This document shows positions 1 through 64,000 of a stretch of DNA of 64,000 nucleotides, piece after piece; the stretch's first letter is position 1; every line of letters starts with the position of its first letter. The stretch is taken from assembly GCA_041674405.1 (NCBI GenBank), contig JBAYVT010000005.1, forward strand, positions 7,120 to 71,119, read 5' to 3'. The notes beneath the pieces are model-generated. The model made no database searches. It saw nothing but the letters and a program-made list of their open reading frames with translations, and had not been told where the DNA came from. The DNA comes from Patescibacteria group bacterium. Lineage in GTDB: Bacteria; Patescibacteriota; UBA1384; XYA2-FULL-43-10. The position numbers and the translations under genes are program-made.

Positions 1-465
1 GAGATTAAGGACAAAGAAAGGTCAGGTTCAATCGTCGGGGGTGGAAGATATGACGGATTGGTTGAAATTCTGGGCGGATCGGCCACTCCAGCAGTTGGTT
101 ATTCCTTTGGCATGGACCGCGTAGTTGAAATGATGAAAGAGCAGGGAATTAAGCCGCCCAAAAAACGAGGTGTCGAGGTTTGTATTCTCCAGCTCGGGGA
201 GAAAGCAAAAGATGTCTCTAAAAAAATTTATGACATGTTGTCGGGTGGTGATGTAAATGTTTATTTTGTTCCATCAAACGACAGCCTCCGCGCACAAATG
301 CGGCAAGCTTCCAAGCTCGGTGCCACATATGCCGTTATTATAGGGCAAAAAGAGGCGTTCAAAGATGAAATTATTCTTCGTGATCTCAGAAATTCCTCCC
401 AAGAAACCTTGCAGTCAAAGGATATTGCCGAGGAAATCAAAAAACGACTAAATGCAGAAATATAA
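1..465 (+). CDS. hisS: Histidyl-tRNA synthetase, C-terminal anticodon-binding part (5' end outside window)
   Basis: Translation continues from the window edge. The motifs GGRYDGL and VGYSFGMDRV plus a class II anticodon-binding-like C-terminus are typical of HisS. Confidence 0.8.
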   Translation, partial: EIKDKERSGSIVGGGRYDGLVEILGGSATPAVGYSFGMDRVVEMMKEQGIKPPKKRGVEVCILQLGEKAKDVSKKIYDMLSGGDVNVYFVPSNDSLRAQMRQASKLGATYAVIIGQKEAFKDEIILRDLRNSSQETLQSKDIAEEIKKRLNAEI

Positions 466-967
466 AACTCCGGATATAATCAAGCAAAAAGGAGATTTGA
501 ATGCACTTCGAAGCCAAAAGAGGAACGAAGTGTATTTAATCTTGGACAATATTCGATCAATGTATAATGTCGGCGCAATCTTCCGGACCGCCGATGCCGC
601 GAGAGTTGAGAGGCTTTATCTTTGCGGAATTACCGCCACACCTCCGCGCAAAGAGATCGAAAAAACTGCACTTAAGACAATTAATGAAGTGCCATGGGAA
701 CATGTTGATAAGACAATCGATATTGTTCGGAAATTAAAAAACAATGGAGTTCAAATCGTGGCGCTCGAGCAAACGGACCAAAGTATAGATTATCGAAAAT
801 TCAAGTTCGAAAAACCAGTAGCAATAATTCTTGGACACGAAACAATTGGGGTTGATGACGATGTTCTCTCCAAATCTGACGCAGTAGTTGATATTCCAAT
901 GTATGGAATAGCAAATTCCCTCAACGTGTCGGTCGCAACCGGAATAATCCTATATCACTTAATATGA
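452..967 (+). CDS. SpoU/TrmH-family RNA 2'-O-methyltransferase
   Basis: 171 aa SPOUT fold: the N-terminal NVGAIFRTADAA motif and the C-terminal SLNVSVATGIILY knot motif. Overlaps hisS stop by 14 nt and the next gene by ATGA. Confidence 0.75.
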   Translation: MQKYKTPDIIKQKGDLNALRSQKRNEVYLILDNIRSMYNVGAIFRTADAARVERLYLCGITATPPRKEIEKTALKTINEVPWEHVDKTIDIVRKLKNNGVQIVALEQTDQSIDYRKFKFEKPVAIILGHETIGVDDDVLSKSDAVVDIPMYGIANSLNVSVATGIILYHLI

Positions 968-2301
968 AAATCAATATTGAAAAAATTGTTTTTGCCGGAT
1001 GCGGATTGGGTCACTTAAAATACGGCAAAAAACTTCAAGGCCATGAAAATAGCCCTGGAAAAGCTGTCTTCGTTAAGAAAGTGGTCCCTGGTGACATAGT
1101 CGAAATCAAACTGACCGATGAAAAAAAAGACCATGCTTTTGGCATTGTAAAAGAAGTGATAAAGCCGTCACCTATGCGTATCGACCCTCCATGTCCATAT
1201 TTCTACCAATGCGGGGGCTGCGAACACCAGAATCTGTCTTATCCGAATCAGCTAAAAATTAAAGATGAATTATTCAAAGAGTTGATCCAAAGAAGAGGAA
1301 TTCAAATTAATTCCGAACCGATGATTTCCGGATCGAACCATCCGTTTTTTTACCGTAACTCGATAAGATTCTTCTTCATTATTGATGAGAATAATAAAAT
1401 TTCTTTTGCGCGTCATCATTTCAAATACGATCAAGGCTACGTGAAAGTGGATTCCTGTCTCTTGCAATCCGAAACATGCAATACGATTATGTCGAGACTC
1501 AAAGAATATATTAATGAAAAAGTTGAACATAAATCAGCCTTTTGGCAGCTCAAAGTTCGTGAGGGTAAAATGATCGGAGATTTCATGGTCGAGATCATAA
1601 CTTCTTCGGATGAGCTTCCGGACAAAAGTGGAATTGTGAATACGCTTAAAAGCATCAAGGGGGTCAAGTCGGTTTACCATACCATTGCGCCAGGAAAATC
1701 GCTTAAAAAGTTACAACGACGGCTTTTATTCGGTAGTCCGGTAATTTACGAAAAAATTGGCACATACAACTTTCAAATTTCCCCGGAATCTTTTTTTCAA
1801 ACCAATTCTCTTGGAGTGAAAACACTTTATGATGTAATTAAAAATTATGCCAATATCGAGGTAGGGGATAATGTTTTTGATCTCTACTGCGGAACAGGAA
1901 CAATAGGAATTTATCTCTCAACTTTGGCAAAAAATGTAACCGGGGTTGAAATTGTTCCGGAAGCGGTTCGTGATGCTATCGATAACGCCAAAATTAACAA
2001 GCGCCACAATGTAGAATTTGTGCATAATGATGCCCTAAAATTTTTAGGTTCCTCTTCTTGTGAATTGGAAAACTCAATTATTATTCTCGACCCGCCGCGT
2101 GCCGGATTAGATAAGCGTTTGATTAAAATACTTTCCAAGGTGAATTTTAAGCGAATTGTTTATACCTCCTGCAATCCGGCGACGTTTGCTCGCGACATCA
2201 AGTACTTCAAAGAAGTCGGTCTTAAACTTACCCGGTTGCAGCCGATCGATATGTTTCCACAAACCCACCACATTGAATGCGTAGGTGTCATCGTTCGATG
2301 A
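964..2301 (+). CDS. rlmD: 23S rRNA (uracil-C5)-methyltransferase, RlmD/RumA family (TRAM, 4Fe-4S, SAM MTase)
   Basis: N-terminal TRAM-like region, a Cys cluster (CPYFYQCGGCEHQ), the SAM-binding DLYCGTGTIG motif and the catalytic ILDPPRAGL motif. Confidence 0.8.
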   Translation: MKINIEKIVFAGCGLGHLKYGKKLQGHENSPGKAVFVKKVVPGDIVEIKLTDEKKDHAFGIVKEVIKPSPMRIDPPCPYFYQCGGCEHQNLSYPNQLKIKDELFKELIQRRGIQINSEPMISGSNHPFFYRNSIRFFFIIDENNKISFARHHFKYDQGYVKVDSCLLQSETCNTIMSRLKEYINEKVEHKSAFWQLKVREGKMIGDFMVEIITSSDELPDKSGIVNTLKSIKGVKSVYHTIAPGKSLKKLQRRLLFGSPVIYEKIGTYNFQISPESFFQTNSLGVKTLYDVIKNYANIEVGDNVFDLYCGTGTIGIYLSTLAKNVTGVEIVPEAVRDAIDNAKINKRHNVEFVHNDALKFLGSSSCELENSIIILDPPRAGLDKRLIKILSKVNFKRIVYTSCNPATFARDIKYFKEVGLKLTRLQPIDMFPQTHHIECVGVIVR

Positions 2302-2446
2302 CTTAATGTCAAAAACCTAATTATAAATTTCAAATAAAAATTCTAAAAATCAAATTCAATAATTATGCTGGATGTAAATTTTATTTATCATTTGACATTT
2401 GAAATTTAATATTTGCCGAACTTATCCACAGGGCTCTATTGACAAT

Positions 2447-2497
2447 GTTCGGTGTTTGTTTGGTATCATTATATTATGAACCGAACAAAAACCGAAT
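2447..2497 (+). promoter_or_regulatory. Putative SOS/LexA operator: inverted pair of GTTCGG-N5-GTTTGG direct-repeat sites flanking an AT-rich -10-like stretch upstream of lexA
   Basis: 2447-2463 reads GTTCGGTGTTTGTTTGG. 2481-2497 is the reverse complement of ATTCGGTTTTTGTTCGG. Related sites occur upstream of rarA and rmuC. Confidence 0.45.
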
Positions 2498-2529
2498 ATA
2501 AATATTTTAATTTAAAAGGACCATTCAAT

Positions 2530-2566
2530 GACGGCTGGATTTAATCTCCTCTGAAATCCAGCCGTC
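2530..2566 (+). promoter_or_regulatory. Perfect 13-bp inverted repeat (GACGGCTGGATTT-N11-AAATCCAGCCGTC) immediately 5' of the lexA ribosome-binding site
   Basis: Read directly in the sequence. There is no downstream T-run, so it is not a classic terminator. It could be an operator or a 5'UTR structure. Confidence 0.4.
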
Positions 2567-2581
2567 AGATGGGGGATAATT

Positions 2582-3187
2582 ATGGAACCATTAACAAGAA
2601 GGCAAAAGGAAATATTAGATTTTATCCGTAATTTCATCGATGAAAACGGATATGCGCCTAGCTATCGTGAAATTGCCTATTACTTTGAGCTATCTTCCAC
2701 CGGCACCGTCGCCGAATACATCGCTATCCTCGAAGAAAAGGGCTACCTCTCAAAAGAAGCGATGGATGCTAGATCTATCCAATTGACCCCAGCATTTGCT
2801 TCAGGTATCGAATCATTTGAAATTCCGCTTTCAGGCATGATCGACGCCGGAAAGCCGATCGAGGCCATCCGCACCAATGAAACTATCGACATTCCTCGCG
2901 ACATGATGGGCAAGAAAACTTTCGCTCTCCGCGTAAGAGGGGAATCGATGATTGAAGATGGCATCCTTGACGGCGATTATGTAATCATCGAACAAACCAA
3001 TTCTCCCAAAAATGGAGATATTGTTGTTGCCCTTGTTGACAATGCTAATGCCACTCTGAAGCGCTTCTATGACGAAAAAAACCAGATCCGGCTTCAGCCG
3101 GCAAATAGTTCTATGAGACCGATGCGCTTTGCCAAAAAACGCGTCACGATACAGGGAAAGGTTAGGGGAGTAATCAGAAAATTTTAA
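2582..3187 (+). CDS. lexA: LexA repressor (winged-HTH plus S24 peptidase)
   Basis: N-terminal LTRRQKEILDFI wHTH. Catalytic Ser in GESMIEDGI and Lys in TLKRF. The length of 201 aa is typical. Confidence 0.85.
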   Translation: MEPLTRRQKEILDFIRNFIDENGYAPSYREIAYYFELSSTGTVAEYIAILEEKGYLSKEAMDARSIQLTPAFASGIESFEIPLSGMIDAGKPIEAIRTNETIDIPRDMMGKKTFALRVRGESMIEDGILDGDYVIIEQTNSPKNGDIVVALVDNANATLKRFYDEKNQIRLQPANSSMRPMRFAKKRVTIQGKVRGVIRKF

Positions 3188-3253
3188 GACCTGTGCAATA
3201 ATACATTTTTGTGCTAATATCCGCTTGTTGTTACACAACTGGAGGTGTTGGCA

Positions 3254-3439
3254 ATGTCAGCGTTTTCTCTCAGGAAAACCGCCGTGAAGAAACCCGGGGC
3301 TTGTCCGATCTGTCACGATACCGGAATGCATCGGTCTGGCGGTCGAACTCGCAACTGCAGCTGCCCGAAGGGCCGCGAACTCGCCAAGAAGGAGAAGGCC
3401 AACCGCGCGGAAGCGAAGAGAGCAGCCAAGAAGAAGTAG
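3254..3439 (+). CDS. Small basic zinc-ribbon-like protein (CPICH...CSCP) in GC-rich cassette A
   Basis: GGAGGTG SD at 3241-3247, 6 nt before the ATG. Local GC is far above the flanks. A C-terminal Lys/Arg/Ala tail. A terminator hairpin follows directly. Confidence 0.5.
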   Translation: MSAFSLRKTAVKKPGACPICHDTGMHRSGGRTRNCSCPKGRELAKKEKANRAEAKRAAKKK

Positions 3440-3466
3440 TAGTCAGGGCCAACGCCTCGACCCGGT

Positions 3467-3500
3467 AACCCGCCACTTAAGGCGGGTTTGCTGGTTTATT
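3467..3500 (+). terminator. Rho-independent terminator (CCCGCC-ACTTAA-GGCGGG then T-rich)
   Basis: Stem-loop at 3469-3486 followed by TTTGCTGGTTTATTTG. Confidence 0.6.
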
Positions 3501-3528
3501 TGACAGTATTTTTGTGTCAATATATACT
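3500..3528 (+). promoter_or_regulatory. Sigma70-like promoter (TTGACA, 17 bp, TATACT) giving a leaderless transcript of the AbrB-like gene
   Basis: -35 at 3500-3505 and -10 at 3523-3528. The ATG at 3537 lies 9 nt after the -10 box. Confidence 0.5.
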
Positions 3529-3536
3529 ATTTGTAA

Positions 3537-3752
3537 ATGCAAACAGAAAAAAGAAAATTGATAAAATTTTCGAATTACAGCCTTTGCGTTACTTTGCCCA
3601 AATGGGTCATCCGTGAACTCAAATGGAATAAGGGTGATCTTGTGAACATGGAGGTTGATTCTGATGGCGGAACAATTCACATATCAAAGGGCAAAAAACG
3701 GGCTATCAAAACAAACACTGAGGCCAAAAATAAGGCTGGTTTACGCTGGTAA
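3537..3752 (+). CDS. AbrB/SpoVT/MazE-type swapped-hairpin DNA-binding protein (solo)
   Basis: KLIKFSNYSLCVTLPKWVIRELKWNKGDLVNMEVDSDGGTIHI matches the AbrB-N/SpoVT fold pattern. No adjacent toxin ORF. Confidence 0.55.
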   Translation: MQTEKRKLIKFSNYSLCVTLPKWVIRELKWNKGDLVNMEVDSDGGTIHISKGKKRAIKTNTEAKNKAGLRW

Positions 3753-3921
3753 AAACTTGAAATTAATGTAAGGCGCGGCGTTTGTCGCTTTTTTAGTATC
3801 AATTTGTGATTTAATTATTTTAAAATAGAACTTCATGCGCATGTTACAGCTGCGAGGCCCCCACCTCGGGCGAAGAAGCCATTCAGGTTATGAATATCTG
3901 ATAAAGCATGAAACTAGGGTA

Positions 3922-4482
3922 ATGAAAAAGTTGAATCGAAAATTTTTTGAACGGGATGCTGAAATTGTAGCTCAAAACCTTTTGGGTAAATATTTTATGT
4001 ATAAAACAAAAACAGGAATTATCGAAGGAAAAATCGTGGAAACCGAAGCTTATGGTGGGCCAGATGACCTCGCATCCCATGCTAGATTTGTGAGTAGCAG
4101 CCGCAATCAATTGATGTATGAACAAGGCGGGACATTGTATGTTTATCTGGTTTACGGAATATATTATCTTACAAATATCATCGCCGGGAAAAAAGGAAAA
4201 CCCAGCGGAGTTCTAATTCGTTCGGCGGAAATTGATTCTGCTTCGTCCAATAAAGCAGCGACTGGGCCAGGCAAATTTTCACAATACTTCAAAATTAATC
4301 TTTCACACAAGGGATTGGACATTGTAAATTCAGATAAGATTTTTATTGAAGATAGGGGAAACGATATTTCCGATTCTGATATAATTAAGACGAAACGGGT
4401 CGGAGTTGATTATGCGGGCCATTCCAAAGACTGGGACTTAAGATTTTATATTAAAGACAATAAATTTATTAGCAAAAGATAA
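3922..4482 (+). CDS. DNA-3-methyladenine glycosylase (Mpg/AAG family)
   Basis: Motifs FFERDAEIVAQNLLGK, ETEAYGGPDDLASHA and TLYVYLVYG. The ORF is open from 3835; the ATG at 3922 (MKKLNRKFF) is the more likely start. Confidence 0.75.
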   Translation: MKKLNRKFFERDAEIVAQNLLGKYFMYKTKTGIIEGKIVETEAYGGPDDLASHARFVSSSRNQLMYEQGGTLYVYLVYGIYYLTNIIAGKKGKPSGVLIRSAEIDSASSNKAATGPGKFSQYFKINLSHKGLDIVNSDKIFIEDRGNDISDSDIIKTKRVGVDYAGHSKDWDLRFYIKDNKFISKR

Positions 4483-4488
4483 TTTTGT

Positions 4489-5403
4489 ATGGCAAAAGTT
4501 GCATTTATAAAATCAAACGATCGCAGGTATAATATCTCCAGATCTTTGTCACTTATAAAAAGCGAGATAATTTCTGGTCTTAAAAACGCTAAAAAAGTTG
4601 TAGTCAAACCGAATTGTATCGTGGATGATTTTCAGCTTGCAGCTACTCATGTTGACGCACTAGATGCGCTCCTGGACTTCATTGCTCCTTATTGCAAAAA
4701 TCAGATTACCGTAGCCGAAGGGACGGGAATCGGCGATACGATGAATGCCTTTCGCAACTATGAATATTTTTCTGTACAGGAAAAATATGGTTTTGCAGCC
4801 ATTGATTTAAATATTGACGAAACAGAGGAGGTAGAAGTTTTTGATCGCAACGGTCGCAAATTTCAAGTTTTGATGTCGAAAACAATTTTGGATTCAGATT
4901 ACTTGATATCGCTTTGTGTACCAAAGACACACGACTCGGTGGTATATACTGGTGCAATTAAAAACGTGGCTGTTGGATCGCTTCATCGGCCTGTTGATAC
5001 TTTTTCCGGTGGTATAGTTTCCATGTTTAGAACAAAACGAAACAACAAAGCATCAATCCATCAAGGATATAAATACATGAATGAAAACTTAAAAATCCTC
5101 GCATTAAAAAAAGTGCCCAATCTTGCAGTAATCGACGGCTTCGCAGCAATGCAAGGAGACGGGCCGGCACATGGCGGTGAAATGGTGCCATCTCACTGGG
5201 CTATTGCATCATCCGATGTATTATCAGCGGACATTTTGAGTATCACAATGATGGGAATCGATTTGAAGGATGTCGGATATCTAAGCTTGCTTAACGAAGA
5301 AAATCGGCCCAGTGAGCCCTTTGTTATTGGTGATGATTGGAGGTCGAATATCCTTAAGTTTAAACTCCATTCGAAATTTAATGAAATGAAAAAATGGCAA
5401 TGA
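4489..5403 (+). CDS. DUF362 domain protein
   Basis: VVVKPNCIV and the overall DUF362-like pattern. Function unknown. Confidence 0.5.
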   Translation: MAKVAFIKSNDRRYNISRSLSLIKSEIISGLKNAKKVVVKPNCIVDDFQLAATHVDALDALLDFIAPYCKNQITVAEGTGIGDTMNAFRNYEYFSVQEKYGFAAIDLNIDETEEVEVFDRNGRKFQVLMSKTILDSDYLISLCVPKTHDSVVYTGAIKNVAVGSLHRPVDTFSGGIVSMFRTKRNNKASIHQGYKYMNENLKILALKKVPNLAVIDGFAAMQGDGPAHGGEMVPSHWAIASSDVLSADILSITMMGIDLKDVGYLSLLNEENRPSEPFVIGDDWRSNILKFKLHSKFNEMKKWQ

Positions 5404-5430
5404 TTTGTTCAGATTCGAGATTATGCTAAA

Positions 5431-6294
5431 ATGTATATGTCATTAGGAGGGGTCCGCCAAGCGCGGGTTAGAAAAATGGGGATTGCCGACGATATTCGTC
5501 CTAAAAAGAATAAAAAAAAGATAGCAGAGGAATCAGAAGAGGTAAAAGAACCTGAAATCGGAGATGGTGAACTCGTATCAATTTCGCATGGCAAAGGCCA
5601 TGATTTTGTTGCGTCAGATATCGAAGAGCAACTGGAGCGCGAAAAAAATGAACGCAACGAATATGATGAAGATAGTGAATATGACGAAGACAATGAGCAC
5701 GAAAATATGTCGGATTATTTTTATCGCAACAGCCGAATAAAAGAGCCAAAAACAAAAAGAAAAGGTAGTTTTGGTAAATGGCTGATTTTAATATTAGTAT
5801 TGGCCTTAGTCGGAATTATCATTTGGCAAAATTTGGACTCGATAAAATCATATTTCGGCATTGCCAACAGCAAAGAGAATACAAATACCGATAACTCAAA
5901 CCTTTATTCTGATTTTTCCGTAAATAGTAGCAGCCAACCAACTTCTCAACCTACCGTACAAGAAAATACTACACCAAATGCCTCTTCCGACTCGACTGCC
6001 GCCGCAGAAACACCAGATAAATCAATATATACTATTTCAGTTTTGAATGGTAATGGCATCAAGGGCTCTGCGGCAGGCGTCACCAGTGCTCTAGCTAATG
6101 CGGGTTATACCGTTACCAATACCGGAAACGCACTCAAATTTTCGTATATTAATTCAATAGTTTATTACAAAACCGGAAAAGCAGATGTAGCTAACGCTAT
6201 AAAGACAGTTCTTTCAGACCGGACAATCGAGTTATCTGAAGATAATACAATAACGGGTAATTATGATATCGTGATAGTCGTTGGAAAAACATAA
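5431..6294 (+). CDS. LytR_C (LytR cell-envelope-associated C-terminal) domain protein with acidic N-terminal region and one TM helix
   Basis: A TM helix (WLILILVLALVGIIIW). The C-terminal block YTISVLNGNGIKGSAAGVTSALANAGY...IVIVVGK is a LytR_C pattern. Start codon uncertain. Confidence 0.55.
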   Translation: MYMSLGGVRQARVRKMGIADDIRPKKNKKKIAEESEEVKEPEIGDGELVSISHGKGHDFVASDIEEQLEREKNERNEYDEDSEYDEDNEHENMSDYFYRNSRIKEPKTKRKGSFGKWLILILVLALVGIIIWQNLDSIKSYFGIANSKENTNTDNSNLYSDFSVNSSSQPTSQPTVQENTTPNASSDSTAAAETPDKSIYTISVLNGNGIKGSAAGVTSALANAGYTVTNTGNALKFSYINSIVYYKTGKADVANAIKTVLSDRTIELSEDNTITGNYDIVIVVGKT

Positions 6295-6295
6295 A

Positions 6296-6418
6296 ATGGC
6301 ACGTAATAATAAAAACTTGCCTGGTATAATTATTGGAATTATAATTCTTGTGATATCCACATTGATAGCAATTATTTCTTACGTATCGACTAATGTTCAA
6401 GGAAAACCATTAATTTAA
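6296..6418 (+). CDS. Possible 40-aa single-TM micro-protein (MARNNKNLPGIIIGIIILVISTLIAIISYVSTNVQGKPLI)
   Basis: ATG 1 nt after the upstream stop. Strongly hydrophobic core. Below the ORF-track length cutoff. Confidence 0.3.
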   Translation: MARNNKNLPGIIIGIIILVISTLIAIISYVSTNVQGKPLI

Positions 6419-6431
6419 GAAAGGGATAAAA

Positions 6432-6698
6432 ATGGAACCTGTTAACTCACTTGATCAGCTTTTCGGATATTACGACAAATTTCTCGCAAATGTTCCTGTA
6501 CAATATCAGGCATTAATTTCGATTGCCCTAATAGCTTTTCTTATTTGGAATATTTACGCAATTATTAAAAACGGGCACTGGCTTCTCATTGCTTTGCTTG
6601 TTGTTGCCCTTCCCGGAACTTGGCCCGCCCTTCGGATGATTGGCAACTTTCTTTGGGCAATTATCAAGGGACTACTTATGCGAGCCTCCCTAATCTGA
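6432..6698 (+). CDS. Small membrane protein (2 predicted TM helices)
   Basis: Hydrophobic segments LISIALIAFLIWNIYAI and LLIALLVVALPGTW. GGA RBS upstream. Confidence 0.45.
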   Translation: MEPVNSLDQLFGYYDKFLANVPVQYQALISIALIAFLIWNIYAIIKNGHWLLIALLVVALPGTWPALRMIGNFLWAIIKGLLMRASLI

Positions 6699-6743
6699 TA
6701 TATTGATCGTAAGATAAATAATTAATATTAAATTATTATTTTA

Positions 6744-7181
6744 ATGTTGGAAAATATGAATACTTTAGAACTAATTCCTTCAAAAAAATACCTCATTCGG
6801 CTCCACAAAGGCGAAGAAATCCTTGAATCCTTAAAGTCTTTTTGTAAAGAAAACAATATCGAAAGCGGATTCGCCATGATGATTGGAGCAATCTCATCTG
6901 TAAATCTTGCTCTTTATGAACTTAACAAGAAAGAATACTTTAGAAAATCTTTTGACGGGGCCTTTGAAATTGCCTCTATGAGTGGAAATATTACTAAAAT
7001 GAATGGTGAACTCATCACACACATTCATGGGATATATTCTGATAAAAATTTTGAAACAATCGCCGGGCATGTGGATAGAGCAGTTGTTTCTGCAACTTGC
7101 GAAATATTGCTTACAACATTCGAAAATAAAATATCGCGCCAAAAATCTGAAGAAATAGGCTTAAATTTATTGGATTTATAA
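6744..7181 (+). CDS. PPC/DUF296 (PCC) domain protein
   Basis: GEEILESLKSFCKENNI, AISSVNLALYE, ELITHIHGIYSD and GHVDRAVVSATCEILL match the DUF296/PPC pattern. Confidence 0.6.
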   Translation: MLENMNTLELIPSKKYLIRLHKGEEILESLKSFCKENNIESGFAMMIGAISSVNLALYELNKKEYFRKSFDGAFEIASMSGNITKMNGELITHIHGIYSDKNFETIAGHVDRAVVSATCEILLTTFENKISRQKSEEIGLNLLDL

Positions 7182-7202
7182 GTTTTTTCAAAAGGAATAA
7201 AA

Positions 7203-8096
7203 ATGTATGACATTATTATAATAGGTGGCAGTGCAGCTGGGCTCACCGCAGCAATTTACGCAACAAGAAGAGCGTTAAAAACATTGGTTTTGACAGCTGA
7301 AATAGGTGGTCTCATGGCTAAGAATTCGGAGATAGAAAATTGGCCCGGAGAGTTAAAAATCAACGGGGTAGAATTAGCAAACAGGATGAAAACGCAAGTA
7401 GAAAATTTTGGTGCAGATCTAAAACTGGAGCTTGTACAAAAAATATCCAGCGATAAAAGCGGTTTTTCAGTTGTGACAAGCAAAGGAATATATCAAGGAA
7501 AAACAATTTTACTGGCTTTTGGAAAGAGCCCTCGTGTCTTAAAGGTCCCTGGCGAGGAAAAATATCTTGGGCGAGGAGTATCATATTGCGCCACTTGTGA
7601 CGCACCTTTATACCGAGAAAAAAACGTTGCGGTTATTGGTGGTGGAAATTCAGCGCTCGATGCCGCAGTTCTTCTGTCCAAAATCGCGGCGAAAGTCTAT
7701 ATCATTCATCGCAAATCAGAGTTTCGTGGTGATGAGTATCTAATTAAAAAAGTGACAAATAGTGATAAAATCGAAGCCATTATGGACTCCGAGCTAAAAG
7801 AAATTAGAGGCAATGAAATTGTTGGGGGTGTTGTGTTGAAAGACGGCAAAGAGATCAAAGTCGACGGAGTATTTATTGAAATCGGTTATATTGTAAACGA
7901 CTCTTTGATTGAGGGAATTGTAGACATAGATCAACTCGGCCAAGTCATCGTAAATCACAACCAAGAAACATCCGTTCCGGGTATTTACGCTGCTGGCGAT
8001 TTAACAAATATGCCCTTTCAACAATTGGTAATTGCTGCCGGCGAGGGAGCAACGGCCGCACTATCGGCTTATGACTACATTCAAAAGAACTTCTAA
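7203..8096 (+). CDS. trxB: Thioredoxin reductase (FAD/NAD(P)-binding, CATC redox-active disulfide)
   Basis: IIIGGSAAGLTAA FAD motif, the SYCATCDAPLY active site and the VIGGGNSALDAA NADPH motif. Confidence 0.85.
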   Translation: MYDIIIIGGSAAGLTAAIYATRRALKTLVLTAEIGGLMAKNSEIENWPGELKINGVELANRMKTQVENFGADLKLELVQKISSDKSGFSVVTSKGIYQGKTILLAFGKSPRVLKVPGEEKYLGRGVSYCATCDAPLYREKNVAVIGGGNSALDAAVLLSKIAAKVYIIHRKSEFRGDEYLIKKVTNSDKIEAIMDSELKEIRGNEIVGGVVLKDGKEIKVDGVFIEIGYIVNDSLIEGIVDIDQLGQVIVNHNQETSVPGIYAAGDLTNMPFQQLVIAAGEGATAALSAYDYIQKNF

Positions 8097-8946
8097 AACC
8101 AATCAGGATGATAAATTTAAAAGAGGATTAATATTCTATCTTTGCGCTTTTATCTTTATCGTTATTGCAGCTATTTTGGTTTTAACAGTTTCCCCATCCC
8201 GCACAAAACACCAAGAGCCATCTATAACGCCGCCAAATACAATTTCTGGGCTAGACTCCGAATCAAAACCAATAGATAATTCAAGCCTGGAAATTCCGGT
8301 TTTAATGTACCACTACATCCGCCAAGTCACTGATCCAAATGATTCGCTCGGAAAAAATCTCTCGGTCACCCCAGAAACATTCGATAAACAACTTGCATGG
8401 CTAAAAGATCATGGCTATGAGGCAATTACTTTCGACAAAGCCCTTGATATTTTTGCAAACAAAGAAGCAATCTCAAATAAACCCGTAATTATTACATTTG
8501 ATGACGGCTACAAAGACGCATATACTGCCGCGATGCCATCCCTTCTCAAGCACAACCTGACTGGAATTTTTTACGTCATTTCCGCCTTTATAATGCGTGA
8601 TCAGCATGTTTCATTCGATGATATTTCGATGATGATCGAGAATAAAATGACGATCGGTTGCCACACGCTTGATCACGTCGACCTAACAGCTGTCAACCCC
8701 GACCGCCTTCAAAGCGAGCTTGTTGATTGCAAAGAATCTCTTGCCAACGTTTACAGCATTCCAGTTTCTGATTTTTCGTATCCTTCGGGAAAATATAATG
8801 ATGAAGTAGAGAATGCGGTAAAAGCCGCCGGATTCAAGACTGCAACCACGACACATTCTGGCGTCTGGAAGCAATCAGATGATCCTTATCAAATTCCTCG
8901 CATTCGCATGTCCGAATCCACCAACCTCTCAAATATTTTGAAATAA
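8071..8946 (+). CDS. Polysaccharide deacetylase (NodB homology domain), N-terminal TM anchor
   Basis: VIITFDDGYKD, a His in IGCHTLDHVDL and a TM helix near the N-terminus. The ORF is open from 8032 and overlaps the trxB end; the ATG at 8071 is preferred. Confidence 0.7.
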   Translation: MTTFKRTSKTNQDDKFKRGLIFYLCAFIFIVIAAILVLTVSPSRTKHQEPSITPPNTISGLDSESKPIDNSSLEIPVLMYHYIRQVTDPNDSLGKNLSVTPETFDKQLAWLKDHGYEAITFDKALDIFANKEAISNKPVIITFDDGYKDAYTAAMPSLLKHNLTGIFYVISAFIMRDQHVSFDDISMMIENKMTIGCHTLDHVDLTAVNPDRLQSELVDCKESLANVYSIPVSDFSYPSGKYNDEVENAVKAAGFKTATTTHSGVWKQSDDPYQIPRIRMSESTNLSNILK

Positions 8947-8986
8947 TGACTTTTTCTAAGGACTACAGACTAATATATAAATATTT

Positions 8987-9020
8987 GTTCGCTTTTTGTT
9001 TGGTCTAATTATGCTATAAT
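8987..9020 (+). promoter_or_regulatory. SOS-box-like GTTCGC-N5-GTTTGG site overlapping a promoter (TATAAT 9015-9020) for a leaderless rarA transcript
   Basis: 8987-9003 reads GTTCGCTTTTTGTTTGG. TATAAT ends 7 nt before the ATG at 9028. Confidence 0.4.
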
Positions 9021-9027
9021 GTTTGCT

Positions 9028-10275
9028 ATGGAAAACAAAACAACGCTATTCCGGGGCGACAGATCGCCGTTGGCTGATAAGCTGCGCCCAATTGATTTTA
9101 GTGAATATGTCGGGCAGGAACACATCTTAGCTAAAGGTAAACTTTTAAGGCGAGCGATAGATGCTGATCGCCTTCCATCACTAATTCTTTGGGGACCTCC
9201 GGGAAGCGGAAAAACAACTTTAGCAAAGATTATCGCACGCAAAACTAATTCCAATTTTTTTACATTGTCCGCCGTTTCCAGCGGAGTTGCCGATGCAAAA
9301 TTAGTGATTAAAAAGGCCGAAGAGGACCTAACGGGTTTCGGCAAAAAAACCATTCTTTTTGTTGATGAAATCCATCGCTTCAACAAAGCCCAGCAGGATA
9401 TATTTCTGCCCTATATTGAAAACGGGACCATTATTTTTATTGGTGCAACCACTGAAAATCCTTCTTTTGAGGTTAACTCGCCACTTTTATCAAGAACTCG
9501 CGTCTTTCACCTTCGTGAACTCACATCAGACAACATAAAAACACTGCTCAAAAATGCAACAAATAAAATCAATAAAAAAGAATTAAATTTAGAAAATATC
9601 AAATCAAAAATTTCTATTACCAACGAAGCTCTCAAACATATAGCGGAATTATGCGAGGGAGATGCTAGAGATGCGTACAATGCCCTTGAGTTGGCAATTT
9701 TAACAACTCCCGCAAAAAGAGGTGAGATTATCATCGATGAAAAAATTGCCGACGATGCGATTCAAGAAAAATTCATCCGTTATGACAAGGGGTCAGATGG
9801 CCACTATGACGCTATTTCTGCTCTTCATAAGTCGCTTCGTGCTTCCGATATTGACTCTTCATTGCATTACACTGCTCGAATGCTGGAAGCGGGCGAGGAT
9901 CCTTTGTATATAGTCCGGCGCCTGGTCCGATTTGCTTCCGAAGATATCGGGGTAGCTGATCCGATAGCATTGATCTTGGCCACATCATGCGAGCGAGCCG
10001 TATCATTCGTAGGAATGCCTGAAGCTTCACTTGCAATCGCAGAAGCGGTCATTTATCTAGCAAACGCCCCCAAATCTCGTGCTGTTGATAGCGCTTATGC
10101 ATCTGCGCTTGACGATGTCAAGAACAAGCGCCTTGACCCGATTCCACTTGACATTCGTAACGCTCCGACCAAGATGATGAAGGATTTTGGCTTTGGGAAA
10201 GGTTATGAAATGTATTCAAAAAAATCTCATCTTCCCAAAAATCTGAAGGACAAAAAATATTGGCACGAAGACTAA
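9028..10275 (+). CDS. rarA: Replication-associated recombination protein A (AAA+ ATPase RarA/MgsA)
   Basis: Walker A GPPGSGKTTLA, Walker B FVDEIHRF, sensor ATTENPSFEV and a MgsA-type C-terminal domain. The ORF is open from 9019. Confidence 0.85.
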   Translation: MENKTTLFRGDRSPLADKLRPIDFSEYVGQEHILAKGKLLRRAIDADRLPSLILWGPPGSGKTTLAKIIARKTNSNFFTLSAVSSGVADAKLVIKKAEEDLTGFGKKTILFVDEIHRFNKAQQDIFLPYIENGTIIFIGATTENPSFEVNSPLLSRTRVFHLRELTSDNIKTLLKNATNKINKKELNLENIKSKISITNEALKHIAELCEGDARDAYNALELAILTTPAKRGEIIIDEKIADDAIQEKFIRYDKGSDGHYDAISALHKSLRASDIDSSLHYTARMLEAGEDPLYIVRRLVRFASEDIGVADPIALILATSCERAVSFVGMPEASLAIAEAVIYLANAPKSRAVDSAYASALDDVKNKRLDPIPLDIRNAPTKMMKDFGFGKGYEMYSKKSHLPKNLKDKKYWHED

Positions 10276-10290
10276 TTTATCGTAGAATAT

Positions 10291-10370
10291 AACTAATAAC
10301 TTAAAACTAAAAGCTAATAACCAAAGGTATTCTATTTCGTTTTTAGTTGTTACATATTAGTTATTAGCAT
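10291..10370. repeat. Cluster of AT-rich CTAATAAC / AACTAAAA repeats (two direct and one inverted copy) in the rarA-DUF3048 intergenic region
   Basis: AACTAATAACTTAAAACTAAAAGCTAATAACC followed by TTTTAGTTGTTACATATTAGTTATTAGC. Related copies lie at 14721, 20146 and 38885 (reverse complement). Confidence 0.5.
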
Positions 10371-10375
10371 ATTTT

Positions 10376-11560
10376 GTGAGGGGTTTTGTTATGGATGATA
10401 TCTATCTTGATTCGAGAAATGTTGGCGATGTTGAACCGCCAAAAAAGAAAAAGGGGATACTGACTCGAATTCGAGTTTTTTTCAAAAATCCTAAAAAAAG
10501 GTTAATTTTTATCATAGTTACCGGAATTGTTCTCATCGCTGCCGCAGTTACTGGCTATTATTTTTACATGAAAAATACCAGCAAGGGAACGGATGGAACA
10601 AACCCAATAAATAAAGATTTCCAGGTTGAAAACCCAACATACCAAGCTGTTCTTGATGGAATCATGGTTGCAAACCAAGAGGCCGCAAGCTTGCATCCTC
10701 TGGGCATAATCATTGAAAATCATACGGATGCGCGACCGCAAGCTGGATTGACTTCGGCGAGCATTGTTTATGAGGCCATTGCCGAAGGAGGCATTACCAG
10801 ATTTCTTGCCCTGTTTGGTGAAAATGAAGTTGATAAAGCCGGGCCGGTAAGATCTGCCAGAACATATTTCGTTGATTGGGCACATGGATACAATGCCTTT
10901 CTCGCCCATGTCGGCGGCAACATGGATGCACTCGACAAAATTAAGGCTGAGCATATTCTTGATCTTGACCAGTTTGCTTATTCAAAACCTTACTGGCGCG
11001 AAAAAGGATTAAGAGTTTCTTCGGAACACACAATGTTTACATCAACGGAAGGGCTAAGGGCACAAGCAAACTCGAATAAATACACGACAGATAATAATTT
11101 TAAGGTGTTTAACTTTAAAGATGATCCCAAACCTGATTCTGCGGAATTCACTGCTTTGCCAGCATCACAAACAATTTCGATAAATTATGGCAATGCAAAT
11201 TATAATGCCGCCTTCTCGTATGACAAAGCAACTAATTCATATTTGCGCTCTCAGGCAGGAAAGCCTCACACAGATCGGGTTACCGGCAAGCAAATAAACC
11301 CAAAAAATGTAATTATTATGACCGTAAACAGAAAATCAACGGTTACCCGGATCAACGAACAAGGATACATCATGGATGTCATAGGGGAAGGAAAAGCGCA
11401 AATTTTTCTCGATGGCAAAGAAATCGATGGAAAATGGAAAAAAACCTCTGCCTCTGAGCGCGAAATTTTTTATGATTCAGAAGGAAAAGAAGTAACTTTT
11501 AACCGCGGTCAATTTTGGATCAGTATCATTTCCCCGGAACTAAGCGTTAGTGTACAATAA
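10376..11560 (+). CDS. DUF3048 domain lipoprotein/membrane-anchored protein (YerB-like)
   Basis: N-terminal TM. IIIENHTDARPQAGLTSASIVYEAIAEGGITRFLALF and GPVRSARTYFVDWAHGYNAFLAHVGG match the DUF3048 pattern. Confidence 0.65.
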   Translation: MRGFVMDDIYLDSRNVGDVEPPKKKKGILTRIRVFFKNPKKRLIFIIVTGIVLIAAAVTGYYFYMKNTSKGTDGTNPINKDFQVENPTYQAVLDGIMVANQEAASLHPLGIIIENHTDARPQAGLTSASIVYEAIAEGGITRFLALFGENEVDKAGPVRSARTYFVDWAHGYNAFLAHVGGNMDALDKIKAEHILDLDQFAYSKPYWREKGLRVSSEHTMFTSTEGLRAQANSNKYTTDNNFKVFNFKDDPKPDSAEFTALPASQTISINYGNANYNAAFSYDKATNSYLRSQAGKPHTDRVTGKQINPKNVIIMTVNRKSTVTRINEQGYIMDVIGEGKAQIFLDGKEIDGKWKKTSASEREIFYDSEGKEVTFNRGQFWISIISPELSVSVQ

Positions 11561-11662
11561 TAAATAGCGAAAGAATGTGATTTGAGAAATGCGATATGAG
11601 GTTAACTAACCAGTAAGCTCATCTCTCAAAACTCATCTCAAAACAATCTTAAGGAGGGTTTT

Positions 11663-12976
11663 ATGGCAAAGATACAAGATATAGTTGGCAGAGAAATCCT
11701 GGATTCACGAGGTAACCCAACAGTTGCATGCAAGGTCACCCTGGACGATGGAAGCTTCGCAACCGGGTATGTAGCCTCCGGAGCCTCCACGGGGCAGTTT
11801 GAAGCTTTGGAACTTCGTGATGGTGATGAGAGCCGCTATCTGGGTAAGGGTGTACTAAAAGCAGTTTCAAACGTAAATGAGCTCATAAAACCAGCACTTG
11901 TTGGCCTTGAATCGGCCAGCCTTTCTGTTATTGATAAAAAAATGATTGAACTCGATGGCACAAAAAATAAGTCGAAATTAGGAGCAAATGCCATGCTCTC
12001 TGTATCGCTTGCCTCCGCCAAAGCAATTGCAAAAAGCGAGAAGAAAGAGCTCTTCGAATATTTAGCACCCCTGATGAATGAAAAGGTTGATGATCTTACA
12101 ATACCAATTCCATTTTTAAATATCTTGAACGGCGGAAAACATGCAATCGGCTCCACAGATTTTCAAGAATTTATGATAGTGCCAATTAAATTTGAAAAAT
12201 TCAGACGTGCAATCCAGGCCGGCACTGAAATTTATCATGCCCTTGGTAAAATTCTGGATGAGCGAAGCTACCAACCGCTTGTCGGAGATGAAGGTGGATT
12301 TGCGCCCTCACTTTTTTCCAATGAGCAGGCGATGGAACTTTTGATGATGGCAATAAAAGACGCTGGATACCACGCCGGAGAAGACGTCTTTATTGCACTG
12401 GATCCGGCTGCTTCAAGATTTTATTCAGGAGATATATATCAGCTTCATCGCGAAAATCGCTCCCTGATCAGCTCGGAGATGATTGAATTTTACGAAACTT
12501 GGATTGAAAAATTTCCAATCATTTCCATTGAAGATGCGCTGGATGAAAATGACTGGGATAATTGGGGAGAATTGACCAAGAGAATAGGGGATAAGATCGA
12601 GCTCATTGGGGATGACCTTTATGCTACAAACAAAGACCTGCTTAAAAAAGGAATTGAACATAATGCTTCAACGGGCATATTGATTAAGCCAAATCAGATC
12701 GGCACGTTGTCTGAAACCATTGAAACTATCGAAATGGCAAAGCAAGCTGGATTTAAAATAATTATTTCTCATCGTTCAGGCGAAACAGAAGATGCTTTTA
12801 TTGCAGATTTGTCGGTCGCCGCAAACTGCGGTGCAATAAAATCCGGGGCACCTGCACGCAGCGAGCGCACAGCTAAATACAATAGATTGATGGAAATTGA
12901 ATCTATTTTAGGTGACAAAGCAAAGTATGCTGAGTGGGACTTACTGGAATCAGCAAAGCAAGAAGTTGCGTTCTAA
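11663..12976 (+). CDS. eno: Enolase (phosphopyruvate hydratase)
   Basis: MAKIQDIVGREILDSRGNPTV start, the catalytic-loop motifs, 437 aa and an AAGGAGGG RBS. Confidence 0.9.
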   Translation: MAKIQDIVGREILDSRGNPTVACKVTLDDGSFATGYVASGASTGQFEALELRDGDESRYLGKGVLKAVSNVNELIKPALVGLESASLSVIDKKMIELDGTKNKSKLGANAMLSVSLASAKAIAKSEKKELFEYLAPLMNEKVDDLTIPIPFLNILNGGKHAIGSTDFQEFMIVPIKFEKFRRAIQAGTEIYHALGKILDERSYQPLVGDEGGFAPSLFSNEQAMELLMMAIKDAGYHAGEDVFIALDPAASRFYSGDIYQLHRENRSLISSEMIEFYETWIEKFPIISIEDALDENDWDNWGELTKRIGDKIELIGDDLYATNKDLLKKGIEHNASTGILIKPNQIGTLSETIETIEMAKQAGFKIIISHRSGETEDAFIADLSVAANCGAIKSGAPARSERTAKYNRLMEIESILGDKAKYAEWDLLESAKQEVAF

Positions 12977-12987
12977 ATAACTACAAA

Positions 12988-13024
12988 GAAAAAACCCCGA
13001 GTAATCGGGGTTTTTTCTTTTTTT
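12988..13024. terminator. Bidirectional rho-independent terminator between eno (+) and slt (-)
   Basis: AAAAAACCCCGAGTAATCGGGGTTTTTTCTTTTTTT: a perfect 6-bp GC stem with A-run and T-run flanks. Confidence 0.75.
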
Positions 13025-13030
13025 GTTTAT

Positions 13031-13729
13031 TTACAGGCTATTCACAATTGACATAACCTTGTTGTAATAAGACGTTGAAGGATTATATCCCCACAAAGCC
13101 TTTTTCACATTAGGGTAACCACAAGCCTTAAGGTAAGCAGCAGCAGAGTAAATTGCGTCTTCCACATTGTGGATATCAGCTATTCCATCGCCGTTACCAT
13201 CTACGCCATGTCTACGAAAAGTAGAAGGCAAGAACTGCATCGGGCCGGTAGCACCTGAAGGGTTACTCTTAAAAGTCGATCCAGAGCATCCGGTTTCGAC
13301 ATAGTGGATGGCATTTAAAAGCCTCCAGTCTACGCCGTAAATAGCCTCAGCTCTTTTGTATATGGACACGAAGTCCGAAGGGTCAACATAGGTGATTCTG
13401 GTACCGCGGGAGACAGTCTGTCTCGCTTTGGCAGTGGCTTCAGCCTTAGCCTTAGCTTCGGCTTCAGCAGTCTCACGAGCCTGTCTTTGTACCATAGATT
13501 CACCAGGAGTAATTTCCGGTTTGTTTTCATTGATAGCCAAAATTTTGTGTGATGAGGTATCGAGTTTGATCCCGATTTCCTGTTTGTTGATAGTTCCGTT
13601 GTCAGCCTTTGCAACTCCGAAGGAGGCGACGGCGACAAGCAGAACAGCTATGAACATAGTGGCATTTATAGACGCCGATATGCTCATATGATCATTAGTA
13701 TTCTTCTTACGAAGAAGCATTAGTTTCAC
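13031..13729 (-). CDS. Lytic transglycosylase (SLT/GH23 domain) with N-terminal signal/TM and Ala/Lys/Glu-rich linker
   Basis: C-terminal SLT-like motifs VETGCSG and GATGPMQFLPSTF. The AEAEAKAKAEATAKA low-complexity linker. Start may be internal (Met at 13687). Confidence 0.7.
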   Translation of the reverse strand: MKLMLLRKKNTNDHMSISASINATMFIAVLLVAVASFGVAKADNGTINKQEIGIKLDTSSHKILAINENKPEITPGESMVQRQARETAEAEAKAKAEATAKARQTVSRGTRITYVDPSDFVSIYKRAEAIYGVDWRLLNAIHYVETGCSGSTFKSNPSGATGPMQFLPSTFRRHGVDGNGDGIADIHNVEDAIYSAAAYLKACGYPNVKKALWGYNPSTSYYNKVMSIVNSL

Positions 13730-13896
13730 TGGAAGTTCGGCTTGGCGAGGGTCGTGGAAATAAGCCTTGGTCCAGATACCATTTTAATTAAAAAATCTCA
13801 CGAATTCGCGAGACGATATATATCTTAGCATATACTACTAATCTTGTCAAGGGGTAAAATCGGCCAAAATGAAGCTAAAATCAGGAGAAAATTCCT

Positions 13897-13932
13897 CACA
13901 AAAGAGAAAACCGGTCGCGTAATACGACCGGT
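13897..13932 (-). terminator. Rho-independent terminator of GC-rich cassette B
   Basis: ACCGGTCG-CGTAATA-CGACCGGT hairpin. On the minus strand it is followed by TTTTCTCTTTTG. Confidence 0.55.
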
Positions 13933-13972
13933 CCCGGTTTTCCCTTCATTTTTCGGATAAGAATGCTGCCAG

Positions 13973-14206
13973 CTAGCGACATGCTGGGCACTTCACTGAC
14001 GACTCCAGCACCTCGACAATCGTGTCCAGAAACATCGACTGAAGCTGGCGCAACCCCTCCTGTGTTTCAAGGAGATCTCGTACCGACCTCGTTACTCGGT
14101 GGCCACACCTCGTGTAGAGCACCGTCGTCTCCTCGCCGAAGCGATCAAGAATCTCTCGCCTCGTAACAGACTCCCGTTCTCTCGCTTTCGTTTCTTCTCT
14201 CTGCAT
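13973..14206 (-). CDS. Small Cys-containing protein (77 aa; CGH...CPAC) in GC-rich cassette B
   Basis: AGGGGGG SD 7 nt upstream of ATG 14206. Own promoter and terminator. GC-rich codon usage unlike the neighbours. The ORF is open to 14245 but the RBS supports 14206. Confidence 0.45.
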   Translation of the reverse strand: MQREETKARERESVTRREILDRFGEETTVLYTRCGHRVTRSVRDLLETQEGLRQLQSMFLDTIVEVLESSVKCPACR

Positions 14207-14244
14207 AATATTCCCCCCTTTCAGGCAACCACACATTAGCACCA

Positions 14245-14272
14245 TTATGTAAGCACATCAACACCAATTCAA
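14245..14272 (-). promoter_or_regulatory. Sigma70-like promoter for cassette B (TTGAAT, 16 bp, CATAAT on minus strand)
   Basis: Reverse complement of 14267-14272 is TTGAAT and of 14245-14250 is CATAAT. Confidence 0.4.
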
Positions 14273-14298
14273 CTGGTTAGGTATGCTATAATGCGCAT

Positions 14299-14733
14299 AT
14301 GAGAGACAATGACTGGCTTGAGGCTAAATTGGATTACATGATCAAAAAACATTTTCCGGATGTTAATTTCAAAAACCCTGTGTTTATTCATTTTGGAAGA
14401 TGTGCAAGAACACGGCTCGGCAGCATAAAAAAGGTCTATCCAAAATCGCTTGTAGCCAAACTGAAGGGCAATTTCTCGAGCGTAATTACTATGAATGGGC
14501 ATTTTCGAGATGAAAATATTCCGGAATACAATATAGACGCGGTTATTGCTCATGAGCTTTGCCATTATGCACACGGGTTTTCCTCTCCGCTGCCACAGAT
14601 GACTACCCATCCACATCGTGGCGGTATAGTTGATAAAGAAATGGTCAAACGTGGATTTGGAGATACCCTCAAAAAACAGAAGAAGTGGTTTAAAGAAAAT
14701 TGGATCAGTTATCTAAAAACTAATAACCCCTAA
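14299..14733 (+). CDS. SprT-like/DUF45-family zinc metallohydrolase domain protein (HELCH motif)
   Basis: A RTRLGSIK...AVIAHELCHYAHG pattern resembling SprT/YgjP (WLM-like) HExxH proteins. TATAAT (14287-14292) sits 6 nt upstream of the ATG, so the transcript is leaderless. Confidence 0.5.
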   Translation: MRDNDWLEAKLDYMIKKHFPDVNFKNPVFIHFGRCARTRLGSIKKVYPKSLVAKLKGNFSSVITMNGHFRDENIPEYNIDAVIAHELCHYAHGFSSPLPQMTTHPHRGGIVDKEMVKRGFGDTLKKQKKWFKENWISYLKTNNP

Positions 14734-14770
14734 GGGGCCTCTTTGAGGCTAATAACCTAAGGAAAAATTT

Positions 14771-15115
14771 ATGCCCGAAGATTGTATTTTTTGTAAAATT
14801 GCGAAAAAAGAGATTCCAACCGAGATTGTATTTGAAGATGAAGACTTTATTGCTTTTAAAGATGTCAAGCCGAAAGCCCCAATTCATGTCATCTTAATTC
14901 CCAAAATGCACATTGGGCCGCATTTTTCGGTCTCTGAGGAGCATGGTGAACTTTTGGGTAAGATGATGATTGCGGCTGCCGAGATTGCCAGAATAGTCGG
15001 GGTTGATAGATCCGGCTATAGGCTAGTCATGAATTCTGGGCCAGATTCAGGAATGGAAATTGATCATCTGCACATGCACATTTTGGGCGGTGGGCAACTT
15101 GGCCCGATCGCCTAG
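14771..15115 (+). CDS. HIT-family (histidine triad) nucleotide hydrolase
   Basis: MPEDCIFCKI N-terminus and the HxHxH-type triad IDHLHMHILGG. Confidence 0.85.
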   Translation: MPEDCIFCKIAKKEIPTEIVFEDEDFIAFKDVKPKAPIHVILIPKMHIGPHFSVSEEHGELLGKMMIAAAEIARIVGVDRSGYRLVMNSGPDSGMEIDHLHMHILGGGQLGPIA

Positions 15116-15140
15116 GTTGTAAAACAACCTATTTTCTGTT
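15114..15140 (+). terminator. Rho-independent terminator after HIT gene (AGGTTGTAAAACAACCT then ATTTTCTGTT)
   Basis: A perfect 6-bp stem with a 5-nt loop and a T-rich tail. Confidence 0.6.
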
Positions 15141-15194
15141 ATAGTAATTTTGTTTTATTCTAGCTCATTCTCAAATAGTTAAATTCAATATTTT

Positions 15195-15222
15195 TGAGAT
15201 TTGAAATTTGAGATTTGAAATT
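15195..15222 (+). repeat. Tandem 14-mer (TGAGATTTGAAATT x2) in rpsU 5' region
   Basis: Direct tandem duplication read in the sequence. Confidence 0.6.
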
Positions 15223-15240
15223 TCTTGAGAGGTGGTGATA

Positions 15241-15438
15241 TTTTTGATCGAGGTTAAAAGAAAGAACGAAGAGCGATTTGATGTTATGCTTCGAAGATTC
15301 AACCGCGAAGTTCAGCAAAGTGGTATTCTTTCTGTTGCAAAAGAAAAAAGATACTTCAAGAAAGAAGATAATCGCGGAAAAATTCGAAAATCAGCAATTC
15401 GTAAACGATATATTCAATCCCTGAAGCGCGGATATTAA
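15241..15438 (+). CDS. rpsU: 30S ribosomal protein S21
   Basis: IEVKRKNE...MLRRFNREVQQSGIL...KIRKSAIRKR aligns to the S21 consensus. Probable TTG start 5 nt after the GAGAGGTGG RBS. The ORF is open from GTG 15232. Confidence 0.75.
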   Translation, partial: FLIEVKRKNEERFDVMLRRFNREVQQSGILSVAKEKRYFKKEDNRGKIRKSAIRKRYIQSLKRGY

Positions 15439-15454
15439 TTTTACAAGGACTAAT

Positions 15455-15883
15455 ATGGCCTTAAGCGAGCAAATAAATACCGATTTTATCGCTGCCTATA
15501 AAGATAAAGATGAAGCTAAATCATCCGTTTTAAGAATGCTTAAAAGCTCAATTAAAAACGAGGAAATAGCCCAAAAAACCAGCCTAAGCGATGATGATGT
15601 AATTAAGATTATCCAACGTGAAATCAAGCAGAGAAATGATTCAATAGCAGAATACGACAAGGGAGGAAGGCCTGATCTTTCAGAGAAAGAAAAGGCAGAA
15701 ATCGACATTTTGAACAAGTATTTACCAACCCAGCTTTCTGATGATGAGATCGAAGCGATAGTTAGAAAAGTTGCCGAAAACGAGAGCGACTTCGGTAAAA
15801 TTATGGGCGCCGTGATGCCTCAAGTAGCAGGCAAGGCTGACGGTAATCGTGTCTCTGCTGTTGTTCGCAAAGTTCTCAAGTAA
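15455..15883 (+). CDS. GatB/YqeY domain protein
   Basis: FIAAYKDKDEAKSSVLRMLKSSIKN and the C-terminal GKIMGAVM pattern of YqeY. Confidence 0.8.
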   Translation: MALSEQINTDFIAAYKDKDEAKSSVLRMLKSSIKNEEIAQKTSLSDDDVIKIIQREIKQRNDSIAEYDKGGRPDLSEKEKAEIDILNKYLPTQLSDDEIEAIVRKVAENESDFGKIMGAVMPQVAGKADGNRVSAVVRKVLK

Positions 15884-16804
15884 ATGAAAAAAATAAAAAT
15901 AGAAATTAAATATCTTGCTGTTTTTTCCATGCTTCTTGCGTGCGTGTTTTTTGTTTCTTTTTTAATTGTTAACTCGATTAATAATTATTTTGATTCCCTG
16001 GCCGTAAGAATACTTCTGATGGCGATTCTCGCAATTGTATTTTCTGTGATAATTTCATACGGCCTCTCAATACTTTCGACTACGGTTAAAGACGCAATGA
16101 TCACATTGCGCCGGATGCTAACCGTTCAAAACTTATCCAATCCTCTCCTTATGAAGCTTGCGGAAAAAGCACCTGGCACATACCACCATTCCATGAACGT
16201 CTCAAATATCGCACAAAATGCCGCTAGAAAAATCGGCGCTAATTCGCTTCTTGTACGCACAGCATCGTATTATCATGACATCGGCAAGCTCAAAGACCCA
16301 GGGACCTTTATTGAGAACCAATCTCACAATGAAATCCCTCAAGATGAAAATGCAGAGTATATTCGTAACATCGCAAAAAGAATTATCTCTCACGTCACAG
16401 AAGGCATTAAGGTTGCAAAAGACAATTCACTTCCTGAAGAAATCATCGATCTCATCGCCGAACACCATGGCACCACCCGGGTCTTGTACTGCTTTGAAAA
16501 AGCAAAAGAGCGGGGCCTTAAAATCAAGCGAACTGATTTTCGCTATCCCGGTCCGGTTCCTCAGTCGCCAGAATCGGTAATCTTAATGTTGGCTGATTGT
16601 GTCGAAGCCGCAGCCAGGGCTTCAGAAAATTTATCACATGCAACAATCAAAAAAATAGTTGAATCTACAATCGAAGAAAAACTTGCTGAGAAACAAATTG
16701 GTAGAGCAAACATCTCCGAAACAAACCTTGCAAAAATTAAAAATTCTTTAATTGAATCACTAGATGCAATATACCACCAAAGAATAAAACTGGAACAAGA
16801 ATGA
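15884..16804 (+). CDS. Membrane-associated HD/HDIG phosphohydrolase (YqfF/PgpH-like)
   Basis: N-terminal TM helices. The HHSMNVSNIA...YHDIGKLKDP HDIG motif. Position between yqeY and ybeY as in the phoH-yqfF-ybeY-dgkA cluster. Confidence 0.7.
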   Translation: MKKIKIEIKYLAVFSMLLACVFFVSFLIVNSINNYFDSLAVRILLMAILAIVFSVIISYGLSILSTTVKDAMITLRRMLTVQNLSNPLLMKLAEKAPGTYHHSMNVSNIAQNAARKIGANSLLVRTASYYHDIGKLKDPGTFIENQSHNEIPQDENAEYIRNIAKRIISHVTEGIKVAKDNSLPEEIIDLIAEHHGTTRVLYCFEKAKERGLKIKRTDFRYPGPVPQSPESVILMLADCVEAAARASENLSHATIKKIVESTIEEKLAEKQIGRANISETNLAKIKNSLIESLDAIYHQRIKLEQE

Positions 16805-17178
16805 AAGTCGAAATCATTGGCAAGGGAGGCCTAGAAAATAAAGAGATTGTTGAATTTATTGATGATATCTCTAAAAAAATTGGAATCGCCACAACCGACG
16901 CAATACTCGAAATTGTGTTCGTGTCAGAAGATGAAATACGGAAGTTAAATTCAACTTTTCGAAAAATTAATAAAGAAACTGATGTATTGTCTTTTCCGCA
17001 GATTTCAATCAATGGAAATATTCCGATATTTGGATCGATTGTTATTTGCGAAAAAATCGGTAAAGATAGGGGAGAGACCACAGAAGAACTACTTTCACAT
17101 GGTTTCCTTCATCTTACTGGATACGACCACGAAACAAATCAAAGTAAGTGGGATGAAATAGAGGCAAAAATTACATGA
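16801..17178 (+). CDS. ybeY: Endoribonuclease YbeY (rRNA maturation factor)
   Basis: HGFLHLTGYDHE zinc-binding motif. 125 aa. ATGA overlap with the upstream gene. Confidence 0.85.
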   Translation: MKVEIIGKGGLENKEIVEFIDDISKKIGIATTDAILEIVFVSEDEIRKLNSTFRKINKETDVLSFPQISINGNIPIFGSIVICEKIGKDRGETTEELLSHGFLHLTGYDHETNQSKWDEIEAKIT

Positions 17179-17549
17179 AAAGATTTGATTTTAAAAAATT
17201 TATTCGAAGTTTTCACTATGCGTTTCGGGGCGTAATCAGACTGCTTCTTACCGAACAAAATGCACGGATACACCTGACGCTCACCATTGTTGCTGGGATT
17301 CTCGCATATTTATTTGGCATCACCAGAGTAGAAGCGGCAATTTTATTTATCGCCGTAATTATGGTCTTTGCCATGGAAATCATCAACACATCGTTTGAAA
17401 AGCTGTGCGATTTAATAGACCAAAACCATAATCCTATTATTGCTAGAGTAAAAGACGGCATGGCCGGCGCAGTATTGATTGCTTCAGTTATTGCCGCAGT
17501 AGTTGCCTTTATTATTTTTGTACCGTACCTAAGAGATATTGTTCACTAA
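17175..17549 (+). CDS. dgkA: Diacylglycerol/undecaprenol kinase (DgkA family)
   Basis: Three TM helices and the FAMEIINTSFE motif. 124 aa. ATGA overlap with ybeY. Confidence 0.8.
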   Translation: MKRFDFKKFIRSFHYAFRGVIRLLLTEQNARIHLTLTIVAGILAYLFGITRVEAAILFIAVIMVFAMEIINTSFEKLCDLIDQNHNPIIARVKDGMAGAVLIASVIAAVVAFIIFVPYLRDIVH

Positions 17550-17647
17550 ATGCCTTGCACAGAATTTGGCTATGAGGTAGACTTTAACTGATAGCATTTC
17601 GCTGGTTTTGTATATTCAATTATAAAATTGATTTGGAGAGGGAGTTT

Positions 17648-18877
17648 ATGGCTAGAGAAAATATATCTGTCGGACTAGATATAGGCAGCACTAAAGTTAC
17701 AACATGTGTCGGAAAATTTGAAGATAATGGTGTCGATATTATCGGAATCGGAAAAGCGCCAAATCAGGGTATGAGAAAAGGGGCAATAGTCGATATCGAA
17801 GAGACAGTCTCAGCTATATCCGCATCACTCGAAGAAGCTGAGCGCATGGCTGGAATGCCAATTACTTCTGCGGTCATCGGTATAGACGGAGCCCATATCG
17901 AGTCTGAAGATAGCAAGGGAGTCATAGCTGTTTCGCGTGCTGATGGCGAAATAACCGAGACGGATATCGAGAGGGTGATCGAAGCTGCACGAGCTATTCC
18001 AAATAAACCAAATAGAGAAGTCCTGCATGTTATTCCAAAAACTTACATAATCGATGGCCGAGACGGGGTTAAAGATCCGATTGGGATGCAAGGCATCAGG
18101 CTTGAGCTCGACGCACACATTATCTCCACCTCAACAAATGCAATTAAGAGCACGATAAAGTGTGTGGAACAATCCGGTCTCACACCGGTTGAAGTGGTTT
18201 TTTCACCTCTTGCAACCTCCAAATTACTTCTTTCGAAGCGCCAAATGGAAATTGGCGTCGTTCTTATCGATATCGGTTCAGCCGGTACATCATATGCCGT
18301 TTTCGAAGAGGGTGATTTGATATCCTGTGGCGTAATTCCTATTGGCTCGTCTCATATTACAAATGACGTTGCTATCGGTCTTCGCACAAGTTTGGATGTA
18401 GCGGAACTTCTTAAAATCAAACACGGCTATGCTCTTCCTGACAAAGTTGCCGAAAAAGAAGAAGTCCGGCTGTCGACTTTTGACAAAAAAGACGAGGGAG
18501 TTGCTTCTGTTAGATATGTCTCCGAAATCATCGAGGCAAGGTTAAATGAAATATTGCAGATTGTTCAAGATAAGCTCAAGGTTATCGGCAGAGACGGCAC
18601 TCTTCCAGCTGGAGTAATACTAACAGGCGGCGGCGCGAAAATCGAAGGATTGGTTGAGCTTACGAAGGAAACATTGCGTCTGCCGGCACAGATCGGAACC
18701 CCACTTCCTGAGATCAAAGGACTTGTTGACAAGCTAGATGATCCAGTATATGCTACAAGCGTAGGTTTGATGCTGTGGGGGCAAGGAAGCGGACATACGC
18801 GCGTTTTTGCTGACACACATAACATGTCGGGAGCTCTTAAAAGAGCCCGAGATTTTCTGAAACAATTTCTTCCATAA
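17648..18877 (+). CDS. ftsA: Cell division protein FtsA (actin-like ATPase)
   Basis: GLDIGSTKV phosphate-1 motif and the SHSA/actin fold pattern. RBS GGAGAGGGAG. The ORF is open from TTG 17633. Confidence 0.85.
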   Translation: MARENISVGLDIGSTKVTTCVGKFEDNGVDIIGIGKAPNQGMRKGAIVDIEETVSAISASLEEAERMAGMPITSAVIGIDGAHIESEDSKGVIAVSRADGEITETDIERVIEAARAIPNKPNREVLHVIPKTYIIDGRDGVKDPIGMQGIRLELDAHIISTSTNAIKSTIKCVEQSGLTPVEVVFSPLATSKLLLSKRQMEIGVVLIDIGSAGTSYAVFEEGDLISCGVIPIGSSHITNDVAIGLRTSLDVAELLKIKHGYALPDKVAEKEEVRLSTFDKKDEGVASVRYVSEIIEARLNEILQIVQDKLKVIGRDGTLPAGVILTGGGAKIEGLVELTKETLRLPAQIGTPLPEIKGLVDKLDDPVYATSVGLMLWGQGSGHTRVFADTHNMSGALKRARDFLKQFLP

Positions 18878-18908
18878 TTAATAACGGATGGGGTAAGAAA
18901 GAGGCGCA

Positions 18909-20060
18909 ATGGTTGAAAAACCAAGTTCTGAACTAGAGAACTTTGCCGTAATAAAGGTTATTGGCGTAGGCGGATCTGGAGGATCGGTTCTTACACGTAT
19001 GATCAATTCCAAGCTTAGAGGCGTGGAATTTATTGCTATTAATACGGATGCGCAGGCCCTTGCCTTTAATGAATCCCCGGTTAAAATTCAAATTGGTAAA
19101 GACACTACAAGGGGTTTGGGTGCAGGCGCAGATCCCGAGGTTGGGCGAAAGGCGATTGAGGAAAACAAAGAAGAGGTGTACGAGGCCCTTAAGGGCGCCG
19201 ATATGGTATTTGTTACTTGCGGAATGGGTGGTGGTACTGGCACTGGCGCAGCCCCATTCGTCGCCGATATTGCAAAAGAACTCGGAGCGCTCACTGTCGG
19301 TGTCGTTACAAAACCTTTTTCGTTTGAAGGGCAGAGACGCAAAAAAATTGCTGAAACTGGCATTTCCGAAATGAAAGATAAAGTCGACACGATTATTACC
19401 ATTCCCAACGACAGGCTTCTTCAAGTCATCGACAAAAAAACATCATTATTTGACGCATTTGGAGTAGTAGATGATGTTTTGCGTCAAGGTGTTCAGGGTA
19501 TTGCTGACCTCATTACTTTACACGGCATTATCAATGTTGACTTCGCTGATGTAAAGGCAATTATGTCCGATGCGGGTTCAGCTCTTATGGGTATTGGTCA
19601 TGGATCAGGCGATAATAGGGCAATTGAAGCAGCACGTGCAGCAATCGATTCTCCTCTTCTAGAGCTTTCAATCGACGGGGCAAAAGGAATTCTCTTTAAT
19701 ATTACCGGTGGCCCTGATCTCGGCATGTACGAAATCGACGAAGCCGCCAAAGCGATTACCGAAGCAGCAGATGCAGATGCAAATATTATTTTCGGCGCCA
19801 TCATAGACGAAGCTATGCAAGGAGAAGTTAAGATCACCGTTATTGCCACAGGTTTTGAATCTGATCACACCAAAATTCAACGCACGCCAATCTTACAAGA
19901 AAGCAGGCCAACAGAAATTCCTTCTTCTCAAATAATCCGACGCGAGGAACGAGAACCGCAGATCGCCATGGAGCCTGAAACTAAAGTTGATCGCGGAATG
20001 GACGAAGACGATGAAGACGAACTAGAAGTCCCGGCATTTATAAGGCGAAAACTCAAATAA
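18909..20060 (+). CDS. ftsZ: Cell division GTPase FtsZ
   Basis: GVGGSGGS and [10 protein letters not shown] tubulin signatures. Acidic C-terminal tail. Confidence 0.9.
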
Positions 20061-20075
20061 TTACAATATACAAAA

Positions 20076-20102
20076 AGTAGCCTGAAACACGGCTATTTTT
20101 TG
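20076..20102 (+). terminator. Rho-independent terminator after ftsZ (TAGCC-TGAAACAC-GGCTA then TTTTTT)
   Basis: Hairpin plus T6 read in the sequence. Confidence 0.6.
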
Positions 20103-20113
20103 TATTGACATAC

Positions 20114-20140
20114 TAGATATAGTTTTTTAAACTATATCTA
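20114..20140 (+). promoter_or_regulatory. 9-bp inverted repeat TAGATATAG-N9-CTATATCTA overlapping the nrdR promoter region (NrdR-box-like core ATATA)
   Basis: Downstream of the TTGACA at 20105-20110. It resembles an NrdR-box AT-rich palindrome but is not a consensus match. Confidence 0.3.
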
Positions 20141-20251
20141 CAACTAATAACTGAAAACTAAAAATCCCTAAGGGGGCCCTTTGGGGCCTAAAAACGAACG
20201 GTAAAATTTCATTCGGCTATTGGTTATAAGCTATTAACTTTAAGCTAAACT

Positions 20252-20701
20252 ATGTTGTGCCCTTATTGTAAAAAATCAGATACATCCGTTCTTGACTCTC
20301 GAGATGAGATCTCATTTGTGAGGAGGAGGCGAGAGTGCCTTTCATGCTCAGCAAGATTTACCACTTATGAACGCATCGAGCTTCCAAAACTCAAAGTTGT
20401 AAAACGCAACGGAATGCGTGAAGAATACTGCCGAACAAAACTTGCAAAAGGCATAACTATTGCACTCGAAAAACGCCCGTTCTCTGAGCCACAAATCGAT
20501 GAAATTGTTTCTGAAATTGAACTTGAATTAATGAAGGCTGGGAAACGTGAAATTGGCTCAAAAGATATCGGAAATATTGTAATCAAAAAGTTAAAATCAA
20601 TTGATGGCGTGGCGTATTTGAGATTTTTGTCGGTATACAAAAAATTTGCCAGTGCTAATAAATTTCAAGTTGAAGCTGAAAAATTAAATTTAGATAAATA
20701 A
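20252..20701 (+). CDS. nrdR: Transcriptional repressor NrdR (zinc ribbon plus ATP-cone)
   Basis: MLCPYCKKSDTSVLDSR start and CLSCSARFTTYE zinc ribbon. 149 aa. Confidence 0.9.
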   Translation: MLCPYCKKSDTSVLDSRDEISFVRRRRECLSCSARFTTYERIELPKLKVVKRNGMREEYCRTKLAKGITIALEKRPFSEPQIDEIVSEIELELMKAGKREIGSKDIGNIVIKKLKSIDGVAYLRFLSVYKKFASANKFQVEAEKLNLDK

Positions 20702-20710
20702 AGGAGCCAA

Positions 20711-21046
20711 ATGGATGAAAAAAAGGGCAATGAATTGATTCATCTCGGGAAAGACAATTTTGAGGAGATTATAAATGGCGGCAAGCCAGCCCTGGTTGAC
20801 TTCTCCGCAACTTGGTGTGGACCATGCCAAATGATGGCTCCGATTCTTGACGAGATTGCAAAAGAGGAAGATTCGTTTGTAACAGCCAAGCTTGATATCG
20901 ATGATGCTCCGGAGATCGCCGCCAAGTATCACGTGATGTCGGTGCCTAGCTTTCTAGTGTTTGTGGGCGGGGAAGAAAAAGGCAGGATGATGGGCGCAAT
21001 GGCCAAAGAAGGTTTGGTTGAAAAAGTCAAAGATTTGTTAAAATAG
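20711..21046 (+). CDS. trxA: Thioredoxin
   Basis: WCGPCQ active site. 111 aa. Confidence 0.9.
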   Translation: MDEKKGNELIHLGKDNFEEIINGGKPALVDFSATWCGPCQMMAPILDEIAKEEDSFVTAKLDIDDAPEIAAKYHVMSVPSFLVFVGGEEKGRMMGAMAKEGLVEKVKDLLK

Positions 21047-21092
21047 CCCAGCTATCGCAGGCTTAAACCATGCCTGTTGTAAAATAATACTA

Positions 21093-21121
21093 TTGACAAA
21101 GTCTCACAATTGTGTTATCTT
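21093..21121 (+). promoter_or_regulatory. Sigma70-like promoter (TTGACA, 17 bp, TATCTT) at the left edge of GC-rich island C
   Basis: Read directly in the sequence. A second TTGACA lies at 21131. Confidence 0.4.
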
Positions 21122-21319
21122 GGAAGAGTTGACAATTTCCGGTATAAAAAATAACCGGTGAGCGTCAAGGTTCTTTATATCTGAAGGCCCCAAAACCTGC
21201 AAAGGTGGCGGGGCTTTCGATTTTTCAAAGCTGCGTTTCCCATCGTGAATGGAAATATTCCAAATACGATGGGCAGCACAGCCTGAAGTCGCAGCAAACA
21301 ACACAGCAAAGGAAGATGC

Positions 21320-21844
21320 ATGATGCGTTATGTGAAGATCATACTGGCTGCATGGTTGGTGGGATTCATGGTAGCCTACGGGCTTTCCTTCATCCCACCT
21401 CGAGGAGAGATCCTCGACAACATCCTTCCGCCCCATGATATGGGCGGGAAGTGGGAGTTGACCGTCAACTCCACTCCTTGGCACGGTATCAACGCGTGCA
21501 AGTGGGAGTGGTGGGTCGACGATGAAACCCCCACAAACATCGAAAGGTCATTCCTCGTTCGCGGCAGCACCGCTGCCAAGGTCGAAGGAAGGGCGAGCTA
21601 CTACGGCCTCGTGCTTGGTGGCTTCCGCCCGTGGATTAGTGCAGTTGGTTGGGGAGCGTTCTTTCTCTGGCTCATCACTTTTGGCCTGCTACGGCAGAAC
21701 AGAGTCAAGCCAGGAAGGGAATTGTCTTCTTCCCAACGTCGCGCCCAGTCGCCTTGGCGCGACAGCCGTCGGCAATCAGTAGCACGAATCCGGCAAAAAC
21801 GCGCTGTTGTCAAGGCCGTTAACCAGATTCCGATTGACGACTAA
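21320..21844 (+). CDS. Hypothetical membrane protein (174 aa, 2 TM, Arg-rich C-terminus) in GC-rich island C
   Basis: AGGAAG RBS. High GC3 compared with the flanking genes. No recognisable domain. Confidence 0.4.
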   Translation: MMRYVKIILAAWLVGFMVAYGLSFIPPRGEILDNILPPHDMGGKWELTVNSTPWHGINACKWEWWVDDETPTNIERSFLVRGSTAAKVEGRASYYGLVLGGFRPWISAVGWGAFFLWLITFGLLRQNRVKPGRELSSSQRRAQSPWRDSRRQSVARIRQKRAVVKAVNQIPIDD

Positions 21845-22027
21845 GTCGCTCACAGCAGAATGTCTGAGTAGACAGGCGTATCGCGCGACCGTTCATATAC
21901 GGCATGCGTACCGCTCATCGAAAAGCCAACTGCCGGAGTACATGTCAGTGATCGCAATCGTACACCATTCGTACGCAGCGGACACTGATGTCACAAAGCC
22001 TCTCCCGGGCTTAACAGGGATTTCCAA

Positions 22028-22060
22028 CGAGACCGCCCTCCATAGCGGTCTCGTTTTGCG
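22028..22060 (+). terminator. Rho-independent terminator (CGAGACCGC-CCTCCATA-GCGGTCTCG then TTTT) ending island C
   Basis: A perfect 9-bp stem followed by a T4 run. Confidence 0.6.
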
Positions 22061-22329
22061 TCTATTTTGATAAGATTCAATATCGAACTGATTTACCTGC
22101 ACCCTAATACCCCAATCAAACATATACCTCAATAATGTTTAATTTCTTCAACATCAACACTAAACCTTGAAAACGTAGCAATTCTTCCGCGGTCGCGACA
22201 AAAGTGTTACGTTCTGTATCCAAAGATCTTGAAGGAAATTTCATCAGCATATTCACAAATATTGCTATTCCACCAACGAGAGACTCCACGACAAGGGTAA
22301 AAAAATTACTTTCTTGCTATAATTATTCT

Positions 22330-25272
22330 ATGCAGCAAAAAATCGATTTCAATTCATCCTGTGGTCCATCGAATATACTAGACGGGCTTAATACCGAGCA
22401 GAAAAAAGCAGTCACCCATAAATCTGGCCCGCTTTTGATTATTGCCGGAGCAGGAACAGGTAAAACGAGTGTAATCACGCGCAGAATCGCTTATCTGATC
22501 GAACAGAAACTTGCCAAGCCTTCGGAAATTTTAGCCCTTACATTTACTGAAAAAGCCGCGTCCGAGATGGAAGAGAGGGTGGACCAGCTTGTTCCTTATG
22601 GATATACCGATATGTGGATATCTACCTTCCACGCCTTTGGCGACAGGCTTTTGCGCGATTTTGCCATCGATCTCGGCCTTCCTGCCAACTTCAAAGTACT
22701 TTCAGGTACGGAACAGGCGATATTTATGAGGCAGAATATTTATGCATTTGACCTCAATTATTTCCGACCGGTTGCGAACCCGATATCACACATTTCAGCG
22801 ATGCTTTCACATTTCTCACGATTAAAAGACGAATTGATCACACCTGAAACTTATGTTTCTTGGGCACAGAAAATAGAATCAAAAATCAAAACCCCAAAGG
22901 GGTCCCTTCGGGATCACAAGTTTGATGATCCGACAGGTGCAGAAAAAACGCTCGAACTTGCCCATGCCTACCAGAGATATTGTGATCTCATGATTCAGGC
23001 GGGAAATCTTGATTATGGGGATCAGATTTTCTTAAGCTACAAATTACTCTCGGAAAATAAAAAAGTTCTCGCCGAATGCCAAACAAGATTTAGACATATT
23101 CTCGTTGATGAATATCAAGACACAAATCATGCTCAAAATGAGATTATAAAGCTGCTGGCATCCAAGGATAAAAATATTACGGTCGTTGGTGATGACGATC
23201 AATCAATTTATCGTTTTCGCGGAGCCTCAATCTCAAACATTTTGGACTTTGCCGAAACTTACAAAAACACCACCCAAGTAGTTCTAAATACAAATTATCG
23301 TTCAACTCAAGAAATTTTGGATTCATCATACAAACTCATACAAAACAACAATCCAGATCGCCTGGAAGTTAAGAATAAAATTAACAAACGTTTAATTTCT
23401 AAAACACACGGGGTAAGTCCAGAACTTTTGTTTTGTGATACACTTTCGTGTGAAGCTGATACCTTGGTCAAAAAAATTACTAATCTTAAAGCCCAAGAAG
23501 GTTATAAATATAATGATTTTGCTATTTTAGTTCGCGCCAATAATCAAGCAGAGCCATTTATTCAATCTCTGAACATGTCGGGGATTCCCTACATGTTTTC
23601 CGGTGCATCCGGGCTGTTTGAGCAGCCAGAGATCAAAATGCTCGTCTCATTTCTGAAATGTCTAGTTTACACTGATGACAATCTTGCATTTTATCAGCTT
23701 GCCACCAGTGAATTATATGGAATCTCACATGACTCAATTGCCGATTTTTACACTTTGGCAAAGAGGGGAAACAGATATTTAAAATCACTCATTAAATCAT
23801 ATATAAGTAAGCCAGCTGAGCTCAATTTTGGCGAATCCGAGAGAGATAAATTAGTAGAATTGATTTACGATATTGACAATTTTGCCAATCGTAAAAATGA
23901 TCCTGTGGGCGAAGTTTTATATGAATATTTAACAGAAAAAAAATATCTAAAGAAGCTGAGTAAAAATCCAAGCGTTGAGGACGAGCTTAAAATACATAAT
24001 ATTGCCAAATTTTTTGATCGAATCTCCGAATTCAATCATTCATCAAACGAGAGGGGAGTGCTGAAATTTTTGGAAAACCTCGAATTGATTCTTGAGGTTG
24101 GAGACGAGGTCATTTCTTCTGACATTGATCCCGATATTGATGCGGTTAATATTTTAACCGCACATGCCGCTAAAGGATTGGAGTGGCCAGTGGTTTTCAT
24201 TGTAAATTGCGTTGCCGACCGATTTCCATCTCGCAACAAGCGCGATCCACTACCGATACCCGAGGATCTTATTCACGAACATCTACCGGAAGGCGATTTT
24301 CACCTCGAAGAAGAACGAAGGCTGTTTTATGTTGCTGCAACAAGAGCTAAAGAATATCTCTACCTCACAGCCGGCGAGGATTATGGCGGCAAAAGAGCAA
24401 AAAAATTATCCCAATTTGCACTCGAACTTCTTGATGAACCAAATTCGGGAAAATTAAAAAACAAACTTAAACCGTTGGAAAAAATTGAACGATTCAAAAA
24501 GTTGGAGTTAAATCACGCTAAATTACCCAATAAATTTAAATCTGAAATTATTAAACTTTCTCGTCAGCAAATTGACGACTATTACTCTTGTCCAAAGAAA
24601 TTTTATTATGCCCACATTATTAAAATACCACTTTTGGAAAATCACTATTTAATGTACGGCACAGCGGTTCATGCCGCACTCGACCATTATTTCAGCCGCA
24701 AAATTTCAGGAGAAAACCCGACGCTCTCACAGCTTCTCGAAGATTATAATCAGGCATTCCGCAATGTCGGCTTCATAACTCGCGAACAGGAAGAACTGCG
24801 TAAGAAGCAGGGGATAGAGACGCTTTCCAAATTCTACGATGAAGATCGAGCGGAGAATTTGATCCCGACCGAGGTTGAAAAGATTTTTGAGTTTTGCGAA
24901 AACAATGTCAAAATAAATGGACGCTATGACCTTGTTTATAGAACAGGTGATAATGCCGAAATCCGCGATTTCAAGACCTCGAGTGTCCTTACACAGAAAG
25001 ACGCCGATCGCAGAATCAAAGATTCTACCCAGATGATGATTTATGCCTTGGCTTGGTATGAAAAATATAAAACCATCCCAAAAACAACTCTTCACTTCAT
25101 CGAATCAGGGCTGAAAGGAGAAATATTCTTCAAAGAAGCGGATCTTACAAAAACCAAGGACATGATTTTTGATGTTGCCGACGGAATCCGCAAGAATATC
25201 ATGAACGCCAAGCCTGATTATAACAACTGCAAAAACTGCCCCTATAAGGATATCTGTCCGGATGCGATTTGA
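22330..25272 (+). CDS. UvrD/PcrA-family SF1 helicase fused to C-terminal PD-(D/E)xK (RecB/Cas4-like) nuclease with Cys cluster (AddA-like helicase-nuclease)
   Basis: Walker A AGAGTGKTS, DEYQDTN and VGDDDQSIYRFRGA helicase motifs. C-terminal RYDLV...IRDFKTS nuclease motif and the CKNCPYKDICPD Cys cluster. TATAAT 22318-22323 abuts the ATG, so the transcript is leaderless. The ORF is open from 22204. Confidence 0.8.
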   Translation: MQQKIDFNSSCGPSNILDGLNTEQKKAVTHKSGPLLIIAGAGTGKTSVITRRIAYLIEQKLAKPSEILALTFTEKAASEMEERVDQLVPYGYTDMWISTFHAFGDRLLRDFAIDLGLPANFKVLSGTEQAIFMRQNIYAFDLNYFRPVANPISHISAMLSHFSRLKDELITPETYVSWAQKIESKIKTPKGSLRDHKFDDPTGAEKTLELAHAYQRYCDLMIQAGNLDYGDQIFLSYKLLSENKKVLAECQTRFRHILVDEYQDTNHAQNEIIKLLASKDKNITVVGDDDQSIYRFRGASISNILDFAETYKNTTQVVLNTNYRSTQEILDSSYKLIQNNNPDRLEVKNKINKRLISKTHGVSPELLFCDTLSCEADTLVKKITNLKAQEGYKYNDFAILVRANNQAEPFIQSLNMSGIPYMFSGASGLFEQPEIKMLVSFLKCLVYTDDNLAFYQLATSELYGISHDSIADFYTLAKRGNRYLKSLIKSYISKPAELNFGESERDKLVELIYDIDNFANRKNDPVGEVLYEYLTEKKYLKKLSKNPSVEDELKIHNIAKFFDRISEFNHSSNERGVLKFLENLELILEVGDEVISSDIDPDIDAVNILTAHAAKGLEWPVVFIVNCVADRFPSRNKRDPLPIPEDLIHEHLPEGDFHLEEERRLFYVAATRAKEYLYLTAGEDYGGKRAKKLSQFALELLDEPNSGKLKNKLKPLEKIERFKKLELNHAKLPNKFKSEIIKLSRQQIDDYYSCPKKFYYAHIIKIPLLENHYLMYGTAVHAALDHYFSRKISGENPTLSQLLEDYNQAFRNVGFITREQEELRKKQGIETLSKFYDEDRAENLIPTEVEKIFEFCENNVKINGRYDLVYRTGDNAEIRDFKTSSVLTQKDADRRIKDSTQMMIYALAWYEKYKTIPKTTLHFIESGLKGEIFFKEADLTKTKDMIFDVADGIRKNIMNAKPDYNNCKNCPYKDICPDAI

Positions 25273-25324
25273 CTTTAAATACTTTATGGACTTGACGAAC
25301 TTCATAGACTTTTGACTATTATGT

Positions 25325-25341
25325 GTTTGGTATTTGTTCGG
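25325..25341 (+). promoter_or_regulatory. SOS-box-like GTTTGG-N5-GTTCGG site upstream of rmuC
   Basis: GTTTGGTATTTGTTCGG, 53 nt upstream of the rmuC ATG. Confidence 0.35.
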
Positions 25342-25393
25342 GATTATTTATCTGATATAATTACTTTGTTTGTAATTAAATTCCGAAGGAAAT

Positions 25394-26539
25394 ATGACCA
25401 ACACAATCTTAATAATCATAGCCGTATTTCTTGCCGCAATAATTGGTACCGTTATTGCTAATGTTTTGATTAGAAAACGCAATTCTATACACGATTCAAG
25501 CCTTGACGATAGAATATCCAGGCTGGCAAATGAAGCACTCGACATGAATTCCAAAAGGCTTATCGAATTATCAAAAGAAATGCTCAATGCTGAAAAAAAT
25601 GAGATCAAAACCGACCTTGAGGGCAAAAAATCGGCCATTTCAAGCCTAATCGATGAAATTCGCAAAGATATCCGCAAGAACGAAGAACGGATTACAAAAA
25701 GCGATGATGAACGTTTAAGATCATTTTCCGCACTGCAGAACGAGCTTAAGTCTTATAAAGAAATTACTGGAGACCTGAAGCTTTCAACCGACAAACTAAA
25801 GGAGCTCCTATCCAACAACCAGATGAGGGGAGCTTTCGGCGAACAAGTTGCCGAAGATCTCTTAAAGATGGCTGGGTTTGTGATTGGGCAAAGCTATACT
25901 CGCAATGAAACACAAAAAACGGAATCTACCCGGCCGGATTTTACGATATTATTGCCTGATAAAACAAAAATTAATATCGATGCCAAGTTTCCGTATAATT
26001 CACTTGTTAAATACGTTGAGGCGCAGTCCAAAACCGAGAAAGAACGCTTTATGCGGGATTTCAAACAGGATGTCAAAAATAAAATTAAACAAGTATGCAC
26101 GCGTGACTACATCAACCCCGCAGAAAAAACAGTTGATTTTGTCATTCTTTTTATTCCCAACGAAATGATATTTTCATTAATATATGACAAGATGAACGAT
26201 GTTTGGGAAGAGGCAATGAGGAAAAAGGTCGTGCTAGCCGGGCCATTCAGCTTTACGGCAATTTTGCGTATGGTGAAGCAAGCATATCAAAATTTTCAAT
26301 ATCAAGAGAATCTGCAACATATTATCGGTTTAATTCAACAATTCGACAGCGAATATCAAAAATATTCGGCTGCCGTGGATACACTGGGCGATCGCATATC
26401 TTCGACCTCAAGGCAATTTGATTTAGTAGCAAATACACGGGATAAAAAATTATCAAGCGTAGTCGATAAAATTAAAAGCCATAATATCATCGAGGCAGGG
26501 GATACAGATATTAAGAAAATAGCTTCCGATGAAGAATAA
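25394..26539 (+). CDS. rmuC: DNA recombination protein RmuC
   Basis: N-terminal TM plus coiled coil. The C-terminal RmuC nuclease-like block RPDFTILLPDKTKINIDAKFP...FVILFIPNE. Confidence 0.8.
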   Translation: MTNTILIIIAVFLAAIIGTVIANVLIRKRNSIHDSSLDDRISRLANEALDMNSKRLIELSKEMLNAEKNEIKTDLEGKKSAISSLIDEIRKDIRKNEERITKSDDERLRSFSALQNELKSYKEITGDLKLSTDKLKELLSNNQMRGAFGEQVAEDLLKMAGFVIGQSYTRNETQKTESTRPDFTILLPDKTKINIDAKFPYNSLVKYVEAQSKTEKERFMRDFKQDVKNKIKQVCTRDYINPAEKTVDFVILFIPNEMIFSLIYDKMNDVWEEAMRKKVVLAGPFSFTAILRMVKQAYQNFQYQENLQHIIGLIQQFDSEYQKYSAAVDTLGDRISSTSRQFDLVANTRDKKLSSVVDKIKSHNIIEAGDTDIKKIASDEE

Positions 26540-27491
26540 AGTTTTTATCAATTTTGATAATTCTCATAGCAAAAGGGCTGATGCTTTTCTTGCTGACAAG
26601 TACCCGGAATACTCACGGGCTTATTTTCAGAATCTTATTACATCGGGAAAAGTATTTGTCAATGGTGAACAAATTAAACCAAGCCACAAACTGATTTCTA
26701 GCGATCTAATAGAAATCGATTTTATTGAATCCAGTGCTGAATATGACCTAAAACCGGCTGATATTAAGCTCGACATTTTATTTGAGAATGATGACGTGAT
26801 CGTGATAAATAAACAGCCCGGCCTCGTGGTCCATCCTGCCGCCGGAAATAAAGAAGGAACTCTGGTTAATGCGCTTATTTATCATTTTCCTATGATCAAA
26901 AAGGCTGTATATGACAAGAATTCTGAAGTTTCGAAGATACGCCCAGGGCTCGTTCATCGGCTAGACAAGGACACTTCGGGAGTTTTGATTGTTGCAAAAA
27001 ATACGAAAGCAATGCATTCGCTTTCACGGCAAATCCAAAACAGAAATGTTGTAAAGAAGTACTGGGCACTATGTTTTGGTTGGCCGAAAAACGAAAAAGG
27101 AGTGCTCATAAATTATCTCGGGCGACACCCCAAAAACAGAAAGCTCATTGCTGATGTAGGGGAGACCAAAGGCAAACAAGCCATATCTAATTTTTGTCTG
27201 ATACATTCTTATAGGCACCTAAAGGAACAAATCTCTCTGATTGAATTTGATATCAAAACTGGCCGAACCCACCAAATCCGGGTGCAAGCGAAGGAAATGG
27301 GTAACCCCGTGATGGGAGACGCAGTCTATGGAAACAAAAGTAGTATTACTTTATCACACGAATTAAATATTCAACGCCAAATGCTCCATGCAAAAGAGCT
27401 TTCAATTACATTGCCCGGTGATGCTAAGGCCAGGACCTTCTCCGCTCCAATTCCAGACGACTTCCAGTCTGTAATTGATAAATTGAGCTAA
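26529..27491 (+). CDS. RluA-family 23S rRNA pseudouridine synthase (S4 domain plus catalytic domain, RluD/RluC-like)
   Basis: RADAFLADKYPEYSRAYFQNLI S4-like N-terminus and the catalytic HRLDKDTSGVLIVAKN motif. Confidence 0.8.
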   Translation: MKNKVFINFDNSHSKRADAFLADKYPEYSRAYFQNLITSGKVFVNGEQIKPSHKLISSDLIEIDFIESSAEYDLKPADIKLDILFENDDVIVINKQPGLVVHPAAGNKEGTLVNALIYHFPMIKKAVYDKNSEVSKIRPGLVHRLDKDTSGVLIVAKNTKAMHSLSRQIQNRNVVKKYWALCFGWPKNEKGVLINYLGRHPKNRKLIADVGETKGKQAISNFCLIHSYRHLKEQISLIEFDIKTGRTHQIRVQAKEMGNPVMGDAVYGNKSSITLSHELNIQRQMLHAKELSITLPGDAKARTFSAPIPDDFQSVIDKLS

Positions 27492-27572
27492 TATCATATT
27501 TTTTCATACTCTATTTGACCGCCAAAAAGGTATATGCTATCCTTTTGTTATCTAATCAAGAAAGGATTTTTT

Positions 27573-28205
27573 ATGAATCGAGAAAGAATTACGATCTCAA
27601 TAAAAGAAGATATTCTTAAAGCGATTGATAAGAGAATTGATGGCGTCAGGCTTCGAAACCGATCTCATGCAATCGAATCCCTAATCTCAGATATTTTGGG
27701 CCTTGATACAATATCGGATGCAATTATTTTGGCCGGTGGAGATAAACCGGAAAAATCACTGCCTGCAATAAAAGATTCATTACTGCGATTGAAAAAAATT
27801 GGGCTCAAAGATGTAATTATTGCAATTGGGTATCAAGGAGAAAAAGTAAAAGCCGAACTAAAAGATGGCAAGGATTTCGGTCTGAAATTAACATATCTTG
27901 ATAAAGGTGAAGGTACCGGTGGAGCTATTTTGCCCCTAAAGCCTGCTATAAAAAAGAATTTTATTGTTATTAACCTAAAAAATAAAATGGAGCTAGATTA
28001 CAAGATGTTCCTTGATTTCCACAAAGCCGGAAATTCATCGGTAACCATCGCCACAAATGACATCAAATCTTTTGAGGGGGTTTATCTTCTCGAACCCGAA
28101 ATATTTTCATATATTCCAAAGGGATTTTCCATGCTCGAAGAAGATATTTTCCCTAAGATTTTAAGGGAAGGTAAACTTTCTATTTATCCAGTGATAGGAA
28201 ACTAG
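27573..28205 (+). CDS. Ribbon-helix-helix (CopG-like) domain fused to a sugar-phosphate nucleotidyltransferase-like domain
   Basis: RITISIKEDILKAIDKRI...RNRSHAIESLI matches the RHH pattern. AIILAGGDKPEKSL and KIGLKDVIIAIGYQGEKV match the NTP_transferase G-x-G-x-R/K loop pattern. The ORF is open from 27534. Confidence 0.5.
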   Translation: MNRERITISIKEDILKAIDKRIDGVRLRNRSHAIESLISDILGLDTISDAIILAGGDKPEKSLPAIKDSLLRLKKIGLKDVIIAIGYQGEKVKAELKDGKDFGLKLTYLDKGEGTGGAILPLKPAIKKNFIVINLKNKMELDYKMFLDFHKAGNSSVTIATNDIKSFEGVYLLEPEIFSYIPKGFSMLEEDIFPKILREGKLSIYPVIGN

Positions 28206-28254
28206 TACTTCAAACTAGTTATTGATTCAATTTTAGCAATAAGGTAAAATATTT

Positions 28255-29553
28255 TTGATGAGAAAAAATCTTTGGATTATCTTCGGGTTTATTATCGCAT
28301 TAACTGCTCTGGCAGTTTTTATTGATATTCCAAAAAGCGCACTTTCGGGTGAAAAAGTTAAAGCTCTCCTTGGCTTGGATTTGCAAGGCGGCACGGAGCT
28401 AATTTATCAGGCTGACCTATCACAATCTACAAACAAGACTACCGACCTTACGAATTTAAAAAATGTCTTTCGCAATCGAATTGACCGCCTCGGAGTAGGA
28501 GAGCCCACAATTCAGACCACCGGAACCGACCGGATTCTTATTGAACTTCCAGGAATAAGAAATATTGACGAAGCCGTCCAAAAAATCGGCGAGACTTACG
28601 AATTGGTGTTTATGACCCAGTCAACTGCTGAAGAAGGAGGCCTTCAACTCCAAGCTTATTCCGAAGACTATACTTATCCCGGATATTGGAAAGCTACCGA
28701 TTTAACCGGCCGTAATCTTATTGCCTCTAAGACGGATGCTACTTTTCAAAATTCTCAAAGCTCTGTTCAGTCCGAGCCGGTTGTGTCATTAACATTTGAT
28801 AGTGCGGGCAAAGAAAAATTTGCCAAACTAACAAAAGAGAATTTAAATAAGCAAATTGCTATAGTCCTAGACAATCGTATAATTTCTGCCCCAAATGTCC
28901 AAGTAGAAATTACCGACGGACAGGCAATAATTACCGGCCAAAAAGACATCAAGGAAGCACAGGAGCTTGCTAGCCGATTAAAAGAAGGTTCACTCCCAAT
29001 CTCTGCTCAACTCGTCGCCCAGAAAAACATTGGTGCATCCCTAGGGGAAGGCAGCTTGAAAAAAAGCATTGTTGCCGCAATAATCGGTTTTTTGGTTCTG
29101 ACACTCTTTATGTTAATTTATTACAAATTTCCCGGACTTTTGGCAATTGTCGCCTTGGCAATTTATGCCACCCTGTCGATGGCCTTGTTTAAAATTATTC
29201 CGGTAACATTGAGCCTTGCGGGTATTGCCGGTTTTATTCTTTCAGTCGGTATGGCTGTTGATGCCAACATTTTGATTTTTGAAAGGATGAAGGAGGAACT
29301 AAAATCAGGTAAAGACAACAATCTGGCGATTCGCGACGGCTTTGTCCGCGCCTGGTCTTCGATCAGAGACTCAAACTTTTCTTCAATCATCACTTGTATT
29401 ATCCTTTATGTATTTGGTTCCGGCTCGGTTCGCGGCTTTGCGCTCACTCTTTTAATTGGCGTTATTGTCAGCATGTTTACCGCTGTTACCGTCACTAGAA
29501 CATTTATGCTTTTAATTTCACAAACGAACGCAAGAAGGTGGCTAAATGTTTAA
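28255..29553 (+). CDS. secD: Protein translocase subunit SecD
   Basis: Periplasmic-loop topology plus the 6-TM C-terminal block MFTAVTVTR. 432 aa. Confidence 0.85.
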   Translation: MMRKNLWIIFGFIIALTALAVFIDIPKSALSGEKVKALLGLDLQGGTELIYQADLSQSTNKTTDLTNLKNVFRNRIDRLGVGEPTIQTTGTDRILIELPGIRNIDEAVQKIGETYELVFMTQSTAEEGGLQLQAYSEDYTYPGYWKATDLTGRNLIASKTDATFQNSQSSVQSEPVVSLTFDSAGKEKFAKLTKENLNKQIAIVLDNRIISAPNVQVEITDGQAIITGQKDIKEAQELASRLKEGSLPISAQLVAQKNIGASLGEGSLKKSIVAAIIGFLVLTLFMLIYYKFPGLLAIVALAIYATLSMALFKIIPVTLSLAGIAGFILSVGMAVDANILIFERMKEELKSGKDNNLAIRDGFVRAWSSIRDSNFSSIITCIILYVFGSGSVRGFALTLLIGVIVSMFTAVTVTRTFMLLISQTNARRWLNV

Positions 29554-30439
29554 AATTATTAGAGATAGAAAACTTTGGTATATAATTTCCGGGCTGATGA
29601 TTGTTTTAGCCATCATTTTTTTGTTTGTTTTTAAACTGCGTGTCGGCATTGATTTTACCGGTGGTTCGATTGCAGTATTCAAAACAAACGACCCGTCAGC
29701 GGAAAATTTGATCGCCGAGGAATACAAAGCTGCTGGAATTGATTCCCCACAAATTGCAAAAAGCGGAGATAATGAAATTACTGTCAAGGCGCCAGCAATG
29801 GAGCAGGGGACAGAATCAAACATTTTGTCTAAATTACAAACGAAAATTTCTGACATTCAAGAGACTAGCTTCGATACTATTGGACCAACAATTGGCCGAG
29901 ATCTAACAAACAAGGCGGTCCTGGCAGTTATTTTTGCCTCTTTGGGTATCATTTTCTACATCGCTTACGCCTTCAGAAGATTGCCAAAGCCACTAAGCCC
30001 CTGGAAGTTCGGCGTTCTCGCTGTTTTGGCAATTATTCATGACCTTTTAATTACCGTCGGAATTTTTGCTTTGATAGGACACTTTTTTACATGGATGCAG
30101 GTCGACTCGTTGTTTATTACTGCCCTCCTTACAGTGATGGGCTTTTCTGTTCATGACACTATTGTTATCTATGACAGATTGCGAGAGAATTTTATTAAAA
30201 ATCCACACGAATCTTTTGGTTTAATTGCCGAGAAATCTGTTAATCAAACTCTGGCGCGGTCGATCAATACTTCACTCACAGCAATCCTGGTCCTTCTGGC
30301 ACTATTTTTGCTTGGGGCCGAATCAGTCCGCCATTTGGTGCTTACGCTCTTGATCGGAATGTTCATTGGAACATATTCCTCGATTTTCGTTGCCGCCCCA
30401 CTTGCAGTTTCGTGGCACAAAGTTAACCAAGAAAGTTAA
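29546..30439 (+). CDS. secF: Protein translocase subunit SecF
   Basis: DFTGGS, HDTIVIYDRLREN and IDFTGGS-family motifs. Overlaps the secD stop. Confidence 0.85.
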   Translation: MFKIIRDRKLWYIISGLMIVLAIIFLFVFKLRVGIDFTGGSIAVFKTNDPSAENLIAEEYKAAGIDSPQIAKSGDNEITVKAPAMEQGTESNILSKLQTKISDIQETSFDTIGPTIGRDLTNKAVLAVIFASLGIIFYIAYAFRRLPKPLSPWKFGVLAVLAIIHDLLITVGIFALIGHFFTWMQVDSLFITALLTVMGFSVHDTIVIYDRLRENFIKNPHESFGLIAEKSVNQTLARSINTSLTAILVLLALFLLGAESVRHLVLTLLIGMFIGTYSSIFVAAPLAVSWHKVNQES

Positions 30440-30584
30440 TCTCAGTATCCCAAAATAGGGGAGTGGTGAAGAAAATCGAGCAAAATATATTATTATTTAT
30501 TTTTCGTAAGTTTTTGCACCTGCCGATGAAATATATTAGGAAATATATTAGGAAAAATATTTTGTAAAATATTTGCGGAGAAAA

Positions 30585-30944
30585 ATGTACTTAATAATTC
30601 TTGGTTTAATTCTTGGTCTCGTATTCGGAGCATTCCTCAAAATTGATATTCCGACCGAATATGCCAGATATACTGCTGTAGCAATTCTCGGAATGCTTGA
30701 TTCTGTTTTCGGTGCTATTCGCGCTCAGGTGGAAGGAAAATACGATACAATTATTTTTATTACTGGCCTTGCTTTCAATATGGCTATGGCTGTCCTTATT
30801 ACATACTTCGGTGACAAGCTCAATCTTGATCTCTACCTGGCAATACTTATTGCCTTTACGATTCGCATTTTCCTAAACCTTGGCATTATTAGAACTACCA
30901 CAATAGACCATTGGCGCGCAAGCAAGCGAAACAAGAGCGAATAA
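30585..30944 (+). CDS. Small basic membrane protein, DUF1290/Sbp-like
   Basis: IPTEYARYTAVAILGMLDSVFGAIRAQVEGKYD and FTIRIFLNLGIIR resemble the Bacillus Sbp (DUF1290) pattern. A tandem 12-mer AAATATATTAGG x2 lies upstream at about 30527-30550. Confidence 0.55.
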   Translation: MYLIILGLILGLVFGAFLKIDIPTEYARYTAVAILGMLDSVFGAIRAQVEGKYDTIIFITGLAFNMAMAVLITYFGDKLNLDLYLAILIAFTIRIFLNLGIIRTTTIDHWRASKRNKSE

Positions 30945-31382
30945 GGTATAATTTACCATCATTAATCTATTAATTCATCCTGGGGCATTCTAGGGGTTTT
31001 TGATCGTATTTTGTGCTTTTTTTGAGGCATGAATAGGGTAGATTTGAAGCTAAAAAGTATATTACGACGCATTATGTATGTTATGCGTCGTTTATTGAAA
31101 TTTAATCCAATCCGTTTAAGTGCACCGCGAATTTCAATAATTAAAAATATTTCATAAAAACTACAAAAAAAACTTGAAAAAATTCAGCAATCTATTTTCC
31201 CTTTTATATTTCAATTTTCTTTTTCCGGAAGGAAAACATTTCGGTCAAGAATAAATAAAAAAATATCCGTCGATTTTGAGCACTCCCCCGCCATTACCTA
31301 AAAAATTAAAAAACGCCATTTTTCAGGCGCTACCACTTTGGGCTATTCAAAGAACTAAGGACTACAAACTACAAACTGAGAA

Positions 31383-34300
31383 TTAGAGTTGTACAGCTTT
31401 GCCCTCTTCTAGATCATCTGCGCTACTATTGTCTTTGCTTGCGGTTAAGCTCCCGTCATCTTTTTCGTCGACGACAGAGGTCCTAGTCGGTACTGGTTTT
31501 ATTTCCGGAGCAATTTCAAGGCTGGTACTCTCCCCGACCGGTACCACAGAATTCTCTTCTTTCAAAATGCCAACATTATTTACAACGGAGACATCCTTTT
31601 TTGTAGAATTTCCACCCTTGTTATTTTGGGGCTTATTTTTTTCTTTTTTCTTTTTTCCAGTCCCCTCTTTTTTATCTTCTTTTTTCAAGGAATCTTTTAT
31701 CTTCTCATTCAATTCAATCATTTTGAGGCCGGCGGGTGTAATTTCCACCCCTGTTTCTGCCATTTTTTCTTCATCAATATCTTCACCCATGTACCATTTC
31801 ACTCCGCCCCTGGCGGTTTGCTCTTTATAGATTTTATCTCCGATAATGTTTTGATATCTAAAAATGCGAGGTTTGCTTTCCTTCGCCTCAGCTGAATCAG
31901 CCTCCTCCTCTTTGGGTTCGGATTGCTCAACAACTTTCTCCGGTAATTCTTTTTCAATAACAGGCTCTGCTGAGACGGGTTTTGGTGCTACTTTTGTTTC
32001 CGTCGGTTTTTCCTCGGCCTTTTCTGCGGGTTTATATTCTTCAATACCTGGGGCAGTGATCGGTTTTTCTTCTGGTTTTTTCATTGTCAAAAGAGCTTCA
32101 AGGCCGCCTTCTTTAAACGCTTCGGCCTCTTTCTTTGCCTCCTCCTGTTCCTTTTTTCCGCGGTCTTCTATCGCCTGCTCCACCTCCCCTCGTGTTGCAG
32201 AATATTTTTTATGGGACAGATCAATAATTTTCTCGGCATTGCCAGTAAGTTCCATCCGTGGAGGCAAAGTTCTGGCAGAAAACGCTGGAGCAGAAACACC
32301 ATCTATTAAAAGCTTGATGTATATGTTGAACTTATCCAAATTCACCAAATCATTAGCATCAAAAACCGGTTCGAATTCTTTTACTAGATAATCGGCGTCT
32401 GTCCCGCCAACCCTAAAGGAAATAATCGTACCAGCATTGCCGAAAACCGCGTCTCTCACCTCTTCCGGCATTTGGGTAATGTATTGGTTGGCGATATTTA
32501 GGTTAAGATGATATTTTCGAGCTTCAGACAAGATCACAGCGAAAGACTCAGTCGCAAAATTCTGAAACTCATCAACATAAAGATAGCAATCAGGTCTTTT
32601 GTCAACAGTGACATCGGCGCGGCTCATTGCAGCAAGCTGAATTTTTGTAATAAGCATTGCCCCCAGTAGCGCAGAGTTATCCTCACCTATTTTACCTCGA
32701 GACAAATTGACCACCATTATTTTTTCTTCATCCATAATTTGTCGGATATCTAGCGTAGATTTAGGCTGGCCAACGATATTTCTAATTGTAGCTGTTGACA
32801 AAAACTGGCCGACTTTATTCAAAATCGGCGAAACCGCCTCGGTCCTGAACTTGCTGTCGTATTGTGCAAATTCCATAGTCCAGAACTCGCGAATAACGGG
32901 GTCCTTCACCGCCTCAACAACTCTTTCGCGAAATCTTGTTTCAGTAAGCATTTTTGGAATATCAAGCATTGTTGAGTTCGGATAATCAAGAAGAGCAAGG
33001 ACAGTATTGCGAAGTATATGTTCAAGCCTCGGTCCCCAGGAATTTCCAAAGATCTTTTTGAAAATACCGACGAATCCGGATGCGACCATTCCCTTAAAAT
33101 CATCTTCCACATGTTCCAGAAGGTTAAATGCAATCGGGTAAGCTCTATCAGCCGGATCAAACACAACCACATCTTCAACTCGATTATCGGGGACGCAAGC
33201 TAATACTTTTTCTGCAAACTCACCATGTGGATCGACGATTATTACTCCCCTATTTTCAAGAACATCATCAACCGCCATATTCTCTAAAAATACTGATTTA
33301 CCCGTACCAGACTTACCAATTACATATATGTGTCGCCTGCGATCATCCCGTTTGATACCAAAACGCCGATGGATATTTCGAAAAGTTGTCTCCCCTATTA
33401 CTGTCAAATCTTCAGGAGGGGTATTTTCCGAAAGTGGCAAATTCGCTGGCGGCTCCCCTTTCTTTGATCCGGACCAGACAATATTGGGCGTCTCTACCGA
33501 TTTGTGGGGAAAGTGATAAAGAGATGCGAGTTCTCCGATATTGAAAACATATCCCTCATCCTCAAACACTCTGCCACAATAATCTTGCCAAAATTCATGG
33601 TGATCGATTTCGATATCGCCGCTCTTGAACCCATTTAGATTTGTGGTGTTAAACTGCTTGAAAGCCGCAGCAATGCTCTGGGTTTTAACCTTCGCCGATA
33701 CTTCATCTTGCGAAATCGACATAATTCTAATCTTGGTAGCAAATCCGAGTTTCATGATTTTCATTTCGATGGACTTAAGGGCATCTTCGACAGTTCCTGG
33801 GAGCTCTACCTTATTTTCACCGGGAGCCGCGATTTCCGCTCCAGGGGTAACGGCCTGAACAAAAATCATTTTCAAAACGTTGCCGAACATACCAAAGATC
33901 TTAGAGATTACACCACCTGCTCCCTGTTTCTTGCCGGAGCGCACAGCTGAAATTAACTTATTTCCCCTATCCTGCCACTCATCCCCCACCGGACGAATCA
34001 AAATTTGCATCCAGACTTGTTCGCCAGGGTTCAATTTTGACATTACCGAGGTAATACCAGATATCGGGTCAACTTCAAAATCAGAGAAAAGCTTAATCGG
34101 ATAAACATCTGGCTTGGTCACTTTTAGCTCCGTTCCGGCAAAATGCACCTTGCCATCTCCAATTTCGGAAATATAATCAGAAACTTCATGAATTTCAACC
34201 GTCGGATATTGAGCATAAACTTGTCCCTCCACAAATTCCTTTAAGTGTTTCGGGACAAATACATAAAACTGAATATATTTATCCTTTGCAACAATCTCAA

Positions 34301-34544
34301 AAGACATATGGTTTTGAAAGAGAGCATTCTCCGAATAAATGCCATGAATCGAAGCAAACATTTGCTCAGCAGCAAGCGGTGCTTTTTCATTGTTTCTAGG
34401 AACATCAATTCTGATTATTGTGTATTCCTGGGACGAAAGCCACGAAAGGCGCCGTTCATTTTGGCGAATCTTAAAAAACTGCAAGAGTGTATATACTCCC
34501 CCCAGAATTAGCACTAAATATAAGAAATATAAAAATATTGCCAT
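31383..34544 (-). CDS. VirB4/TrbE/CagE-family (DUF87/AAA_10-like) T4SS ATPase, N-terminal TM anchor, about 300-aa disordered Lys/Glu-rich C-terminal tail
   Basis: N-terminal TM (IFLYFLYLVLILGG). Walker A HIYVIGKSGTGKSV, then VIIVDPHGEF. Walker B-like YLYVDEFQNF. The tail is KKEQEEAKKEAEAF and so on. Confidence 0.7.
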   Translation of the reverse strand: MAIFLYFLYLVLILGGVYTLLQFFKIRQNERRLSWLSSQEYTIIRIDVPRNNEKAPLAAEQMFASIHGIYSENALFQNHMSFEIVAKDKYIQFYVFVPKHLKEFVEGQVYAQYPTVEIHEVSDYISEIGDGKVHFAGTELKVTKPDVYPIKLFSDFEVDPISGITSVMSKLNPGEQVWMQILIRPVGDEWQDRGNKLISAVRSGKKQGAGGVISKIFGMFGNVLKMIFVQAVTPGAEIAAPGENKVELPGTVEDALKSIEMKIMKLGFATKIRIMSISQDEVSAKVKTQSIAAAFKQFNTTNLNGFKSGDIEIDHHEFWQDYCGRVFEDEGYVFNIGELASLYHFPHKSVETPNIVWSGSKKGEPPANLPLSENTPPEDLTVIGETTFRNIHRRFGIKRDDRRRHIYVIGKSGTGKSVFLENMAVDDVLENRGVIIVDPHGEFAEKVLACVPDNRVEDVVVFDPADRAYPIAFNLLEHVEDDFKGMVASGFVGIFKKIFGNSWGPRLEHILRNTVLALLDYPNSTMLDIPKMLTETRFRERVVEAVKDPVIREFWTMEFAQYDSKFRTEAVSPILNKVGQFLSTATIRNIVGQPKSTLDIRQIMDEEKIMVVNLSRGKIGEDNSALLGAMLITKIQLAAMSRADVTVDKRPDCYLYVDEFQNFATESFAVILSEARKYHLNLNIANQYITQMPEEVRDAVFGNAGTIISFRVGGTDADYLVKEFEPVFDANDLVNLDKFNIYIKLLIDGVSAPAFSARTLPPRMELTGNAEKIIDLSHKKYSATRGEVEQAIEDRGKKEQEEAKKEAEAFKEGGLEALLTMKKPEEKPITAPGIEEYKPAEKAEEKPTETKVAPKPVSAEPVIEKELPEKVVEQSEPKEEEADSAEAKESKPRIFRYQNIIGDKIYKEQTARGGVKWYMGEDIDEEKMAETGVEITPAGLKMIELNEKIKDSLKKEDKKEGTGKKKKEKNKPQNNKGGNSTKKDVSVVNNVGILKEENSVVPVGESTSLEIAPEIKPVPTRTSVVDEKDDGSLTASKDNSSADDLEEGKAVQL

Positions 34545-34589
34545 CCTGATACCAATTTTATCATGAATTGCACTTTAATTAAAAGTGAA

Positions 34590-35612
34590 TTATGCCAGGA
34601 TATATTTACTTGATCCAATTTTCTTAAATTCGCTTTGGTTTTGCAGATTGATAAGAACTGTATTTTTTCTTACTTGGCGTTGTTTCAAAACTTCCTTGTA
34701 AATATCTGAGAAATCCATAGCGCCGTCTTCCTGCTTCAAAACGGCAATTATGATATCTTTAACCGTTCCCGGGGCGTATCCCCACTCTTTTAGTGCGTAT
34801 ATGCCGCGGCCAATCAACACAAAACGAGCGTCGGCAATGAGTTCGTTGTGAACAGTTGCGGGAACTACTTTTTTCTTATCAAATTGTTCTTCTGAGATTA
34901 CCTTTGCAATATCGGTAAAATGCATCGGTTTTTTATTTTTGCGAAGAACGTAGTAAATTTTATCCCTGACCGTTCTTGGGTTGACTTCCGGCCATTCGGA
35001 AAGACCAAGAGATCCTTCGTAGTCCTCAACAATTTTTTTTGAAATTCTCGGCAAATATGACAAAAATGAAATTTTATGAACTTTGTGATTCGGGTGTGCA
35101 TCAATTAATATATCTAACTTTTGGGGGCTTTTCTGTTTCTTTAAATAATTTGCCCAATCGCGAAGAATTTTAATTACTTCATCTTTGGATAAATCATTCA
35201 AAATCCAGCTTTCATGTAATTCGTCATGTTTTTCGATTGCTTGAACTTCGGGAACAACTTTAATAATCAAGTTCAACGAGTTTATTTCCTCGTCTTTTGC
35301 AAGAGCCTGGCTTTCTAGTACTTTCGCCGCTATATCCTCTTTGTGAATAATACCTTGTGTTTTGATTTCTCCCAAAATGTCACCGGCAAGAGCAGAGTTC
35401 TCTTCGGCAATATACTTAGCAACTTTTTTAAGCCCTTCTTTTTCAATTTGCCTGATTCTTTCTCGCGATAGGTGCAAATCTCTGCCAATAGATGATAGAG
35501 TTCTCCCCCTGCCATCAATTCCGAAACGACCACGAATGACCAGGGCTTCTTTTTCTTTAAGCCCTGATGTCGCCTTGTCAATAATAGTTTTTGCCGACCT
35601 GATTTTTTCCAT
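34590..35612 (-). CDS. Sigma-70 region-4-like HTH protein with two C-terminal HARE-HTH-like modules (putative transcription factor)
   Basis: LVIRGRFGIDGRGRTLSSIGRDLHLSRERIRQIEKEGLKK matches sigma region 4. MHFTDIAKVISEE...VHNELIADARFVLIGRGIYALKEWGY matches the HARE-HTH pattern of RpoE-delta-like proteins. Confidence 0.5.
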   Translation of the reverse strand: MEKIRSAKTIIDKATSGLKEKEALVIRGRFGIDGRGRTLSSIGRDLHLSRERIRQIEKEGLKKVAKYIAEENSALAGDILGEIKTQGIIHKEDIAAKVLESQALAKDEEINSLNLIIKVVPEVQAIEKHDELHESWILNDLSKDEVIKILRDWANYLKKQKSPQKLDILIDAHPNHKVHKISFLSYLPRISKKIVEDYEGSLGLSEWPEVNPRTVRDKIYYVLRKNKKPMHFTDIAKVISEEQFDKKKVVPATVHNELIADARFVLIGRGIYALKEWGYAPGTVKDIIIAVLKQEDGAMDFSDIYKEVLKQRQVRKNTVLINLQNQSEFKKIGSSKYILA

Positions 35613-35623
35613 CTTGTTTCTTT

Positions 35624-36193
35624 CTAGATTAGATTATCAACCGCAGCCCAGACTGATTCCTGGTCTTTTGGAACAATTATTCCAAGGCTGTCCCCTGTTT
35701 TGGCTTTAAAATATGTTACGGAAGCTAAAAGAACTTTGTACTTTTTTCCTTCAACATCGACTTGATATTCGCCGTCACCAGTTTCTTCCAATGTGCCAAT
35801 CAAGTTCTTTCTGGGAACGGGACCGATTTGCTTGTAAACAAACTTGCCATCCTCAGAAATGGTTAGCTTGAGAATATCTCCCTCAATGAGCTTTGATTTT
35901 GACGCATAATTTGGCGGAACTTGATAGGTTTTTTTATCAGAAGAAATCATTTTTTCACCATCAAAAACTCCCTGAATTACCTCCCCATCATCTTCTGTTT
36001 CAAGTAGTGTCGCTTTTTTGTTTATTTCTGATGCGAAAAGTTTCGATTTGATAGCCCTGATCTGGTTCTCACAGGAATCAAGCAATTTCCTTATTTCTTC
36101 AAGATCGTTTTTGGCGACCATATTGGCCTTTCGTTTTATTTCAGTTTTGCTATTCTCAGCTATCACATTACCACAATAATGAACTTGAGTCAA
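35624..36193 (-). CDS. Hypothetical protein (189 aa)
   Basis: The ORF is open with no recognisable motif. It lies between the two VirB4-like genes. Confidence 0.35.
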   Translation of the reverse strand: MTQVHYCGNVIAENSKTEIKRKANMVAKNDLEEIRKLLDSCENQIRAIKSKLFASEINKKATLLETEDDGEVIQGVFDGEKMISSDKKTYQVPPNYASKSKLIEGDILKLTISEDGKFVYKQIGPVPRKNLIGTLEETGDGEYQVDVEGKKYKVLLASVTYFKAKTGDSLGIIVPKDQESVWAAVDNLI

Positions 36194-36208
36194 CGTTTTT
36201 GCCGCTAG

Positions 36209-36275
36209 TTGTTAGTTTCTAGTTTCAGGAAAAACTCAATAATAAAATCAAGCCTTCTACAAACTAGAAACTGGC
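36209..36275. repeat. Long inverted repeat (AGTTTCTAGTTTC ... CAAACTAGAAACT) 3' of VirB4-2; shares the motif CTACAAACTA[C/G]AAACTG with the region 3' of VirB4-1 (31358-31378)
   Basis: 36209-36222 is complementary to 36259-36272. A 16 of 17 identical word follows each VirB4 stop. Confidence 0.45.
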
Positions 36276-36291
36276 TACTAGAAGCTATCTG

Positions 36292-38835
36292 CTATCCCAA
36301 TACTCCCTTAATGTTTCCCTCACCAATACCAGGAAGATCAATTACATCTACTTTTGACCTATCGCGAATTTCTTGGTCAACTATTTCGCGGGGTTTGCCA
36401 TACTTTAATCGGGACAATTCAACCATAGCACTTCCCAATTTCTTGTTTTCGTTTTGATCAGGAGCAACGCTTGCCGCGTTAAACGGCCTCGTTGGCGCTC
36501 CGTCAATAAGCATTTTGATATAAAAATTGTATTTATCAATTGTCGTCATGTCGTCGATTTTTAATGGATCAAACTCTTTGATAAGAAATTCAGCATCGAC
36601 GGCCCCGATCCGGAAAGCCACCAACGTGCCGGCGTTTCCCATAACAGCATCTCTGATTTTTTCATCCAATTGCGCCACATACTGGTTTGTAATATTGAGC
36701 GAAAGTTTATATTTTCTAGATTCAGAAAGGATAGTTGCAAACACATCCGTGATAAAGTTTTGAAACTCGTCCACATAAAGATAAAACGGGGTTCTGTCTT
36801 TTTCATTTGTGTCCTGCCGCGAAAATGCTCCCATTGCAATTTTGGATACAATTATCATTCCAAGAAGAAAAGCATTTATCTCCCCTATCAATCCCTTTGA
36901 TAGATTGCAAATCAATATCTTTTTTCCATCCATAACTTCTCGAAAGTCGAAGGCTGATTTATTTTGGCCAATAATATTTCTCATCATGTCATTGGTCATA
37001 AATCGTCCAAATTTCGAAGTAAAATAGTTCAACATTTCTGACTTGTGAAAATCTGAAGTTTTTGCCATTTGTTTTTGCCAAAACGCCTTAACGACAGGAT
37101 CTGTAACATTTTTCACGCACTCTTTTTCAAAATCCGGATCAGTAAACAGCCTAGGAATGTCAACGATTGTGCCCCCTTCTGGCTGAACCATTAAGGTAAG
37201 GGCGGCATTCCTCATCCAATGTTCGAATTGCGGGCCCACAATGCCGGTTTGGCCCGGATCAAACAATTTATAAAACATCTGAATTGTTTCCTGAACCAAG
37301 AAATCTCTCTGCTCCGGTGTCTTCCACTCAAGCATATTAAGCCCCATCGGCCGTTCAATATCCGCCGGGTTAAAATAGATGACGTCTTCCGCCCGTTCTT
37401 TGGGGATGCGGTTTAATATGTATTCAGCAGCGTCGCCATTCGGGTCAAGATATGCCACTCCCCGGCCTTCGCGGATGTCTTGCATAATCATGTTTTCAAA
37501 AAGAACGGTTTTACCAACGCCGGTTTTACCAATCATATATATATGGCGTAGCCGATCTTCTTCTTTTATTCTGACCGGCTTTGTTTCTCCACGATAAATG
37601 CTGTTGCCAATAATCGTTCCTTCGTCTGGCAGATTTGAAGGCGGAGCCTGTCTTTTTGCCAAAAGCCAAGCGACATTTGGCGTTTCGACAAATCTATTTG
37701 GCATGTGAATTATCGAGGCCAACTCTTCTGTGTTTAAAATCATTTTCAAACCAGCGCCGAAAATCCTAAAAATATAATTTCCCACTTCCCTACCCTTGTT
37801 TTTAGCTTTTTTGGGAAGAATGTTATTTGAGTCCGGTGCATTAAATTGGGAAAACGCACTAGCAATATTCTTTGCATTTAGCTTCGCTTCTTCGGCCGTT
37901 TTTGCAACCGCCACAATCCTAACTTGAACATCAAACCCTATCTTTGCCGCTTTTTCTCCTAAAAGTTTTACCTGCGCTTCTTGCATCGGCGTCTGCTTAT
38001 ACGGGTTCTGTGGGTTATACATTGGATCATGCTGGCCATCTTTGTCACCAGGTTTTACCGCATTGTTGCCAACTTTTCCAATAAAATTAAAGAAGGTTTC
38101 TGTCGCCCTTACGGTTTTATTATTAGAATACGAAAGCCTGGTTTTGCCTTGTTGGATATTGTAGGCCGCTTTCTCTGAACCCACTCGCCAAACCTGATTG
38201 TTTGGACGGATCATGACTTGTATTCCCGCTGACTCATCTTCGGACAATTTGGAAAGCGAATTGGTGATTGCATTCAGGGGGTCTTCCTCCAGATTTTTAT
38301 ATGTCCGAATTGGAAAAATATATCTGCGAGCAAGGATCAGTGTTAGAATTTCGATAGGCAGGGGCTTATCTGGAAAAATCGAGTAATCAAGATCGCGATC
38401 GATATTTGCTTCAGGATATTGCGCATGCAGGTTTTTCTCCACAATCTCAGCAATTGTCGTAGGGCAACCGATATAGAAAAATATTTTGCCGTTTTTTGCA
38501 ATTATCTCCATAGAAATGTGGTCTTGGCCCGTAATGGATTTTTTTAAATCTTTGTCAAACAAAGAGTTTATGCTGGCATAGAAAGGTTCAATCACAGAAA
38601 GCATCTCCTGAAAATTTTTGCGCTGGTCATCTTCACTGGCGTGTGGCTCCTTCGGCACGGAAACTCTAAGCATAGTCCAATCTTCAACCAATTCAAGCTG
38701 TTTTCTGTGCAAAAATGCATTACGAATTTTTTTATACAGAAAACTGATTACAATGATGATTGCTATTATTGCGAGAGGCCAAATCCACCAAGGCGCCCCT
38801 CCTCCGGTATCGTAATAATTGGGATCTGAATACAT
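36292..38835 (-). CDS. VirB4/TrbE-family T4SS ATPase paralog, N-terminal TM anchor
   Basis: TM (WWIWPLAIIAIIIVISFLY). Walker A HIYMIGKTGVGKTV, then VAYLDPNGDA, and Walker B FYLYVDEFQNF. Co-linear with VirB4-1 but divergent. Confidence 0.7.
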   Translation of the reverse strand: MYSDPNYYDTGGGAPWWIWPLAIIAIIIVISFLYKKIRNAFLHRKQLELVEDWTMLRVSVPKEPHASEDDQRKNFQEMLSVIEPFYASINSLFDKDLKKSITGQDHISMEIIAKNGKIFFYIGCPTTIAEIVEKNLHAQYPEANIDRDLDYSIFPDKPLPIEILTLILARRYIFPIRTYKNLEEDPLNAITNSLSKLSEDESAGIQVMIRPNNQVWRVGSEKAAYNIQQGKTRLSYSNNKTVRATETFFNFIGKVGNNAVKPGDKDGQHDPMYNPQNPYKQTPMQEAQVKLLGEKAAKIGFDVQVRIVAVAKTAEEAKLNAKNIASAFSQFNAPDSNNILPKKAKNKGREVGNYIFRIFGAGLKMILNTEELASIIHMPNRFVETPNVAWLLAKRQAPPSNLPDEGTIIGNSIYRGETKPVRIKEEDRLRHIYMIGKTGVGKTVLFENMIMQDIREGRGVAYLDPNGDAAEYILNRIPKERAEDVIYFNPADIERPMGLNMLEWKTPEQRDFLVQETIQMFYKLFDPGQTGIVGPQFEHWMRNAALTLMVQPEGGTIVDIPRLFTDPDFEKECVKNVTDPVVKAFWQKQMAKTSDFHKSEMLNYFTSKFGRFMTNDMMRNIIGQNKSAFDFREVMDGKKILICNLSKGLIGEINAFLLGMIIVSKIAMGAFSRQDTNEKDRTPFYLYVDEFQNFITDVFATILSESRKYKLSLNITNQYVAQLDEKIRDAVMGNAGTLVAFRIGAVDAEFLIKEFDPLKIDDMTTIDKYNFYIKMLIDGAPTRPFNAASVAPDQNENKKLGSAMVELSRLKYGKPREIVDQEIRDRSKVDVIDLPGIGEGNIKGVLG

Positions 38836-38920
38836 TCGGAAATTTCTAATTTCTAATGACCAATTTTTTAATCCCTAAATTTTTTAGTTATTAGATTTTA
38901 GTTATTAATTATTAACTAAA

Positions 38921-40516
38921 TTATGCCGCTTTTCTCAGTTGCTCTTCTTCCGATGCTTCGCGTCTTGCATCCGCCGCCATTTCTTCAATATCATGAACCT
39001 GTTTTGATGACACTTCGGAAGAACGAGCTAGGCCAGCCGCCCAATTTCTGAACCGGGCAGATAACGGCAATTTCGGCCCGCTAGCTTGTTTCTGTGTGCC
39101 TATGGGAATTTCACGGCTAGACTGAGAAGAAATATCCACCGGCTGAATCTCCCCTATGACACCTTCTTTCTTTTTATCTTCTGTCGGCTCAATAATTTTA
39201 GCATGCGGTTCTTTTTCAAGGGTAGGCAGGGGCCCCGGTTCCGCTTCAACGCTGGCCACAATATGATCTTGCGGTACCTCTACCAATTTTACTTCATCCT
39301 TTTTAGCCTGAATGTCTCCACTTTCCACTTGTTCATGTCCTTCTGCTTCTGTCTGATTTGGCAATACGGGCTGTGTTTCAATAACAGGGGCTTCTGTTCT
39401 TGGCAGAGGTTCTTCTTCTACATTATCAATTGTAATATTACCACCGGTATTATTTGCCTCATTTATTAACTTAAGGGCCTTTTCTCTTGCCGGATTTACA
39501 AATTCTGGAGCGCTGGCCTTTATGCGACCGCTAGCTGCCGGTTTTTCTCCGCGCAATATTCTAATTTCTTTGCCCCCATCAAGTGTTTCCGCGTCTAACT
39601 CTTTTTTTGGTTTTAAGGTCGGATCCAAAGGTTTGGCCGCTGGAGCTTCTGCTAACGGCTGATCCATAAGGCCATCAAGTTCTTCCACGACCACTGCCGC
39701 AGAATCATCAGCCCCACTGGCTGCATCCTTTGCTTGTTGTTCTGGATCAAGATTTCTGGCCCCTGAAACAGGCTCGTCTTCATCACGAAGTTCAATTGCT
39801 GAAACTTTGGGAGCTTGGGGCAACGAGTTTTTTATTGCTTTAACGGCGATCTCCAAATTTTTACTATGGTCCAATCCCCTTTTGTTAAGATCGCGCCTAG
39901 CAAGATCCTTGTTTACAACATCGCTTTTCGGAGGCAAGTCTTGGTCAAATTTCTCTATTCCTCCGGAAACGTTTCTGCCCTGCTCACTTAGCACTCCCCC
40001 ATCTGGACCAATTGAAACAATTTCCTCCACTTTGGCTGGGCCTTTGGGTAATTCTTCACGAGCGACCTCAGGCTCAACCGCAGGCTTTGCAACCTCTGGT
40101 TCCAATTCATCTGGACCGAGATATTCCAATTTGGGCCGCGAAATCTCTTCGGCTGGCTTAGCTTCTTCAGGTTCTATTCTCGTCGAAGCAACTGGCTCCG
40201 GATCAATTTTTTTTCTTCCCGCCATCCTTTCAAGCCGCAATCTAACCCTCTCCGGAACGGATATCGGAGTTTTCGCCTCAGCGTGCACGTCTGTTTCAGC
40301 CATAGAAATCGTGACATCTGTACCTTCAGTTGTATCGTCTGGGCCAATCATATATTCATTCAGTAAGGCTCTTTTTTCCTCAGGTGAAGCACTTGCCAAT
40401 CTCTCTTTGAGATGCAAAAACAAACCAACATCAGGCTCTTGATGTTCGGAATTTGAAAATGCCTGGGCAATGCCGATTAAACTTCCATCCTTCTTCTCGG
40501 GGTCACTACTTGCCAT
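38921..40516 (-). CDS. Acidic Pro/Glu/Ala-rich low-complexity protein (531 aa)
   Basis: Biased composition (PE, PEV, AKPA repeats). No TM helix and no recognisable domain. Confidence 0.4.
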   Translation of the reverse strand: MASSDPEKKDGSLIGIAQAFSNSEHQEPDVGLFLHLKERLASASPEEKRALLNEYMIGPDDTTEGTDVTISMAETDVHAEAKTPISVPERVRLRLERMAGRKKIDPEPVASTRIEPEEAKPAEEISRPKLEYLGPDELEPEVAKPAVEPEVAREELPKGPAKVEEIVSIGPDGGVLSEQGRNVSGGIEKFDQDLPPKSDVVNKDLARRDLNKRGLDHSKNLEIAVKAIKNSLPQAPKVSAIELRDEDEPVSGARNLDPEQQAKDAASGADDSAAVVVEELDGLMDQPLAEAPAAKPLDPTLKPKKELDAETLDGGKEIRILRGEKPAASGRIKASAPEFVNPAREKALKLINEANNTGGNITIDNVEEEPLPRTEAPVIETQPVLPNQTEAEGHEQVESGDIQAKKDEVKLVEVPQDHIVASVEAEPGPLPTLEKEPHAKIIEPTEDKKKEGVIGEIQPVDISSQSSREIPIGTQKQASGPKLPLSARFRNWAAGLARSSEVSSKQVHDIEEMAADARREASEEEQLRKAA

Positions 40517-40910
40517 CTTTGACAGGTGCCTTTCTTAAAAGCTCGTCCTTAATATCCATGAGCTCTTTTAGGATTTTATCTTCATATCCCGGAATATTTG
40601 CTTTCACAAAATCGTTAATCTCAGCCGCATCCGCTTTTTGGGCAATTTCCGAAAATTCCGCAACTTTGCCCTCCGGCAGATAAAGCATAATTACATTGAG
40701 AATTCTCGCGTTAACGAGCTCCTCCATCTTCTTTTCTACCTGTTCTCTTTCAACATCTGAGATACCGGAGTTCTTGCCAAATCCAAGATCCTCCATTAAT
40801 CTCTCTTTGTACATTTGAATGGTGGCAGCAACATCGGCCTTATCGCCGCTAGATTGGTCCGAATTTGCATCGTTCATATTTGTTTGTAGATTGTCATCCA
40901 AATCGGCCAT
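40506..40910 (-). CDS. Hypothetical acidic protein (134 aa)
   Basis: The ORF overlaps the downstream gene start by 11 nt, suggesting translational coupling. No recognisable domain. Confidence 0.35.
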   Translation of the reverse strand: MADLDDNLQTNMNDANSDQSSGDKADVAATIQMYKERLMEDLGFGKNSGISDVEREQVEKKMEELVNARILNVIMLYLPEGKVAEFSEIAQKADAAEINDFVKANIPGYEDKILKELMDIKDELLRKAPVKDGK

Positions 40911-40928
40911 ATTCCCTCCAATATATAA

Positions 40929-43415
40929 TTATAATGTGACTTTGCTAAAATATGAAAATTCCATCGCCTTAAGGGAAGACTCGTCAAGACTGACAGGGGT
41001 TCCAAAAGTTCCGGTAGCCGGGTCAAACGGCTTGAATTCGAAATTTGGGGCAGTAAAACTATCAAGTTGCAAGAATCTTCCAAATGAGCTTGCATACAAC
41101 ACACAATTACTCGCATAACCAGCGCCAGCTAAAGATTTTAAACTATCGACGAACTTATCCTTCTTTTTGTCTGTAATTCCGAATTTACCCTCAAGATTGT
41201 AATCATCCCCGCTCACATTTATATATGCATCAACTTCCCAGATTAGATCTTTGCCATCTTTATCGACATCTAGAATAACTACATCAATATCTGCACCCGA
41301 AGGCAACATTGCAAGTTCGGCGATCCTTGGTGATTTGACAATCATCTTTTTGCTCGGAGCACCTTTGCTTACGCCAGTAAGGATATAATCACCGCCGAGC
41401 CTCTTTAGCTTTCCGGTAAACTTCTTGCCCAGATATTTTTCATAAGCTTCTTTATCAAATTCTTCTTCTGGCTCTATTTCTGGTGACGAACCTCTCCCTC
41501 TTGAAACAACATTGACTAAATTCCTATCAATAGTTCCTTCGGCAGTAAGTATGTCATCAAGTGAAAATTCCGGATGCGGATTTACAGGCGTTGGCCCAGA
41601 TAATTTTTTCCTATCCGCTTCCGTCATCTTAAATACAAGCCTGCCACTTGCATCAATATCGGTAATTTCAAATCTTCGGTCTCTTGTACCGATAACATAT
41701 CCGGCAGGCAATGTGGTAAACATGACTGTCGCCCCGATCAGTTCTTGCTTTACATTTTCTTTATTTTCTTTAGTCTTGTCTCGCTTTTCTGCCTGCTTTT
41801 CCGACCGGTTCTCGGCATTTTCTTTGCGCCGGACATCTTTTGCTTCATCTGTAAGCCTTCTTTGCGCCTTTTCATTGCCCCTTTGGGCTTTATCAATACC
41901 CAAATATCCGGCAACAGCAGCCACTCCTACGCCTCCGGCAATTTTCGCCATAAGAGAAGCAGAAGCTGCATCAGCTGAAGAATTGTGTGCTAAATCCAAG
42001 AAATCGGTGGCAAGCGAAGGATGGGAAAGAATAAAATGTTGAATATCAGGCGGGAAGGAAAGAAAGGTTTCCTTGTTGTCCACAAGAAACTGGCCAAATT
42101 GTCCGCCATCCGGCATCGCCACTGACAAGTCTAAATTCGAATGGTCGGCAAGATTAAACATTTCGTGCAGATTGCCGGATTGAAGATATTGATTGAATGT
42201 GGCCTCATAGGTCGGGCCTAGTCCGGTGGCCTGATCAAACCCAAACAGAGCTCGATCCCCGCCAAATTCTTTAATTGCATTTATGTGTCCAACCATATCG
42301 ATATGCTCAGGCGGAACCATGCCTTGTCCCATATCTTGGTTGTAAACATCAAAATTATTTTGCATCGTTTGGAAGTGTTGTAAATCTTCTTGGTATGCGG
42401 CATCAGTTAGTGATGCTCTCTTCGCATCCAATGCGTCATGGAGCACTTGCTCGTGAGACTGGGTGTGCAAAATATGCTCCGAAATCCAATCGTTCACCCC
42501 ATGCATGCCGCCATGGTGTTGAGCATAGTCAACGACTGTTCCAATTACGCCTCCAAACGCCGCGCCAACCATTGCGCCCTTGACCGCAGTCATAATTTCC
42601 GCTTTGCGCTTTAATGCAAATATTTGATCATAGGTTTCTCTCGTCTCTTCTGAAGCCATTCTGGCTATCTCTTTAGATTCATCTCCCGCATCAGCTAAAG
42701 CTTGGTCTATGCGCGACATAACCGGATTTAGCTCTTTATTCTCGGCCAATCTTTCGTTTCTACGATCTCTTAGAACTTCCTTCATCAATCGATATTTTGA
42801 AATATATTCGAGTTTGGCTTGTGCATTTCCACGCACATTTCTCGCATCCATCGCATTTTTCATAATACCAAGAGCAGTGTATAAATCAGCTTCAGTCATC
42901 TTGGACATATCTGTTTTGCTCTTCGAAAGTATATCAAGGTTTGCCATCCAGGTAGCTGCAGATTCCTGCTGATTTCGGCCTCGCATCCAACCCCAAAATC
43001 CGCCGGCAGCACCACCACCAACTGCACTTGCAGCAGGGCCTGCGAGATGTAGTCCGGCACGCACACCTGTCCGTATTGCCATACCCACGCCAACAGAGCC
43101 GACCATTCTGCCTGCCCAGTTGTTCCATACACCATTCCAAGCACCACGAATACCGCGCCGGGATGCGATTACTTGCAAAAGAATATTTGCATCAGAGTCC
43201 ATTTCGGTCAAAATCGCCCTTACTGCCTCAGGATTGCGCAGCATCTCTGCGTGTTCTTTGGCAGCATCTTGCTCCACTAGGGTTCTTGGCTTCGCAAAAC
43301 CATAGCTCGATCCCCAATCGTCTCGGTCGATAATACTACCGACTCGCTCGGCAATATCTTCGTTTACATCGGTGCGCCTTTCACCTCGTGTAGCCAATTT
43401 CCCTCCCTTATTCAC
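40929..43415 (-). CDS. Large hypothetical membrane protein (828 aa) with several glycine-zipper-like hydrophobic segments
   Basis: Segments GSVGVGMAIRTGVRAGLHLAGPAASAVGGGAAGGFWGW, AVKGAMVGAAFGGVIGTVV and IAGGVGVAAVAGYLGI. No recognisable domain. Heads the VirB4-2 transcription unit. Confidence 0.4.
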   Translation of the reverse strand: MNKGGKLATRGERRTDVNEDIAERVGSIIDRDDWGSSYGFAKPRTLVEQDAAKEHAEMLRNPEAVRAILTEMDSDANILLQVIASRRGIRGAWNGVWNNWAGRMVGSVGVGMAIRTGVRAGLHLAGPAASAVGGGAAGGFWGWMRGRNQQESAATWMANLDILSKSKTDMSKMTEADLYTALGIMKNAMDARNVRGNAQAKLEYISKYRLMKEVLRDRRNERLAENKELNPVMSRIDQALADAGDESKEIARMASEETRETYDQIFALKRKAEIMTAVKGAMVGAAFGGVIGTVVDYAQHHGGMHGVNDWISEHILHTQSHEQVLHDALDAKRASLTDAAYQEDLQHFQTMQNNFDVYNQDMGQGMVPPEHIDMVGHINAIKEFGGDRALFGFDQATGLGPTYEATFNQYLQSGNLHEMFNLADHSNLDLSVAMPDGGQFGQFLVDNKETFLSFPPDIQHFILSHPSLATDFLDLAHNSSADAASASLMAKIAGGVGVAAVAGYLGIDKAQRGNEKAQRRLTDEAKDVRRKENAENRSEKQAEKRDKTKENKENVKQELIGATVMFTTLPAGYVIGTRDRRFEITDIDASGRLVFKMTEADRKKLSGPTPVNPHPEFSLDDILTAEGTIDRNLVNVVSRGRGSSPEIEPEEEFDKEAYEKYLGKKFTGKLKRLGGDYILTGVSKGAPSKKMIVKSPRIAELAMLPSGADIDVVILDVDKDGKDLIWEVDAYINVSGDDYNLEGKFGITDKKKDKFVDSLKSLAGAGYASNCVLYASSFGRFLQLDSFTAPNFEFKPFDPATGTFGTPVSLDESSLKAMEFSYFSKVTL

Positions 43416-43593
43416 GCATAGAATAATTATAGCAAAAACAATTGGGAATGAAACCCGATTCTTTGTACAAAATTATTGTAGCAAACATATTTGCAAAACA
43501 AAAGCAAAAAACGGCCGCCCGGAGGGCAACCGCTTTTGCGTGCGATCATTTTGTACTTCTTCCCAGTATGATCAAACTGGGGAATGTAGCACG

Positions 43594-44436
43594 TTACGGT
43601 CTCGTACCAGTGCTTCGGAAGCGAATGCCCCCGATGCGAACGCGGAACTCGTAGTTAGTCCCGGCAGGAGCCTGCTGTTCCCACTCTTCCCACAGGTTAC
43701 CAGCCATGCGAACGATATTCGGCCAGAACAACCATACCAGCAGGCCGATAACACCTCCGATGACCAGGACCAGGACCGCCCAGCGCCAGACCTCCCCTCT
43801 GACCTGAGCGCCCGTCATAGGCGGCGCAGCCGGGGCCTGGACGGCCGGCATGATCGTAGCAGGAGCGACAGGTACCGGCACGGACGGAAGCGGCGCGATC
43901 TGCGGCTGGGCCGCAGGGGGCGCCAAGGGGGCGGCGGCCGGGGCCTGCGGAGTCTGGACCGGCGCAGGTGTCGTGGCAGTGGGCGGGGCGGTGGGAGCAG
44001 AAGCAGGATCGGTCTTGGTCGGCGCATCCGTCGTCTTGAGGACATAGCGCTTGTCCAGCTGGCCCTGCGTCTTGTAGCCCCAATCCTGCAACCAGGCGTT
44101 GGAAGCGGTCTGTCCCGCAGGGGGCAGCCCGTTAATCCCATGCTGCTCCAGGTTATCTACCCGGCCACCCAGGGCGTTGAGCTGCCCCTGGAGGTGGCTG
44201 ATGTTCCCAGACGCCCGGCGGGCACGGGGAACATCGCGGTGGATCGTGGCCTGAGCTAGCTCCTGCCTTGCGGTGGCAAGCTGGCCCTGCAGGCTGGCGA
44301 TCTCGGCGTCCTTCGCCGCGATCTGCGCGGCGTTGTTGGTCGGAGCCGGAATCGGCCCCTGTGCCAAGACGGCGCAAGCAGACAAAACGACCAGGAACAA
44401 AACGGCTATCAGGTTGTGGGTGGTGAAGTTTTTCAC
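43594..44436 (-). CDS. Secreted/anchored Pro-Ala-rich protein (signal peptide, coiled coil, PAPA repeats, C-terminal TM) in GC-rich island E
   Basis: AGAGAGG RBS. Signal peptide MKNFTTHNLIAVLFLVVLSACAVLAQG. PTAPPTATTPAPVQTPQAPAAAP repeats. C-terminal TM VLVLVIGGVIGLLVWLFW. GC-rich codon usage. Confidence 0.5.
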   Translation of the reverse strand: MKNFTTHNLIAVLFLVVLSACAVLAQGPIPAPTNNAAQIAAKDAEIASLQGQLATARQELAQATIHRDVPRARRASGNISHLQGQLNALGGRVDNLEQHGINGLPPAGQTASNAWLQDWGYKTQGQLDKRYVLKTTDAPTKTDPASAPTAPPTATTPAPVQTPQAPAAAPLAPPAAQPQIAPLPSVPVPVAPATIMPAVQAPAAPPMTGAQVRGEVWRWAVLVLVIGGVIGLLVWLFWPNIVRMAGNLWEEWEQQAPAGTNYEFRVRIGGIRFRSTGTRP

Positions 44437-44722
44437 TTCAACCTCTCTTTCTGCCCTTCTCGAGGGCTATCGCAATAGCGCTCGAGGTCGGACAGGTATT
44501 TGTCTTCCTCGGAGCAATGTATCTGCCAGCATTCGCGCCAGAATAATGATCACGCCAGAATTACGCTGATCTTGCATTCACATTGCTTCGAAGAAGTATA
44601 TATTGTTAAGGTGCCATCGCTCTCAGTATCCCACTTCGCTACGCTCCGCGGGATTATTAGGCTAAAGCCTAATAAAAAGTGCGATAAGGTGCTGTACAAC
44701 AACACGGGTGGAGGGGGAACCC

Positions 44723-44809
44723 ATGGCTCAAACGACGAATCGTTTGAATGTCATACAGCACGCTACCGCACTAATATTTCAGGAAAGTGTGCGACATTGT
44801 GCCGGATAG
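44723..44809 (+). CDS. Possible 28-aa micro-ORF with super-SD (GGAGGGGGAA) in island E
   Basis: MAQTTNRLNVIQHATALIFQESVRHCAG. A paralogous micro-ORF lies 110 nt downstream. Confidence 0.25.
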   Translation: MAQTTNRLNVIQHATALIFQESVRHCAG

Positions 44810-44833
44810 CAGTCACAGGCGGAGGGGGAACCT

Positions 44834-44956
44834 GTGTCTCGATATGTTTCCGAAGAAACAATCAAGAAAGCTATCCAGCACGATGTCGCACAATGTTGTA
44901 ATTTCCCTTCCAAGAGCTTAAGATCCCTCTCTCACCCTCGGAACACGCTATTGTAG
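44834..44956 (+). CDS. Possible 40-aa micro-ORF (GTG start) with identical GGAGGGGGAACC leader
   Basis: VSRYVSEETIKKAIQHDVAQCCNFPSKSLRSLSHPRNTLL. Shares the IQH..A motif with the upstream micro-ORF. Confidence 0.2.
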   Translation: MSRYVSEETIKKAIQHDVAQCCNFPSKSLRSLSHPRNTLL

Positions 44957-45077
44957 CATATACTATAAATTTTGTCAAGACCTTTAATTTATTACTTTCT
45001 AAAATAAATTGTAGTGTGATAAAATATTGATGTAATTATAAAAAGCTCTATTTTGAAAGAATAAAAGAAAGGAAGAT

Positions 45078-46541
45078 ATGGGAATATTTGACCGATTCCG
45101 CGGCGGCGGAAAACCAAGTGATCCAACGATAAATATTGAAAAAGAAGATTTGCAGCCGACAGACAAAGAAATTAAAGAAGCCAATAAGACCAAAATGGAT
45201 GAGGCTCTCAATGACCCCAAATTTACGGCGTTTCTTGAAAAATTTGGCGATACTGAAACAGTTGATGTAGGTGAAGATAGTTCGGAAATTCTTGAACGTT
45301 ATGAAATGTATCAGACAATCGGTTCTGCTTCAAAAGAAATTAAGTCAGTATTGCGCGAAGAAATATTTGCCGACACCCAAATAAATCTCACTGACAAGGA
45401 GTTGGAATGTGTTAATGAGTTCATGGAAAGCTTGGCAGTCGAAGGCGGCAAAGGCACAATAGAGACTATCACCAAGACTATGGCCGAATTTAGAGAACTC
45501 AAGCGGCAAATTGAAACAGAAGAACAAGGTCTATCTCAACGATCCGAGGCATTTGAAAAGAGAAAAGCCGCATTTGACGCAGCCAAAGATATCAAGCCCT
45601 ATAAACGTGTATTGGAAAGATTTTTAAGCAAAGACGAAGCTGGGGCAATTCAGGAAGCGAGAAAAGCCGGCGTTGAGGTAGCCGGTTTCGGCAATCGTAA
45701 TTTGGCGGCTAAGGAAGAAGAATTTAAAACCGAAGGATCCACCATAGACAATCTCAAATCTGCACAGGAAGCGAGGCGCAAACAATGTGCCGAAGCAAGA
45801 GAAGTGCTTCTTGGGCAGTTTGCCGAAGATTCCGGAGCAATGAACGCAATACGGCAAAAGATTGCTGACCGCCTCACCGGCATGGTGACCGAAGAAAGCA
45901 AGGCGGGCAAACTCGATGACGCACAATCACAGCTCGAACAATTCAAGTCAGTAGATAGCCGCTATGTCGACGAGGAAAGATTGGGCGAAGATTTTCAGAA
46001 AGAATTGGATAAATACTTAAAAGAACGCCTCGGTGAAATGATCAAAACCACCCTAGGAAAACTAAAATCTGAGCGCGGTCAGCTAGATACGGCAAGAAGA
46101 AATTTAGACCAATTCTTCAAACGCGAGGTGATGGGTTCTGCTTCCGGTGAAGAAGTAAAGGAATTTGTCGGCCAAACCATCACAGAGGCTTATAAAGATT
46201 TGAGCTATCCACAAAAGCTTCTGGTACGAAAAGTTTGTGCAGAAAATGGGATCGATTTAGCAAATTATGTTACAAAGACAGAACCTAAGCCTGAAGATGA
46301 TGAAGAAACCAAAGGTGGTTCGAAGGATTCCGAATCCTCTGTAACAGGGTCTGTGGAAGCCGAAAAACAGGAATCACCTGCTGGATGGCATGTTGAAGAT
46401 GGAGTTTGGGTTCGCGATACAGCTCCTGCTTCAGCAGAAAATCCAGGCGCGGATGGTCCAAAAATTATTAACCCGACAAAAGCTTCTACTCCTGAAACAT
46501 CAGCAGAAAATCCTGATGCCGGCCATGATCAAGCTATTTAA
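45078..46541 (+). CDS. Hypothetical coiled-coil protein (487 aa), Glu/Lys-rich
   Basis: AAAGGAAG RBS. Predicted long alpha-helical regions. No recognisable catalytic motif. Confidence 0.45.
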   Translation: MGIFDRFRGGGKPSDPTINIEKEDLQPTDKEIKEANKTKMDEALNDPKFTAFLEKFGDTETVDVGEDSSEILERYEMYQTIGSASKEIKSVLREEIFADTQINLTDKELECVNEFMESLAVEGGKGTIETITKTMAEFRELKRQIETEEQGLSQRSEAFEKRKAAFDAAKDIKPYKRVLERFLSKDEAGAIQEARKAGVEVAGFGNRNLAAKEEEFKTEGSTIDNLKSAQEARRKQCAEAREVLLGQFAEDSGAMNAIRQKIADRLTGMVTEESKAGKLDDAQSQLEQFKSVDSRYVDEERLGEDFQKELDKYLKERLGEMIKTTLGKLKSERGQLDTARRNLDQFFKREVMGSASGEEVKEFVGQTITEAYKDLSYPQKLLVRKVCAENGIDLANYVTKTEPKPEDDEETKGGSKDSESSVTGSVEAEKQESPAGWHVEDGVWVRDTAPASAENPGADGPKIINPTKASTPETSAENPDAGHDQAI

Positions 46542-46561
46542 TTAATTTTTGAAGGAAAATT

Positions 46562-46852
46562 ATGGCAAATAACATTGAAGAAATTGAAAAATTGCTAAAA
46601 GAAGGCAAGAAAGACGAAGCTAAAAAATTGATCACCGATCTCGTCTCTCAAGACATGAGCGACAAAGAAAGAGGCTCAGTATATACCGATCTAGCCCTTG
46701 CTTACATGGAGATCAGCAATGAAATTAATCGAAAATATCTGGAAGAATTGCGAGAAATTTCTGCCGGTTTAAAAGAAATTGACCAAATCGATACAGCTAA
46801 CAACTCCGAGTTCGAAAAAGCTCAGGCACGCAAGAATATTTTAGACTCGTAA
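46562..46852 (+). CDS. Hypothetical small helical protein (96 aa)
   Basis: The ORF starts 20 nt after the upstream stop. No recognisable motif. Confidence 0.35.
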   Translation: MANNIEEIEKLLKEGKKDEAKKLITDLVSQDMSDKERGSVYTDLALAYMEISNEINRKYLEELREISAGLKEIDQIDTANNSEFEKAQARKNILDS

Positions 46853-46854
46853 AT

Positions 46855-48075
46855 TTATTTTTCTTTCAAAGATCGCATTAGTTCTAAATATGCCCAAAGG
46901 TTGTGGAGTGTTGCAAGCCGCAGCCCCAGTATTTCGTTTTCACGCAAAAGATGTGAAATATATGCTCTCGAAAATCCGCCAATACATGCCAAACAGCCGC
47001 AATTTTTGTCAATCGGCATAGGATCGGTACGGAACTTCGAATTCATCAGATTTACCAATGAATAGCTTCCGGAGTCATTATTTTTTTGTTTTTCGTTATT
47101 AGCTTTGATGTAGACGCTTCCGTGGCGGGCTAATCTTGTTGGTAAGACACAGTCGAACATATCCATGCCCAGCTTTGTTGCTTTTATAATATCATCCGGC
47201 GTTCCCACACCCATGAGATATCTGGGCTTATTTACCGGCAATATCTCCCCCATTAGTTTTACAGTTTTCCACATGTTGCGAGTTTCATGATCAACTGCTA
47301 ATCCACCCACAGAATAACCATCGAAACCAAGGGCAATCATTTCTTTGGCACATTGCCTGCGCAGGTCAAGGTCAAGCCCACCCTGGACAATGCCAAATAG
47401 CGCGGGCTTCGCCCGCTCATTGTTGTATTGTTGTATTGTTGTATTGTTTTCATCAGCAATTTGACAATTTGACAATTTAGCCATTTGACTATCGAAATAT
47501 TTTTTCGATCGTCTTGCCCATTCGATTGAAAGGAGCGAAGCCTTCTCGACTTCCTTTGCACTCGCCTTTCCGCTTGGACACCAGTCGAGCGGCATCATAA
47601 TATCCACCCCGAGATCAAGCTGAATCTGGACAACCTTCTCTGGAGTAAAAAAATGTTTCGAACCATCTAAAAAAGAGGTGAATTCGACGCCATCATCTTT
47701 TATTTTGACGAGTGAATTTCTTCCTTCTCCGCGCTCTCCCAGAGAAAAAACCTGATATCCGCCGGAATCAGTAAGGATCGGCTTATTCCAACCCATGAAC
47801 TTGTGAATTCCGCCGAGCTTCTTAATCAGTTTCTCGCCCGGACGCAAATAAAGATGGTAAGTATTGGCAAGTACAATCTGTGCACCAAGACTTTTAAGCT
47901 CTTCCGGTGAAACTCCTTTTACACTGGCTTTCGTGCCAACAGGCATAAAAAAAGGAGTCGAGATCTCGCCATGCGCCGTCTCAATTTCGCCGACTCTCAC
48001 ACCGCTCTTTAGTTTTTCTTTTAACTTAAATTTCATGCTTTTAGAATCAAATTCAACGATACGATATATTATCAA
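46855..48075 (-). CDS. tgt: Queuine tRNA-ribosyltransferase (tRNA-guanine transglycosylase) with low-complexity insertion
   Basis: FFMPVGTKASVKGV, LANTYHLYLRPG, the catalytic FGIVQGGLDLDLR motif and the C-terminal zinc site CGCLAC. An insertion SNCQIADENNTTIQQYNNERAK is encoded by tandem 8-mers. Confidence 0.85.
   Translation of the reverse strand: MIIYRIVEFDSKSMKFKLKEKLKSGVRVGEIETAHGEISTPFFMPVGTKASVKGVSPEELKSLGAQIVLANTYHLYLRPGEKLIKKLGGIHKFMGWNKPILTDSGGYQVFSLGERGEGRNSLVKIKDDGVEFTSFLDGSKHFFTPEKVVQIQLDLGVDIMMPLDWCPSGKASAKEVEKASLLSIEWARRSKKYFDSQMAKLSNCQIADENNTTIQQYNNERAKPALFGIVQGGLDLDLRRQCAKEMIALGFDGYSVGGLAVDHETRNMWKTVKLMGEILPVNKPRYLMGVGTPDDIIKATKLGMDMFDCVLPTRLARHGSVYIKANNEKQKNNDSGSYSLVNLMNSKFRTDPMPIDKNCGCLACIGGFSRAYISHLLRENEILGLRLATLHNLWAYLELMRSLKEK
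47419..47488. repeat. Two adjacent tandem 8-mer arrays (ATTGTTGT x about 4; CAATTTGA x about 4) inside the tgt coding region
   Basis: Read directly in the sequence. The unit length is not a multiple of 3. The insertion is in-frame overall. Confidence 0.7.
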
Positions 48076-48170
48076 AATTTATCTTGAAGATTGTATCAAA
48101 AACGACCCAAACTCTCAAGAGAGCGGGCCGTTTTTGTTTACAATACCTTAGCTATAACTAGATATCGTAA

Positions 48171-48713
48171 TTATTTCAATTCAACTGTTGCGCCGGCTTC
48201 TTCAAGCTTCTTCTTGGCGGCTTCAGCATCTTCTTTTTTCATGCCTTTAGCAAGCTCTTTTGGAGCGCCGTCAACTAAATCTTTGGCTTCTTTAAGACCA
48301 AGATCGGGCTTGATTTCACGCACAGCCTTAATAACTTGGATTTTCTTGTCTCCGGCTGAAGCAAGAATTACGTCGTATTCCGACTTCTCTTCCGCTGCTT
48401 CTGCTGCACCGGCACCACCAGCTGCTACTGCGCCGGCCATTGCGACTGGGGCAGCTGCAGAGACACCAAATCTCTCTTCAAGCTCTTTGACAAGTTCTGA
48501 AAGCTCAAGCACGGAAAGATTCTCAATCTCTTTAATAAGATCTTTAAATTTGCCGGATGGAGCTGGTTTTTCAGCTTTTTCTTCCGCTTTTGGCTCTTCT
48601 TCTTTGGCCTCTTCTTTAGCTTCCTCTTTGACTTCCTCGGCCGGGGCTTCGGTAGTCTCGGTTTCTTGCGTTGCCTCGACGGCAACTTCTTCTTTTTTCT
48701 CTTCGTCTGCCAT
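48171..48713 (-). CDS. rplL: 50S ribosomal protein L7/L12 with about 50-aa acidic N-terminal extension
   Basis: Core [24 protein letters not shown]...[11 protein letters not shown]...[16 protein letters not shown] matches L12. GGAG RBS. The extension is [49 protein letters not shown]. Confidence 0.85.
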
Positions 48714-48767
48714 GTTAACTCCTATAAAATTTAACTAAGAACTAATAATTAAAAACCGACAACCAAT

Positions 48768-49289
48768 TTAACTTATTTTTTCTCTGTATTGCGAAAGCAC
48801 ATTTACAAGCCCGCGGATATTGCCGAGAAGGACATTGACCATACCAGAAAGTGGAGCGGCGAGTGAGCCAACCACCTTGGCATACAACTCTTCTTTTGAA
48901 GGAAGCGATGCCAATTGCTTAATCGCTCTCTCGTCGATGTATTCGTTTTCCAAAATTCCACCCAAAACTTCAATTGCTTCATGCTCTTTGGCAAAAAGAT
49001 CAATTTCTTTAGCGGGAGCAACTTCGTCTTCTGTCGCAAATGCGATTGCTAAGGGCTTATCTAAAAGCTCGGGGGCAACTTTGATTCCAGTATTCGACAG
49101 CGCAATTTTAAAAAGCGTGTTTTTGGTCACATGAAAATGGACTTTTTTCTCTCGAAGCCTGTTTCGAAGCTCTTCGGTTTCAGTTACTTTAAGCCCTTTG
49201 TAGCCGACCAAAACCGCACTTTTCGACTGCTTTAAGTGCTCGGTCAAAGTCTCAATCAATTTTTCTTTGTATTCTCGTGTTTTTGGCAT
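48768..49289 (-). CDS. rplJ: 50S ribosomal protein L10
   Basis: MPKTREYKEKLIETLTEHLKQSKSAVLVGYKGL fits the L10 N-terminus. GGAG RBS. The ORF is open to 49334. Confidence 0.8.
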   Translation of the reverse strand: MPKTREYKEKLIETLTEHLKQSKSAVLVGYKGLKVTETEELRNRLREKKVHFHVTKNTLFKIALSNTGIKVAPELLDKPLAIAFATEDEVAPAKEIDLFAKEHEAIEVLGGILENEYIDERAIKQLASLPSKEELYAKVVGSLAAPLSGMVNVLLGNIRGLVNVLSQYREKIS

Positions 49290-49455
49290 TGTTGCTCCGA
49301 TGATATTAAAAATATCTGCGTAAACCGCAGACAAATATCAAACTTAAAAAGTTTGAGGTTATCCTACACAAGATATTTAATCTCGCCCCGACAGGACGGA
49401 ACTTGTGGTCTGCGGATTACCTGTTTAATTTAGCAAATTTCTCGAAATACGTCAA

Positions 49456-50247
49456 CTATTTTTTCGAAACGGCGAATCGGACGCTTGGACCCATTGTGGA
49501 GGCAAGATATGCCGAAACAATTTTGCCCTTAGGAAGCGCGGAAAGAATTGCGTCAATGTTTGCTTGAATATCTTCATCTTTGAATGAAACCCTGCCAACC
49601 AAAACATGGACAATATTCGTTTTATCAGCTTTGAATTCCAGTTTTCCACCCTTGAATTCAGCCGCAACTTTTGTGACATCATCAGTCACGGTTCCTGTTT
49701 TCGGGTTCGGCATCATACCCTTCGGCCCGAGAATTTTAGCTAGTTGCGCCAATTTTGGCATCATAGCCGGGCTTGTAACCACTAGATCAAAATCGATTTT
49801 TCCAGACTTTACTTTTTCAACAAATTCATCAATATTTTTTTCTGTTACTTCTGCAACATTTTTTTGCTTTGCAGCGCCGCCCGGCAAATTCACTGTGCCG
49901 CGAATGTTTTCTGTTTTTTTATCTATTCGAACATGTAGTTCGATTGAAGAATCAAATTTGGTAGTCGACGTTTCTTTAACCAATTTAATAGCATCGATTT
50001 CTTCGTATGTCTCACTTTTTTCAATCTTTGTTTCAACTTCACGATATTTTTTGCCGTGACGAGGAGCTTTTCGGATATTTTTAATAACCGCTTCGGCTTT
50101 TTTTTCTGCTTTAGCTTCTGCTTTGGCTTCTTCAATTTCCTTCTTGATTTCTCGCTCTCGCTCTTCTGCAGCCTTCAAAATCTTTTTTTCGTCAATGATT
50201 TCTTCTTCAGTGACTTCGCTTACTTTTTCTTCTTTTTCTTTCGCCAT
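49456..50247 (-). CDS. rplA: 50S ribosomal protein L1 with KE-rich N-terminal extension
   Basis: HGKKYREV...IELHVRIDKK... matches the L1 core. AAGGAG RBS 8 nt upstream of ATG 50247. The ORF-track start at 50340 is a TTG further upstream. The extension is MAKEKEEKVSEVTEEEIIDEKK... Confidence 0.8.
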   Translation of the reverse strand: MAKEKEEKVSEVTEEEIIDEKKILKAAEEREREIKKEIEEAKAEAKAEKKAEAVIKNIRKAPRHGKKYREVETKIEKSETYEEIDAIKLVKETSTTKFDSSIELHVRIDKKTENIRGTVNLPGGAAKQKNVAEVTEKNIDEFVEKVKSGKIDFDLVVTSPAMMPKLAQLAKILGPKGMMPNPKTGTVTDDVTKVAAEFKGGKLEFKADKTNIVHVLVGRVSFKDEDIQANIDAILSALPKGKIVSAYLASTMGPSVRFAVSKK

Positions 50248-50349
50248 TTTTCTCCTTATGTGGTCAAGCGACCGCCCGAGGCGGCCTCCCACTAAATTAA
50301 TTAACACAAAATTTATATCAAAAAAAACAAGAATGTTCAACCTTTTTCA

Positions 50350-50378
50350 TTGACTGTATTGAAAAAACATTGTATATT
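50350..50378 (+). promoter_or_regulatory. Sigma70-like promoter (TTGACT, 17 bp, TATATT) for GC-rich cassette D
   Basis: Read directly in the sequence. Confidence 0.45.
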
Positions 50379-50421
50379 CTTCCTACCCCTTGCGATACTC
50401 CCAAAGAGAGGAGGTGGCAAC

Positions 50422-50673
50422 ATGTTGGATCAGATGCCGGCAGAAACAAGCGCCGCTGCCAAGCAACTCGATGAGGCAATATTGGCAACACTCTCTGCTG
50501 AAGCTGGTCTCCCCTATCCAGTGCTGGCCATACTGGATTCTGTTCGACATCGTACCCAGTCAAGGATAGAAGAACATGCCTTGCTCAGACGACTAGGCCA
50601 CTTAGTGCAGATGGGCACAATCAAGCAAGACCGGGACCGCCGCTCCGGCTCACCAAGATGGCGAATCCGATAG
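50422..50673 (+). CDS. Small (83 aa) putative winged-helix regulator-like protein in GC-rich cassette D
   Basis: GGAGGTG SD 5 nt before the ATG. LDEAILATLSAEAGLPYPVLAILDSV...EEHALLRRLGHLVQMGTI matches a wHTH pattern. GC-rich. Followed by a GGGGGAGGTG plus GTG 9-codon mini-ORF and a terminator. Confidence 0.4.
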   Translation: MLDQMPAETSAAAKQLDEAILATLSAEAGLPYPVLAILDSVRHRTQSRIEEHALLRRLGHLVQMGTIKQDRDRRSGSPRWRIR

Positions 50674-50713
50674 GGGGAGGTGATCGTGTTGCCTCACACG
50701 ATCAATAGCCGAT

Positions 50714-50750
50714 GACGGCCCGCATCCCCGCGGGCCGTCAAAGCTTTTTA
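50714..50750 (+). terminator. Rho-independent terminator (GACGGCCCGC-ATCCCC-GCGGGCCGTC then AAAGCTTTTT)
   Basis: A perfect 10-bp GC stem. It also lies immediately 3' of pth on the opposite strand. Confidence 0.6.
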
Positions 50751-51371
50751 ATCAGACATTTTAGTACTCAAGGTCGTTGCCTTTATCGGCTCTTTTGATC
50801 CGATAAAATTTAGAATATATTCGTTCGCAATATCTATGGCTGAATCGATAATTTTTTTTTCGCGATCACTAAATTTTGATAGAACAAAATCCTTTGTATC
50901 GATTGGTCCGTCAACTTTTTCGACAACCTGTTCCCCGCCGTTAATTGGCAAAATTCCAATTCTAACACGAATAAAACCGTCAGACCCAAGCGTATCAATA
51001 ATGTTTTGAATCCCATTATGTCCGGCACTGCCGCCTTTTAATTTAATTTGGGCATGGCCAACAGGGATATCGATATCATCATGATAAACAATAAGCTGGC
51101 CTATCCCAGCCTTGTAAAACTGCAGTATTTTATTTACAGCCTCACCCGATAAATTCATAAATGTATTAGGCTTTACAAAGATTACTTTTTCGCCTTTTGT
51201 GCTGACTTGGCATATTTCAGCGTTAAACTTTTTATCAAAATGAAGTTCATTTTCATTCTCAACGCATAACTCCTTTTCTTTAAGCAGCGCATCTATGGCA
51301 AAAAAACCCGCATTGTGGCGAGTGCCTTCGTACTCTTTGCCATGGTTACCAAGGCCTACAATAATTTTCAT
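50748..51371 (-). CDS. pth: Peptidyl-tRNA hydrolase
   Basis: IIVGLGNHGKEYEGTRHNAGF N-terminal motif and the catalytic His. Confidence 0.85.
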   Translation of the reverse strand: MKIIVGLGNHGKEYEGTRHNAGFFAIDALLKEKELCVENENELHFDKKFNAEICQVSTKGEKVIFVKPNTFMNLSGEAVNKILQFYKAGIGQLIVYHDDIDIPVGHAQIKLKGGSAGHNGIQNIIDTLGSDGFIRVRIGILPINGGEQVVEKVDGPIDTKDFVLSKFSDREKKIIDSAIDIANEYILNFIGSKEPIKATTLSTKMSD

Positions 51372-51384
51372 ACTTCCTCATACT

Positions 51385-51705
51385 TTAAAGGCCAGGAATA
51401 TTCAAACTTCCCGCAATAGCCTTCATCTTTTCAGCAGCATGGGCCTGAGATCGTGAAACAGCCTGTGAAACTGCATTTTTTAAATCATTCTCCAATGCCC
51501 TCTTGTTTTCCGGCTTCAAGGATTCCTCGTCAATATCAATATCGGTTAAATGCTGTTCTCCATTGAACACAACTGTAACCCAACCATCATTGCTTTTGGC
51601 TTCAATCTCGGTATTTTTAAGTTCTTTCTGAATTGCTCTCGCTTTCTTCTGAAGTTCGTACAATTCTTTTGCTTTGGAAAAATCTACCATATAATCCTTT
51701 CTCAA
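51385..51705 (-). CDS. ybaB: Nucleoid-associated protein YbaB/EbfC
   Basis: 106 aa. The coiled-coil N-terminus and the GWVTVVFNGEQHLTDIDIDEE core match the YbaB family. Confidence 0.75.
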   Translation of the reverse strand: MRKDYMVDFSKAKELYELQKKARAIQKELKNTEIEAKSNDGWVTVVFNGEQHLTDIDIDEESLKPENKRALENDLKNAVSQAVSRSQAHAAEKMKAIAGSLNIPGL

Positions 51706-51736
51706 ATTAGAAGTTTGAATTTGATTTTTTAATGTT

Positions 51737-52411
51737 TTATGCAGAAAACATATTTTTTATTGCGAAGATAAATATACTCAAAATAAATGCAAGTATCAAT
51801 AGAGCAAGAACCGTAACCAAAATCGAGATAAGCTCAGGTGTCGCCAGAAACCCTAAAGAAGGCCTAAAATGTGTATAACGGAAAATAATAAAAACCACAA
51901 ATAGTATCACCAAAATTGAAACAAGAATATTTCTCATATCCACTACTGATGGTGTCATCGTGACAGCGATAGATAAAATTAAGTAAAAAGCCACAATTGT
52001 TGATATGCTGGTAAAATTGAGGGACTTCATCGAATCAATGAACCAATGAAAGATGCTTTGAGCATTAAATGTGACCTCGCTGACATTCAGCGTTTTGAAA
52101 CCAATAAATTTTGACAAAAAATAGATTGCCAAAGCGCCGATCACAAAAGGAGAAAGAGAAATCAATATTGGGCCAATTATTGGTATTTTGGAGTGGCCAT
52201 GTTTAACCTCGCCGCCATCAGATTTAAAAAAATTAATTGAGACAACTTTTGCACCAGTTAACAAGCAAAAGAAAGCATGAGAAAGTTCGTGAAGGATTAT
52301 TCCTGGAGCAACAAAAATTCGGTAAAAACCGCCAGTAGCGTATGACAACATCATATTAATCCCAAAAGATAGCACAAGAATCGATAATATTATGATTGTA
52401 AATTGCAGCAC
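51737..52411 (-). CDS. Polytopic membrane protein with HExxH motif in TM context (putative zinc metalloprotease, M50/DUF3267-like)
   Basis: ILHELSHAFFCLLTG within the second hydrophobic segment. About 6 TM helices. Confidence 0.4.
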   Translation of the reverse strand: MLQFTIIILSILVLSFGINMMLSYATGGFYRIFVAPGIILHELSHAFFCLLTGAKVVSINFFKSDGGEVKHGHSKIPIIGPILISLSPFVIGALAIYFLSKFIGFKTLNVSEVTFNAQSIFHWFIDSMKSLNFTSISTIVAFYLILSIAVTMTPSVVDMRNILVSILVILFVVFIIFRYTHFRPSLGFLATPELISILVTVLALLILAFILSIFIFAIKNMFSA

Positions 52412-52427
52412 TTCACCCCTCTTAAAA

Positions 52428-53465
52428 TTAATTATCTACAATACTTTTATCTTTATTGAAATATTTTAATTCAGCTTCGATAAATCCATCTAAATTCCCA
52501 CCTAGGACGGAATCAGGATCTTTTGATTCGTATTCAGTCCGATGATCTTTTACCATTTTGTAGGGATGGAGTATATATGATCTAATTTGGCTCCCCCATT
52601 CAGGTTCCATGCTTTCACCACGCAGCTCCTCGATTTTTTCTTTGTGTTGAGACTCGAGCATCTTTGCCAGGCGCGCTTTTAGCACGCTCATTGCATTTTC
52701 TTTGTTTTGCAGTTGCGATCTTTCATTTTGGCAAGTAGCCACAATTCCAGTTGAAATATGAGTTATTCGGACAGCCGAATCAGTAGTATTTACTCCTTGA
52801 CCACCCTTACCACTGGAACGAAAAGTGTCAATTTTCAGATCGCTTTCTTTTATCTCAAGTTCTTTATTGTTTTCAACTTTGGGCATCACCTCAACGAGAG
52901 AAAAAGAAGTTTGTCGCAGAGCTTTGGCATTAAATGGCGATTGCCTGACAAGCCGATGCACACCGCCTTCACCTTTTAGCTTTCCGTATACATAAGAGCC
53001 ATCAATTTCCAATGTTGCGCTTTTTATTCCAGCAATACCACCTCTGGATTCATCGATGATCTTTACATCATACCCATTAGACTCCGCCCACCTAATATAC
53101 ATCCGCATGAGCATTTCCGTCCAATCTTGGGCATCGTCTCCTCCAGCTCCGGCATAGAAATTTAGTATAGCTGAGTGGTCATCATATTTGCCCGAAAAGA
53201 GTGCAAGGAGCTCCAATTTTTCAATTTCAGGAATCAGGGAATTCAGTTCGTTTTCGTCCGCTATTTCAGCCAATTCAGATAATTCATCAAATTTTTCGGC
53301 CAGCTCTTTAAGATCTTTAAGCTCTCTTGCTTTCTCGTTTGACAAATTCTCGTCTGCCCAAAAAGAAGGAGAGCTCATTTCTTCTTCGATTTGTTTAATT
53401 CTATCCTTTTTTTCTCCGATATGAAGCAAGGTCTCCAAATCGAATAATCGTTTTTTTGCACCCAT
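52428..53465 (-). CDS. prfB: Peptide chain release factor 2 (no programmed frameshift)
   Basis: SPF tripeptide (RQSPFNAKA) and GGQ (SGKGGQGVN). The ORF is contiguous from its ATG. Confidence 0.85.
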
Positions 53466-53543
53466 AAGTTCATATTACCAGATTCTTGTTTTTCCGAGAA
53501 TAAGAAAACCAGCCCATTGTATCGGGCTGGTTTTCTTATTTAT

Positions 53544-55565
53544 TTAATTCACACTTTTTCTGGAGGCCTTAGTGAGTAATTTTTTTTGCTTGAGATAAGT
53601 CAAGTTTACTCCCGCAAACAAAGATCCAAGAAGGCTCAAAACCCCACCGGCTGCAGCGCCGGTCTTGGGAAGAGGGGTGCTTGCTGGCACAACTTTGGTC
53701 AAAATCACGGTTTGGGCAGTCGAAGAAATAGTATTTCCGCCCATAGACAAATATCCCGTATTTATCAGTTGTTCCCCAGCGGCAATATTTGCAGAAGTGA
53801 TCACCCTGAATCTTACATAGCCTGATTGTCCAGGAGCTAAGGTGTTGATGATAAATCCCTTGGTGACATCTTCAGAAATTACATGTTCAGTGCCATCCAA
53901 GTTAATTATCGCAGGAACCGAAGTATCCAGGGCAACATTGGCTGGAAGGACATCGGAAATCTTCACCTGGTCAGCTGGCCCATCTCCAGTGTTTGCAAAA
54001 TCAATTTTGTATTCCAGCATGTCTCCAGGAAAGGCTGTATTTGATTTGGAAAATTCCAATTCATTGCTGGTGATATTTCTAACAACTTTATTGATCGACA
54101 AGACAGGCTCTCTGTGTGGTCTTAGAATTATAATCGTGATTGTATTTCCATACTCGTTAAATAATTTATCATCGAAATGAAAACCATTTTGCGGGTTATC
54201 AGGCAATGGGTCCATCACCTTAACCGTAAATTTCCTAACCACATTTTGCCCCGGATCAATTCGAACTTCCGGCCAAATTACTTCTTTGGAATTATTACCT
54301 TCCTCTGGATTATCTTTGACAATACCCCCATTACTTATACTGACAATGTTTGATTCCTCTAACACATCGCCGATACCATCCGAAACCACAAAGTTAGTAG
54401 CAATGGTTCCGGTGTTTTTGGTGTTCAAGGTATAAATAATAACATCGCCAGGCCTGGCAGGAGTAGATGTCGCATCAACTTTCAAAGTATCATTATAAGC
54501 AGACTTTGAACGATGAATATTAACAACTCCGGCTTTCAAGTCAACAATGGCTTCATCGTTAACGTTAATATTACCTGAAATTGCATAGGCAACATTCGTT
54601 ACAGATTTTGCAACCAATATGTAAGAAGGCGCTTTTGCACGAAATTTAATCACCGCGCCATTTTCCGCGCCAACCTTAAGGCTGCCAATACTTACTCCAC
54701 TAGCAAAAAATCCGGCTGCGTCAAGATTGGTTGTGCTGTCCTCTTTGGTCATCGTAAGGGAATTATCCACATAGGTTAAATCCGAAGGCAGGCCATCAGA
54801 AGCTGTAACTTCCTCAAGCGTTGATTCTCCAGGATTGGTAATATTTATTTTGTATTCCACTGACTCGTTTTGATCTACAGATGTGCGCTCGACAAAACTA
54901 GTCTCATTCTTCGAAATGTTCCTTACCGCTTTCTCAATATGCAGATTACCCGGATTCACTTTTGCAGTTGTTTTAAACTGGAACATTACAAAACCGGCAA
55001 ATTCCCAACAACCATTGATATCTCCGATATTCAAGCCAGACGAAGATAGAAGTTCTGATCCGTCTTGCCCAAAAGGAAGCGGAGTTGGATTGTTTATATC
55101 AGGATTGCTTGCCTGATTTGGAAACCACTTAACAGAACCAGGAACCAGTTTAAGCGTTGCATTTTGATCAAGATTAACAGTCAACGTATCAGAAACTGCA
55201 GCTACGCTATCAGCTGAAATTGTGGCGGACAAAACAGCTGTTTTGTTGGTGGTCTGTGCAGGCATGGATACCTTAATGGTTGTATTTTCAGCGGTAGTAT
55301 TGACCTGGCCATTGTGATAATAAATTAAACCATCTATCACATCACCAGCCTGCCCGTCTACAGGATCACGCCAATCATCATCCTGTGTATCACGAGTTGA
55401 ATTAAAACCCCTAAAAAGCTCCTGATCACCCGGCAGGAAATTAAACCTCGGGCCATCGGCATTGATTCCGATTGCAGGTGAAATAACTTGAGAAATCAAA
55501 AGCGCTGCGGCGGCTACGCCTAAAACATACTTTAATTTCTTTTTAATTTGTGAAAACCATTTCAT
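53544..55565 (-). CDS. Cell-wall-anchored surface protein with DUF11-type repeat domains and C-terminal LPXTG sorting signal
   Basis: N-terminal signal peptide. C-terminal LPKTG, then a hydrophobic stretch and a KQKK tail. An N-terminal PRFNFLPGDQE...GCWEFAGFV domain is shared with the downstream paralog. Confidence 0.7.
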   Translation of the reverse strand: MKWFSQIKKKLKYVLGVAAAALLISQVISPAIGINADGPRFNFLPGDQELFRGFNSTRDTQDDDWRDPVDGQAGDVIDGLIYYHNGQVNTTAENTTIKVSMPAQTTNKTAVLSATISADSVAAVSDTLTVNLDQNATLKLVPGSVKWFPNQASNPDINNPTPLPFGQDGSELLSSSGLNIGDINGCWEFAGFVMFQFKTTAKVNPGNLHIEKAVRNISKNETSFVERTSVDQNESVEYKINITNPGESTLEEVTASDGLPSDLTYVDNSLTMTKEDSTTNLDAAGFFASGVSIGSLKVGAENGAVIKFRAKAPSYILVAKSVTNVAYAISGNINVNDEAIVDLKAGVVNIHRSKSAYNDTLKVDATSTPARPGDVIIYTLNTKNTGTIATNFVVSDGIGDVLEESNIVSISNGGIVKDNPEEGNNSKEVIWPEVRIDPGQNVVRKFTVKVMDPLPDNPQNGFHFDDKLFNEYGNTITIIILRPHREPVLSINKVVRNITSNELEFSKSNTAFPGDMLEYKIDFANTGDGPADQVKISDVLPANVALDTSVPAIINLDGTEHVISEDVTKGFIINTLAPGQSGYVRFRVITSANIAAGEQLINTGYLSMGGNTISSTAQTVILTKVVPASTPLPKTGAAAGGVLSLLGSLFAGVNLTYLKQKKLLTKASRKSVN

Positions 55566-55619
55566 TTTTTATCCTTTTTTAGCCCTCCGCGAACACATTA
55601 TTTTATTTCTAATAAATAC

Positions 55620-57173
55620 TTAAAAAGTTGGTGCAGGAATCGGCATAAGCCTTAGAATCGAACGCGCAATGTCGGAAATTTCCGCTACATTATCCCCCTT
55701 TACAAAAGCAGTATTGGTAAGGGTGTAATCTCCGATCGGCGGGCAACCAACAATAATCCCTGATAACTTGATGATCTTACTCTGGCCCGGATTCATATTA
55801 CCCAAGCTAATTCCGCCGGCGAAAGTGATTCCATCTGGAACTGAAATACCATTAACCGTCGTGGAACCGGGGACATAATTTACATAAAGCGGAAAGATGT
55901 CTCTAGCTTTAACGTTAGTTACAGCCGCATTTCCGGTCGCAGTAACAACGATTTTATAAGTGATCTTTTCTCCCAATTTCACATTATTTTGTTCAACCCA
56001 GGTTGATCCGCTTAATACGGTTTTCTGAATTGTTAATCCAGATGTTGTCGAAACAATCACTCTTGCTGTGCTCTGGCCCTTAAACACTCCGGCCATAAAA
56101 AGCTTCGCTAAGTTGTCGAGGGTTAGCGTCCCTGCGGGAACTGTCGAATCAACTTTCACTTTGTATATAACCCTGATTGACCCAGCGTCGAGAGGCGCGA
56201 TATTCGGCAGATTAACCCCGGTAGAAAAAATCGTATCTGGCAGCTTTACTCCGGCTGGATGTGAAGCATCGAAATAAAAGGTTGTGCCTGTTTCATACTT
56301 CATATGAAGAGGTAATACATCTTTAACTGAAACATTGTTCGCAGTTACATTTCCACTATTTTCAACTTCCAACTTATATTCAACTACTTCTCCTGGATTC
56401 GCGGTAATCTCTTTGTGCCAGACATTTTCATTCAAGTGCTTAACATTCTTATCAATTGAAAGAGCTGTGTTGCCTTTGATTTTTCCGACAAATGTTACAA
56501 ACCCCGCAAACTCCCAGCATCCATTTATATTTCCTATATTTACGCCATTTGCGCTGGTAATTCCATCAGGCAATGATTGTCCGGGTTGGCCAACATGAGT
56601 GGCTTGTTCGGGAAACAATTTAGTTGAACCGGGCACATATTCGATTATTCCACTTGACGGAAGATTAATTGTCTGTCCCGATATGCCTTTGACTGCGCCA
56701 TTGATTATAGTGTCATAGATTGGGGCAGTTTCATCTGACCACAGAGCGCTTGTCTCTTTTAGCGCATTTGACTCGCCTGTCGGCAGTGAAACGCGAATAC
56801 GTACATTGTGGGCTGTCGAATTTAACATTCCATTGTGGTAATAGACCAAAAATGCAACTTCATCACCGATATTGGCATCGATCGGGTCAGCCCAATCATT
56901 GCCCGAAGAAACAACAGATGCACGAAGCATCTCCTGGTCGCCAGGTAAGAAATTAAATCTTGGTGTTTGGCTTGTGTTATTTGATTCGGCAACTTTGGCA
57001 TTTGAAGAAACCAAAGACAGCGAAATCAAACTTACAACAGCCAAAATAACGCCAATTGTTCTTTTGGTTTTTGAAATTCTTGTTTTTGATTTGTCCTTAA
57101 CTCCGTGAAACAATTTCTCTCTCATTTTTTGAAAGAATGACATGTTTCTCCTTACTAGGCTTAAGAATTTCAA
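55620..57173 (-). CDS. Secreted DUF11-repeat surface protein paralog (no LPXTG)
   Basis: Signal/TM segment, then the same PRFNFLPGDQEM...NGCWEFAGFVTF N-terminal module and DUF11-like repeats (VSVKDVLP, VTNVKARDIFP). Confidence 0.6.
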   Translation of the reverse strand: MKFLSLVRRNMSFFQKMREKLFHGVKDKSKTRISKTKRTIGVILAVVSLISLSLVSSNAKVAESNNTSQTPRFNFLPGDQEMLRASVVSSGNDWADPIDANIGDEVAFLVYYHNGMLNSTAHNVRIRVSLPTGESNALKETSALWSDETAPIYDTIINGAVKGISGQTINLPSSGIIEYVPGSTKLFPEQATHVGQPGQSLPDGITSANGVNIGNINGCWEFAGFVTFVGKIKGNTALSIDKNVKHLNENVWHKEITANPGEVVEYKLEVENSGNVTANNVSVKDVLPLHMKYETGTTFYFDASHPAGVKLPDTIFSTGVNLPNIAPLDAGSIRVIYKVKVDSTVPAGTLTLDNLAKLFMAGVFKGQSTARVIVSTTSGLTIQKTVLSGSTWVEQNNVKLGEKITYKIVVTATGNAAVTNVKARDIFPLYVNYVPGSTTVNGISVPDGITFAGGISLGNMNPGQSKIIKLSGIIVGCPPIGDYTLTNTAFVKGDNVAEISDIARSILRLMPIPAPTF

Positions 57174-57328
57174 TTTATTACTCGCACAAAACCATACTAA
57201 ATTCTTGAGCTAATGTCAATGTGTTTTTTCACTTTTTTCACCTTACCAAACATTCAAAATTTAAATGCTTGGTCGGTGGCCCTGGCGCATAGCGCCAGGG
57301 CACCGGTTTAGTTGTACCACACCGCCCG

Positions 57329-58003
57329 CTAGGGCGGTGTGGGCGTGGGCACGGGGATCGGATCCCCGCAGGTCCCCGGCACCTTCTCCTCCTTGTTCGC
57401 CATCCCGGCGAATAGGGTGAGAAGCGTCTCGGTACAGCCTTCGATCACCCGAGCCATGCCCACCGGGCAATCCGGGAGAGGCTGGCTGGGGCTGATCCCC
57501 GCAGGAGCGACCCACTCCCGAGCCGGCGCGTACACGACGTACGGTACCGGGTAGGGCTTGGGGATCTCTACGACCACCGGGTAGGGTACCTTGACCTCAA
57601 CCCGCTCAGGACACGCCAGTTTGCACGCTGGCGGTACCGGAGTGCATGGGATGAAGAAGCGGCCCCTAGCTAGGTTACCGCACCGCACCATACGGGTAAT
57701 CGTGTACCAGCGCCCCTGTACCCCGTCCTTGCAGCCCATCTCTGCAGGTACTGCGTAGACAGTTTCTGTGGGGATCAGGTACCCGGGAACGAAGCGACCT
57801 TCGGACTCAAACCAGACCTCGGCGTCGACATACTGATTGAGCCGGTAGGCCTCCTGGCCGTTGATCGCCGGGCAGTGCCGCCCGATCGGGTACGTGTTCG
57901 TGATCTTCTCCGAGAGGTTGATGCCCGAGGCAAACGCTGCCCCGACCATGACCATCAAGAGAAGGGTGAGGATCAGCGTCAGCTTACCCCTCATGGATCT
58001 CAC
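57329..58003 (-). CDS. GC-rich secreted Cys/Pro-rich protein (224 aa) in island F
   Basis: Signal peptide MRSMRGKLTLILTLLLMVMVGAAFASG. A PVPYVVYAP Pro-rich segment. Very high GC3. Overlaps the upstream gene by 20 nt. Confidence 0.5.
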   Translation of the reverse strand: MRSMRGKLTLILTLLLMVMVGAAFASGINLSEKITNTYPIGRHCPAINGQEAYRLNQYVDAEVWFESEGRFVPGYLIPTETVYAVPAEMGCKDGVQGRWYTITRMVRCGNLARGRFFIPCTPVPPACKLACPERVEVKVPYPVVVEIPKPYPVPYVVYAPAREWVAPAGISPSQPLPDCPVGMARVIEGCTETLLTLFAGMANKEEKVPGTCGDPIPVPTPTPP

Positions 58004-59276
58004 CTCCTGTGAGAATCAGCACTTTGACTTTCCCGTCGAGCGGGTACGTCCAGGTGCGAGTGTCCGGAGATGTGGACAGCGCGAAATGCGTATAGCCACG
58101 CGCTGCCTCACACGTGAACCAGGACTCTCCCTTGTCTCTCGCCGCGACCGTAAACGGTGCGTTGGGAGCGATCCAGCGGCCATCTTGCTGAACCCACAGG
58201 AAGAGTGTCGCCGATGTCTCGCCGGACTGCTCGTCCAGCGCCACGACGAAGGTGGAGTCGGTATGCGCCTCGCGGAGGCGCTCGGCCTGAGACTTTACCG
58301 GCGGTGCCGAGGTAGTGACAGGCGTGGTCGTAGTGGAAGGCTGAACGGAAGCAGGGGGCGGATCCACAGGAGAAGCTTGCTGCTGCTCCTGCATCTTCCG
58401 TAGCACCGCTTCCGCCGCTTCCGCCCGCTCACGCTCTGCCTGAGCCTGGGCCTTAGCGGCTGCGGCCTCGGCTTGCGCCGCGGCAACTGCCGGATCAGGC
58501 CCGTTCTGCCGAGGCATGAACGGAGGTGCGAACCCCTGTGCAGCGCGCGCTGTAGCAGTCGAGATCTCCTGGTAGTCAGCTGGCTTGCAGGCCAGCATTA
58601 TACTAGAGGAGAACATACTGTAGACACGCGACCGGTAGACCGGCCACAGGGCCTTGGGAAGGTCCTTTTCGCACTGCACGCCGCACTGCCCGTTGAGGAA
58701 AGAGACGATGTCGGCGTTTACGTTCTGTACGTTGAACGCTATGGCCGACTGGTCGGTCCTCATGACATGGTCAGCGTGCCTGATGAAGAAGAACCTGTAG
58801 TCCCTTCGGGACTGATCGTGGCGAACCTCTGACACGAGGAAGTAGCGGCCAGGACCGAGCCGATTGAGATCAACCCAGAGCCGGTTATCCTCCGCAGAAA
58901 CACACAGCCCGTCCAGTCCCTCAACTTCGACCCGGGTTCCCTTCAGGTGGCAGTCCTCAATCCCGAATACCCTCAGGTCCACCGACATGCAGCAGGTCTC
59001 TTCGGTGATCTTGTATGGCCTAGGATACCCCTCCGAACAGTCCTCGGAGACCGGAGCCGTGAAGGTCTGGCCCAGAGCCCAGCCGTTCACCGTGCCACCT
59101 TCCTTGTTGCTGAAAGTGACAATTGCGGTGGGCGAACTGATGACCGTGGTTCCCTTGACCGTGATCAAAGGGATACCAAACCCACCGAAGATCGTGGTCT
59201 CGTCGGCCGAAGCCGGCGCGAGACAGACCGCCAGAATGGCAGCCAGAACCAGCAGTACGACGAATCTAGTGCGCAT
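57984..59276 (-). CDS. GC-rich secreted protein (430 aa) with Ala/Gln-rich linker in island F
   Basis: AAGGAGG RBS 8 nt upstream. Signal peptide MRTRFVVLLVLAAILAVCLAPASA. AAAQAEAAAAKAQAQAERERAEAAEA linker. No recognisable domain. Confidence 0.5.
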   Translation of the reverse strand: MRTRFVVLLVLAAILAVCLAPASADETTIFGGFGIPLITVKGTTVISSPTAIVTFSNKEGGTVNGWALGQTFTAPVSEDCSEGYPRPYKITEETCCMSVDLRVFGIEDCHLKGTRVEVEGLDGLCVSAEDNRLWVDLNRLGPGRYFLVSEVRHDQSRRDYRFFFIRHADHVMRTDQSAIAFNVQNVNADIVSFLNGQCGVQCEKDLPKALWPVYRSRVYSMFSSSIMLACKPADYQEISTATARAAQGFAPPFMPRQNGPDPAVAAAQAEAAAAKAQAQAERERAEAAEAVLRKMQEQQQASPVDPPPASVQPSTTTTPVTTSAPPVKSQAERLREAHTDSTFVVALDEQSGETSATLFLWVQQDGRWIAPNAPFTVAARDKGESWFTCEAARGYTHFALSTSPDTRTWTYPLDGKVKVLILTGGEIHEG

Positions 59277-59750
59277 GGTTATGCGCCTCCTTGTGAGTCC
59301 CCTTAGCGGGGTTAGTGTCCCCGCAGGGGGATTTTGTATTCATCTATATCAAAGTGCCACCTCGCTCGCTGCGCAGGTGGCACAGTGAACGAGGTCAATC
59401 TCCGCCAAAACCGTAGTCTTGGCAAGAGGCGAATGATTTAAAAGTCATCACGCCTTCTGCCAAAAAAGTTCTTCAATTATTTTTGACCTTTCCAACCTCG
59501 GCTCGACCATCGGACGAGACGGGTGATTTTCGAATTATCTTCACAGATCCAGCCAGGAATAAGGCGAGAAACGATCAAGGTATTAGCCAGACCAGGTTCG
59601 CATTTTTTAAGGAACCATCAATGTCAGCTATAGAGCTTGCCGCCCATAAGGCCCCTTATTCCCAGCCAGACCCGTAAAAACAATCTCTCAACTTCGGTCG
59701 AGATAAATCTCCGCTTCAGTCGATGTAAACAATTTCTCAATTCCCTTGGA

Positions 59751-59784
59751 ATAAAAAACGGAATGGAAATCTCTTTCCATCCCT
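59751..59784 (-). terminator. Rho-independent terminator 3' of the cupin PGI gene
   Basis: Minus-strand GGATGGAAAGAGATTTCCATTCC hairpin followed by GTTTTTTATT. Confidence 0.55.
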
Positions 59785-59851
59785 CACTTTCACGAGAATT
59801 ACTTTAGCACAATTATCGAATCTTGTCAATATCTGACTCTACTATTTCGCA

Positions 59852-60637
59852 TTATTCGAACAAATTAGCTACAGACAGATCGGATAAATATTTCTCTGGA
59901 TTTCTCAAAAAATCAACCCGAGACAGATCGGTAACATAATCATATGCCGGATTATCAAGATAAGGCCCAATAATTTTGGGGGCTGATTTCAGATTTTTAA
60001 CCGGCAGGAGTTCTCCGTATCTTGGATTTTTGACAATTTTCTTTTCACCAAATTTATCTAAAATATAATATGCAGCTCCCTGTTTATTTTCAAATTCAGA
60101 ATAATCAGAATCGAAACCATTACAAACCCAGTTTGCCATTACAAGAGTGCGATTTCCGGCGTTGATTGTGGCGTGTCCATATCCTGGGGGTATAACGATT
60201 GAGTTTCCCTCTTCAACTTGGCAGATAATCACATCGGTCACAATGCCGTTCTCTAAATTTTGCACAAGACATGTTGCGACGCCAGACGCTACATAATATA
60301 ATTCCGGATATTGAAAATTTGTACCCTGCTTGTTTGGGTGATAATGCCCTATGGTTTTTATATATTCATCTCCAATTTTGGCTGGCGGCACAACGGTAAG
60401 ATCAAATCTCAAATTGGAATTTGAAATTTTCTCGGCATCAGCCATTTTTTTTACGCCTCGGTACATTAAATATGAAGAATTGTCAGAGAGTGGAACGTCC
60501 TGATTGGCAGCAACTGGGCGAAGGTCGGAAAATTTTCTCTCACTGACTTTTTCCACGTCGACAGCGGCACCAAAAGACAGCCTGCCGTTTTCTTCAAGCA
60601 GAGCAGAAAAGCCGATTTTGTCCGTAAGATTAGTCAT
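59852..60637 (-). CDS. Cupin-type glucose-6-phosphate isomerase (archaeal-type cPGI) with about 70-aa N-terminal extension
   Basis: TIGHYHPNKQGTNFQYPELYY matches the cPGI signature T-x-GH-x-H-x(6-11)-E-x-Y. VIPPGYGHATINAGN matches PP-x3-H-x3-N. The C-terminal DYSEF...VKNPRYG aligns to the Pyrococcus PGI end. Confidence 0.6.
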   Translation of the reverse strand: MTNLTDKIGFSALLEENGRLSFGAAVDVEKVSERKFSDLRPVAANQDVPLSDNSSYLMYRGVKKMADAEKISNSNLRFDLTVVPPAKIGDEYIKTIGHYHPNKQGTNFQYPELYYVASGVATCLVQNLENGIVTDVIICQVEEGNSIVIPPGYGHATINAGNRTLVMANWVCNGFDSDYSEFENKQGAAYYILDKFGEKKIVKNPRYGELLPVKNLKSAPKIIGPYLDNPAYDYVTDLSRVDFLRNPEKYLSDLSVANLFE

Positions 60638-61637
60638 TTTTAATCATGTTAATTATTTTTTCAATATCTCGAATCGATTTGATCGAAGCTGCTTGCTTTC
60701 TCATCTCTTTTGCATTTTGGAATCCTCTAAGATAAGCCAAAAGATGTTTTCTAAATTCAATTATACCATGATCCCCTTTTGTTTCGTAAACAAGTTTTGC
60801 ATGTTTCAATATTAAAGCTGTGGGTTTCAAGCTGTTAACTGCAAGCTCTGCAGAAAAGATCCATGGCTTGCCAAAAGTGGCTCGACCTATCGCTACCCCA
60901 TCAAGCTTAATGCCCCCTGATTCACTCCTTTTGATGGCTTCATCGTAATTTGAAATATCACCATTGCCTATAATCGAAACTTCCTTATTTTTGATCTTTG
61001 ATATTTGATCTTTGATTTGATAAATATTTTCCCACCTGGCTATGTTCTTAAAGCCATCTTTATAGGTTCGGCCGTGAATTATGATTGCATCGGCTCCGGC
61101 TTCAGCTAATCTAGGAGCAAAATCCAATATTTCATTGTCATTTTCCCAGCCAAGACGAGTTTTTACCGAAAGAGGAATTGATATTTCCGCCCTAACTGCG
61201 CGGACGATTTCGCAAGCCAAATCAGGATTCTTAAGAAGCGCTGCGCCGTGATCCGATCCGATAACTTTGCGCGCCGGGCAGCCCATATTGATATCAATTC
61301 CGTCCGGCTTCAAATTTTCCACCACCCATTTGGCGGCATAAGCAAATTTTTCGGGATATTTTCCAAAAAGCTGAACTACTATCGGCCTCTCGTCGTCGTA
61401 GAACGAAAGTAATTCGGCTGTAGAATGATTCTTGCCTTCGACTTTATGGACTTTACCGACTTTATGGACTTTGAACTTGCCGTAGGCAATCGCATCTGCA
61501 GAAACCAATTCTGTCATCACGACATCGGCACCATATCCTTTGCACAGAATTCTAAATGCTGAGTCGGTATATCCGGCCATGGGAGACAATACCAAAAGCG
61601 GATTATGGGGATTTTTTCGAGTCCAAATATTATTCAT
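60630..61637 (-). CDS. tRNA-dihydrouridine synthase (Dus family, TIM barrel) with two repeat-encoded insertions
   Basis: LSPMAGYTDSAFR, the CGCP-type INMGCPARKV motif and HGRTY. Insertions KVHKVGKVHKVEGK and KDQISKIKNKE are encoded by tandem 9-mers and 7-mers. Confidence 0.8.
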   Translation of the reverse strand: MNNIWTRKNPHNPLLVLSPMAGYTDSAFRILCKGYGADVVMTELVSADAIAYGKFKVHKVGKVHKVEGKNHSTAELLSFYDDERPIVVQLFGKYPEKFAYAAKWVVENLKPDGIDINMGCPARKVIGSDHGAALLKNPDLACEIVRAVRAEISIPLSVKTRLGWENDNEILDFAPRLAEAGADAIIIHGRTYKDGFKNIARWENIYQIKDQISKIKNKEVSIIGNGDISNYDEAIKRSESGGIKLDGVAIGRATFGKPWIFSAELAVNSLKPTALILKHAKLVYETKGDHGIIEFRKHLLAYLRGFQNAKEMRKQAASIKSIRDIEKIINMIKND

Positions 61638-61638
61638 T

Positions 61639-63021
61639 TTATTTCTTAGTTACCTTACTACCGCCAGCCGTATCTTCAACTTTGTAACCAAGCTTGTCAA
61701 TTTCATCGCGCAAATCGTCGGATTTGGCCCAGTCCTTTTCCGCTCGTGCTTTTTCCCTCTCTCTGACTAGATTTTTGACCTCTTCGGGAATATCTATCTC
61801 GGCCTTTTCCCCTAGATTAAGACCAAGAATTTTGTCCATCTCAAGTAACGTTAAATATTTTTCACCGGCCTCAAGGCTTACATTGCGAATCATTTCCCAA
61901 ACTACTGCCAATGCCTCCGGCATATTCAAATCATTAGCAATTTTCTCTTTGAACCCGTTTAAATATTTAGAATTTTGGATTTGATTGGAAATTGGAAATT
62001 GGAAATTGGAAATTCCGCGGATGATATTAAGTAAACGCTCCCTAGAATTTTTAGCCGCGGCCAGCGCTTCCCATGTGAAATTTATCTTGCTTCGGTAATG
62101 CGCAGAGAGGCAAAGATAGCGAAAATCTAATGGGTCAAAACCGCGCTCTTCAATATCGGCAAGCTTGTAAAAATTGTTCAGGCTCTTGCTCATCTTTTTG
62201 CCATCAACTAAAAGATGCTCTCCGTGAACCCAGAAATTGGCAAACGGTTTTCCTGTTCTGGCTTCTGATTGAGCAATCTCATTTTCGTGATGGGGGAAGA
62301 TTAAATCGACGGCACCCGCATGGATATCGAGGGTATCCCCAAGTCTATCTTGCGACATAGCAGAACACTCAATATGCCAGCCCGGGCGCCCCTTGCCAAG
62401 TTCTGTTCCTGCCCCGAGCCATGTCGAAGGGTCCCAAAATATCTCTCCATCCGCTTTGTCCCAGGCTTTCCAAAGCACAAAATCAGCTGGGTTTTCTTTA
62501 TCGTACTCATCTTGTTTGACGCGGGCACCGGCCCTTAGGCCTTCCTTGTCAAGATGTGAAAGTTTTCCATAATCTGTAAATTTTGAAATTGAAAAATAGA
62601 TCGATCCATCATCGGCCTTGTAGGCAAACCCTTTTTCCAAAAGCTCCGAAATAAACTTAACCATTTGCGGGATATATTCGGTGGCACGAGTAACCGTGTC
62701 GGGCTTTTCAATATTTAGTTTAGAAAGATCGTAAAAAAATAATTCTTCATATTTGCGCCCGAGTTTTTTAAGCTCATCCTTCTTGCCACCGCTGTTTTTT
62801 ATAGTTTTATCGTCAACATCAGTGATATTCATTATATGATTTACTTCATAGTCGACAAAAGACAGAACTCTTTTTAAAACATCCTCAAAAATATAAGTAC
62901 GCAAATTTCCAATGTGTGCATAATCATAAACTGTCGGCCCGCAAGTATATAGCCCGACCTTTTTATCGTTAATTGGCTCAAACTCTTCAATTTTCCGTGA
63001 TAGAGTGTTAAATAATTTCAT
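61639..63021 (-). CDS. cysS: Cysteinyl-tRNA synthetase
   Basis: HIGNLRTY (HIGH), KMSKSLNNF (KMSKS) and the zinc-binding Cys/His pattern. One repeat-encoded insertion. Confidence 0.9.
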
Positions 63022-63075
63022 ATTTTTATCCTAATAAGACAATACAAGATCAGCTATCCTTTTTCAATTGACTAA

Positions 63076-63110
63076 ACTAAAAAATCCCTCGATTTCTCTC
63101 GGGATTTTAT
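63076..63110 (-). terminator. Rho-independent terminator 3' of the small zinc-ribbon gene
   Basis: AATCCC-TCGATTTCTCTC-GGGATT hairpin. The minus strand is followed by TTTTTTAG. Confidence 0.55.
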
Positions 63111-63117
63111 TTCCAGG

Positions 63118-63339
63118 CTAAAATTCATCGTCAGCTGCGCCTTGCATCCTTTCAAGCGGTATTTCTTCTTCTGCAAGATCCATCGGCTCAAATTCTTCAC
63201 CAGGATAATCATTCTCTTTTCGGGTATCATCATCAGTGTCGCCGATATTGACCATACTACCGCCACAGGGGCATTTCTCTTCACCCGGATCATCTAGTGT
63301 AGAGTGTCCGCATTCTTCGCAGACCCATTCATTTGGCAT
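63118..63339 (-). CDS. Small zinc-ribbon protein (CEEC...CPC) with acidic C-terminal tail
   Basis: 73 aa. The WVCEECGH and EKCPCGG Cys pairs. Own terminator. Upstream of cysS on the same strand. Confidence 0.5.
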   Translation of the reverse strand: MPNEWVCEECGHSTLDDPGEEKCPCGGSMVNIGDTDDDTRKENDYPGEEFEPMDLAEEEIPLERMQGAADDEF

Positions 63340-63450
63340 CTTCCCTCTTTGTTTTAATTTTATACTTTTCAGATTTTATATGTCAGAATTTCCAATGTCA
63401 ATGAACAACAATTATCCTCTCTGGCAGCAGAATTTATGAGTTATCAACAG

Positions 63451-64000
63451 CTACATGTAATCTTTTCTGCCTTCCAGTGAACGCTTCAGCGTAACTTCAT
63501 CGGCATACTCAAGATCACCGCCAACTGGCAAACCTCTAGCAATCCGGGTAATTTCTATACTGCTGTTTTTAGTTTTTACCTTGTCTTTAATATACGCAGC
63601 GGTGGCTTCTCCCTCCAGGTCCGGATTAGTTGCAAGAATTATTTCGTCAAATTTCTCATTGTCCAATCTTTTCAAAAGTTCAGAAATTCTTAGTTCTTCC
63701 GGGCCAATTCCATCAATCGGGGAGATGGATCCACCAAGAACATGATAGATGCCATTAAATCCACCGGACTTTTCGAGAGCAATTACATCAAGCGGTTCTT
63801 CTACGACAGCCAAGACCGATTTGTTTCTTTTATCATCAATGCATATTTTGCATATATTTTCTTCCGAAAAATTGAAACATTTTTCACACTTTTTCATACC
63901 ATCAGAAATGCCTAGCACAGCATCACCAAGTGATTTAATATCTGTTTCGGGCTTAGTCAAAAGATAAAAAGTAAGCCTTGCAGCCGTTTTTGGCCCAACA
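63451..64000 (-). CDS. recR: Recombination protein RecR (C4 zinc finger plus Toprim), N-terminus outside window
   Basis: CEKCFNFSEENICKIC zinc finger, VLAVVEEPLDVIALEKSGGFNGIYHVLGG Toprim and ILATNPDLEGEATAAYI. Confidence 0.8.
   Translation of the reverse strand, partial: VGPKTAARLTFYLLTKPETDIKSLGDAVLGISDGMKKCEKCFNFSEENICKICIDDKRNKSVLAVVEEPLDVIALEKSGGFNGIYHVLGGSISPIDGIGPEELRISELLKRLDNEKFDEIILATNPDLEGEATAAYIKDKVKTKNSSIEITRIARGLPVGGDLEYADEVTLKRSLEGRKDYM

Follow-up and report, generated by a model that had tools for sequence, protein, structure and literature searches.

The stretch of DNA analysed here, called the window, spans 64 kb and belongs to a Berkelbacteria-like member of the Patescibacteria, an uncultured lineage with reduced genomes; the genome is AT-rich. 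All features described below lie on the + strand unless indicated otherwise. The window carries lexA (2582..3187, 201 aa), rarA/mgsA (9028..10275) and rmuC (25394..26539, 381 aa). These three identities, proposed from the letters alone, were confirmed by Pfam, with matches to LexA_DNA_bind (8e-20) and Peptidase_S24 (6e-32) for lexA, to AAA, AAA_assoc_2 and MgsA_C for rarA, and to RmuC (5e-64) for rmuC. A methylpurine-DNA glycosylase gene (Pfam Pur_DNA_glyco) is found downstream of lexA, at 3835..4482. The 64-kb window does not contain recA and the inducing arm (RecA) is therefore assumed. Searching the whole window against Rfam gave no match.

LexA combines a wHTH domain with an S24 self-cleaving domain and could be aligned over its full length with the LexA proteins of T. 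maritima and E. coli, for which structures have been solved (3k2z, 1jhh, 3jso). In this alignment, Ala89-Gly90, Ser122 and Lys160 correspond to VAAGEP, S119 and K156 of the E. coli protein, and the Ala-Gly site, the serine and the lysine are invariant across 16 relatives. Judged by its sequence, the protein is an intact, cleavable repressor. Its recognition-helix region, SSTGTVAEY, presumably resembles that of Bacillus-type LexA more than that of the E. coli type. The glycosylase gene starts within tens of nucleotides of the lexA stop codon in about 8 relatives; in the window, the two genes are 650 nt apart and two small ORFs lie between them. Co-transcription of the glycosylase gene as a member of a lexA operon is possible. 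An 85-aa ORF downstream of lexA matched no Pfam family and had no homolog in the related loci.

Four copies of a 17-bp element are present in the window, two at lexA and one each at rarA and rmuC, and the strings proposed by the sequence-only reading were found exactly where it had located them. The consensus of the element is G-TTYG-G/t-t-T-t-T/G-TTYG-G, that is, two GTTYG half-sites arranged head to tail and 11 bp apart. The count matrix indicates that C and T are both accepted at position 4 and that T is near-invariant at spacer positions 8 and 10. With a weight matrix trained solely on lexA promoters from 63 other species, the four sites score 24.1-25.6 bits while the next best match in the 64 kb reaches 10.1 bits, which confirms the absence of additional copies from the window. 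The motif had initially been worded as a GTTC-N7-GTTY direct repeat. The direct repeat stands, and it is rare in its extended form: GTTYG-N6-GTTYGG has 3 matches in the window against 0.10 expected, and none of 100 shuffles reached 3. The bare pattern proved too loose. All four sites fit GTTY-N7-GTTY (two GTTY tetramers in direct orientation with 7 nt between them), but 13 such matches occur in the window against 10.9 expected; we rejected the tetramer repeat alone as a site definition and, for this reason, assigned specificity to the longer motif (G-TTYG-G, T-rich spacer, T-GTTYG-G). The LexA (Cheo) box of Gram-positive bacteria is the palindrome CGAAC-N4-GTTCG, with GTTCG as its half-site. 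Allowing up to 2 mismatches, we found 14 copies of this palindrome in the window against 20.9 expected, none of them at or near lexA, rarA or rmuC. It was discarded as the motif, being at or below background, and the view that the element is not the palindromic Gram-positive box holds.

In the region upstream of lexA, we read a -35 hexamer TTGACA (2439..2444) and a -10 hexamer TATCAT (2464..2469) from the sequence. Their spacer is occupied by the putative operator O1, GTTCGGTGTTTGTTTGG (2447..2463, 25.6 bits), whose 3' TGG forms the extended -10 of the promoter. The second putative operator, O2, reads ATTCGGTTTTTGTTCGG on the - strand (CCGAACAAAAACCGAAT on the + strand; 2481..2497, 25.6 bits) and would cover roughly +5 to +21 of the lexA transcript. 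Between O1 and O2 lie 17 AT-rich nucleotides, TATCATTATATTATGAA (2464-2480), which contain the -10 element. An inverted double site bracketing a 17-nt AT-rich core, as described in the sequence-only reading, is thus present with both of its flanking sites. The promoter of the repressor gene itself contains the putative operator, which overlaps the predicted polymerase contacts, as autoregulation would have it. RNAalifold gave no consensus structure for the conserved lexA leader element, and a reading as an RNA element is unsupported for this reason.

The same layout (TTGACA, 2 nt, box, TATCAT, then the second site) is found in relatives, where TATAAT, TATACT or GATAAT directly follows the lexA box in the equivalent place and TTGACA is 9-fold enriched upstream of lexA. 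Conservation upstream of lexA orthologs had been set beforehand as a test able to refute the operator reading; the forward repeat occupies the -35/-10 spacer of lexA in 65 of 79 related species. A reversed second site was detected in 33 of the 79, at a variable distance from O1 (28-43 nt). From base composition, about 1 locus with such upstream sites is expected by chance. An unsupervised search for hexamers enriched upstream of lexA returned TGTTCG (21x), GTTCGG (19x), CGAACA and CCGAAC as its top four. As lexA promoters served to train the matrix, the lexA counts obtained with it are partly circular; the regular-expression count, the hexamer enrichment and the targets other than lexA are free of this circularity.

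At rarA, the putative operator GTTCGCTTTTTGTTTGG (8987..9003, 24.2 bits) lies over the -35 region and is followed by an extended -10, TGCTATAAT (9012..9020), read from the sequence. The box ends 12 nt before the TATAAT at 9015-9020, the very spacing given by the sequence-only reading. We consider 9028 a likelier start of rarA than the ORF-finder start at 9019, which falls inside the -10. The ATG at 9028 is only 7 nt past the extended -10, and the rarA mRNA is therefore probably leaderless. Among 13 relatives, the box occupies a homologous position with the same layout at three rarA loci (L031, L033 and L036) and is missing at the 10 others. On this basis rarA was rejected as a universal member of the regulon and is regarded as a clade-limited target. 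To our knowledge, rarA does not belong to the standard SOS genes of either E. coli or B. subtilis.

At rmuC, the putative operator GTTTGGTATTTGTTCGG (25325..25341, 24.1 bits) covers the -35/spacer region, upstream of an extended -10, TGATATAAT (25353..25361), likewise read from the sequence. Its end is 53 nt upstream of the ATG at 25394, in agreement with the distance initially proposed. In 15 of 19 close relatives (those with an RmuC at least 67% identical), rmuC is preceded by a box, followed there by TGnTATAAT, and the other ~360 kb contain only 2 comparable matches. In E. coli, rmuC (yigN) is among the SOS genes (PMC6590174).

A consensus promoter scanner called none of the lexA, rarA and rmuC promoters, the first because its spacer is 19 nt long and the two others because they are without a -35. 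The assignment of these promoters accordingly rests on visual inspection and conservation. In every case the box overlaps promoter elements, and the TGG at its 3' end also supplies the TG of an extended -10, as would be expected if the repeat were part of the promoter itself (an unusual spacer or -35 element recognized by RNA polymerase or by an alternative sigma factor) and not a repressor site. Such an element would, however, have to account for reversed copies downstream of the lexA -10 in 33 species at no fixed distance, for a box that changes position from the spacer at lexA to the -35 at rarA and rmuC, and for the canonical TTGACA and TATAAT-like hexamers that flank it. The box is, moreover, limited to a few repair genes and absent from the housekeeping promoters of the 64 kb. 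We judge this explanation very improbable.

In 1.24 Mb of related DNA, 137 sites reach at least 15 bits, compared to 3-6 in shuffled sequences, and the majority of those outside lexA are in promoters. The motif is thus not at background frequency, the outcome that the sequence-only reading had named as speaking against it. That the four sites merely resemble each other by chance among T-rich intergenic sequences would fit an AT-rich genome in which loose GTTY-N7-GTTY occurs at background. The full motif nevertheless exceeds each of the controls by a factor of about 30 or more and has been retained at the orthologous promoters of dozens of species; these conservation data refute the chance reading, to which we attach practically no probability.

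The motif precedes DNA-repair and translesion genes and is rare elsewhere. In the related loci, all five Y-family (IMS) polymerase genes (5/5) are behind a box, and so is a sixth polymerase cassette (L037), which is cut by the contig end. The computational evidence supports well a predicted regulon made of lexA (perhaps with the glycosylase gene), rmuC and a clade-limited rarA, to which a small protein/Y-family polymerase cassette would be added in relatives. In this cassette, the polymerase is accompanied by an unannotated protein of about 75 aa.

The lexA promoter contains an additional element. A perfect match to the DnaA-box consensus, TTATCCACA, is located at 2422..2430, 17 nt upstream of the lexA -35; it is regarded as an accessory element, one that the sequence-only reading had not included. 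Only 2 exact copies of TTATCCACA are present in the window. It was found in 28 of 79 related lexA upstream regions against 0.011 expected per 300 nt, and its distance to the -35 (10-11, 17-20 or 29 nt) is helically phased. At rmuC promoters, TTATCCACA was not enriched and occurred at background level, which led us to reject the DnaA-box as a general element of SOS promoters. We tentatively raise the possibility that the lexA promoter of Berkelbacteria-like Patescibacteria is a two-input switch combining direct-repeat LexA operators with a DnaA-box. We know of no description of a link between DnaA and lexA.

As a separate conserved element, TTATCCACA suggests that lexA promoters are probably the target of one further factor or more, and LexA itself is assigned to the repeat by inference. 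Both points leave some room for another transcription factor, for instance a second damage-responsive or cell-cycle regulator, as the protein that binds the repeat and jointly controls lexA and repair genes. We find this unlikely. The strongest and most universal location of the repeat is the lexA promoter, usually with two sites, the classic signature of autoregulation. The targets (translesion polymerases, rmuC and rarA) are an SOS set, the GTTCG half-site is that of Gram-positive LexA boxes, and the sites are not linked to any other gene for a regulator.

The 17-bp direct repeats are thus very probably operators of the LexA encoded at 2582-3187 and would control lexA, rarA and rmuC. This reading is supported by sites that are rare, placed in promoters, conserved and tied to repair and translesion genes, together with an intact cleavable LexA. 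We infer physical binding, repression and dependence on RecA. In the proposed mechanism, a LexA dimer would occupy the direct repeat and, as the repeat overlaps the region contacted by RNA polymerase at every target, block transcription. At lexA, the repeat would act from the -35/-10 spacer, with the second, inverted copy just past the start site. In the case of rarA and rmuC, the repeat would cover the -35/spacer region of extended -10 promoters. Upon DNA damage, activated RecA would trigger LexA self-cleavage at Ala89-Gly90 via Ser122 and Lys160. The sites would then be vacated, leading to the induction of rarA, rmuC and lexA, the last probably together with the glycosylase gene that lies downstream of it.

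These putative operators have several counterparts. With the Gram-positive Cheo box they have the GTTCG pentamer half-site in common, although the half-sites are head to tail here and inverted there. E. coli LexA recognizes the palindrome CTGT-N8-ACAG, an operator wholly different in sequence and symmetry, and the regulon seen here is much smaller. The E. coli SOS regulon likewise comprises an autoregulated lexA, a cleavable LexA, translesion polymerases and rmuC (PMC6590174). The alphaproteobacterial LexA box is a GTTC-N7-GTTC direct repeat (PMC8565304). Common to both systems are two direct GTTC-containing half-sites with an 11-bp period at lexA and repair-gene promoters and, presumably, a LexA dimer with flexibly tethered DNA-binding domains. 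The element described here differs by its host, a Patescibacterium, by its longer half-site (GTTYG-G) with C or T at position 4, and by its near-invariant spacer T's.

A direct-repeat LexA motif had been called notable in this lineage, a claim we do not retain: the lineage is Patescibacteria, not Gram-positive, and according to a remark in PMC7739468 direct-repeat recognition is already attributed to that superphylum. This remark cites Sanchez-Osuna, Barbe and Erill 2017 (Environ Microbiol 19:3465) for LexA having evolved such recognition in Patescibacteria. The SOS network of that study shares the superphylum and the direct repeat with ours, a likeness drawn from the citing description in PMC7739468. 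Apart from this remark, the literature retrieved on a Patescibacteria LexA motif consisted of reference-list mentions. In WWE3-like lexA genes, a TTYG-N7-TTYG repeat persists in the promoter spacer. The sites are real, well conserved and an ordinary case of a known type of switch. Both direct-repeat LexA boxes and an SOS network in Patescibacteria have been published before, so current views are not overturned.

Our analysis adds data on the re-use of the GTTCG half-site by LexA in a head-to-tail arrangement, and the predicted regulon points to the repair functions that are kept under damage control in a minimal cell. The observations likeliest to repay further work are the phased DnaA-box found at lexA promoters and the ~75-aa partner of the polymerase. 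If DnaA, the initiator of replication, binds TTATCCACA, it would adjust the amount of SOS repressor and, if true, replication status in a minimal genome would be coupled to its response to DNA damage.

We re-read the four 17-bp head-to-tail GTTYG repeats, and the positions given in the sequence-only reading proved exact for each of them. O1 and O2, the forward and reversed candidate LexA operators at lexA, lie at 2447–2463 on the + strand (GTTCGGTGTTTGTTTGG) and at 2481–2497 on the − strand (ATTCGGTTTTTGTTCGG, as read on that strand). The single copies, hereafter the rarA box (GTTCGCTTTTTGTTTGG, 8987–9003) and the rmuC box (GTTTGGTATTTGTTCGG, 25325–25341), are both on the + strand. The gene names were upheld by Pfam: the LexA ORF (LexA_DNA_bind and Peptidase_S24) spans 2582–3187, the RarA/MgsA ORF 9019/9028–10275 and the RmuC ORF 25394–26539. 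The window also encodes an AddA-like helicase-nuclease (22204–25272) and a methylpurine glycosylase (3835–4482), and its remaining genes are housekeeping ones (enolase, FtsA, FtsZ, SecDF, RF-1, CysRS, TGT and others).

GTTYG-N6-GTTYGG occurs three times in the window vs 0.10 expected, a count that no shuffle attains. The looser GTTY-N7-GTTY, previously used as a label for the motif, does not hold as its definition: its 13 matches vs 10.9 expected are at background level, so it must be the additional G's and the T-rich spacer that carry the information. We then scored the window with a weight matrix of 21.8 bits, which is independent of it because the matrix was trained on 63 lexA-promoter sites from other species only. 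The four sites reach 24.1–25.6 bits and the runner-up position in 64 kb only 10.1 bits, which bears out the earlier statement that the window holds no other copies. That the repeat is a product of chance is a possibility we regard as negligible.

For comparison of the lexA locus, one genome per species was scanned, yielding 80 loci with LexA 55–88% identical, 79 of them usable. All 80 come from Berkelbacteria-like Patescibacteria, many under a generic "Saccharibacteria" label; the window LexA itself has a 100% identical counterpart in a MAG protein labelled "Patescibacteria group bacterium" and shares 80–88% identity with Candidatus Berkelbacteria proteins. Footprinting of the upstream regions, a check proposed in the sequence-only reading, found the motif conserved: the 220 nt ahead of lexA contain a forward.TTYG-N7-TTYG. 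site in 65/79 loci, where arithmetic from base composition predicts about one by chance, and 33/79 have a reversed site downstream of the forward one as well. An unsupervised hexamer count over 200 nt upstream of lexA ranked TGTTCG (21×), GTTCGG (19×), CGAACA (15×) and CCGAAC (13×) highest, followed by TCCACA/ATCCAC, TTGACA and the Shine-Dalgarno AAGGAG. Forward and reversed sites stand 28–43 nt apart, a variable distance which argues that the unit is the direct repeat and not a larger palindrome. Arrays of GTTYG half-sites repeated in register every 11 bp (three in L015, L016, L021 and L034; four in L007, 5904–5942) hint at head-to-tail oligomeric binding of LexA. TTYG-N7-TTYG is retained in the lexA promoter spacer of the more distant WWE3-like loci L162 and L165, and a Microgenomates example keeps the second half of the repeat alone. 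In WWE3-like genomes uvrB adjoins lexA (L161/L162, 1–3000; L165). The two genes are divergent in L165, and their common 85-nt intergenic region (2916–3000) holds a TTTGG-N6-TTCGG repeat; a single operator might control both.

Promoters of lexA, rarA and rmuC were assigned by reading the sequence; all three were missed by a scanner that demands a recognisable −35 and a spacer of 16–18 nt. In the window, the lexA −35 (TTGACA, 2439–2444) is followed by O1 and then by the −10 TATCAT (2464–2469), with an inferred start near 2476. The same order is invariant at lexA in the relatives (TTGACA, 0–2 nt, GTTYGG-N5-GTTYGG and immediately a TATAAT-like hexamer), so that the operator occupies the −35/−10 spacer and its terminal TGG gives the TG of an extended −10. 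The repeat could accordingly be read as an element intrinsic to the promoter, which we consider very unlikely; O2 spans about +5 to +21 of the inferred lexA transcript, and the other two boxes stand elsewhere relative to the −10. The rarA box covers the −35 region of an extended −10, TGCTATAAT (9012–9020), and the rmuC box ends 11 nt ahead of TGATATAAT (25353–25361). A protein bound at the lexA, rarA or rmuC box would occlude RNA polymerase. The rarA ATG at 9028 is only 7 nt past the −10, a layout common to L031, L033 and L036, and the rarA mRNA is thus probably leaderless. The start at 9019 called by the ORF finder as the longest ORF falls within the −10 and is probably wrong.

Across 1.24 Mb of lexA loci, 137 sites score at least 15 bits vs 3–6 in shuffles, and most of those away from lexA are in promoter-like contexts. 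Each of the five Y-family polymerase genes (Pfam IMS) in these loci stands behind a box. It is immediately upstream of the polymerase gene in L070 and L071, while in L051 (15595–15816), L055 (13612–13836) and L073 (5942–6217) a conserved ORF of about 75 aa intervenes; L073 has the best-scoring site overall (27.9 bits), and L037 has a box and the same ORF (12800–12985) at a contig end. The ~75-aa protein contains FHVSDEANTYQLRFEPETLKWF and matched no Pfam family; a possible role, analogous to that of UmuD or YolD, is as an SOS-polymerase accessory subunit. The repeat might instead be bound by a factor other than LexA, which we judge improbable: Y-family polymerases are a hallmark SOS target, and their boxes are the strongest independent argument for LexA as the binding protein.

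The rmuC box was followed in 80 loci from a metagenome scan, counting sites of at least 13 bits within 250 nt upstream. Of 19 testable loci with RmuC at least 67% identical, 15 have it, against 0/27 more distant ones; the rest of the rmuC loci, about 360 kb, contain only 2 such sites. In E. coli, rmuC (yigN) is listed among the SOS genes (PMC6590174). A rarA box at the window's position is present in 3 of 13 related loci with rarA (L031, L033 and L036, whose RarA proteins are the nearest to the window's) and absent in 10, which makes rarA a clade-limited member of the regulon. The methylpurine glycosylase gene (mpg) directly follows lexA in about eight relatives and is therefore probably co-transcribed with it. 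In the window these genes are separated by about 650 nt (3188–3834), carrying a 71-aa MazE/AbrB-like ORF (3537–3752; PF04014, 7e-7) and an 85-aa ORF with CxxC...CxC for which we found no Pfam family and no homolog among the related loci. In two relatives, lexA is separated from the double LexA operator by a gene for a "23S rRNA intervening sequence protein" (PF05635; L004 4733–5250, L006 3035–3515), which is apparently under SOS control there.

Alignments of the window LexA to T. maritima LexA (3k2z, 4e-38) and E. coli LexA (1jhh, 3jso, about 1e-23) run over the full length. The E. coli cleavage site and catalytic dyad have their counterparts in Ala89-Gly90, Ser122 and Lys160, which are invariant in 16 relatives, so this LexA looks normal and cleavable. 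Taken together, the footprint at lexA, the Y-family polymerases, rmuC and the clade-limited rarA support the LexA-operator reading, and the direct repeat is very probably a LexA operator that blocks promoters until damage-induced self-cleavage. A LexA dimer would bind two head-to-tail GTTYG half-sites that are a helical turn from each other and share one face of the DNA. Such binding would require one DNA-binding domain to swivel against the dimeric catalytic core, the accepted picture for alphaproteobacterial LexA. Occupied sites would block the promoters and self-cleavage would release them, with two operators at lexA giving tighter autoregulation. RecA is not encoded in the window, and for the inducing step via RecA we assume the established SOS mechanism. 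The half-site GTTCG, that of the Gram-positive LexA palindrome, is common to the window repeat, but the palindrome itself is absent here. The architecture is the same as in the alphaproteobacterial box, GTTC-N7-GTTC (PMC8565304).

Other elements were found near lexA. Shortly before the lexA −35 stands a perfect match to the DnaA-box consensus, TTATCCACA (2422–2430, +), of which the window contains no more than 2 exact copies. Among the lexA upstream regions of relatives (L001–L079), 28/79 have an exact copy and 41/79 one with at most one mismatch, compared to only 46 exact copies in the 1.24 Mb of lexA loci; in L040, L065 and L070, three further copies accompany a distal lexA promoter or a polymerase promoter. 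Its distance to TTGAC clusters at 10–11, 17–20 and 29 nt, and rmuC promoters showed no enrichment of the box. These data suggest that DnaA or another factor co-regulates lexA. The leader between operators and ATG carries a conserved TTYAAYGRYGG (2524–2534, within CCATTCAATGACGG), with 16 of its 26 matches in 1.24 Mb located in lexA leaders. RNAalifold gave no consensus structure for this element, and its core resembles a DNA palindrome, CCRTT-N-AAYGG. The leader also contains a perfect 13-bp inverted repeat, GACGGCTGGATTT / AAATCCAGCCGTC (2530–2542 and 2554–2566), which by alignment with relatives arose through an insertion of about 26 nt only in this genome; lacking a T-run behind it, the repeat does not stand out as a terminator.

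Elsewhere in the window, every long ORF before about 30.9 kb is on the + strand and every one from 31.4 kb is on the − strand, and the cumulative GC skew has its maximum near 28 kb; the region of about 28000–31400 looks like a replication terminus. A gene for a 1053-aa HerA/DUF87-type ATPase (31383–34544) sits at the strand switch. Very large ORFs (847, 531 and 828 aa) at 36292–43415 and 53544–59276 matched no Pfam family, and a GC-richer block (GC 0.52, 56–60 kb) contains genes for DUF11/DUF7619 repeat proteins; we take these for probable surface proteins of the sort typical in such organisms.

In 2017, Sanchez-Osuna, Barbe and Erill reportedly analysed the SOS network of Patescibacteria. A passage of PMC7739468 cites the 2017 Patescibacteria paper among cases of LexA evolving direct-repeat recognition; as that passage already attributes such recognition to Patescibacteria LexA, the claim that the motif would be notable in this lineage is unsupported. 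Should the motif and regulon published there prove to be those described here, the finding would count as already known. The by-products, namely the phased DnaA-box, the lexA leader element and the partner protein of the SOS polymerase, are perhaps worth more than the operators.

Follow-up and report, generated by a model that had tools for sequence, protein, structure and literature searches.

Horizontally transferred genomic islands are marked by atypical GC content, GC3, and codon usage, by sharp borders, and by accessory or orphan genes; accessory DNA is AT-richer in most bacteria. Long structured 5′ UTRs of the S-layer type combine a strong promoter, a long hairpin-rich leader, a strong Shine-Dalgarno (SD) sequence, and a secreted envelope protein, and S-layer gene leaders confer a long mRNA half-life. 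In RsaE/RoxS of the Firmicutes, C-rich regions pair with G-rich ribosome-binding sites. GC-rich intergenic RNAs of AT-rich genomes, as seen in GC-versus-length screens, are structured and noncoding. Finally, the Borrelia vls cassettes average 49.1% GC compared with ~28.6% for the chromosome, a contrast that is conserved across species and has been attributed to selection (PMC11499132).

Here we describe six GC-rich islands in a 64-kb window (the whole stretch of 64,000 nucleotides that was analyzed) and compare them with these systems. The islands share with transferred genomic islands all of the features listed above. However, they are GC-richer than the core and lack mobility genes, tRNA targets, and flanking repeats, and the largest of them is syntenic and compositionally distinct in deeply diverged relatives, whereas imports should drift toward the host composition. 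As in Borrelia vls, a surface-protein locus is far GC-richer than its AT-rich genome and the contrast is kept across species, but vls shows a coding-strand GC skew of ~0.52 and G-runs, whereas the skew is ~0 in five of seven island genes; vls also harbors arrays of ~90% identical silent cassettes, whereas the window contains no long or cassette repeats, and the distinctive trait of the islands is an excess of predicted RNA folding. The S-layer-type architecture is likewise present, but in the islands the excess structure runs through coding regions and is accompanied by a 20-point GC shift; we know of no description of such coding-region structure in S-layer genes. The island D leader and the UTRs of islands C and F resemble the GC-rich intergenic RNAs in being GC-enriched, structured, and noncoding. 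In contrast to those RNAs, the islands are protein-coding over most of their length, with conserved protein families, and none of GOLLD, ROOL, OLE, HEARO, or raiA matched the islands in an Rfam search.

Six GC-rich transcription units between conserved genes

A first-pass annotation of the window had placed the islands between intact housekeeping genes and described four of them as complete mini-cassettes. Gene tables show that all six sit between intact conserved genes. The cassette make-up also stands, but the count does not: each of the six islands contains a promoter-like site or plausible −10 element, an SD, an ORF, and a GC-stem terminator. Every island is an autonomous transcription unit occupying a variable slot between conserved genes. 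The features are as follows.

3235–3495, plus strand: island A, between LexA and a MazE-like gene; GC 0.58, GC3 0.69
3241–3245, plus strand: island A SD, GGAGG
3254–3439, plus strand: island A ORF, 61 aa, zinc-ribbon-like CxxC...CxC, Lys-rich tail
3467–3488, plus strand: island A terminator hairpin
13905–14272, minus strand: island B, between SLT and a 134-aa gene (h134); GC3 0.63
14272–14244, minus strand: island B promoter-like site
14206–13973, minus strand: island B ORF, 77 aa, Cys/His pairs, "hypothetical protein" in the NCBI MAG
13935–13907, minus strand: island B terminator
21093–22068, plus strand: island C, between thioredoxin and UvrD; ~190-nt 5′ UTR and ~185-nt 3′ UTR
21093–21121, plus strand: island C promoter, TTGACA-17-TATCTT
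21320–21844, plus strand: island C ORF, 174 aa, two hydrophobic segments, basic tail
22028–22068, plus strand: island C terminator
44679–44978, minus strand: island D, upstream half, tandem structured RNA motif, noncoding; island D lies between a 487-aa gene and an 828-aa gene
44978–44950, minus strand: island D promoter, TTGACA-17-TACAAT
44891–44789 and 44771–44679, minus strand: two tandem copies of the D-leader motif, ~95 nt, three-way junction
43507–44678, minus strand: island D, downstream half
44678–44437, minus strand: further leader hairpins of island D
44436–43594, minus strand: island D ORF, 280 aa, with signal peptide, coiled coil, Pro/Ala-rich linker, and C-terminal TM helix
43537–43507, minus strand: island D terminator
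50350–50740, plus strand: island E, opposite in orientation to the flanking Pth and L1; GC 0.56, GC3 0.49
50350–50378, plus strand: island E promoter-like site
50422–50673, plus strand: island E ORF, 83 aa, SD AGGAGG, gene also called on a Logan contig
50713–50740, plus strand: island E terminator, 11-bp stem
57279–59463, minus strand: island F, between GPI and CLIPPER
59463–59435, minus strand: island F putative promoter
59440–59277, minus strand: island F structured leader
59276–57984, minus strand: island F gene 1, 430 aa, secreted, Ig-like β-sandwiches and coiled coil
58003–57329, minus strand: island F gene 2, 224 aa, secreted, Cys/Pro-rich
57339–57320 and 57301–57279, minus strand: two island F terminator hairpins

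The secreted Pro/Ala-rich proteins noted in the first reading are the D 280-aa, F 430-aa, and F 224-aa products.

An assembly or binning chimera, in which fragments from a high-GC organism would have been inserted into a CPR contig, had also to be ruled out. Composition alone speaks for such an origin; no tool result does. Logan contigs (SRR6484325) are 100% identical to the window at 1663–13250 and 33594–62010, and the C, D, and F proteins recur on a 144-kb JGI contig and in the NCBI MAG, the JGI protein variants being start-codon artefacts. The same junctions or proteins are found in ENA MEGAHIT (395,669 bp), Logan (28.7 and 14.2 kb), and JGI (144 kb) contigs, and because these independent assemblies agree, we set the chimera aside as extremely improbable. 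Two further observations fit poorly with a chimera: the six small inserts all fall precisely into the gap from a terminator to a promoter, and five other samples carry homologous islands in the same slot.

Composition, codon usage, and translation signals

Within the boundaries first drawn for the islands, GC content is 0.579 (A), 0.524 (B), 0.529 (C), 0.584 (D), 0.562 (E), and 0.611 (F), and the cores of C (21332–22060, 0.562) and D (43511–44496, 0.642) are higher, compared with a mean of 0.420 for the 64-kb window (SD 0.075 across 150-nt windows). The presence of six GC-enriched segments is therefore confirmed, at 52–61% GC within a 42% GC genome, although the contrast originally given, 55–62% against 35–40%, put the background too low. 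Islands A, B, and E are just modestly GC-richer than short GC peaks inside native genes, and a 150-nt window scan revealed seven further stretches of 150–276 nt that also exceed 0.55 GC. GC3 separates island from native genes more clearly than overall GC does: it is 0.63–0.79 in the ORFs of A, B, C, D, and F (0.76 in the D ORF, the overall GC of which is 0.66) versus 0.33–0.47 in 16 native genes, while the island E ORF shows a weak contrast (0.49). The third codon position is the most elevated in island genes, with both G3 and C3 raised, and the F, C, and D ORFs display the coding pattern GC3 > GC1 > GC2. Codon preference is inverted between islands and native genes (AAG, 79% vs. 30%; AAC, 89% vs. 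29%; TTC, 81% vs. 26%). Coding-strand GC skew ranges from −0.05 to +0.06 in A, C, D, E, and F and is +0.25 in B.

Native genes had been characterized as mostly leaderless or equipped with weak ribosome-binding sites. This is roughly correct in that an SD-like core is missing at 30 of 55 native starts, but not for seven native genes, such as enolase, that carry a core of at least 5 nt (AGGAG, GGAGG, or AGGAGG). By GC3, codon choice, and SD comparison, the compositionally and translationally foreign look of the islands is real.

Island F has kept its slot and GC-richness in distant relatives

Island F is a two-gene operon encoding secreted envelope proteins, with two CLIPPER/DUF11 surface-protein genes downstream. 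The family of its 430-aa protein (F430) is rare, as an exhaustive HMMER scan of 1.84 billion representative proteins yielded 15 matches; a word-indexed homolog search returned no match to F430, probably because low-complexity words swamped it. All five members that were looked up (L090, L091, L092, L173, and L176) are located downstream of Dus-GPI and/or upstream of CLIPPER-RF2, and all five contexts are AT-rich CPR genomes. The F430-family islands have GC contents of 0.57–0.65 and GC3 of 0.66–0.78, compared with 0.37–0.45 and 0.27–0.47 in the flanking genes. Island F has kept its slot and its GC-richness while its proteins diverged to 22–33% identity, compared with 62–75% for RF2. The nearest relatives available are distant, with RF2 identities of 78% or less, and L173, L174, and L175 differ by 0–2 bases.

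In L007, L086, and L088 the F slot contains two signal-peptide genes with the same architecture as F, at GC contents of ~0.59, 0.53–0.56, and 0.45–0.47, respectively. These slot proteins have no homology to the F430 family or to the F and D proteins of the window that is detectable by BLASTP or a family-alignment profile, and F430-bearing genomes are not separated from the others by RF2 identity. As the slot proteins lack detectable homology and RF2 identity does not discriminate, cassettes may have been replaced within the F slot. Across six genomes the F leader aligns too poorly for a consensus fold, one SD-proximal hairpin alone being supported.

A tandem structured RNA in the island D leader

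In its upstream half, island D is noncoding and consists of a conserved structured RNA in tandem copies. The motif is kept in the same slot of two relatives, L007 and L086, and among the six copies in three genomes 15 of 31 base pairs show compensatory change. Its hairpin loop, which reads UUCCCCCUCCGCC and resembles an anti-SD sequence, is almost invariant in the six copies, with compensatory changes in the closing stem, and the D leader is predicted to fold at a z-score of −12.9. Consensus promoters are located upstream of the motif, in L007 one ahead of each copy, and in the window there is no terminator between the motif and the D ORF. The 64-kb window contains no tRNA or Rfam family; with Rfam 15 no match reached the gathering score, and only chance-level matches were seen at E ≤ 10 over 43400–45050. 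Copies of the motif were likewise not found in a viral contig collection. The tandem motif is a candidate new RNA family.

The motif resembles RsaE/RoxS in its unpaired C-rich sequence, UCCCCCUCC, which is displayed in the loop of a conserved hairpin. In contrast to RsaE/RoxS, it is a three-way junction in tandem copies without an Rfam match and is located in the 5′ leader of a gene, so far as a candidate regulator with candidate targets rather than a proven separate sRNA. The window contains no extended target site for the loop, just short complementarity to GGAGG.

Excess predicted RNA folding

Predicted folding, with z-scores mostly derived from only 14–20 shuffles, sets several of these transcripts apart. 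For the F and C coding regions together with the same-slot genes of relatives, the median z is approximately −6 against dinucleotide shuffles and −4.7 against synonymous-codon shuffles, compared with approximately −1 for native genes and for genes of GC-rich genomes. Dinucleotide-shuffle values for 22 island and slot genes span −1.5 to −12.9 (median ~−6), versus +1.2 to −4.4 for 10 native genes and +2.8 to −3.2 for 22 genes of natively GC-rich genomes; when synonymous codons are shuffled instead, island genes score −2.2 to −7.3 and native genes +1.3 to −2.4. Individual dinucleotide values are −6.4 for the whole C transcript, −5.0 for F430, and −7.6 for its L091 homolog, compared with −0.66 for native CLIPPER and −0.04 for enolase. 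In island C the excess is present in the coding region (−6.2 with dinucleotide and −5.8 with synonymous-codon shuffles) as well as in the UTRs (−5.4 and −4.6), and in island F the leader reaches −8.5 and the coding regions −3 to −5. The L088 slot genes have z-scores of −5.7 and −6.5 despite near-normal GC, which indicates that folding is the conserved trait. By these predictions, the C, F, and D-leader transcripts and the same-slot genes of relatives are far more paired than composition, dinucleotides, or codon usage predict.

High GC or a GC3-rich codon periodicity as the cause of folding was ruled out by the 22 genes from GC-rich genomes and by the synonymous-codon shuffles, and simple perfect hairpins are only mildly enriched (7.0 per kb vs. 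5.0 and 4.6). The excess is absent from the D ORF (−1.5 with dinucleotide, −2.2 with synonymous-codon shuffles) and from the coding regions of A, B, and E (+1.9, −0.7, and +1.1) and hence cannot account for all six islands. Nor does structural RNA explain them all, given the absence of tRNA and Rfam matches, the real ORFs in F, C, and D, and the conserved F protein family. Antisense strands also have strongly negative z-scores, and the sense strand scores lower in only 8 of 12 genes, so selection at the RNA level is not cleanly separated from selection at the DNA level.

Origin of the islands

On balance, we favor a native origin, in which the islands are accessory units confined to a Berkelbacteria-like CPR clade, neither recent imports nor artefacts, and their GC-richness is tied to selection for RNA pairing. 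The best-studied islands are old native surface-protein and RNA loci. The island that looks most foreign has been vertically retained at its site, which makes it a clear counter-example to inferring horizontal transfer from composition alone. Neighboring genes held at a stable GC3 of ~0.7 versus ~0.35 in one small genome require a gene-specific force, which opens the long-standing question of what sets bacterial GC content to tests on single operons, and the folding excess at synonymous sites and across homologs of 25–30% identity points to RNA-structure selection as this force. Selection for extensively paired RNA would hold island GC against an AT-biased background, because extensive folding needs G-C pairs. 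Heavily paired RNA would be long-lived or translationally gated, which may suit envelope-protein messages where ribosomes are few. In RsaE/RoxS style, the strong GGAGG-type SDs of island genes are candidate pairing partners for the C-rich D-leader loops. A tentative extension, possible but doubtful, is that the clade keeps envelope and small accessory genes as hyper-structured GC-rich mRNAs, held by pairing selection some 20 GC points above the AT-rich genome through deep evolutionary time, and that their strong SDs are gated by the tandem anti-SD-like RNA, giving a stored or masked surface mRNA regulon of an ultra-small symbiont. CPR cell-surface biology is central to symbiotic life, and the excess coding-region folding points to an unrecognized layer of expression control in CPR bacteria.

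Acquisition from a high-GC donor, for instance an actinobacterial host, was one appealing inference of the first-pass annotation; on this view, cassettes were inserted recently into intergenic gaps and have not yet drifted to the host composition. Island codon and amino-acid usage resemble those of a ~60–65% GC genome, the sharp borders coincide with transcription-unit ends, island A (whose slot is empty in relatives) and island E have no counterpart in the distant relatives available, and the proteins of D and, in domain and family searches, of A, B, C, and E look like orphans: no island protein matched Pfam, PHROGs, NCBIfam, or PADLOC, and the D 280-aa protein matched only itself among 5.8 billion proteins. 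However, the syntenic comparison revealed that homologous GC-rich genes occupy the island F locus of relatives and keep its contrast, the pattern that annotation had itself associated with native sequence, and the D leader is likewise kept in place, across deeply diverged genomes. Searches for donor taxonomy found no donor-type homolog of any island protein in the databases searched, the large protein collections having been scanned for F and D. Moreover, the island ORF lists contain no integrase or other mobility gene and the 64-kb window no tRNA target, border repeat, or repeat shared between islands, the sole 31-nt similarity (13821–13851 vs. 44949–44979) being a common promoter consensus. 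Tetranucleotide signatures, a weak guide for such short sequences, also place the islands closer to those of relatives (r 0.50) than to seven GC-rich genomes (r 0.17–0.31). For island F, recent transfer is already refuted, while A, B, E, and the D ORF speak neither way; as an account of the islands in general, we consider it unlikely. A viral origin was rejected, as F430 and the D 280-aa protein (the only two searched there) and the RNA motif have no relatives in the viral contig collection and no PHROG was matched, and the lack of a PADLOC match disposed of a defense-system origin. Integron gene cassettes were discarded too, since the islands are scattered, are individually equipped with promoters, and share no repeat element.

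Two further alternatives leave the islands in the clade. Higher GC could come from GC-biased gene conversion or from a mutational bias local to recombination hot spots, combined with diversifying selection and involving no RNA function. This account is consistent with GC3 being the most raised codon position, in both G3 and C3, and with the fast evolution of the island proteins relative to RF2. It is nonetheless very unlikely, as it predicts neither a pairing-maximizing arrangement of synonymous codons, nor the strong folding of the near-normal-GC L088 slot genes, nor the coincidence of borders with transcript ends. The other alternative, that the slots, in the manner of O-antigen or capsule loci with conserved flanks, are replacement sites fed from a clade-wide GC-rich pool by transformation and recombination, draws on the finding that a given slot can be occupied, from genome to genome, by GC-rich genes that are nonhomologous but similarly built (the F slot in L007 and L086, the B and C slots in L100, L097, and L159, and the post-TGT slot in L007 and L086), as in the SLT/h134 slot of L100 and L159, which contains GC-elevated small ORFs unrelated to B. 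The F430 family is also patchy relative to RF2 similarity. Yet a pool confined to AT-rich genomes should drift AT-ward, so that a maintaining force would still be required; the genomes compared share only ~65% protein identity in the flanking genes, a distance too great for homologous exchange; and no carrier element was seen. We regard such exchange as distinctly unlikely to be the main explanation. Under the favored reading of native accessory units, the orphan small genes A, B, E, and the D ORF, which share the composition without the excess folding, may come from the GC-rich accessory pool of the clade, or they may be genuine imports. GC-rich genes are concentrated among lineage-specific ORFs, as cassette exchange would also have it: across 16 clade loci, GC3 exceeds 0.55 in 30 of 122 lineage-specific ORFs versus 6 of 230 shared ORFs.

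Six GC-Rich Islands Are Self-Contained Transcription Units

The six GC-enriched islands described in the first-pass annotation are borne out by computed composition, their GC contents ranging from 52 to 61% compared with 42.0% for the window. Because seven short peaks within native genes also exceed 0.55 GC in a 150-nt window, GC content by itself makes islands A, B, and E stand out only modestly; in the cores of D and F it is 0.64 and 0.61. Codon statistics set the islands apart better: the ORFs of A, B, C, D, and F have GC3 values of 0.63–0.79 versus 0.33–0.47 for native genes, the contrast being weak for the island E ORF, at only 0.49. Synonymous preferences are reversed between island and native genes (AAG, 79% versus 30%; AAC, 89% versus 29%; TTC, 81% versus 26%; CAG, 87% versus 42%), and island amino-acid usage is moved toward Ala, Pro, Arg, Trp, and Cys. 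Every island forms a self-contained transcription unit within an intergenic slot, with the following elements, where SD denotes a Shine–Dalgarno sequence:

Island A, 3235–3500 (GC 0.579): SD GGAGG; 61-aa zinc-ribbon-like ORF; terminator 3467–3488
Island B, 13895–14255 (GC 0.524): promoter-like site; 77-aa ORF; terminator 13935–13907
Island C, 21090–22065 (GC 0.529): TTGACA-17-TATCTT promoter; ~190-nt 5′ UTR; 174-aa membrane protein; ~185-nt 3′ UTR; terminator 22028–22068
Island D, 43500–44960 (GC 0.584): promoter 44978–44950 (11/12 consensus); ~505-nt leader; 280-aa protein; terminator 43537–43507
Island E, 50390–50745 (GC 0.562): promoter-like site; AGGAGG; 83-aa ORF on the strand opposite to its neighbors; terminator with an 11-bp stem
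Island F, 57260–59460 (GC 0.611): structured leader; AGGAGG; secreted proteins of 430 and 224 aa; two terminator hairpins

The 280-aa protein of island D consists of a signal peptide, a coiled coil, a Pro/Ala linker, and a TM helix. The accompanying claim that native ribosome-binding sites are mostly weak or absent holds roughly, as 30 of 55 native starts have no SD-like core, but there is no clean dichotomy, since 7 of the 55 carry a core of at least 5 nt. In addition, a 31-nt stretch at 13821–13851 is 84% identical to 44949–44979. Both sites, on the minus strand, contain a near-consensus extended promoter, TTGACA-17-TA(A/C)(G/A)AT, serving an SLT gene at the first site and the island D leader at the second, and because these match, island and native units appear to use one promoter type.

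An assembly chimera, which had been raised as an alternative, is very unlikely. Logan contigs assembled from SRR6484325 match the window at 100% identity across 1663–13250 and 33594–62010, stretches that include the borders of islands A, D, E, and F. A 144-kb JGI contig likewise encodes the C, D, and F proteins, and the NCBI MAG carries annotations for proteins B to F.

Island F Is Ancient and Remains in Place

A word-indexed search with the 430-aa protein of island F (F430) gave no match; scanning 1.84 billion representative proteins exhaustively with HMMER identified 15. The full-length alignment of this family contains a signal peptide, an N-domain of ~240 aa, a coiled coil, a Pro/Ala linker, and a C-terminal domain. 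Five members, all from other samples, were examined in their genomic context (related loci L090, L091, L092, L173, and L176), and the synteny is the same in all five. Dus-GPI precedes the genes in L092, L173, and L176; CLIPPER genes follow those in L091 and L090, with RF2 also downstream in L091. In each locus the F430-family gene is followed by a second secreted Cys/Pro-rich gene, and the 224-aa protein of the window is homologous to its L092 counterpart. The gene pair has a GC of 0.57–0.65 and GC3 of 0.66–0.78 in all five loci, compared with 0.37–0.45 and 0.27–0.47 for the flanks. Protein identity to the window F430 is 22–33%, while RF2 is 62–75% identical among the same genomes. Synonymous sites are saturated at that divergence, and thus the GC contrast of F represents an equilibrium state rather than a remnant of import. 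Island F is old and has kept its position; the presence of the same slot with the same contrast in five relatives refutes recent acquisition from a high-GC donor, the origin that the first-pass annotation had favored, for this island.

The F slot in loci L007, L086, and L088 contains two signal-peptide genes of the same architecture, with GC of about 0.59, 0.53–0.56, and 0.45–0.47, respectively, whose proteins have no detectable homology to the F430 family. Directly upstream of the F-operon SD, a short GC hairpin (window 59299–59311) also occurs in L090, L092, L173, and L176 and is kept through compensatory changes in several genomes (e.g., CCCCGCUAAGGGG, CCCCGUCAACGGGG, and GGCCUCAAAGGCC); outside this hairpin the F leader does not align across genomes. 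Between GPI and island F lies an AT-rich element (59500–59640, minus strand), with counterparts at L090 5–93, L091 1–40, and L092 8517–8786; it shares 85% identity with the L090 sequence across 89 nt. The L092 version is predicted as a small membrane ORF of 89 aa (...FLAFFLAGLV...), and the window version has a stop within the corresponding frame. The element could be a small gene that has decayed or a non-coding element that is conserved.

Some Island Transcripts Show Excess Predicted RNA Folding

Folding, which was predicted throughout, was scored as z, the folding energy relative to dinucleotide-preserving shuffles of the same sequence, negative values denoting more stable folding:

Island C transcript: z −6.4
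F430 coding region: z −5.0
F430 homolog in L091: z −7.6
Native CLIPPER gene: z −0.66
Native enolase gene: z −0.04

Across nine loci, 22 island or slot genes gave z of −1.5 to −12.9 (median about −6), compared with +1.2 to −4.4 for 10 native genes. Genes of natively GC-rich genomes (GC 0.56–0.71; n = 22) ranged only from +2.8 to −3.2, and thus the excess is not a by-product of GC or codon periodicity. When synonymous codons were shuffled within each gene, keeping protein and codon usage, 13 island genes gave z of −2.2 to −7.3 and 6 native genes +1.3 to −2.4, and synonymous codon placement in island genes appears, in these predictions, to promote pairing. At near-normal GC, the L088 slot genes still reach z values of −5.7 and −6.5, which suggests that what is conserved would be folding, with GC-richness as the way to achieve it. 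UTRs are likewise structured (F leader, −8.5; C UTRs, −5.4 and −4.6). No excess folding was found for A, B, E, or the D ORF, antisense strands are strongly structured too, and perfect local hairpins are only mildly enriched in the islands. The most extreme score found belongs to L007 17148–17777, which encodes a lipoprotein-like protein of 209 aa within a GC-rich island directly following TGT (z −12.9 with dinucleotide and −4.7 with synonymous shuffles).

The Island D Leader Contains a Tandem RNA Motif

The upstream half of island D is RNA and not an ORF, and the ORF that follows is an orphan. The leader (z −12.9) holds two tandem copies of a ~95-nt motif in which a long stem closes two hairpins, one variable and often capped by a UUCG loop, the other displaying UUCCCCCUCCGCC. 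L086 and L007 also carry two copies apiece, which follow TGT and precede GC-rich genes for signal-peptide or Pro/Ala-rich proteins; in L007 a separate consensus promoter serves each of the two. Across the six copies, 31 pairs are supported, and compensatory changes are seen in 15 of them. The motif has no Rfam match even at E ≤ 10 and is absent from the viral contigs searched, and its covariance model recovered those six copies only in 738 kb of related loci. Like the C-rich loops of RsaE/RoxS, the UUCCCCCUCCGCC loop shows complementarity to SD sequences of the GGAGG type, and no target site within the window extends beyond this complementarity.

Origin and Maintenance of the Islands

Collectively, the data make a chimera very unlikely, and exclude recent import for F and the D leader. 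For C, F, and the D leader, we infer that selection for base-paired transcripts would hold the composition, the heavily paired messages, which would code for envelope proteins, perhaps being stable or translationally gated. Exchange of cassettes at hot-spot slots and biased gene conversion are both possible contributors, but each leaves the synonymous-site signal unexplained. The nearest documented parallel is Borrelia vls, where selection keeps a surface-protein locus GC-rich within an AT-rich genome (49% versus 28.6% GC; PMC11499132), though the GC skew and silent cassettes of vls are both missing from the islands here. A literature search found no paper on such islands in CPR bacteria.

The small orphan islands may be drawn from the same pool of GC-rich accessory genes specific to the clade, or may be true imports. 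Gene order over 1–23 kb is conserved in JGI relatives, in which the A slot is empty. The B slot contains unrelated GC-elevated small ORFs in L100 (94 aa, GC3 0.69) and L159, and the C slot GC-elevated small membrane ORFs in L097 (GC3 0.79) and L100, being empty in L102 and L104. Over 16 loci of the clade, GC3 exceeds 0.55 in 30 of 122 lineage-specific ORFs versus 6 of 230 shared ORFs; GC-richness thus marks the variable gene fraction of the clade, to an extent that differs among genomes. Tetranucleotide z-scores, a weak measure for such short sequences, correlate better between the window islands and those of relatives (r 0.50) than with native DNA (0.24) or GC-rich genomes (≤0.31). The E slot (Pth-L1) of L088 (13102–18854), and also of L089, contains seven tandem paralogous genes of ~240–360 aa with no Pfam match, which in L088 are of normal composition (GC 0.39–0.42).

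Source and Gene Content

The window lies within ENA contig ERZ27247358 k141_1464549 (395,669 bp). Its release factor 2 is annotated by NCBI as coming from a Patescibacteria MAG, with named close homologs from Candidatus Berkelbacteria and a nearest non-self relative that is 78% identical. Genes typical of CPR bacteria include LexA, enolase, FtsA/FtsZ, NrdR, UvrD, TGT, L1/L10/L12, Pth, RF2, and Dus; no tRNAs or Rfam families were found in the window. Two surface proteins contain CLIPPER, an isopeptide-bond domain formerly named DUF11 (PMC12617251). Both, encoded beside island F (53544–57173), carry PRFNF(L/M)xGD.E directly after the signal peptide, a motif kept in L007, L086, L088, L090, and L091, and their gene order relative to RF2 is constant across the clade. 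Directly after island A, a solitary 71-aa MazE/AbrB-type antitoxin-like gene (3537–3752; weak Pfam and NCBIfam matches) has no obvious toxin partner adjacent. Genes lie on the plus strand to ~30.9 kb and on the minus strand from ~31.4 kb, and the GC skew changes sign in the same region, its cumulative curve peaking at ~21 kb, reaching a near-plateau, and falling steadily from ~31 kb; the two switches near 31 kb are compatible with a replication terminus.

Follow-up and report, generated by a model that had tools for sequence, protein, structure and literature searches.

Two membrane-anchored ATPases are encoded side by side with five further proteins in a stretch of 64,000 nucleotides of Patescibacteria DNA (hereafter the window), and the locus raises the question of what these ATPases are and whether they and their neighbours build an apparatus of their own. 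An earlier note had taken them for VirB4/TrbE-like components of a possible non-canonical T4SS-like or DNA-uptake machine that has no recognisable VirD4. Judged by sequence comparison, both are better placed as paralogous homologues of the type IV coupling proteins (T4CPs; VirD4/TraG/TrwB-type) with a DUF8128 N-domain, and the gene family is already known rather than a new secretion apparatus. The note's description of the sequence was largely sound; the VirB4 identity and the novel apparatus were not.

Open reading frame calls on the window place seven genes on the minus strand between 31383 and 43415, not the eight reported previously (only seven had in fact been named). The locus is flanked by TGT and ribosomal genes on one side and by SecDF on the other, and its GC content matches that of the flanks. 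Its features are as follows:

31312-31378, minus strand: 3′ end of the ATPase-1 unit, with a 17-nt word (31362-31378) and then an intrinsic terminator (31312-31331)
31383-34544, minus strand: ATPase-1, 1053 aa; TM helix at residues 3-21, DUF8128 at ~35-395, T4CP-type P-loop ATPase at ~400-790
34590-35612, minus strand: 340-aa protein with Sigma70 region 4 and HARE-HTH domains, DNA-binding type (Pfam)
35624-36121, minus strand: p165, within an open reading frame of 189 aa (35624-36193) whose true start is M25
36205-36281, minus strand: long hairpin with tandem heptamer words, in the gap that separates the stop of ATPase-2 from the start of p165
36292-38835, minus strand: ATPase-2, 847 aa; TM helix at residues 16-34, DUF8128 N-domain, T4CP-type ATPase
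38921-40516, minus strand: p531, 531 aa, rich in E, A and P by composition
40506-40910, minus strand: p134, 134 aa, small, acidic and DUF5663-like
40929-43415, minus strand: p828, 828 aa, large, with a Gly/Ala zipper and segments of weak hydrophobicity

The ATPase pair shares 36% identity across ~790 residues. Each consists of a TM anchor, a cytoplasmic DUF8128 domain of ~350 residues and a RecA-like ATPase with an all-helical insert. As had been noted from the letters, the anchor is a single strong N-terminal helix in each protein, and it is followed by positive residues. The Walker A (GKSGTGKSV in ATPase-1, GKTGVGKTV in ATPase-2) and Walker B (YLYVDEFQNF in both) motifs are likewise as described, and so is the KE-rich, disordered tail of ATPase-1 (residues 791-1053, 17% E and 16% K). 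The proposed DP(H/N)GE(F/A) motif fits ATPase-1 (DPHGEF) and is slightly off for ATPase-2, which reads DPNGDA. The N-domain assignment comes from PF26449 (DUF8128), which is precomputed on a protein identical to ATPase-2 (P0001) and present on all 120 homologues among the matches listed; the label is also found on orthologues of both ATPases in two related loci (L082, L083). A profile of this domain retrieves 3,830 clusters at 50% identity, always with the domain at the N-terminus, and a literature search found no papers on DUF8128.

The placement among the T4CPs rests on several lines of comparison. Pfam gave no VirB4 match in either ATPase (PF03135 CagE_TrbE_VirB, PF12846 AAA_10), and it was T4CP profiles that matched instead. 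ATPase-1 matches DUF87 (33.7 bits), TrwB_AAD_bind (PF10412; 24.1 bits against a cut-off of 20.5) and TraG-D_C, and ATPase-2 matches TraG-D_C (PF12696; 23.1 bits against a cut-off of 22); relatives of ATPase-2 combine PF26449 with PF02534, which is precomputed on most close homologues. NCBIfam matches include the VirD4-like CD1115 for ATPase-1 (E = 9.6e-13 over residues 398-713) and TraD for ATPase-2 (2.2e-16), both far below the equivalog cut-offs. Because profile scores for T4CP families are marginal (20-60 bits), we regard the ATPases as distant members of this group. NCBIfam VirB4_plasma and CD1110 match over only 40 residues at the P-loop, and AAA_10 reaches 285 bits on a plasmid VirB4 used as a control. 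In BLASTP, ATPase-2 reaches 1e-29 against a plasmid protein in the T4CP position, while the VirB4 which that plasmid also encodes gives 0.04. A PDB profile search with ATPase-2 returned TrwB and DotL; T4CPs are the sole significant PDB sequence matches and also the best fold matches of the ATPase domain, the latter from a low-confidence AF2 model. As this model of ATPase-2 is moderate (pLDDT 61.5, with residues 691-786 below 50), its fold-search results are indicative only, including the resemblance of its N-domain to that of VirB4. The statement that the locus has no recognisable VirD4 was wrong because both ATPases are the VirD4 homologues. It is VirB4 that is undetectable anywhere in the 64-kb window; the absence of VirB6, VirB8, relaxase and pilin genes across the same 64 kb, recorded earlier, was borne out.

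With TrwB of R388, VirD4/Cag-beta and DotL/IcmO, the ATPases share membership of the FtsK/HerA-related superfamily of P-loop ATPases, anchoring in the membrane, a Walker A motif of the form GxxGxGK(S/T) with DPNGD after it, the helical insert and a C-terminal core of TraG-D_C type, at 15-19% identity. They differ in having one TM helix where these T4CPs have two, in the 350-aa DUF8128 domain between anchor and ATPase, and in being chromosomal and duplicated with no linked relaxase or VirB4. We know of no solved T4CP that carries such an extra N-domain. VirB4 (TrwK of R388) has the same layout of an N-domain and a RecA-like C-domain, and no other structure matches the low-confidence model better over the full length; however, the window ATPases have no VirB4-family profile match, their ATPase domain is closer to T4CPs, and no VirB3, VirB6 or VirB8 lies near them.

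Closer relatives are found on plasmids. Proteins homologous over the full length are carried by 630 plasmids, from Bacillus, Streptomyces, Staphylococcus, Clostridium, haloarchaea and Sulfolobus. The DUF87/DUF8128 proteins in the T4CP position of Bacillota conjugative plasmids (for example NZ_OX419581 of B. subtilis and NZ_CP012476 of Shouchella clausii) and of haloarchaeal plasmids belong to the same family as the window ATPases, with homology over the N-domain and the ATPase at 22-29% identity (E = 1e-29). On two plasmids of Bacillota a relaxase-type gene comes immediately downstream of the homologue, followed by TcpD/TcpE and, further along, by a VirB4 of its own with AAA_10, whereas the window has no conjugation context. 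On a Natrinema plasmid a pilin gene and one for a conjugal transfer protein lie next to the homologue, and the N-domain is a separate open reading frame just upstream of the T4CP.

Within Patescibacteria, at least 598 DUF8128 ATPase loci were found across the classes, always among housekeeping genes. Among Berkelbacteria-like MAGs the ATPases are 65-87% identical, and the synteny of the locus with TGT and SecDF is kept across species. The ATPases thus belong to a known, Patescibacteria-wide family, and their partners are lineage-specific. A recent survey counted 5,713 T4CP homologues in 2,918 of 3,035 Patescibacteria genomes, only 148 of them near virB4, found VirB4 in 2,417 genomes and suggested that the T4CP homologues may have been co-opted for another role (Quinonero-Coronel et al., 2025; PMC12102498). 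These homologues resemble the window pair in numbering about two per genome, in being almost universal and in lying away from virB4, although that survey describes neither the DUF8128 N-domain nor the tandem arrangement of the paralogues, nor p165, DUF5663 and the fast-evolving cassette beside them.

What, then, might the pair do? By analogy with characterised T4CPs, the ATPases probably act as a coupling or translocation motor for a T4SS encoded elsewhere, and perhaps also outside that system. Each ATPase, or a mixed ring of both, would form a membrane-tethered hexamer, as T4CPs and FtsK/HerA relatives do, and would spend ATP on capturing a macromolecule and passing it to a channel in the membrane. 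The KE-rich stretch at the end of ATPase-1 may be where substrates or adaptors bind, as with the tails at the C-termini of TraD and VirD4. The channel is not part of this locus, and the likeliest partner would be the VirB4 T4SS of MPF-FATA-like type that is present at another site in most Patescibacteria. Patescibacteria depend on hosts, and in the single species open to genetics their T4SS is essential; the coupling protein was reported to be absent from the T4SS cluster (Wang, 2023). Naming the locus a T4CP pair, rather than VirB4, locates these "missing" coupling proteins and documents the DUF8128 architecture and its homology to the plasmid T4CPs of monoderms and archaea. Candidate partners emerge as well: p165 with its OB folds, DUF5663 and the cassette, which diverges rapidly. 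The value lies in a sharper hypothesis, not in a new system.

A less probable but still serious reading is that the ATPases are nucleic-acid translocases independent of any T4SS, importing or handling host RNA or DNA or serving an FtsK-like role in division, maybe together with p165. T4CP homologues occur in 96% of genomes versus 80% for VirB4 and almost never adjoin virB4, figures that argue for at least partial T4SS independence, and in Saccharibacteria a t4cp homologue is non-essential for epibiotic growth where the T4SS genes are essential (PMC12102498). Host RNA is argued in a 2026 preprint to be a food source of Patescibacteria. The vicinity of the ATPases, however, encodes no partner that could serve as pore or channel, and the order of housekeeping neighbours simply tracks phylogeny. 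A division role draws on the XerC/D-type recombinase and DivIC that flank the ATPase in Microgenomatia. Replacement of FtsK was nevertheless down-weighted: this synteny is confined to one class, and FtsK is not obviously in need of replacing since the Saccharibacterium TM7x has an annotated ftsK. Neither ATPase shows FtsK/SpoIIIE features, each having a single TM helix, no match to PF01580 and no detected winged-helix gamma domain, so that the FtsK assignment foreseen as a possible refutation did not materialise.

The 189-aa hypothetical protein of the earlier note, here p165, exists as an open reading frame, yet homologues place its start at M25 and its length at 165 aa. The protein has no Pfam family, is found across Patescibacteria and comprises a long N-terminal helix and two OB/S1-like barrels, a predicted feature of nucleic-acid-binding type. 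Its gene lies directly downstream of that for ATPase-2 in Berkelbacteria-like loci and 0.7-3 kb from the ATPase in six others (L008-L011, L013, L016), but is not adjacent to it in ~60 Microgenomatia loci, and OB folds are generic. An extended version, in which the DUF8128 pair forms a phylum-defining, heteromeric nucleic-acid motor with p165 that moves host RNA or DNA through or alongside a T4SS or pilus, with the cassette supplying host-specific adaptors or cargo, strikes us as improbable; if true, it would provide a molecular handle on nucleotide acquisition by ultrasmall epibionts.

It is very unlikely that the pair are assembly ATPases of VirB4/TrbE type and that the neighbours are the other parts of a new, self-contained apparatus, T4SS-like or for DNA uptake; this reading is largely refuted by the profile and BLASTP results and by linkage: no relaxase or VirB4-based T4SS is linked within the 64-kb window, and VirB3, VirB6 and VirB8 are absent from the window and from 80 related loci at ±10 kb. 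Least credible of all is a degraded integrative conjugative element, plasmid remnant or anti-phage HerA/MADS-like module: although relatives sit on conjugative plasmids, PADLOC matches mad8 (E = 1.9e-16) and HerA, and DUF87 matches ATPase-1, the element was rejected on kept TGT/SecDF synteny, flank-like GC, intact catalytic motifs and high conservation, with no integrase, relaxase, tRNA, direct-repeat boundary or canonical partner in the window, and defence is rejected because the PADLOC matches fall on the generic mad8/HerA ATPase core with no other MADS component and no NurA or Sir2 partner present. Patchy presence among close relatives, att sites and defence-island co-localisation were not seen.

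The genes around the two ATPases do not amount to an apparatus, and the remaining ones are more restricted. Pfam supports both the sigma-region-4 and the HARE-HTH domain previously read in the 340-aa protein, which is transcription-factor-like. The placement of its gene between those of p165 and ATPase-1 is particular to the Berkelbacteria-like clade, with synteny in L001-L004, L044 and L082 and 70% identity to the L082 counterpart. The p828-DUF5663-p531 cassette is clade-specific, kept in position and fast-evolving, with 26-38% identity where ATPase-2 keeps 76-87%. Thus p531 is 28% identical to its positional counterpart in L082 (ATPase-2, 87%), and p828 is 26-32% identical in L083 (ATPase-2, 76%). 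Homologues of p828 were found by phmmer/HMM searches only in L004, L044 and L083; an index search returned p828 alone because low-complexity words swamped the index, and Pfam, NCBIfam and PADLOC gave no family match. Its reading as a glycine-zipper membrane protein holds for the Gly/Ala zipper, and hydropathy gives weakly hydrophobic segments only. For p531, which has no Pfam or NCBIfam match, the PE-rich composition is confirmed (14% E, 9% P and also 11% A) and disorder is probable. The 134-aa protein is acidic as stated but not wholly novel: it matches Pfam DUF5663 below threshold (E = 0.0028), its positional homologue in L083 is annotated PF18908 (DUF5663), and HMM relatives occur in L001, L003, L004, L011, L012, L015 and L044. 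The cassette proteins are candidate cargo, adaptors or surface proteins.

Among non-coding features, Rfam gave nothing credible in the whole window at the gathering threshold or in 44250-45150 and 30900-31420 at E ≤ 1, and ARAGORN found no tRNA or tmRNA in the window. The word reported after each ATPase, CTACAAACTA[CG]AAACTG, does have precisely two copies, at 31362 and 36257, each immediately behind the stop codon of an ATPase (2 observed against 0.02 expected for the 17-nt word). As a family-wide regulatory motif it was discarded, being conserved in none of 80 related loci. The inverted-repeat gap was also confirmed, with arms at 36205-36225 and 36261-36281. The hairpin that spans them folds at -32.1 kcal/mol (z = -4.97) and is probably an intra-locus terminator, attenuator or RNA-stability element; relatives carry word-hairpins of different sequence at the same position. 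The canonical intrinsic terminator at 31312-31331 is conserved in three related loci (L082, L001, L044).

The locus comprises seven open reading frames (ORFs), co-directional on the minus strand. Eight genes had been announced in the earlier note, which itself lists seven; the coordinates that it gave are exact.

Features of the locus
31383-34544 (-), ATPase-1, 1053 aa
34590-35612 (-), 340-aa protein with Sigma70_r4 and HARE-HTH domains, as previously proposed
35624-36121 (-), 165-aa protein, start at M25 taken from homologues
36292-38835 (-), ATPase-2, 847 aa
38921-40516 (-), 531-aa protein
40506-40910 (-), 134-aa protein (DUF5663)
40929-43415 (-), 828-aa protein

Two intact and conserved ATPases of the type IV coupling protein (T4CP) family, each tethered to the membrane and carrying a cytoplasmic DUF8128 (PF26449) N-domain, are encoded here. 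As described from the sequence, both have a single strong N-terminal transmembrane (TM) helix, a Walker A motif (GKSGTGKSV in ATPase-1, GKTGVGKTV in ATPase-2) and the Walker B motif YLYVDEFQNF; the consensus proposed for the middle motif was slightly off, as it reads DPHGEF in ATPase-1 and DPNGDA in ATPase-2. The two proteins share 36% identity over ~790 residues, an alignment that spans the N-terminal domain as well as the ATPase. By composition, the ATPase-1 tail contains 17% E and 16% K, and the 531-aa protein is E/A/P-rich.

The ATPases had been called VirB4/TrbE-like. Several independent lines of evidence indicate that both very probably belong with the T4CPs and not with VirB4. Their Pfam matches are TrwB_AAD_bind, TraG-D_C and DUF87, with no match to CagE_TrbE_VirB or AAA_10. 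The top whole-domain match in NCBIfam is a VirD4-like family (CD1115; E = 9.6e-13, residues 398-713), and TraD is also matched, whereas the VirB4 models cover only ~40 residues at the P-loop. An identical protein in NCBI, WC080_03860, is annotated as hypothetical; PF26449 is found on 120 of the 120 homologues listed and PF02534 (T4SS-DNA_transf) on most, under names that include 'type IV secretion system DNA-binding domain-containing', 'conjugative DNA transfer family' and 'TraM recognition domain'. A profile search of the PDB matched solely TrwB and DotL/IcmO, both T4CPs, with alignments running through Walker A and a common DPNGD motif. One nuance favours the first reading: the structure model hints at a VirB4-like N-domain joined to a T4CP-like motor. 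This is kept as a lead rather than a result, because model confidence is no more than moderate (pLDDT 61.5 overall, 70-90 in the N-domain, below 50 at residues 691-786) and its fold matches have TM-scores of 0.2-0.27.

Plasmid homologues form a further line of evidence. A tblastn search of 72,556 plasmids gave matches on 630 records, in many cases across N-domain and ATPase alike, including Bacillus (316), Streptomyces (84), Staphylococcus, Clostridium, haloarchaea and Sulfolobus. On a Bacillus subtilis and a Shouchella plasmid, a replication-relaxation (relaxase-type) gene follows directly downstream of the homologue. Conjugal-transfer genes, which the B. subtilis record names TcpD and TcpE, come further downstream, as does a large ATP-binding protein; in B. 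subtilis the latter scores 285 bits on AAA_10 and is thus of VirB4 type. Since a relaxase-type gene adjoins it and a separate VirB4-type protein follows, the homologue sits in the coupling-protein position. Compared with the two B. subtilis plasmid proteins as an internal control, ATPase-2 matches the homologue at E = 1e-29 (residues 107-797) and the VirB4 at E = 0.04. On Natrinema plasmid NZ_CP084475 (L085:7794-12006), DUF8128 has an ORF of its own, which directly precedes the T4CP gene in a cluster that also encodes a pilin and a large protein of conjugal transfer. The occurrence of this N-domain in both split and fused form is useful for inferring that it is an interacting module.

The two ATPases of the window are core chromosomal genes, homologous to these plasmid coupling proteins. 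At least 598 loci were confirmed in one scan of species-representative genomes, spanning Berkelbacteria, Doudnabacteria, Woese-, Gottesman-, Curtiss-, Roizman-, Levy-, Davies- and Staskawiczbacteria, Gracilibacteria and others. A profile of DUF8128 alone retrieved 3,830 clusters at 50% identity, the domain always lying just after the N-terminal anchor in proteins of ~800-1100 aa. Many contigs with clear Patescibacteria genes (L016, L017, L019, L023-L025 and others) are titled 'uncultured Gammaproteobacteria', 'Pseudomonadales', 'Methylomirabilota' or 'Limisphaerales', and are probably mislabelled or contaminated public MAG bins.

Gene order around the ATPases (±10 kb around 80 loci)
Window, one side: tRNA-guanine transglycosylase (TGT), L7/L12, L10, L1, Pth, RF
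Window, other side: DUF1290, SecF, SecD, RluD-like, RmuC, AddA-like helicase
Berkelbacteria-like (L001-L004, L044, L082, L083): ATPase-2, 165-aa protein, 340-aa protein, ATPase-1, then convergent DUF1290-SecF-SecD; order as in the window as far as contigs reach
L005-L007: TGT, ATPase-2, ATPase-1, with no gene between the ATPases; SecFD next in L007, the other two contigs ending sooner
L012, L013, L015: ribosomal/SecY operon, then ATPase
L013, L008-L011, L016: 165-aa protein 0.7-3 kb after the ATPase, then DnaX, plus GtrA in most
Microgenomatia (~60 loci): NrdR, RNR, PduO, ~150-aa ORF, ATPase, XerC/D-type recombinase (opposite strand), DivIC, class I (W/Y-type) aminoacyl-tRNA synthetase, FtsH; each conserved neighbour present in 10-23 loci

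No conserved apparatus surrounds the ATPases across the 80 loci, since the neighbours differ by lineage and track phylogeny, not function; the novel, self-contained apparatus first envisaged is not borne out. Within the window, Pfam and NCBIfam scans of ~50 ORFs detected no VirB4, VirB6, VirB8, pilin or relaxase, upholding the absence of the last four as originally reported, and the ORFs with matches are housekeeping genes only. The ATPase behaves as a core gene, inherited vertically, and tandem paralogy is the only ATPase-specific feature that recurs. The Microgenomatia (L019-L080, e.g. L020:12623-13977) carry a single DUF8128 ATPase, with a DivIC/FtsB flank and a conserved ~150-aa ORF without a Pfam match; their XerC/D-type recombinase is a tyrosine recombinase.

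By analogy with T4CPs and FtsK/HerA, each ATPase would assemble into a membrane-bound hexameric ring, which would spend ATP to recruit DNA or unfolded protein and thread it toward a channel. Recognition would fall to the variable C-terminal tail of ATPase-1, and the channel would most likely be an MPF-FATA-like type IV secretion system (T4SS) encoded elsewhere. We hold this model as a whole, T4CP identity with T4SS coupling, to be reasonably probable; coupling to a T4SS specifically is a tentative proposal, with somewhat less than an even chance. The main rival, an autonomous or co-opted nucleic-acid motor, appears unlikely. In its favour, T4CP homologues are more prevalent than VirB4: 2,918 of 3,035 Patescibacteria genomes carry a total of 5,713 VirD4-type homologues, of which only 148 lie near virB4, and VirB4 was found in 2,417 of the surveyed genomes. 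Moreover, Southlakia epibionticum does not depend on its t4cp homologue, although its T4SS is essential, and the survey's authors consider co-option for another role possible (survey PMC12102498; Wang et al., 2023; review PMC12857230). A VirB4 apparatus, a remnant of an integrative conjugative element and a defence function are each very improbable.

The family is already known: it is in Pfam as DUF8128, is named by PGAP and was counted in the 2025 survey, and the exact proteins are in NCBI. Modestly new are the recognition that the DUF8128 plus T4CP architecture is full-length homologous to monoderm and archaeal plasmid coupling proteins, the tandem-paralogue arrangement, and the fast-evolving upstream cassette and OB-fold neighbour.

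The 828-, 134- and 531-aa proteins form this cassette, whose position is kept in the closest relatives and which is absent beyond this clade. Upstream of ATPase-2, the relative L083 encodes proteins of 950 aa, 115 aa (DUF5663) and 549 aa, and L044 and L004 are similar. Identities to L083 are 26-32% for the 828-aa protein, 38% for the 134-aa protein and 76% for ATPase-2, with no match there for the 531-aa protein; in L082 the latter reaches 28%, against 87% for ATPase-2. Judged by sequence, such very fast divergence would fit surface, adaptor or cargo proteins, or disordered proteins.

The OB-fold neighbour had been predicted as a 189-aa hypothetical, the true product being 165 aa. At E <= 1e-3 its homologues number 7,968; this very large Patescibacteria family has an invariant NYASKSKL motif and no Pfam model, and the structure combines a long N-terminal helix with two OB/S1-like barrels. 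The protein is phylum-wide and likely binds nucleic acid, and the family merits study by itself. Such a fold beside a translocase is suggestive, although OB folds are generic and the adjacency is confined to some classes.

At the DNA level, the 17-nt word CTACAAACTA[C/G]AAACTG occurs, as noted earlier, directly after both ATPase stop codons, its only two occurrences in 64 kb (0.02 expected); it is kept in none of the related loci. Also confirmed is the inverted repeat that separates ATPase-2 from the following gene (hairpin -32 kcal/mol, z = -5.0). Tandem 7-nt-word hairpins directly follow the ATPase-2 stop in the window (36205-36281), L082:3925-4070, L083:12536-12680 and L001:12539-12670, with a different word in each genome and conserved position and structure. 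The conserved feature is therefore the hairpin, not the 17-nt word. It is probably an internal terminator, attenuator or RNA-stability element, and would probably split the locus into the two units originally drawn. The 3′ end of ATPase-1 has a canonical terminator, conserved in relatives.

In the convergent ATPase-1/DUF1290 intergenic region (30945-31382), the 11-mer CGGGGGAGTGC, ~20 nt past this terminator, is invariant in 5 of 5 aligned genomes, three of which (window, L082, L044) also share a small hairpin, CGCATAACATACATAATGCG. These elements, in a region without an Rfam, tRNA or tmRNA match, may represent a small RNA or regulatory element.

Unannotated genes fill the space between TGT and the cassette in close relatives. 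In the window, a high-GC island (0.48-0.51 vs ~0.40) encodes two proteins without a Pfam match:

43594-44436 (-), 280-aa protein with signal peptide, coiled coil, Pro/Ala-rich sequence and C-terminal TM helix
45078-46541 (+), 487-aa protein, KE-rich coiled coil

The GC-rich interval 44437-45077, which has no credible ORF and no credible match in an Rfam E-value scan, may be a structured ncRNA; it contains a near-consensus extended -10 promoter (44978-44950 (-), 11/12 matches, TG present), a 23-nt inverted repeat (91%; 44788-44892) and a 27-nt direct repeat (44703 and 44814). Two adjoining DUF11/DUF7619/DUF7507-repeat proteins (53544-57173 (-) and 57329-59276 (-)) are likely surface proteins, and are followed by two ORFs without a Pfam match at a GC content of 0.49-0.55.
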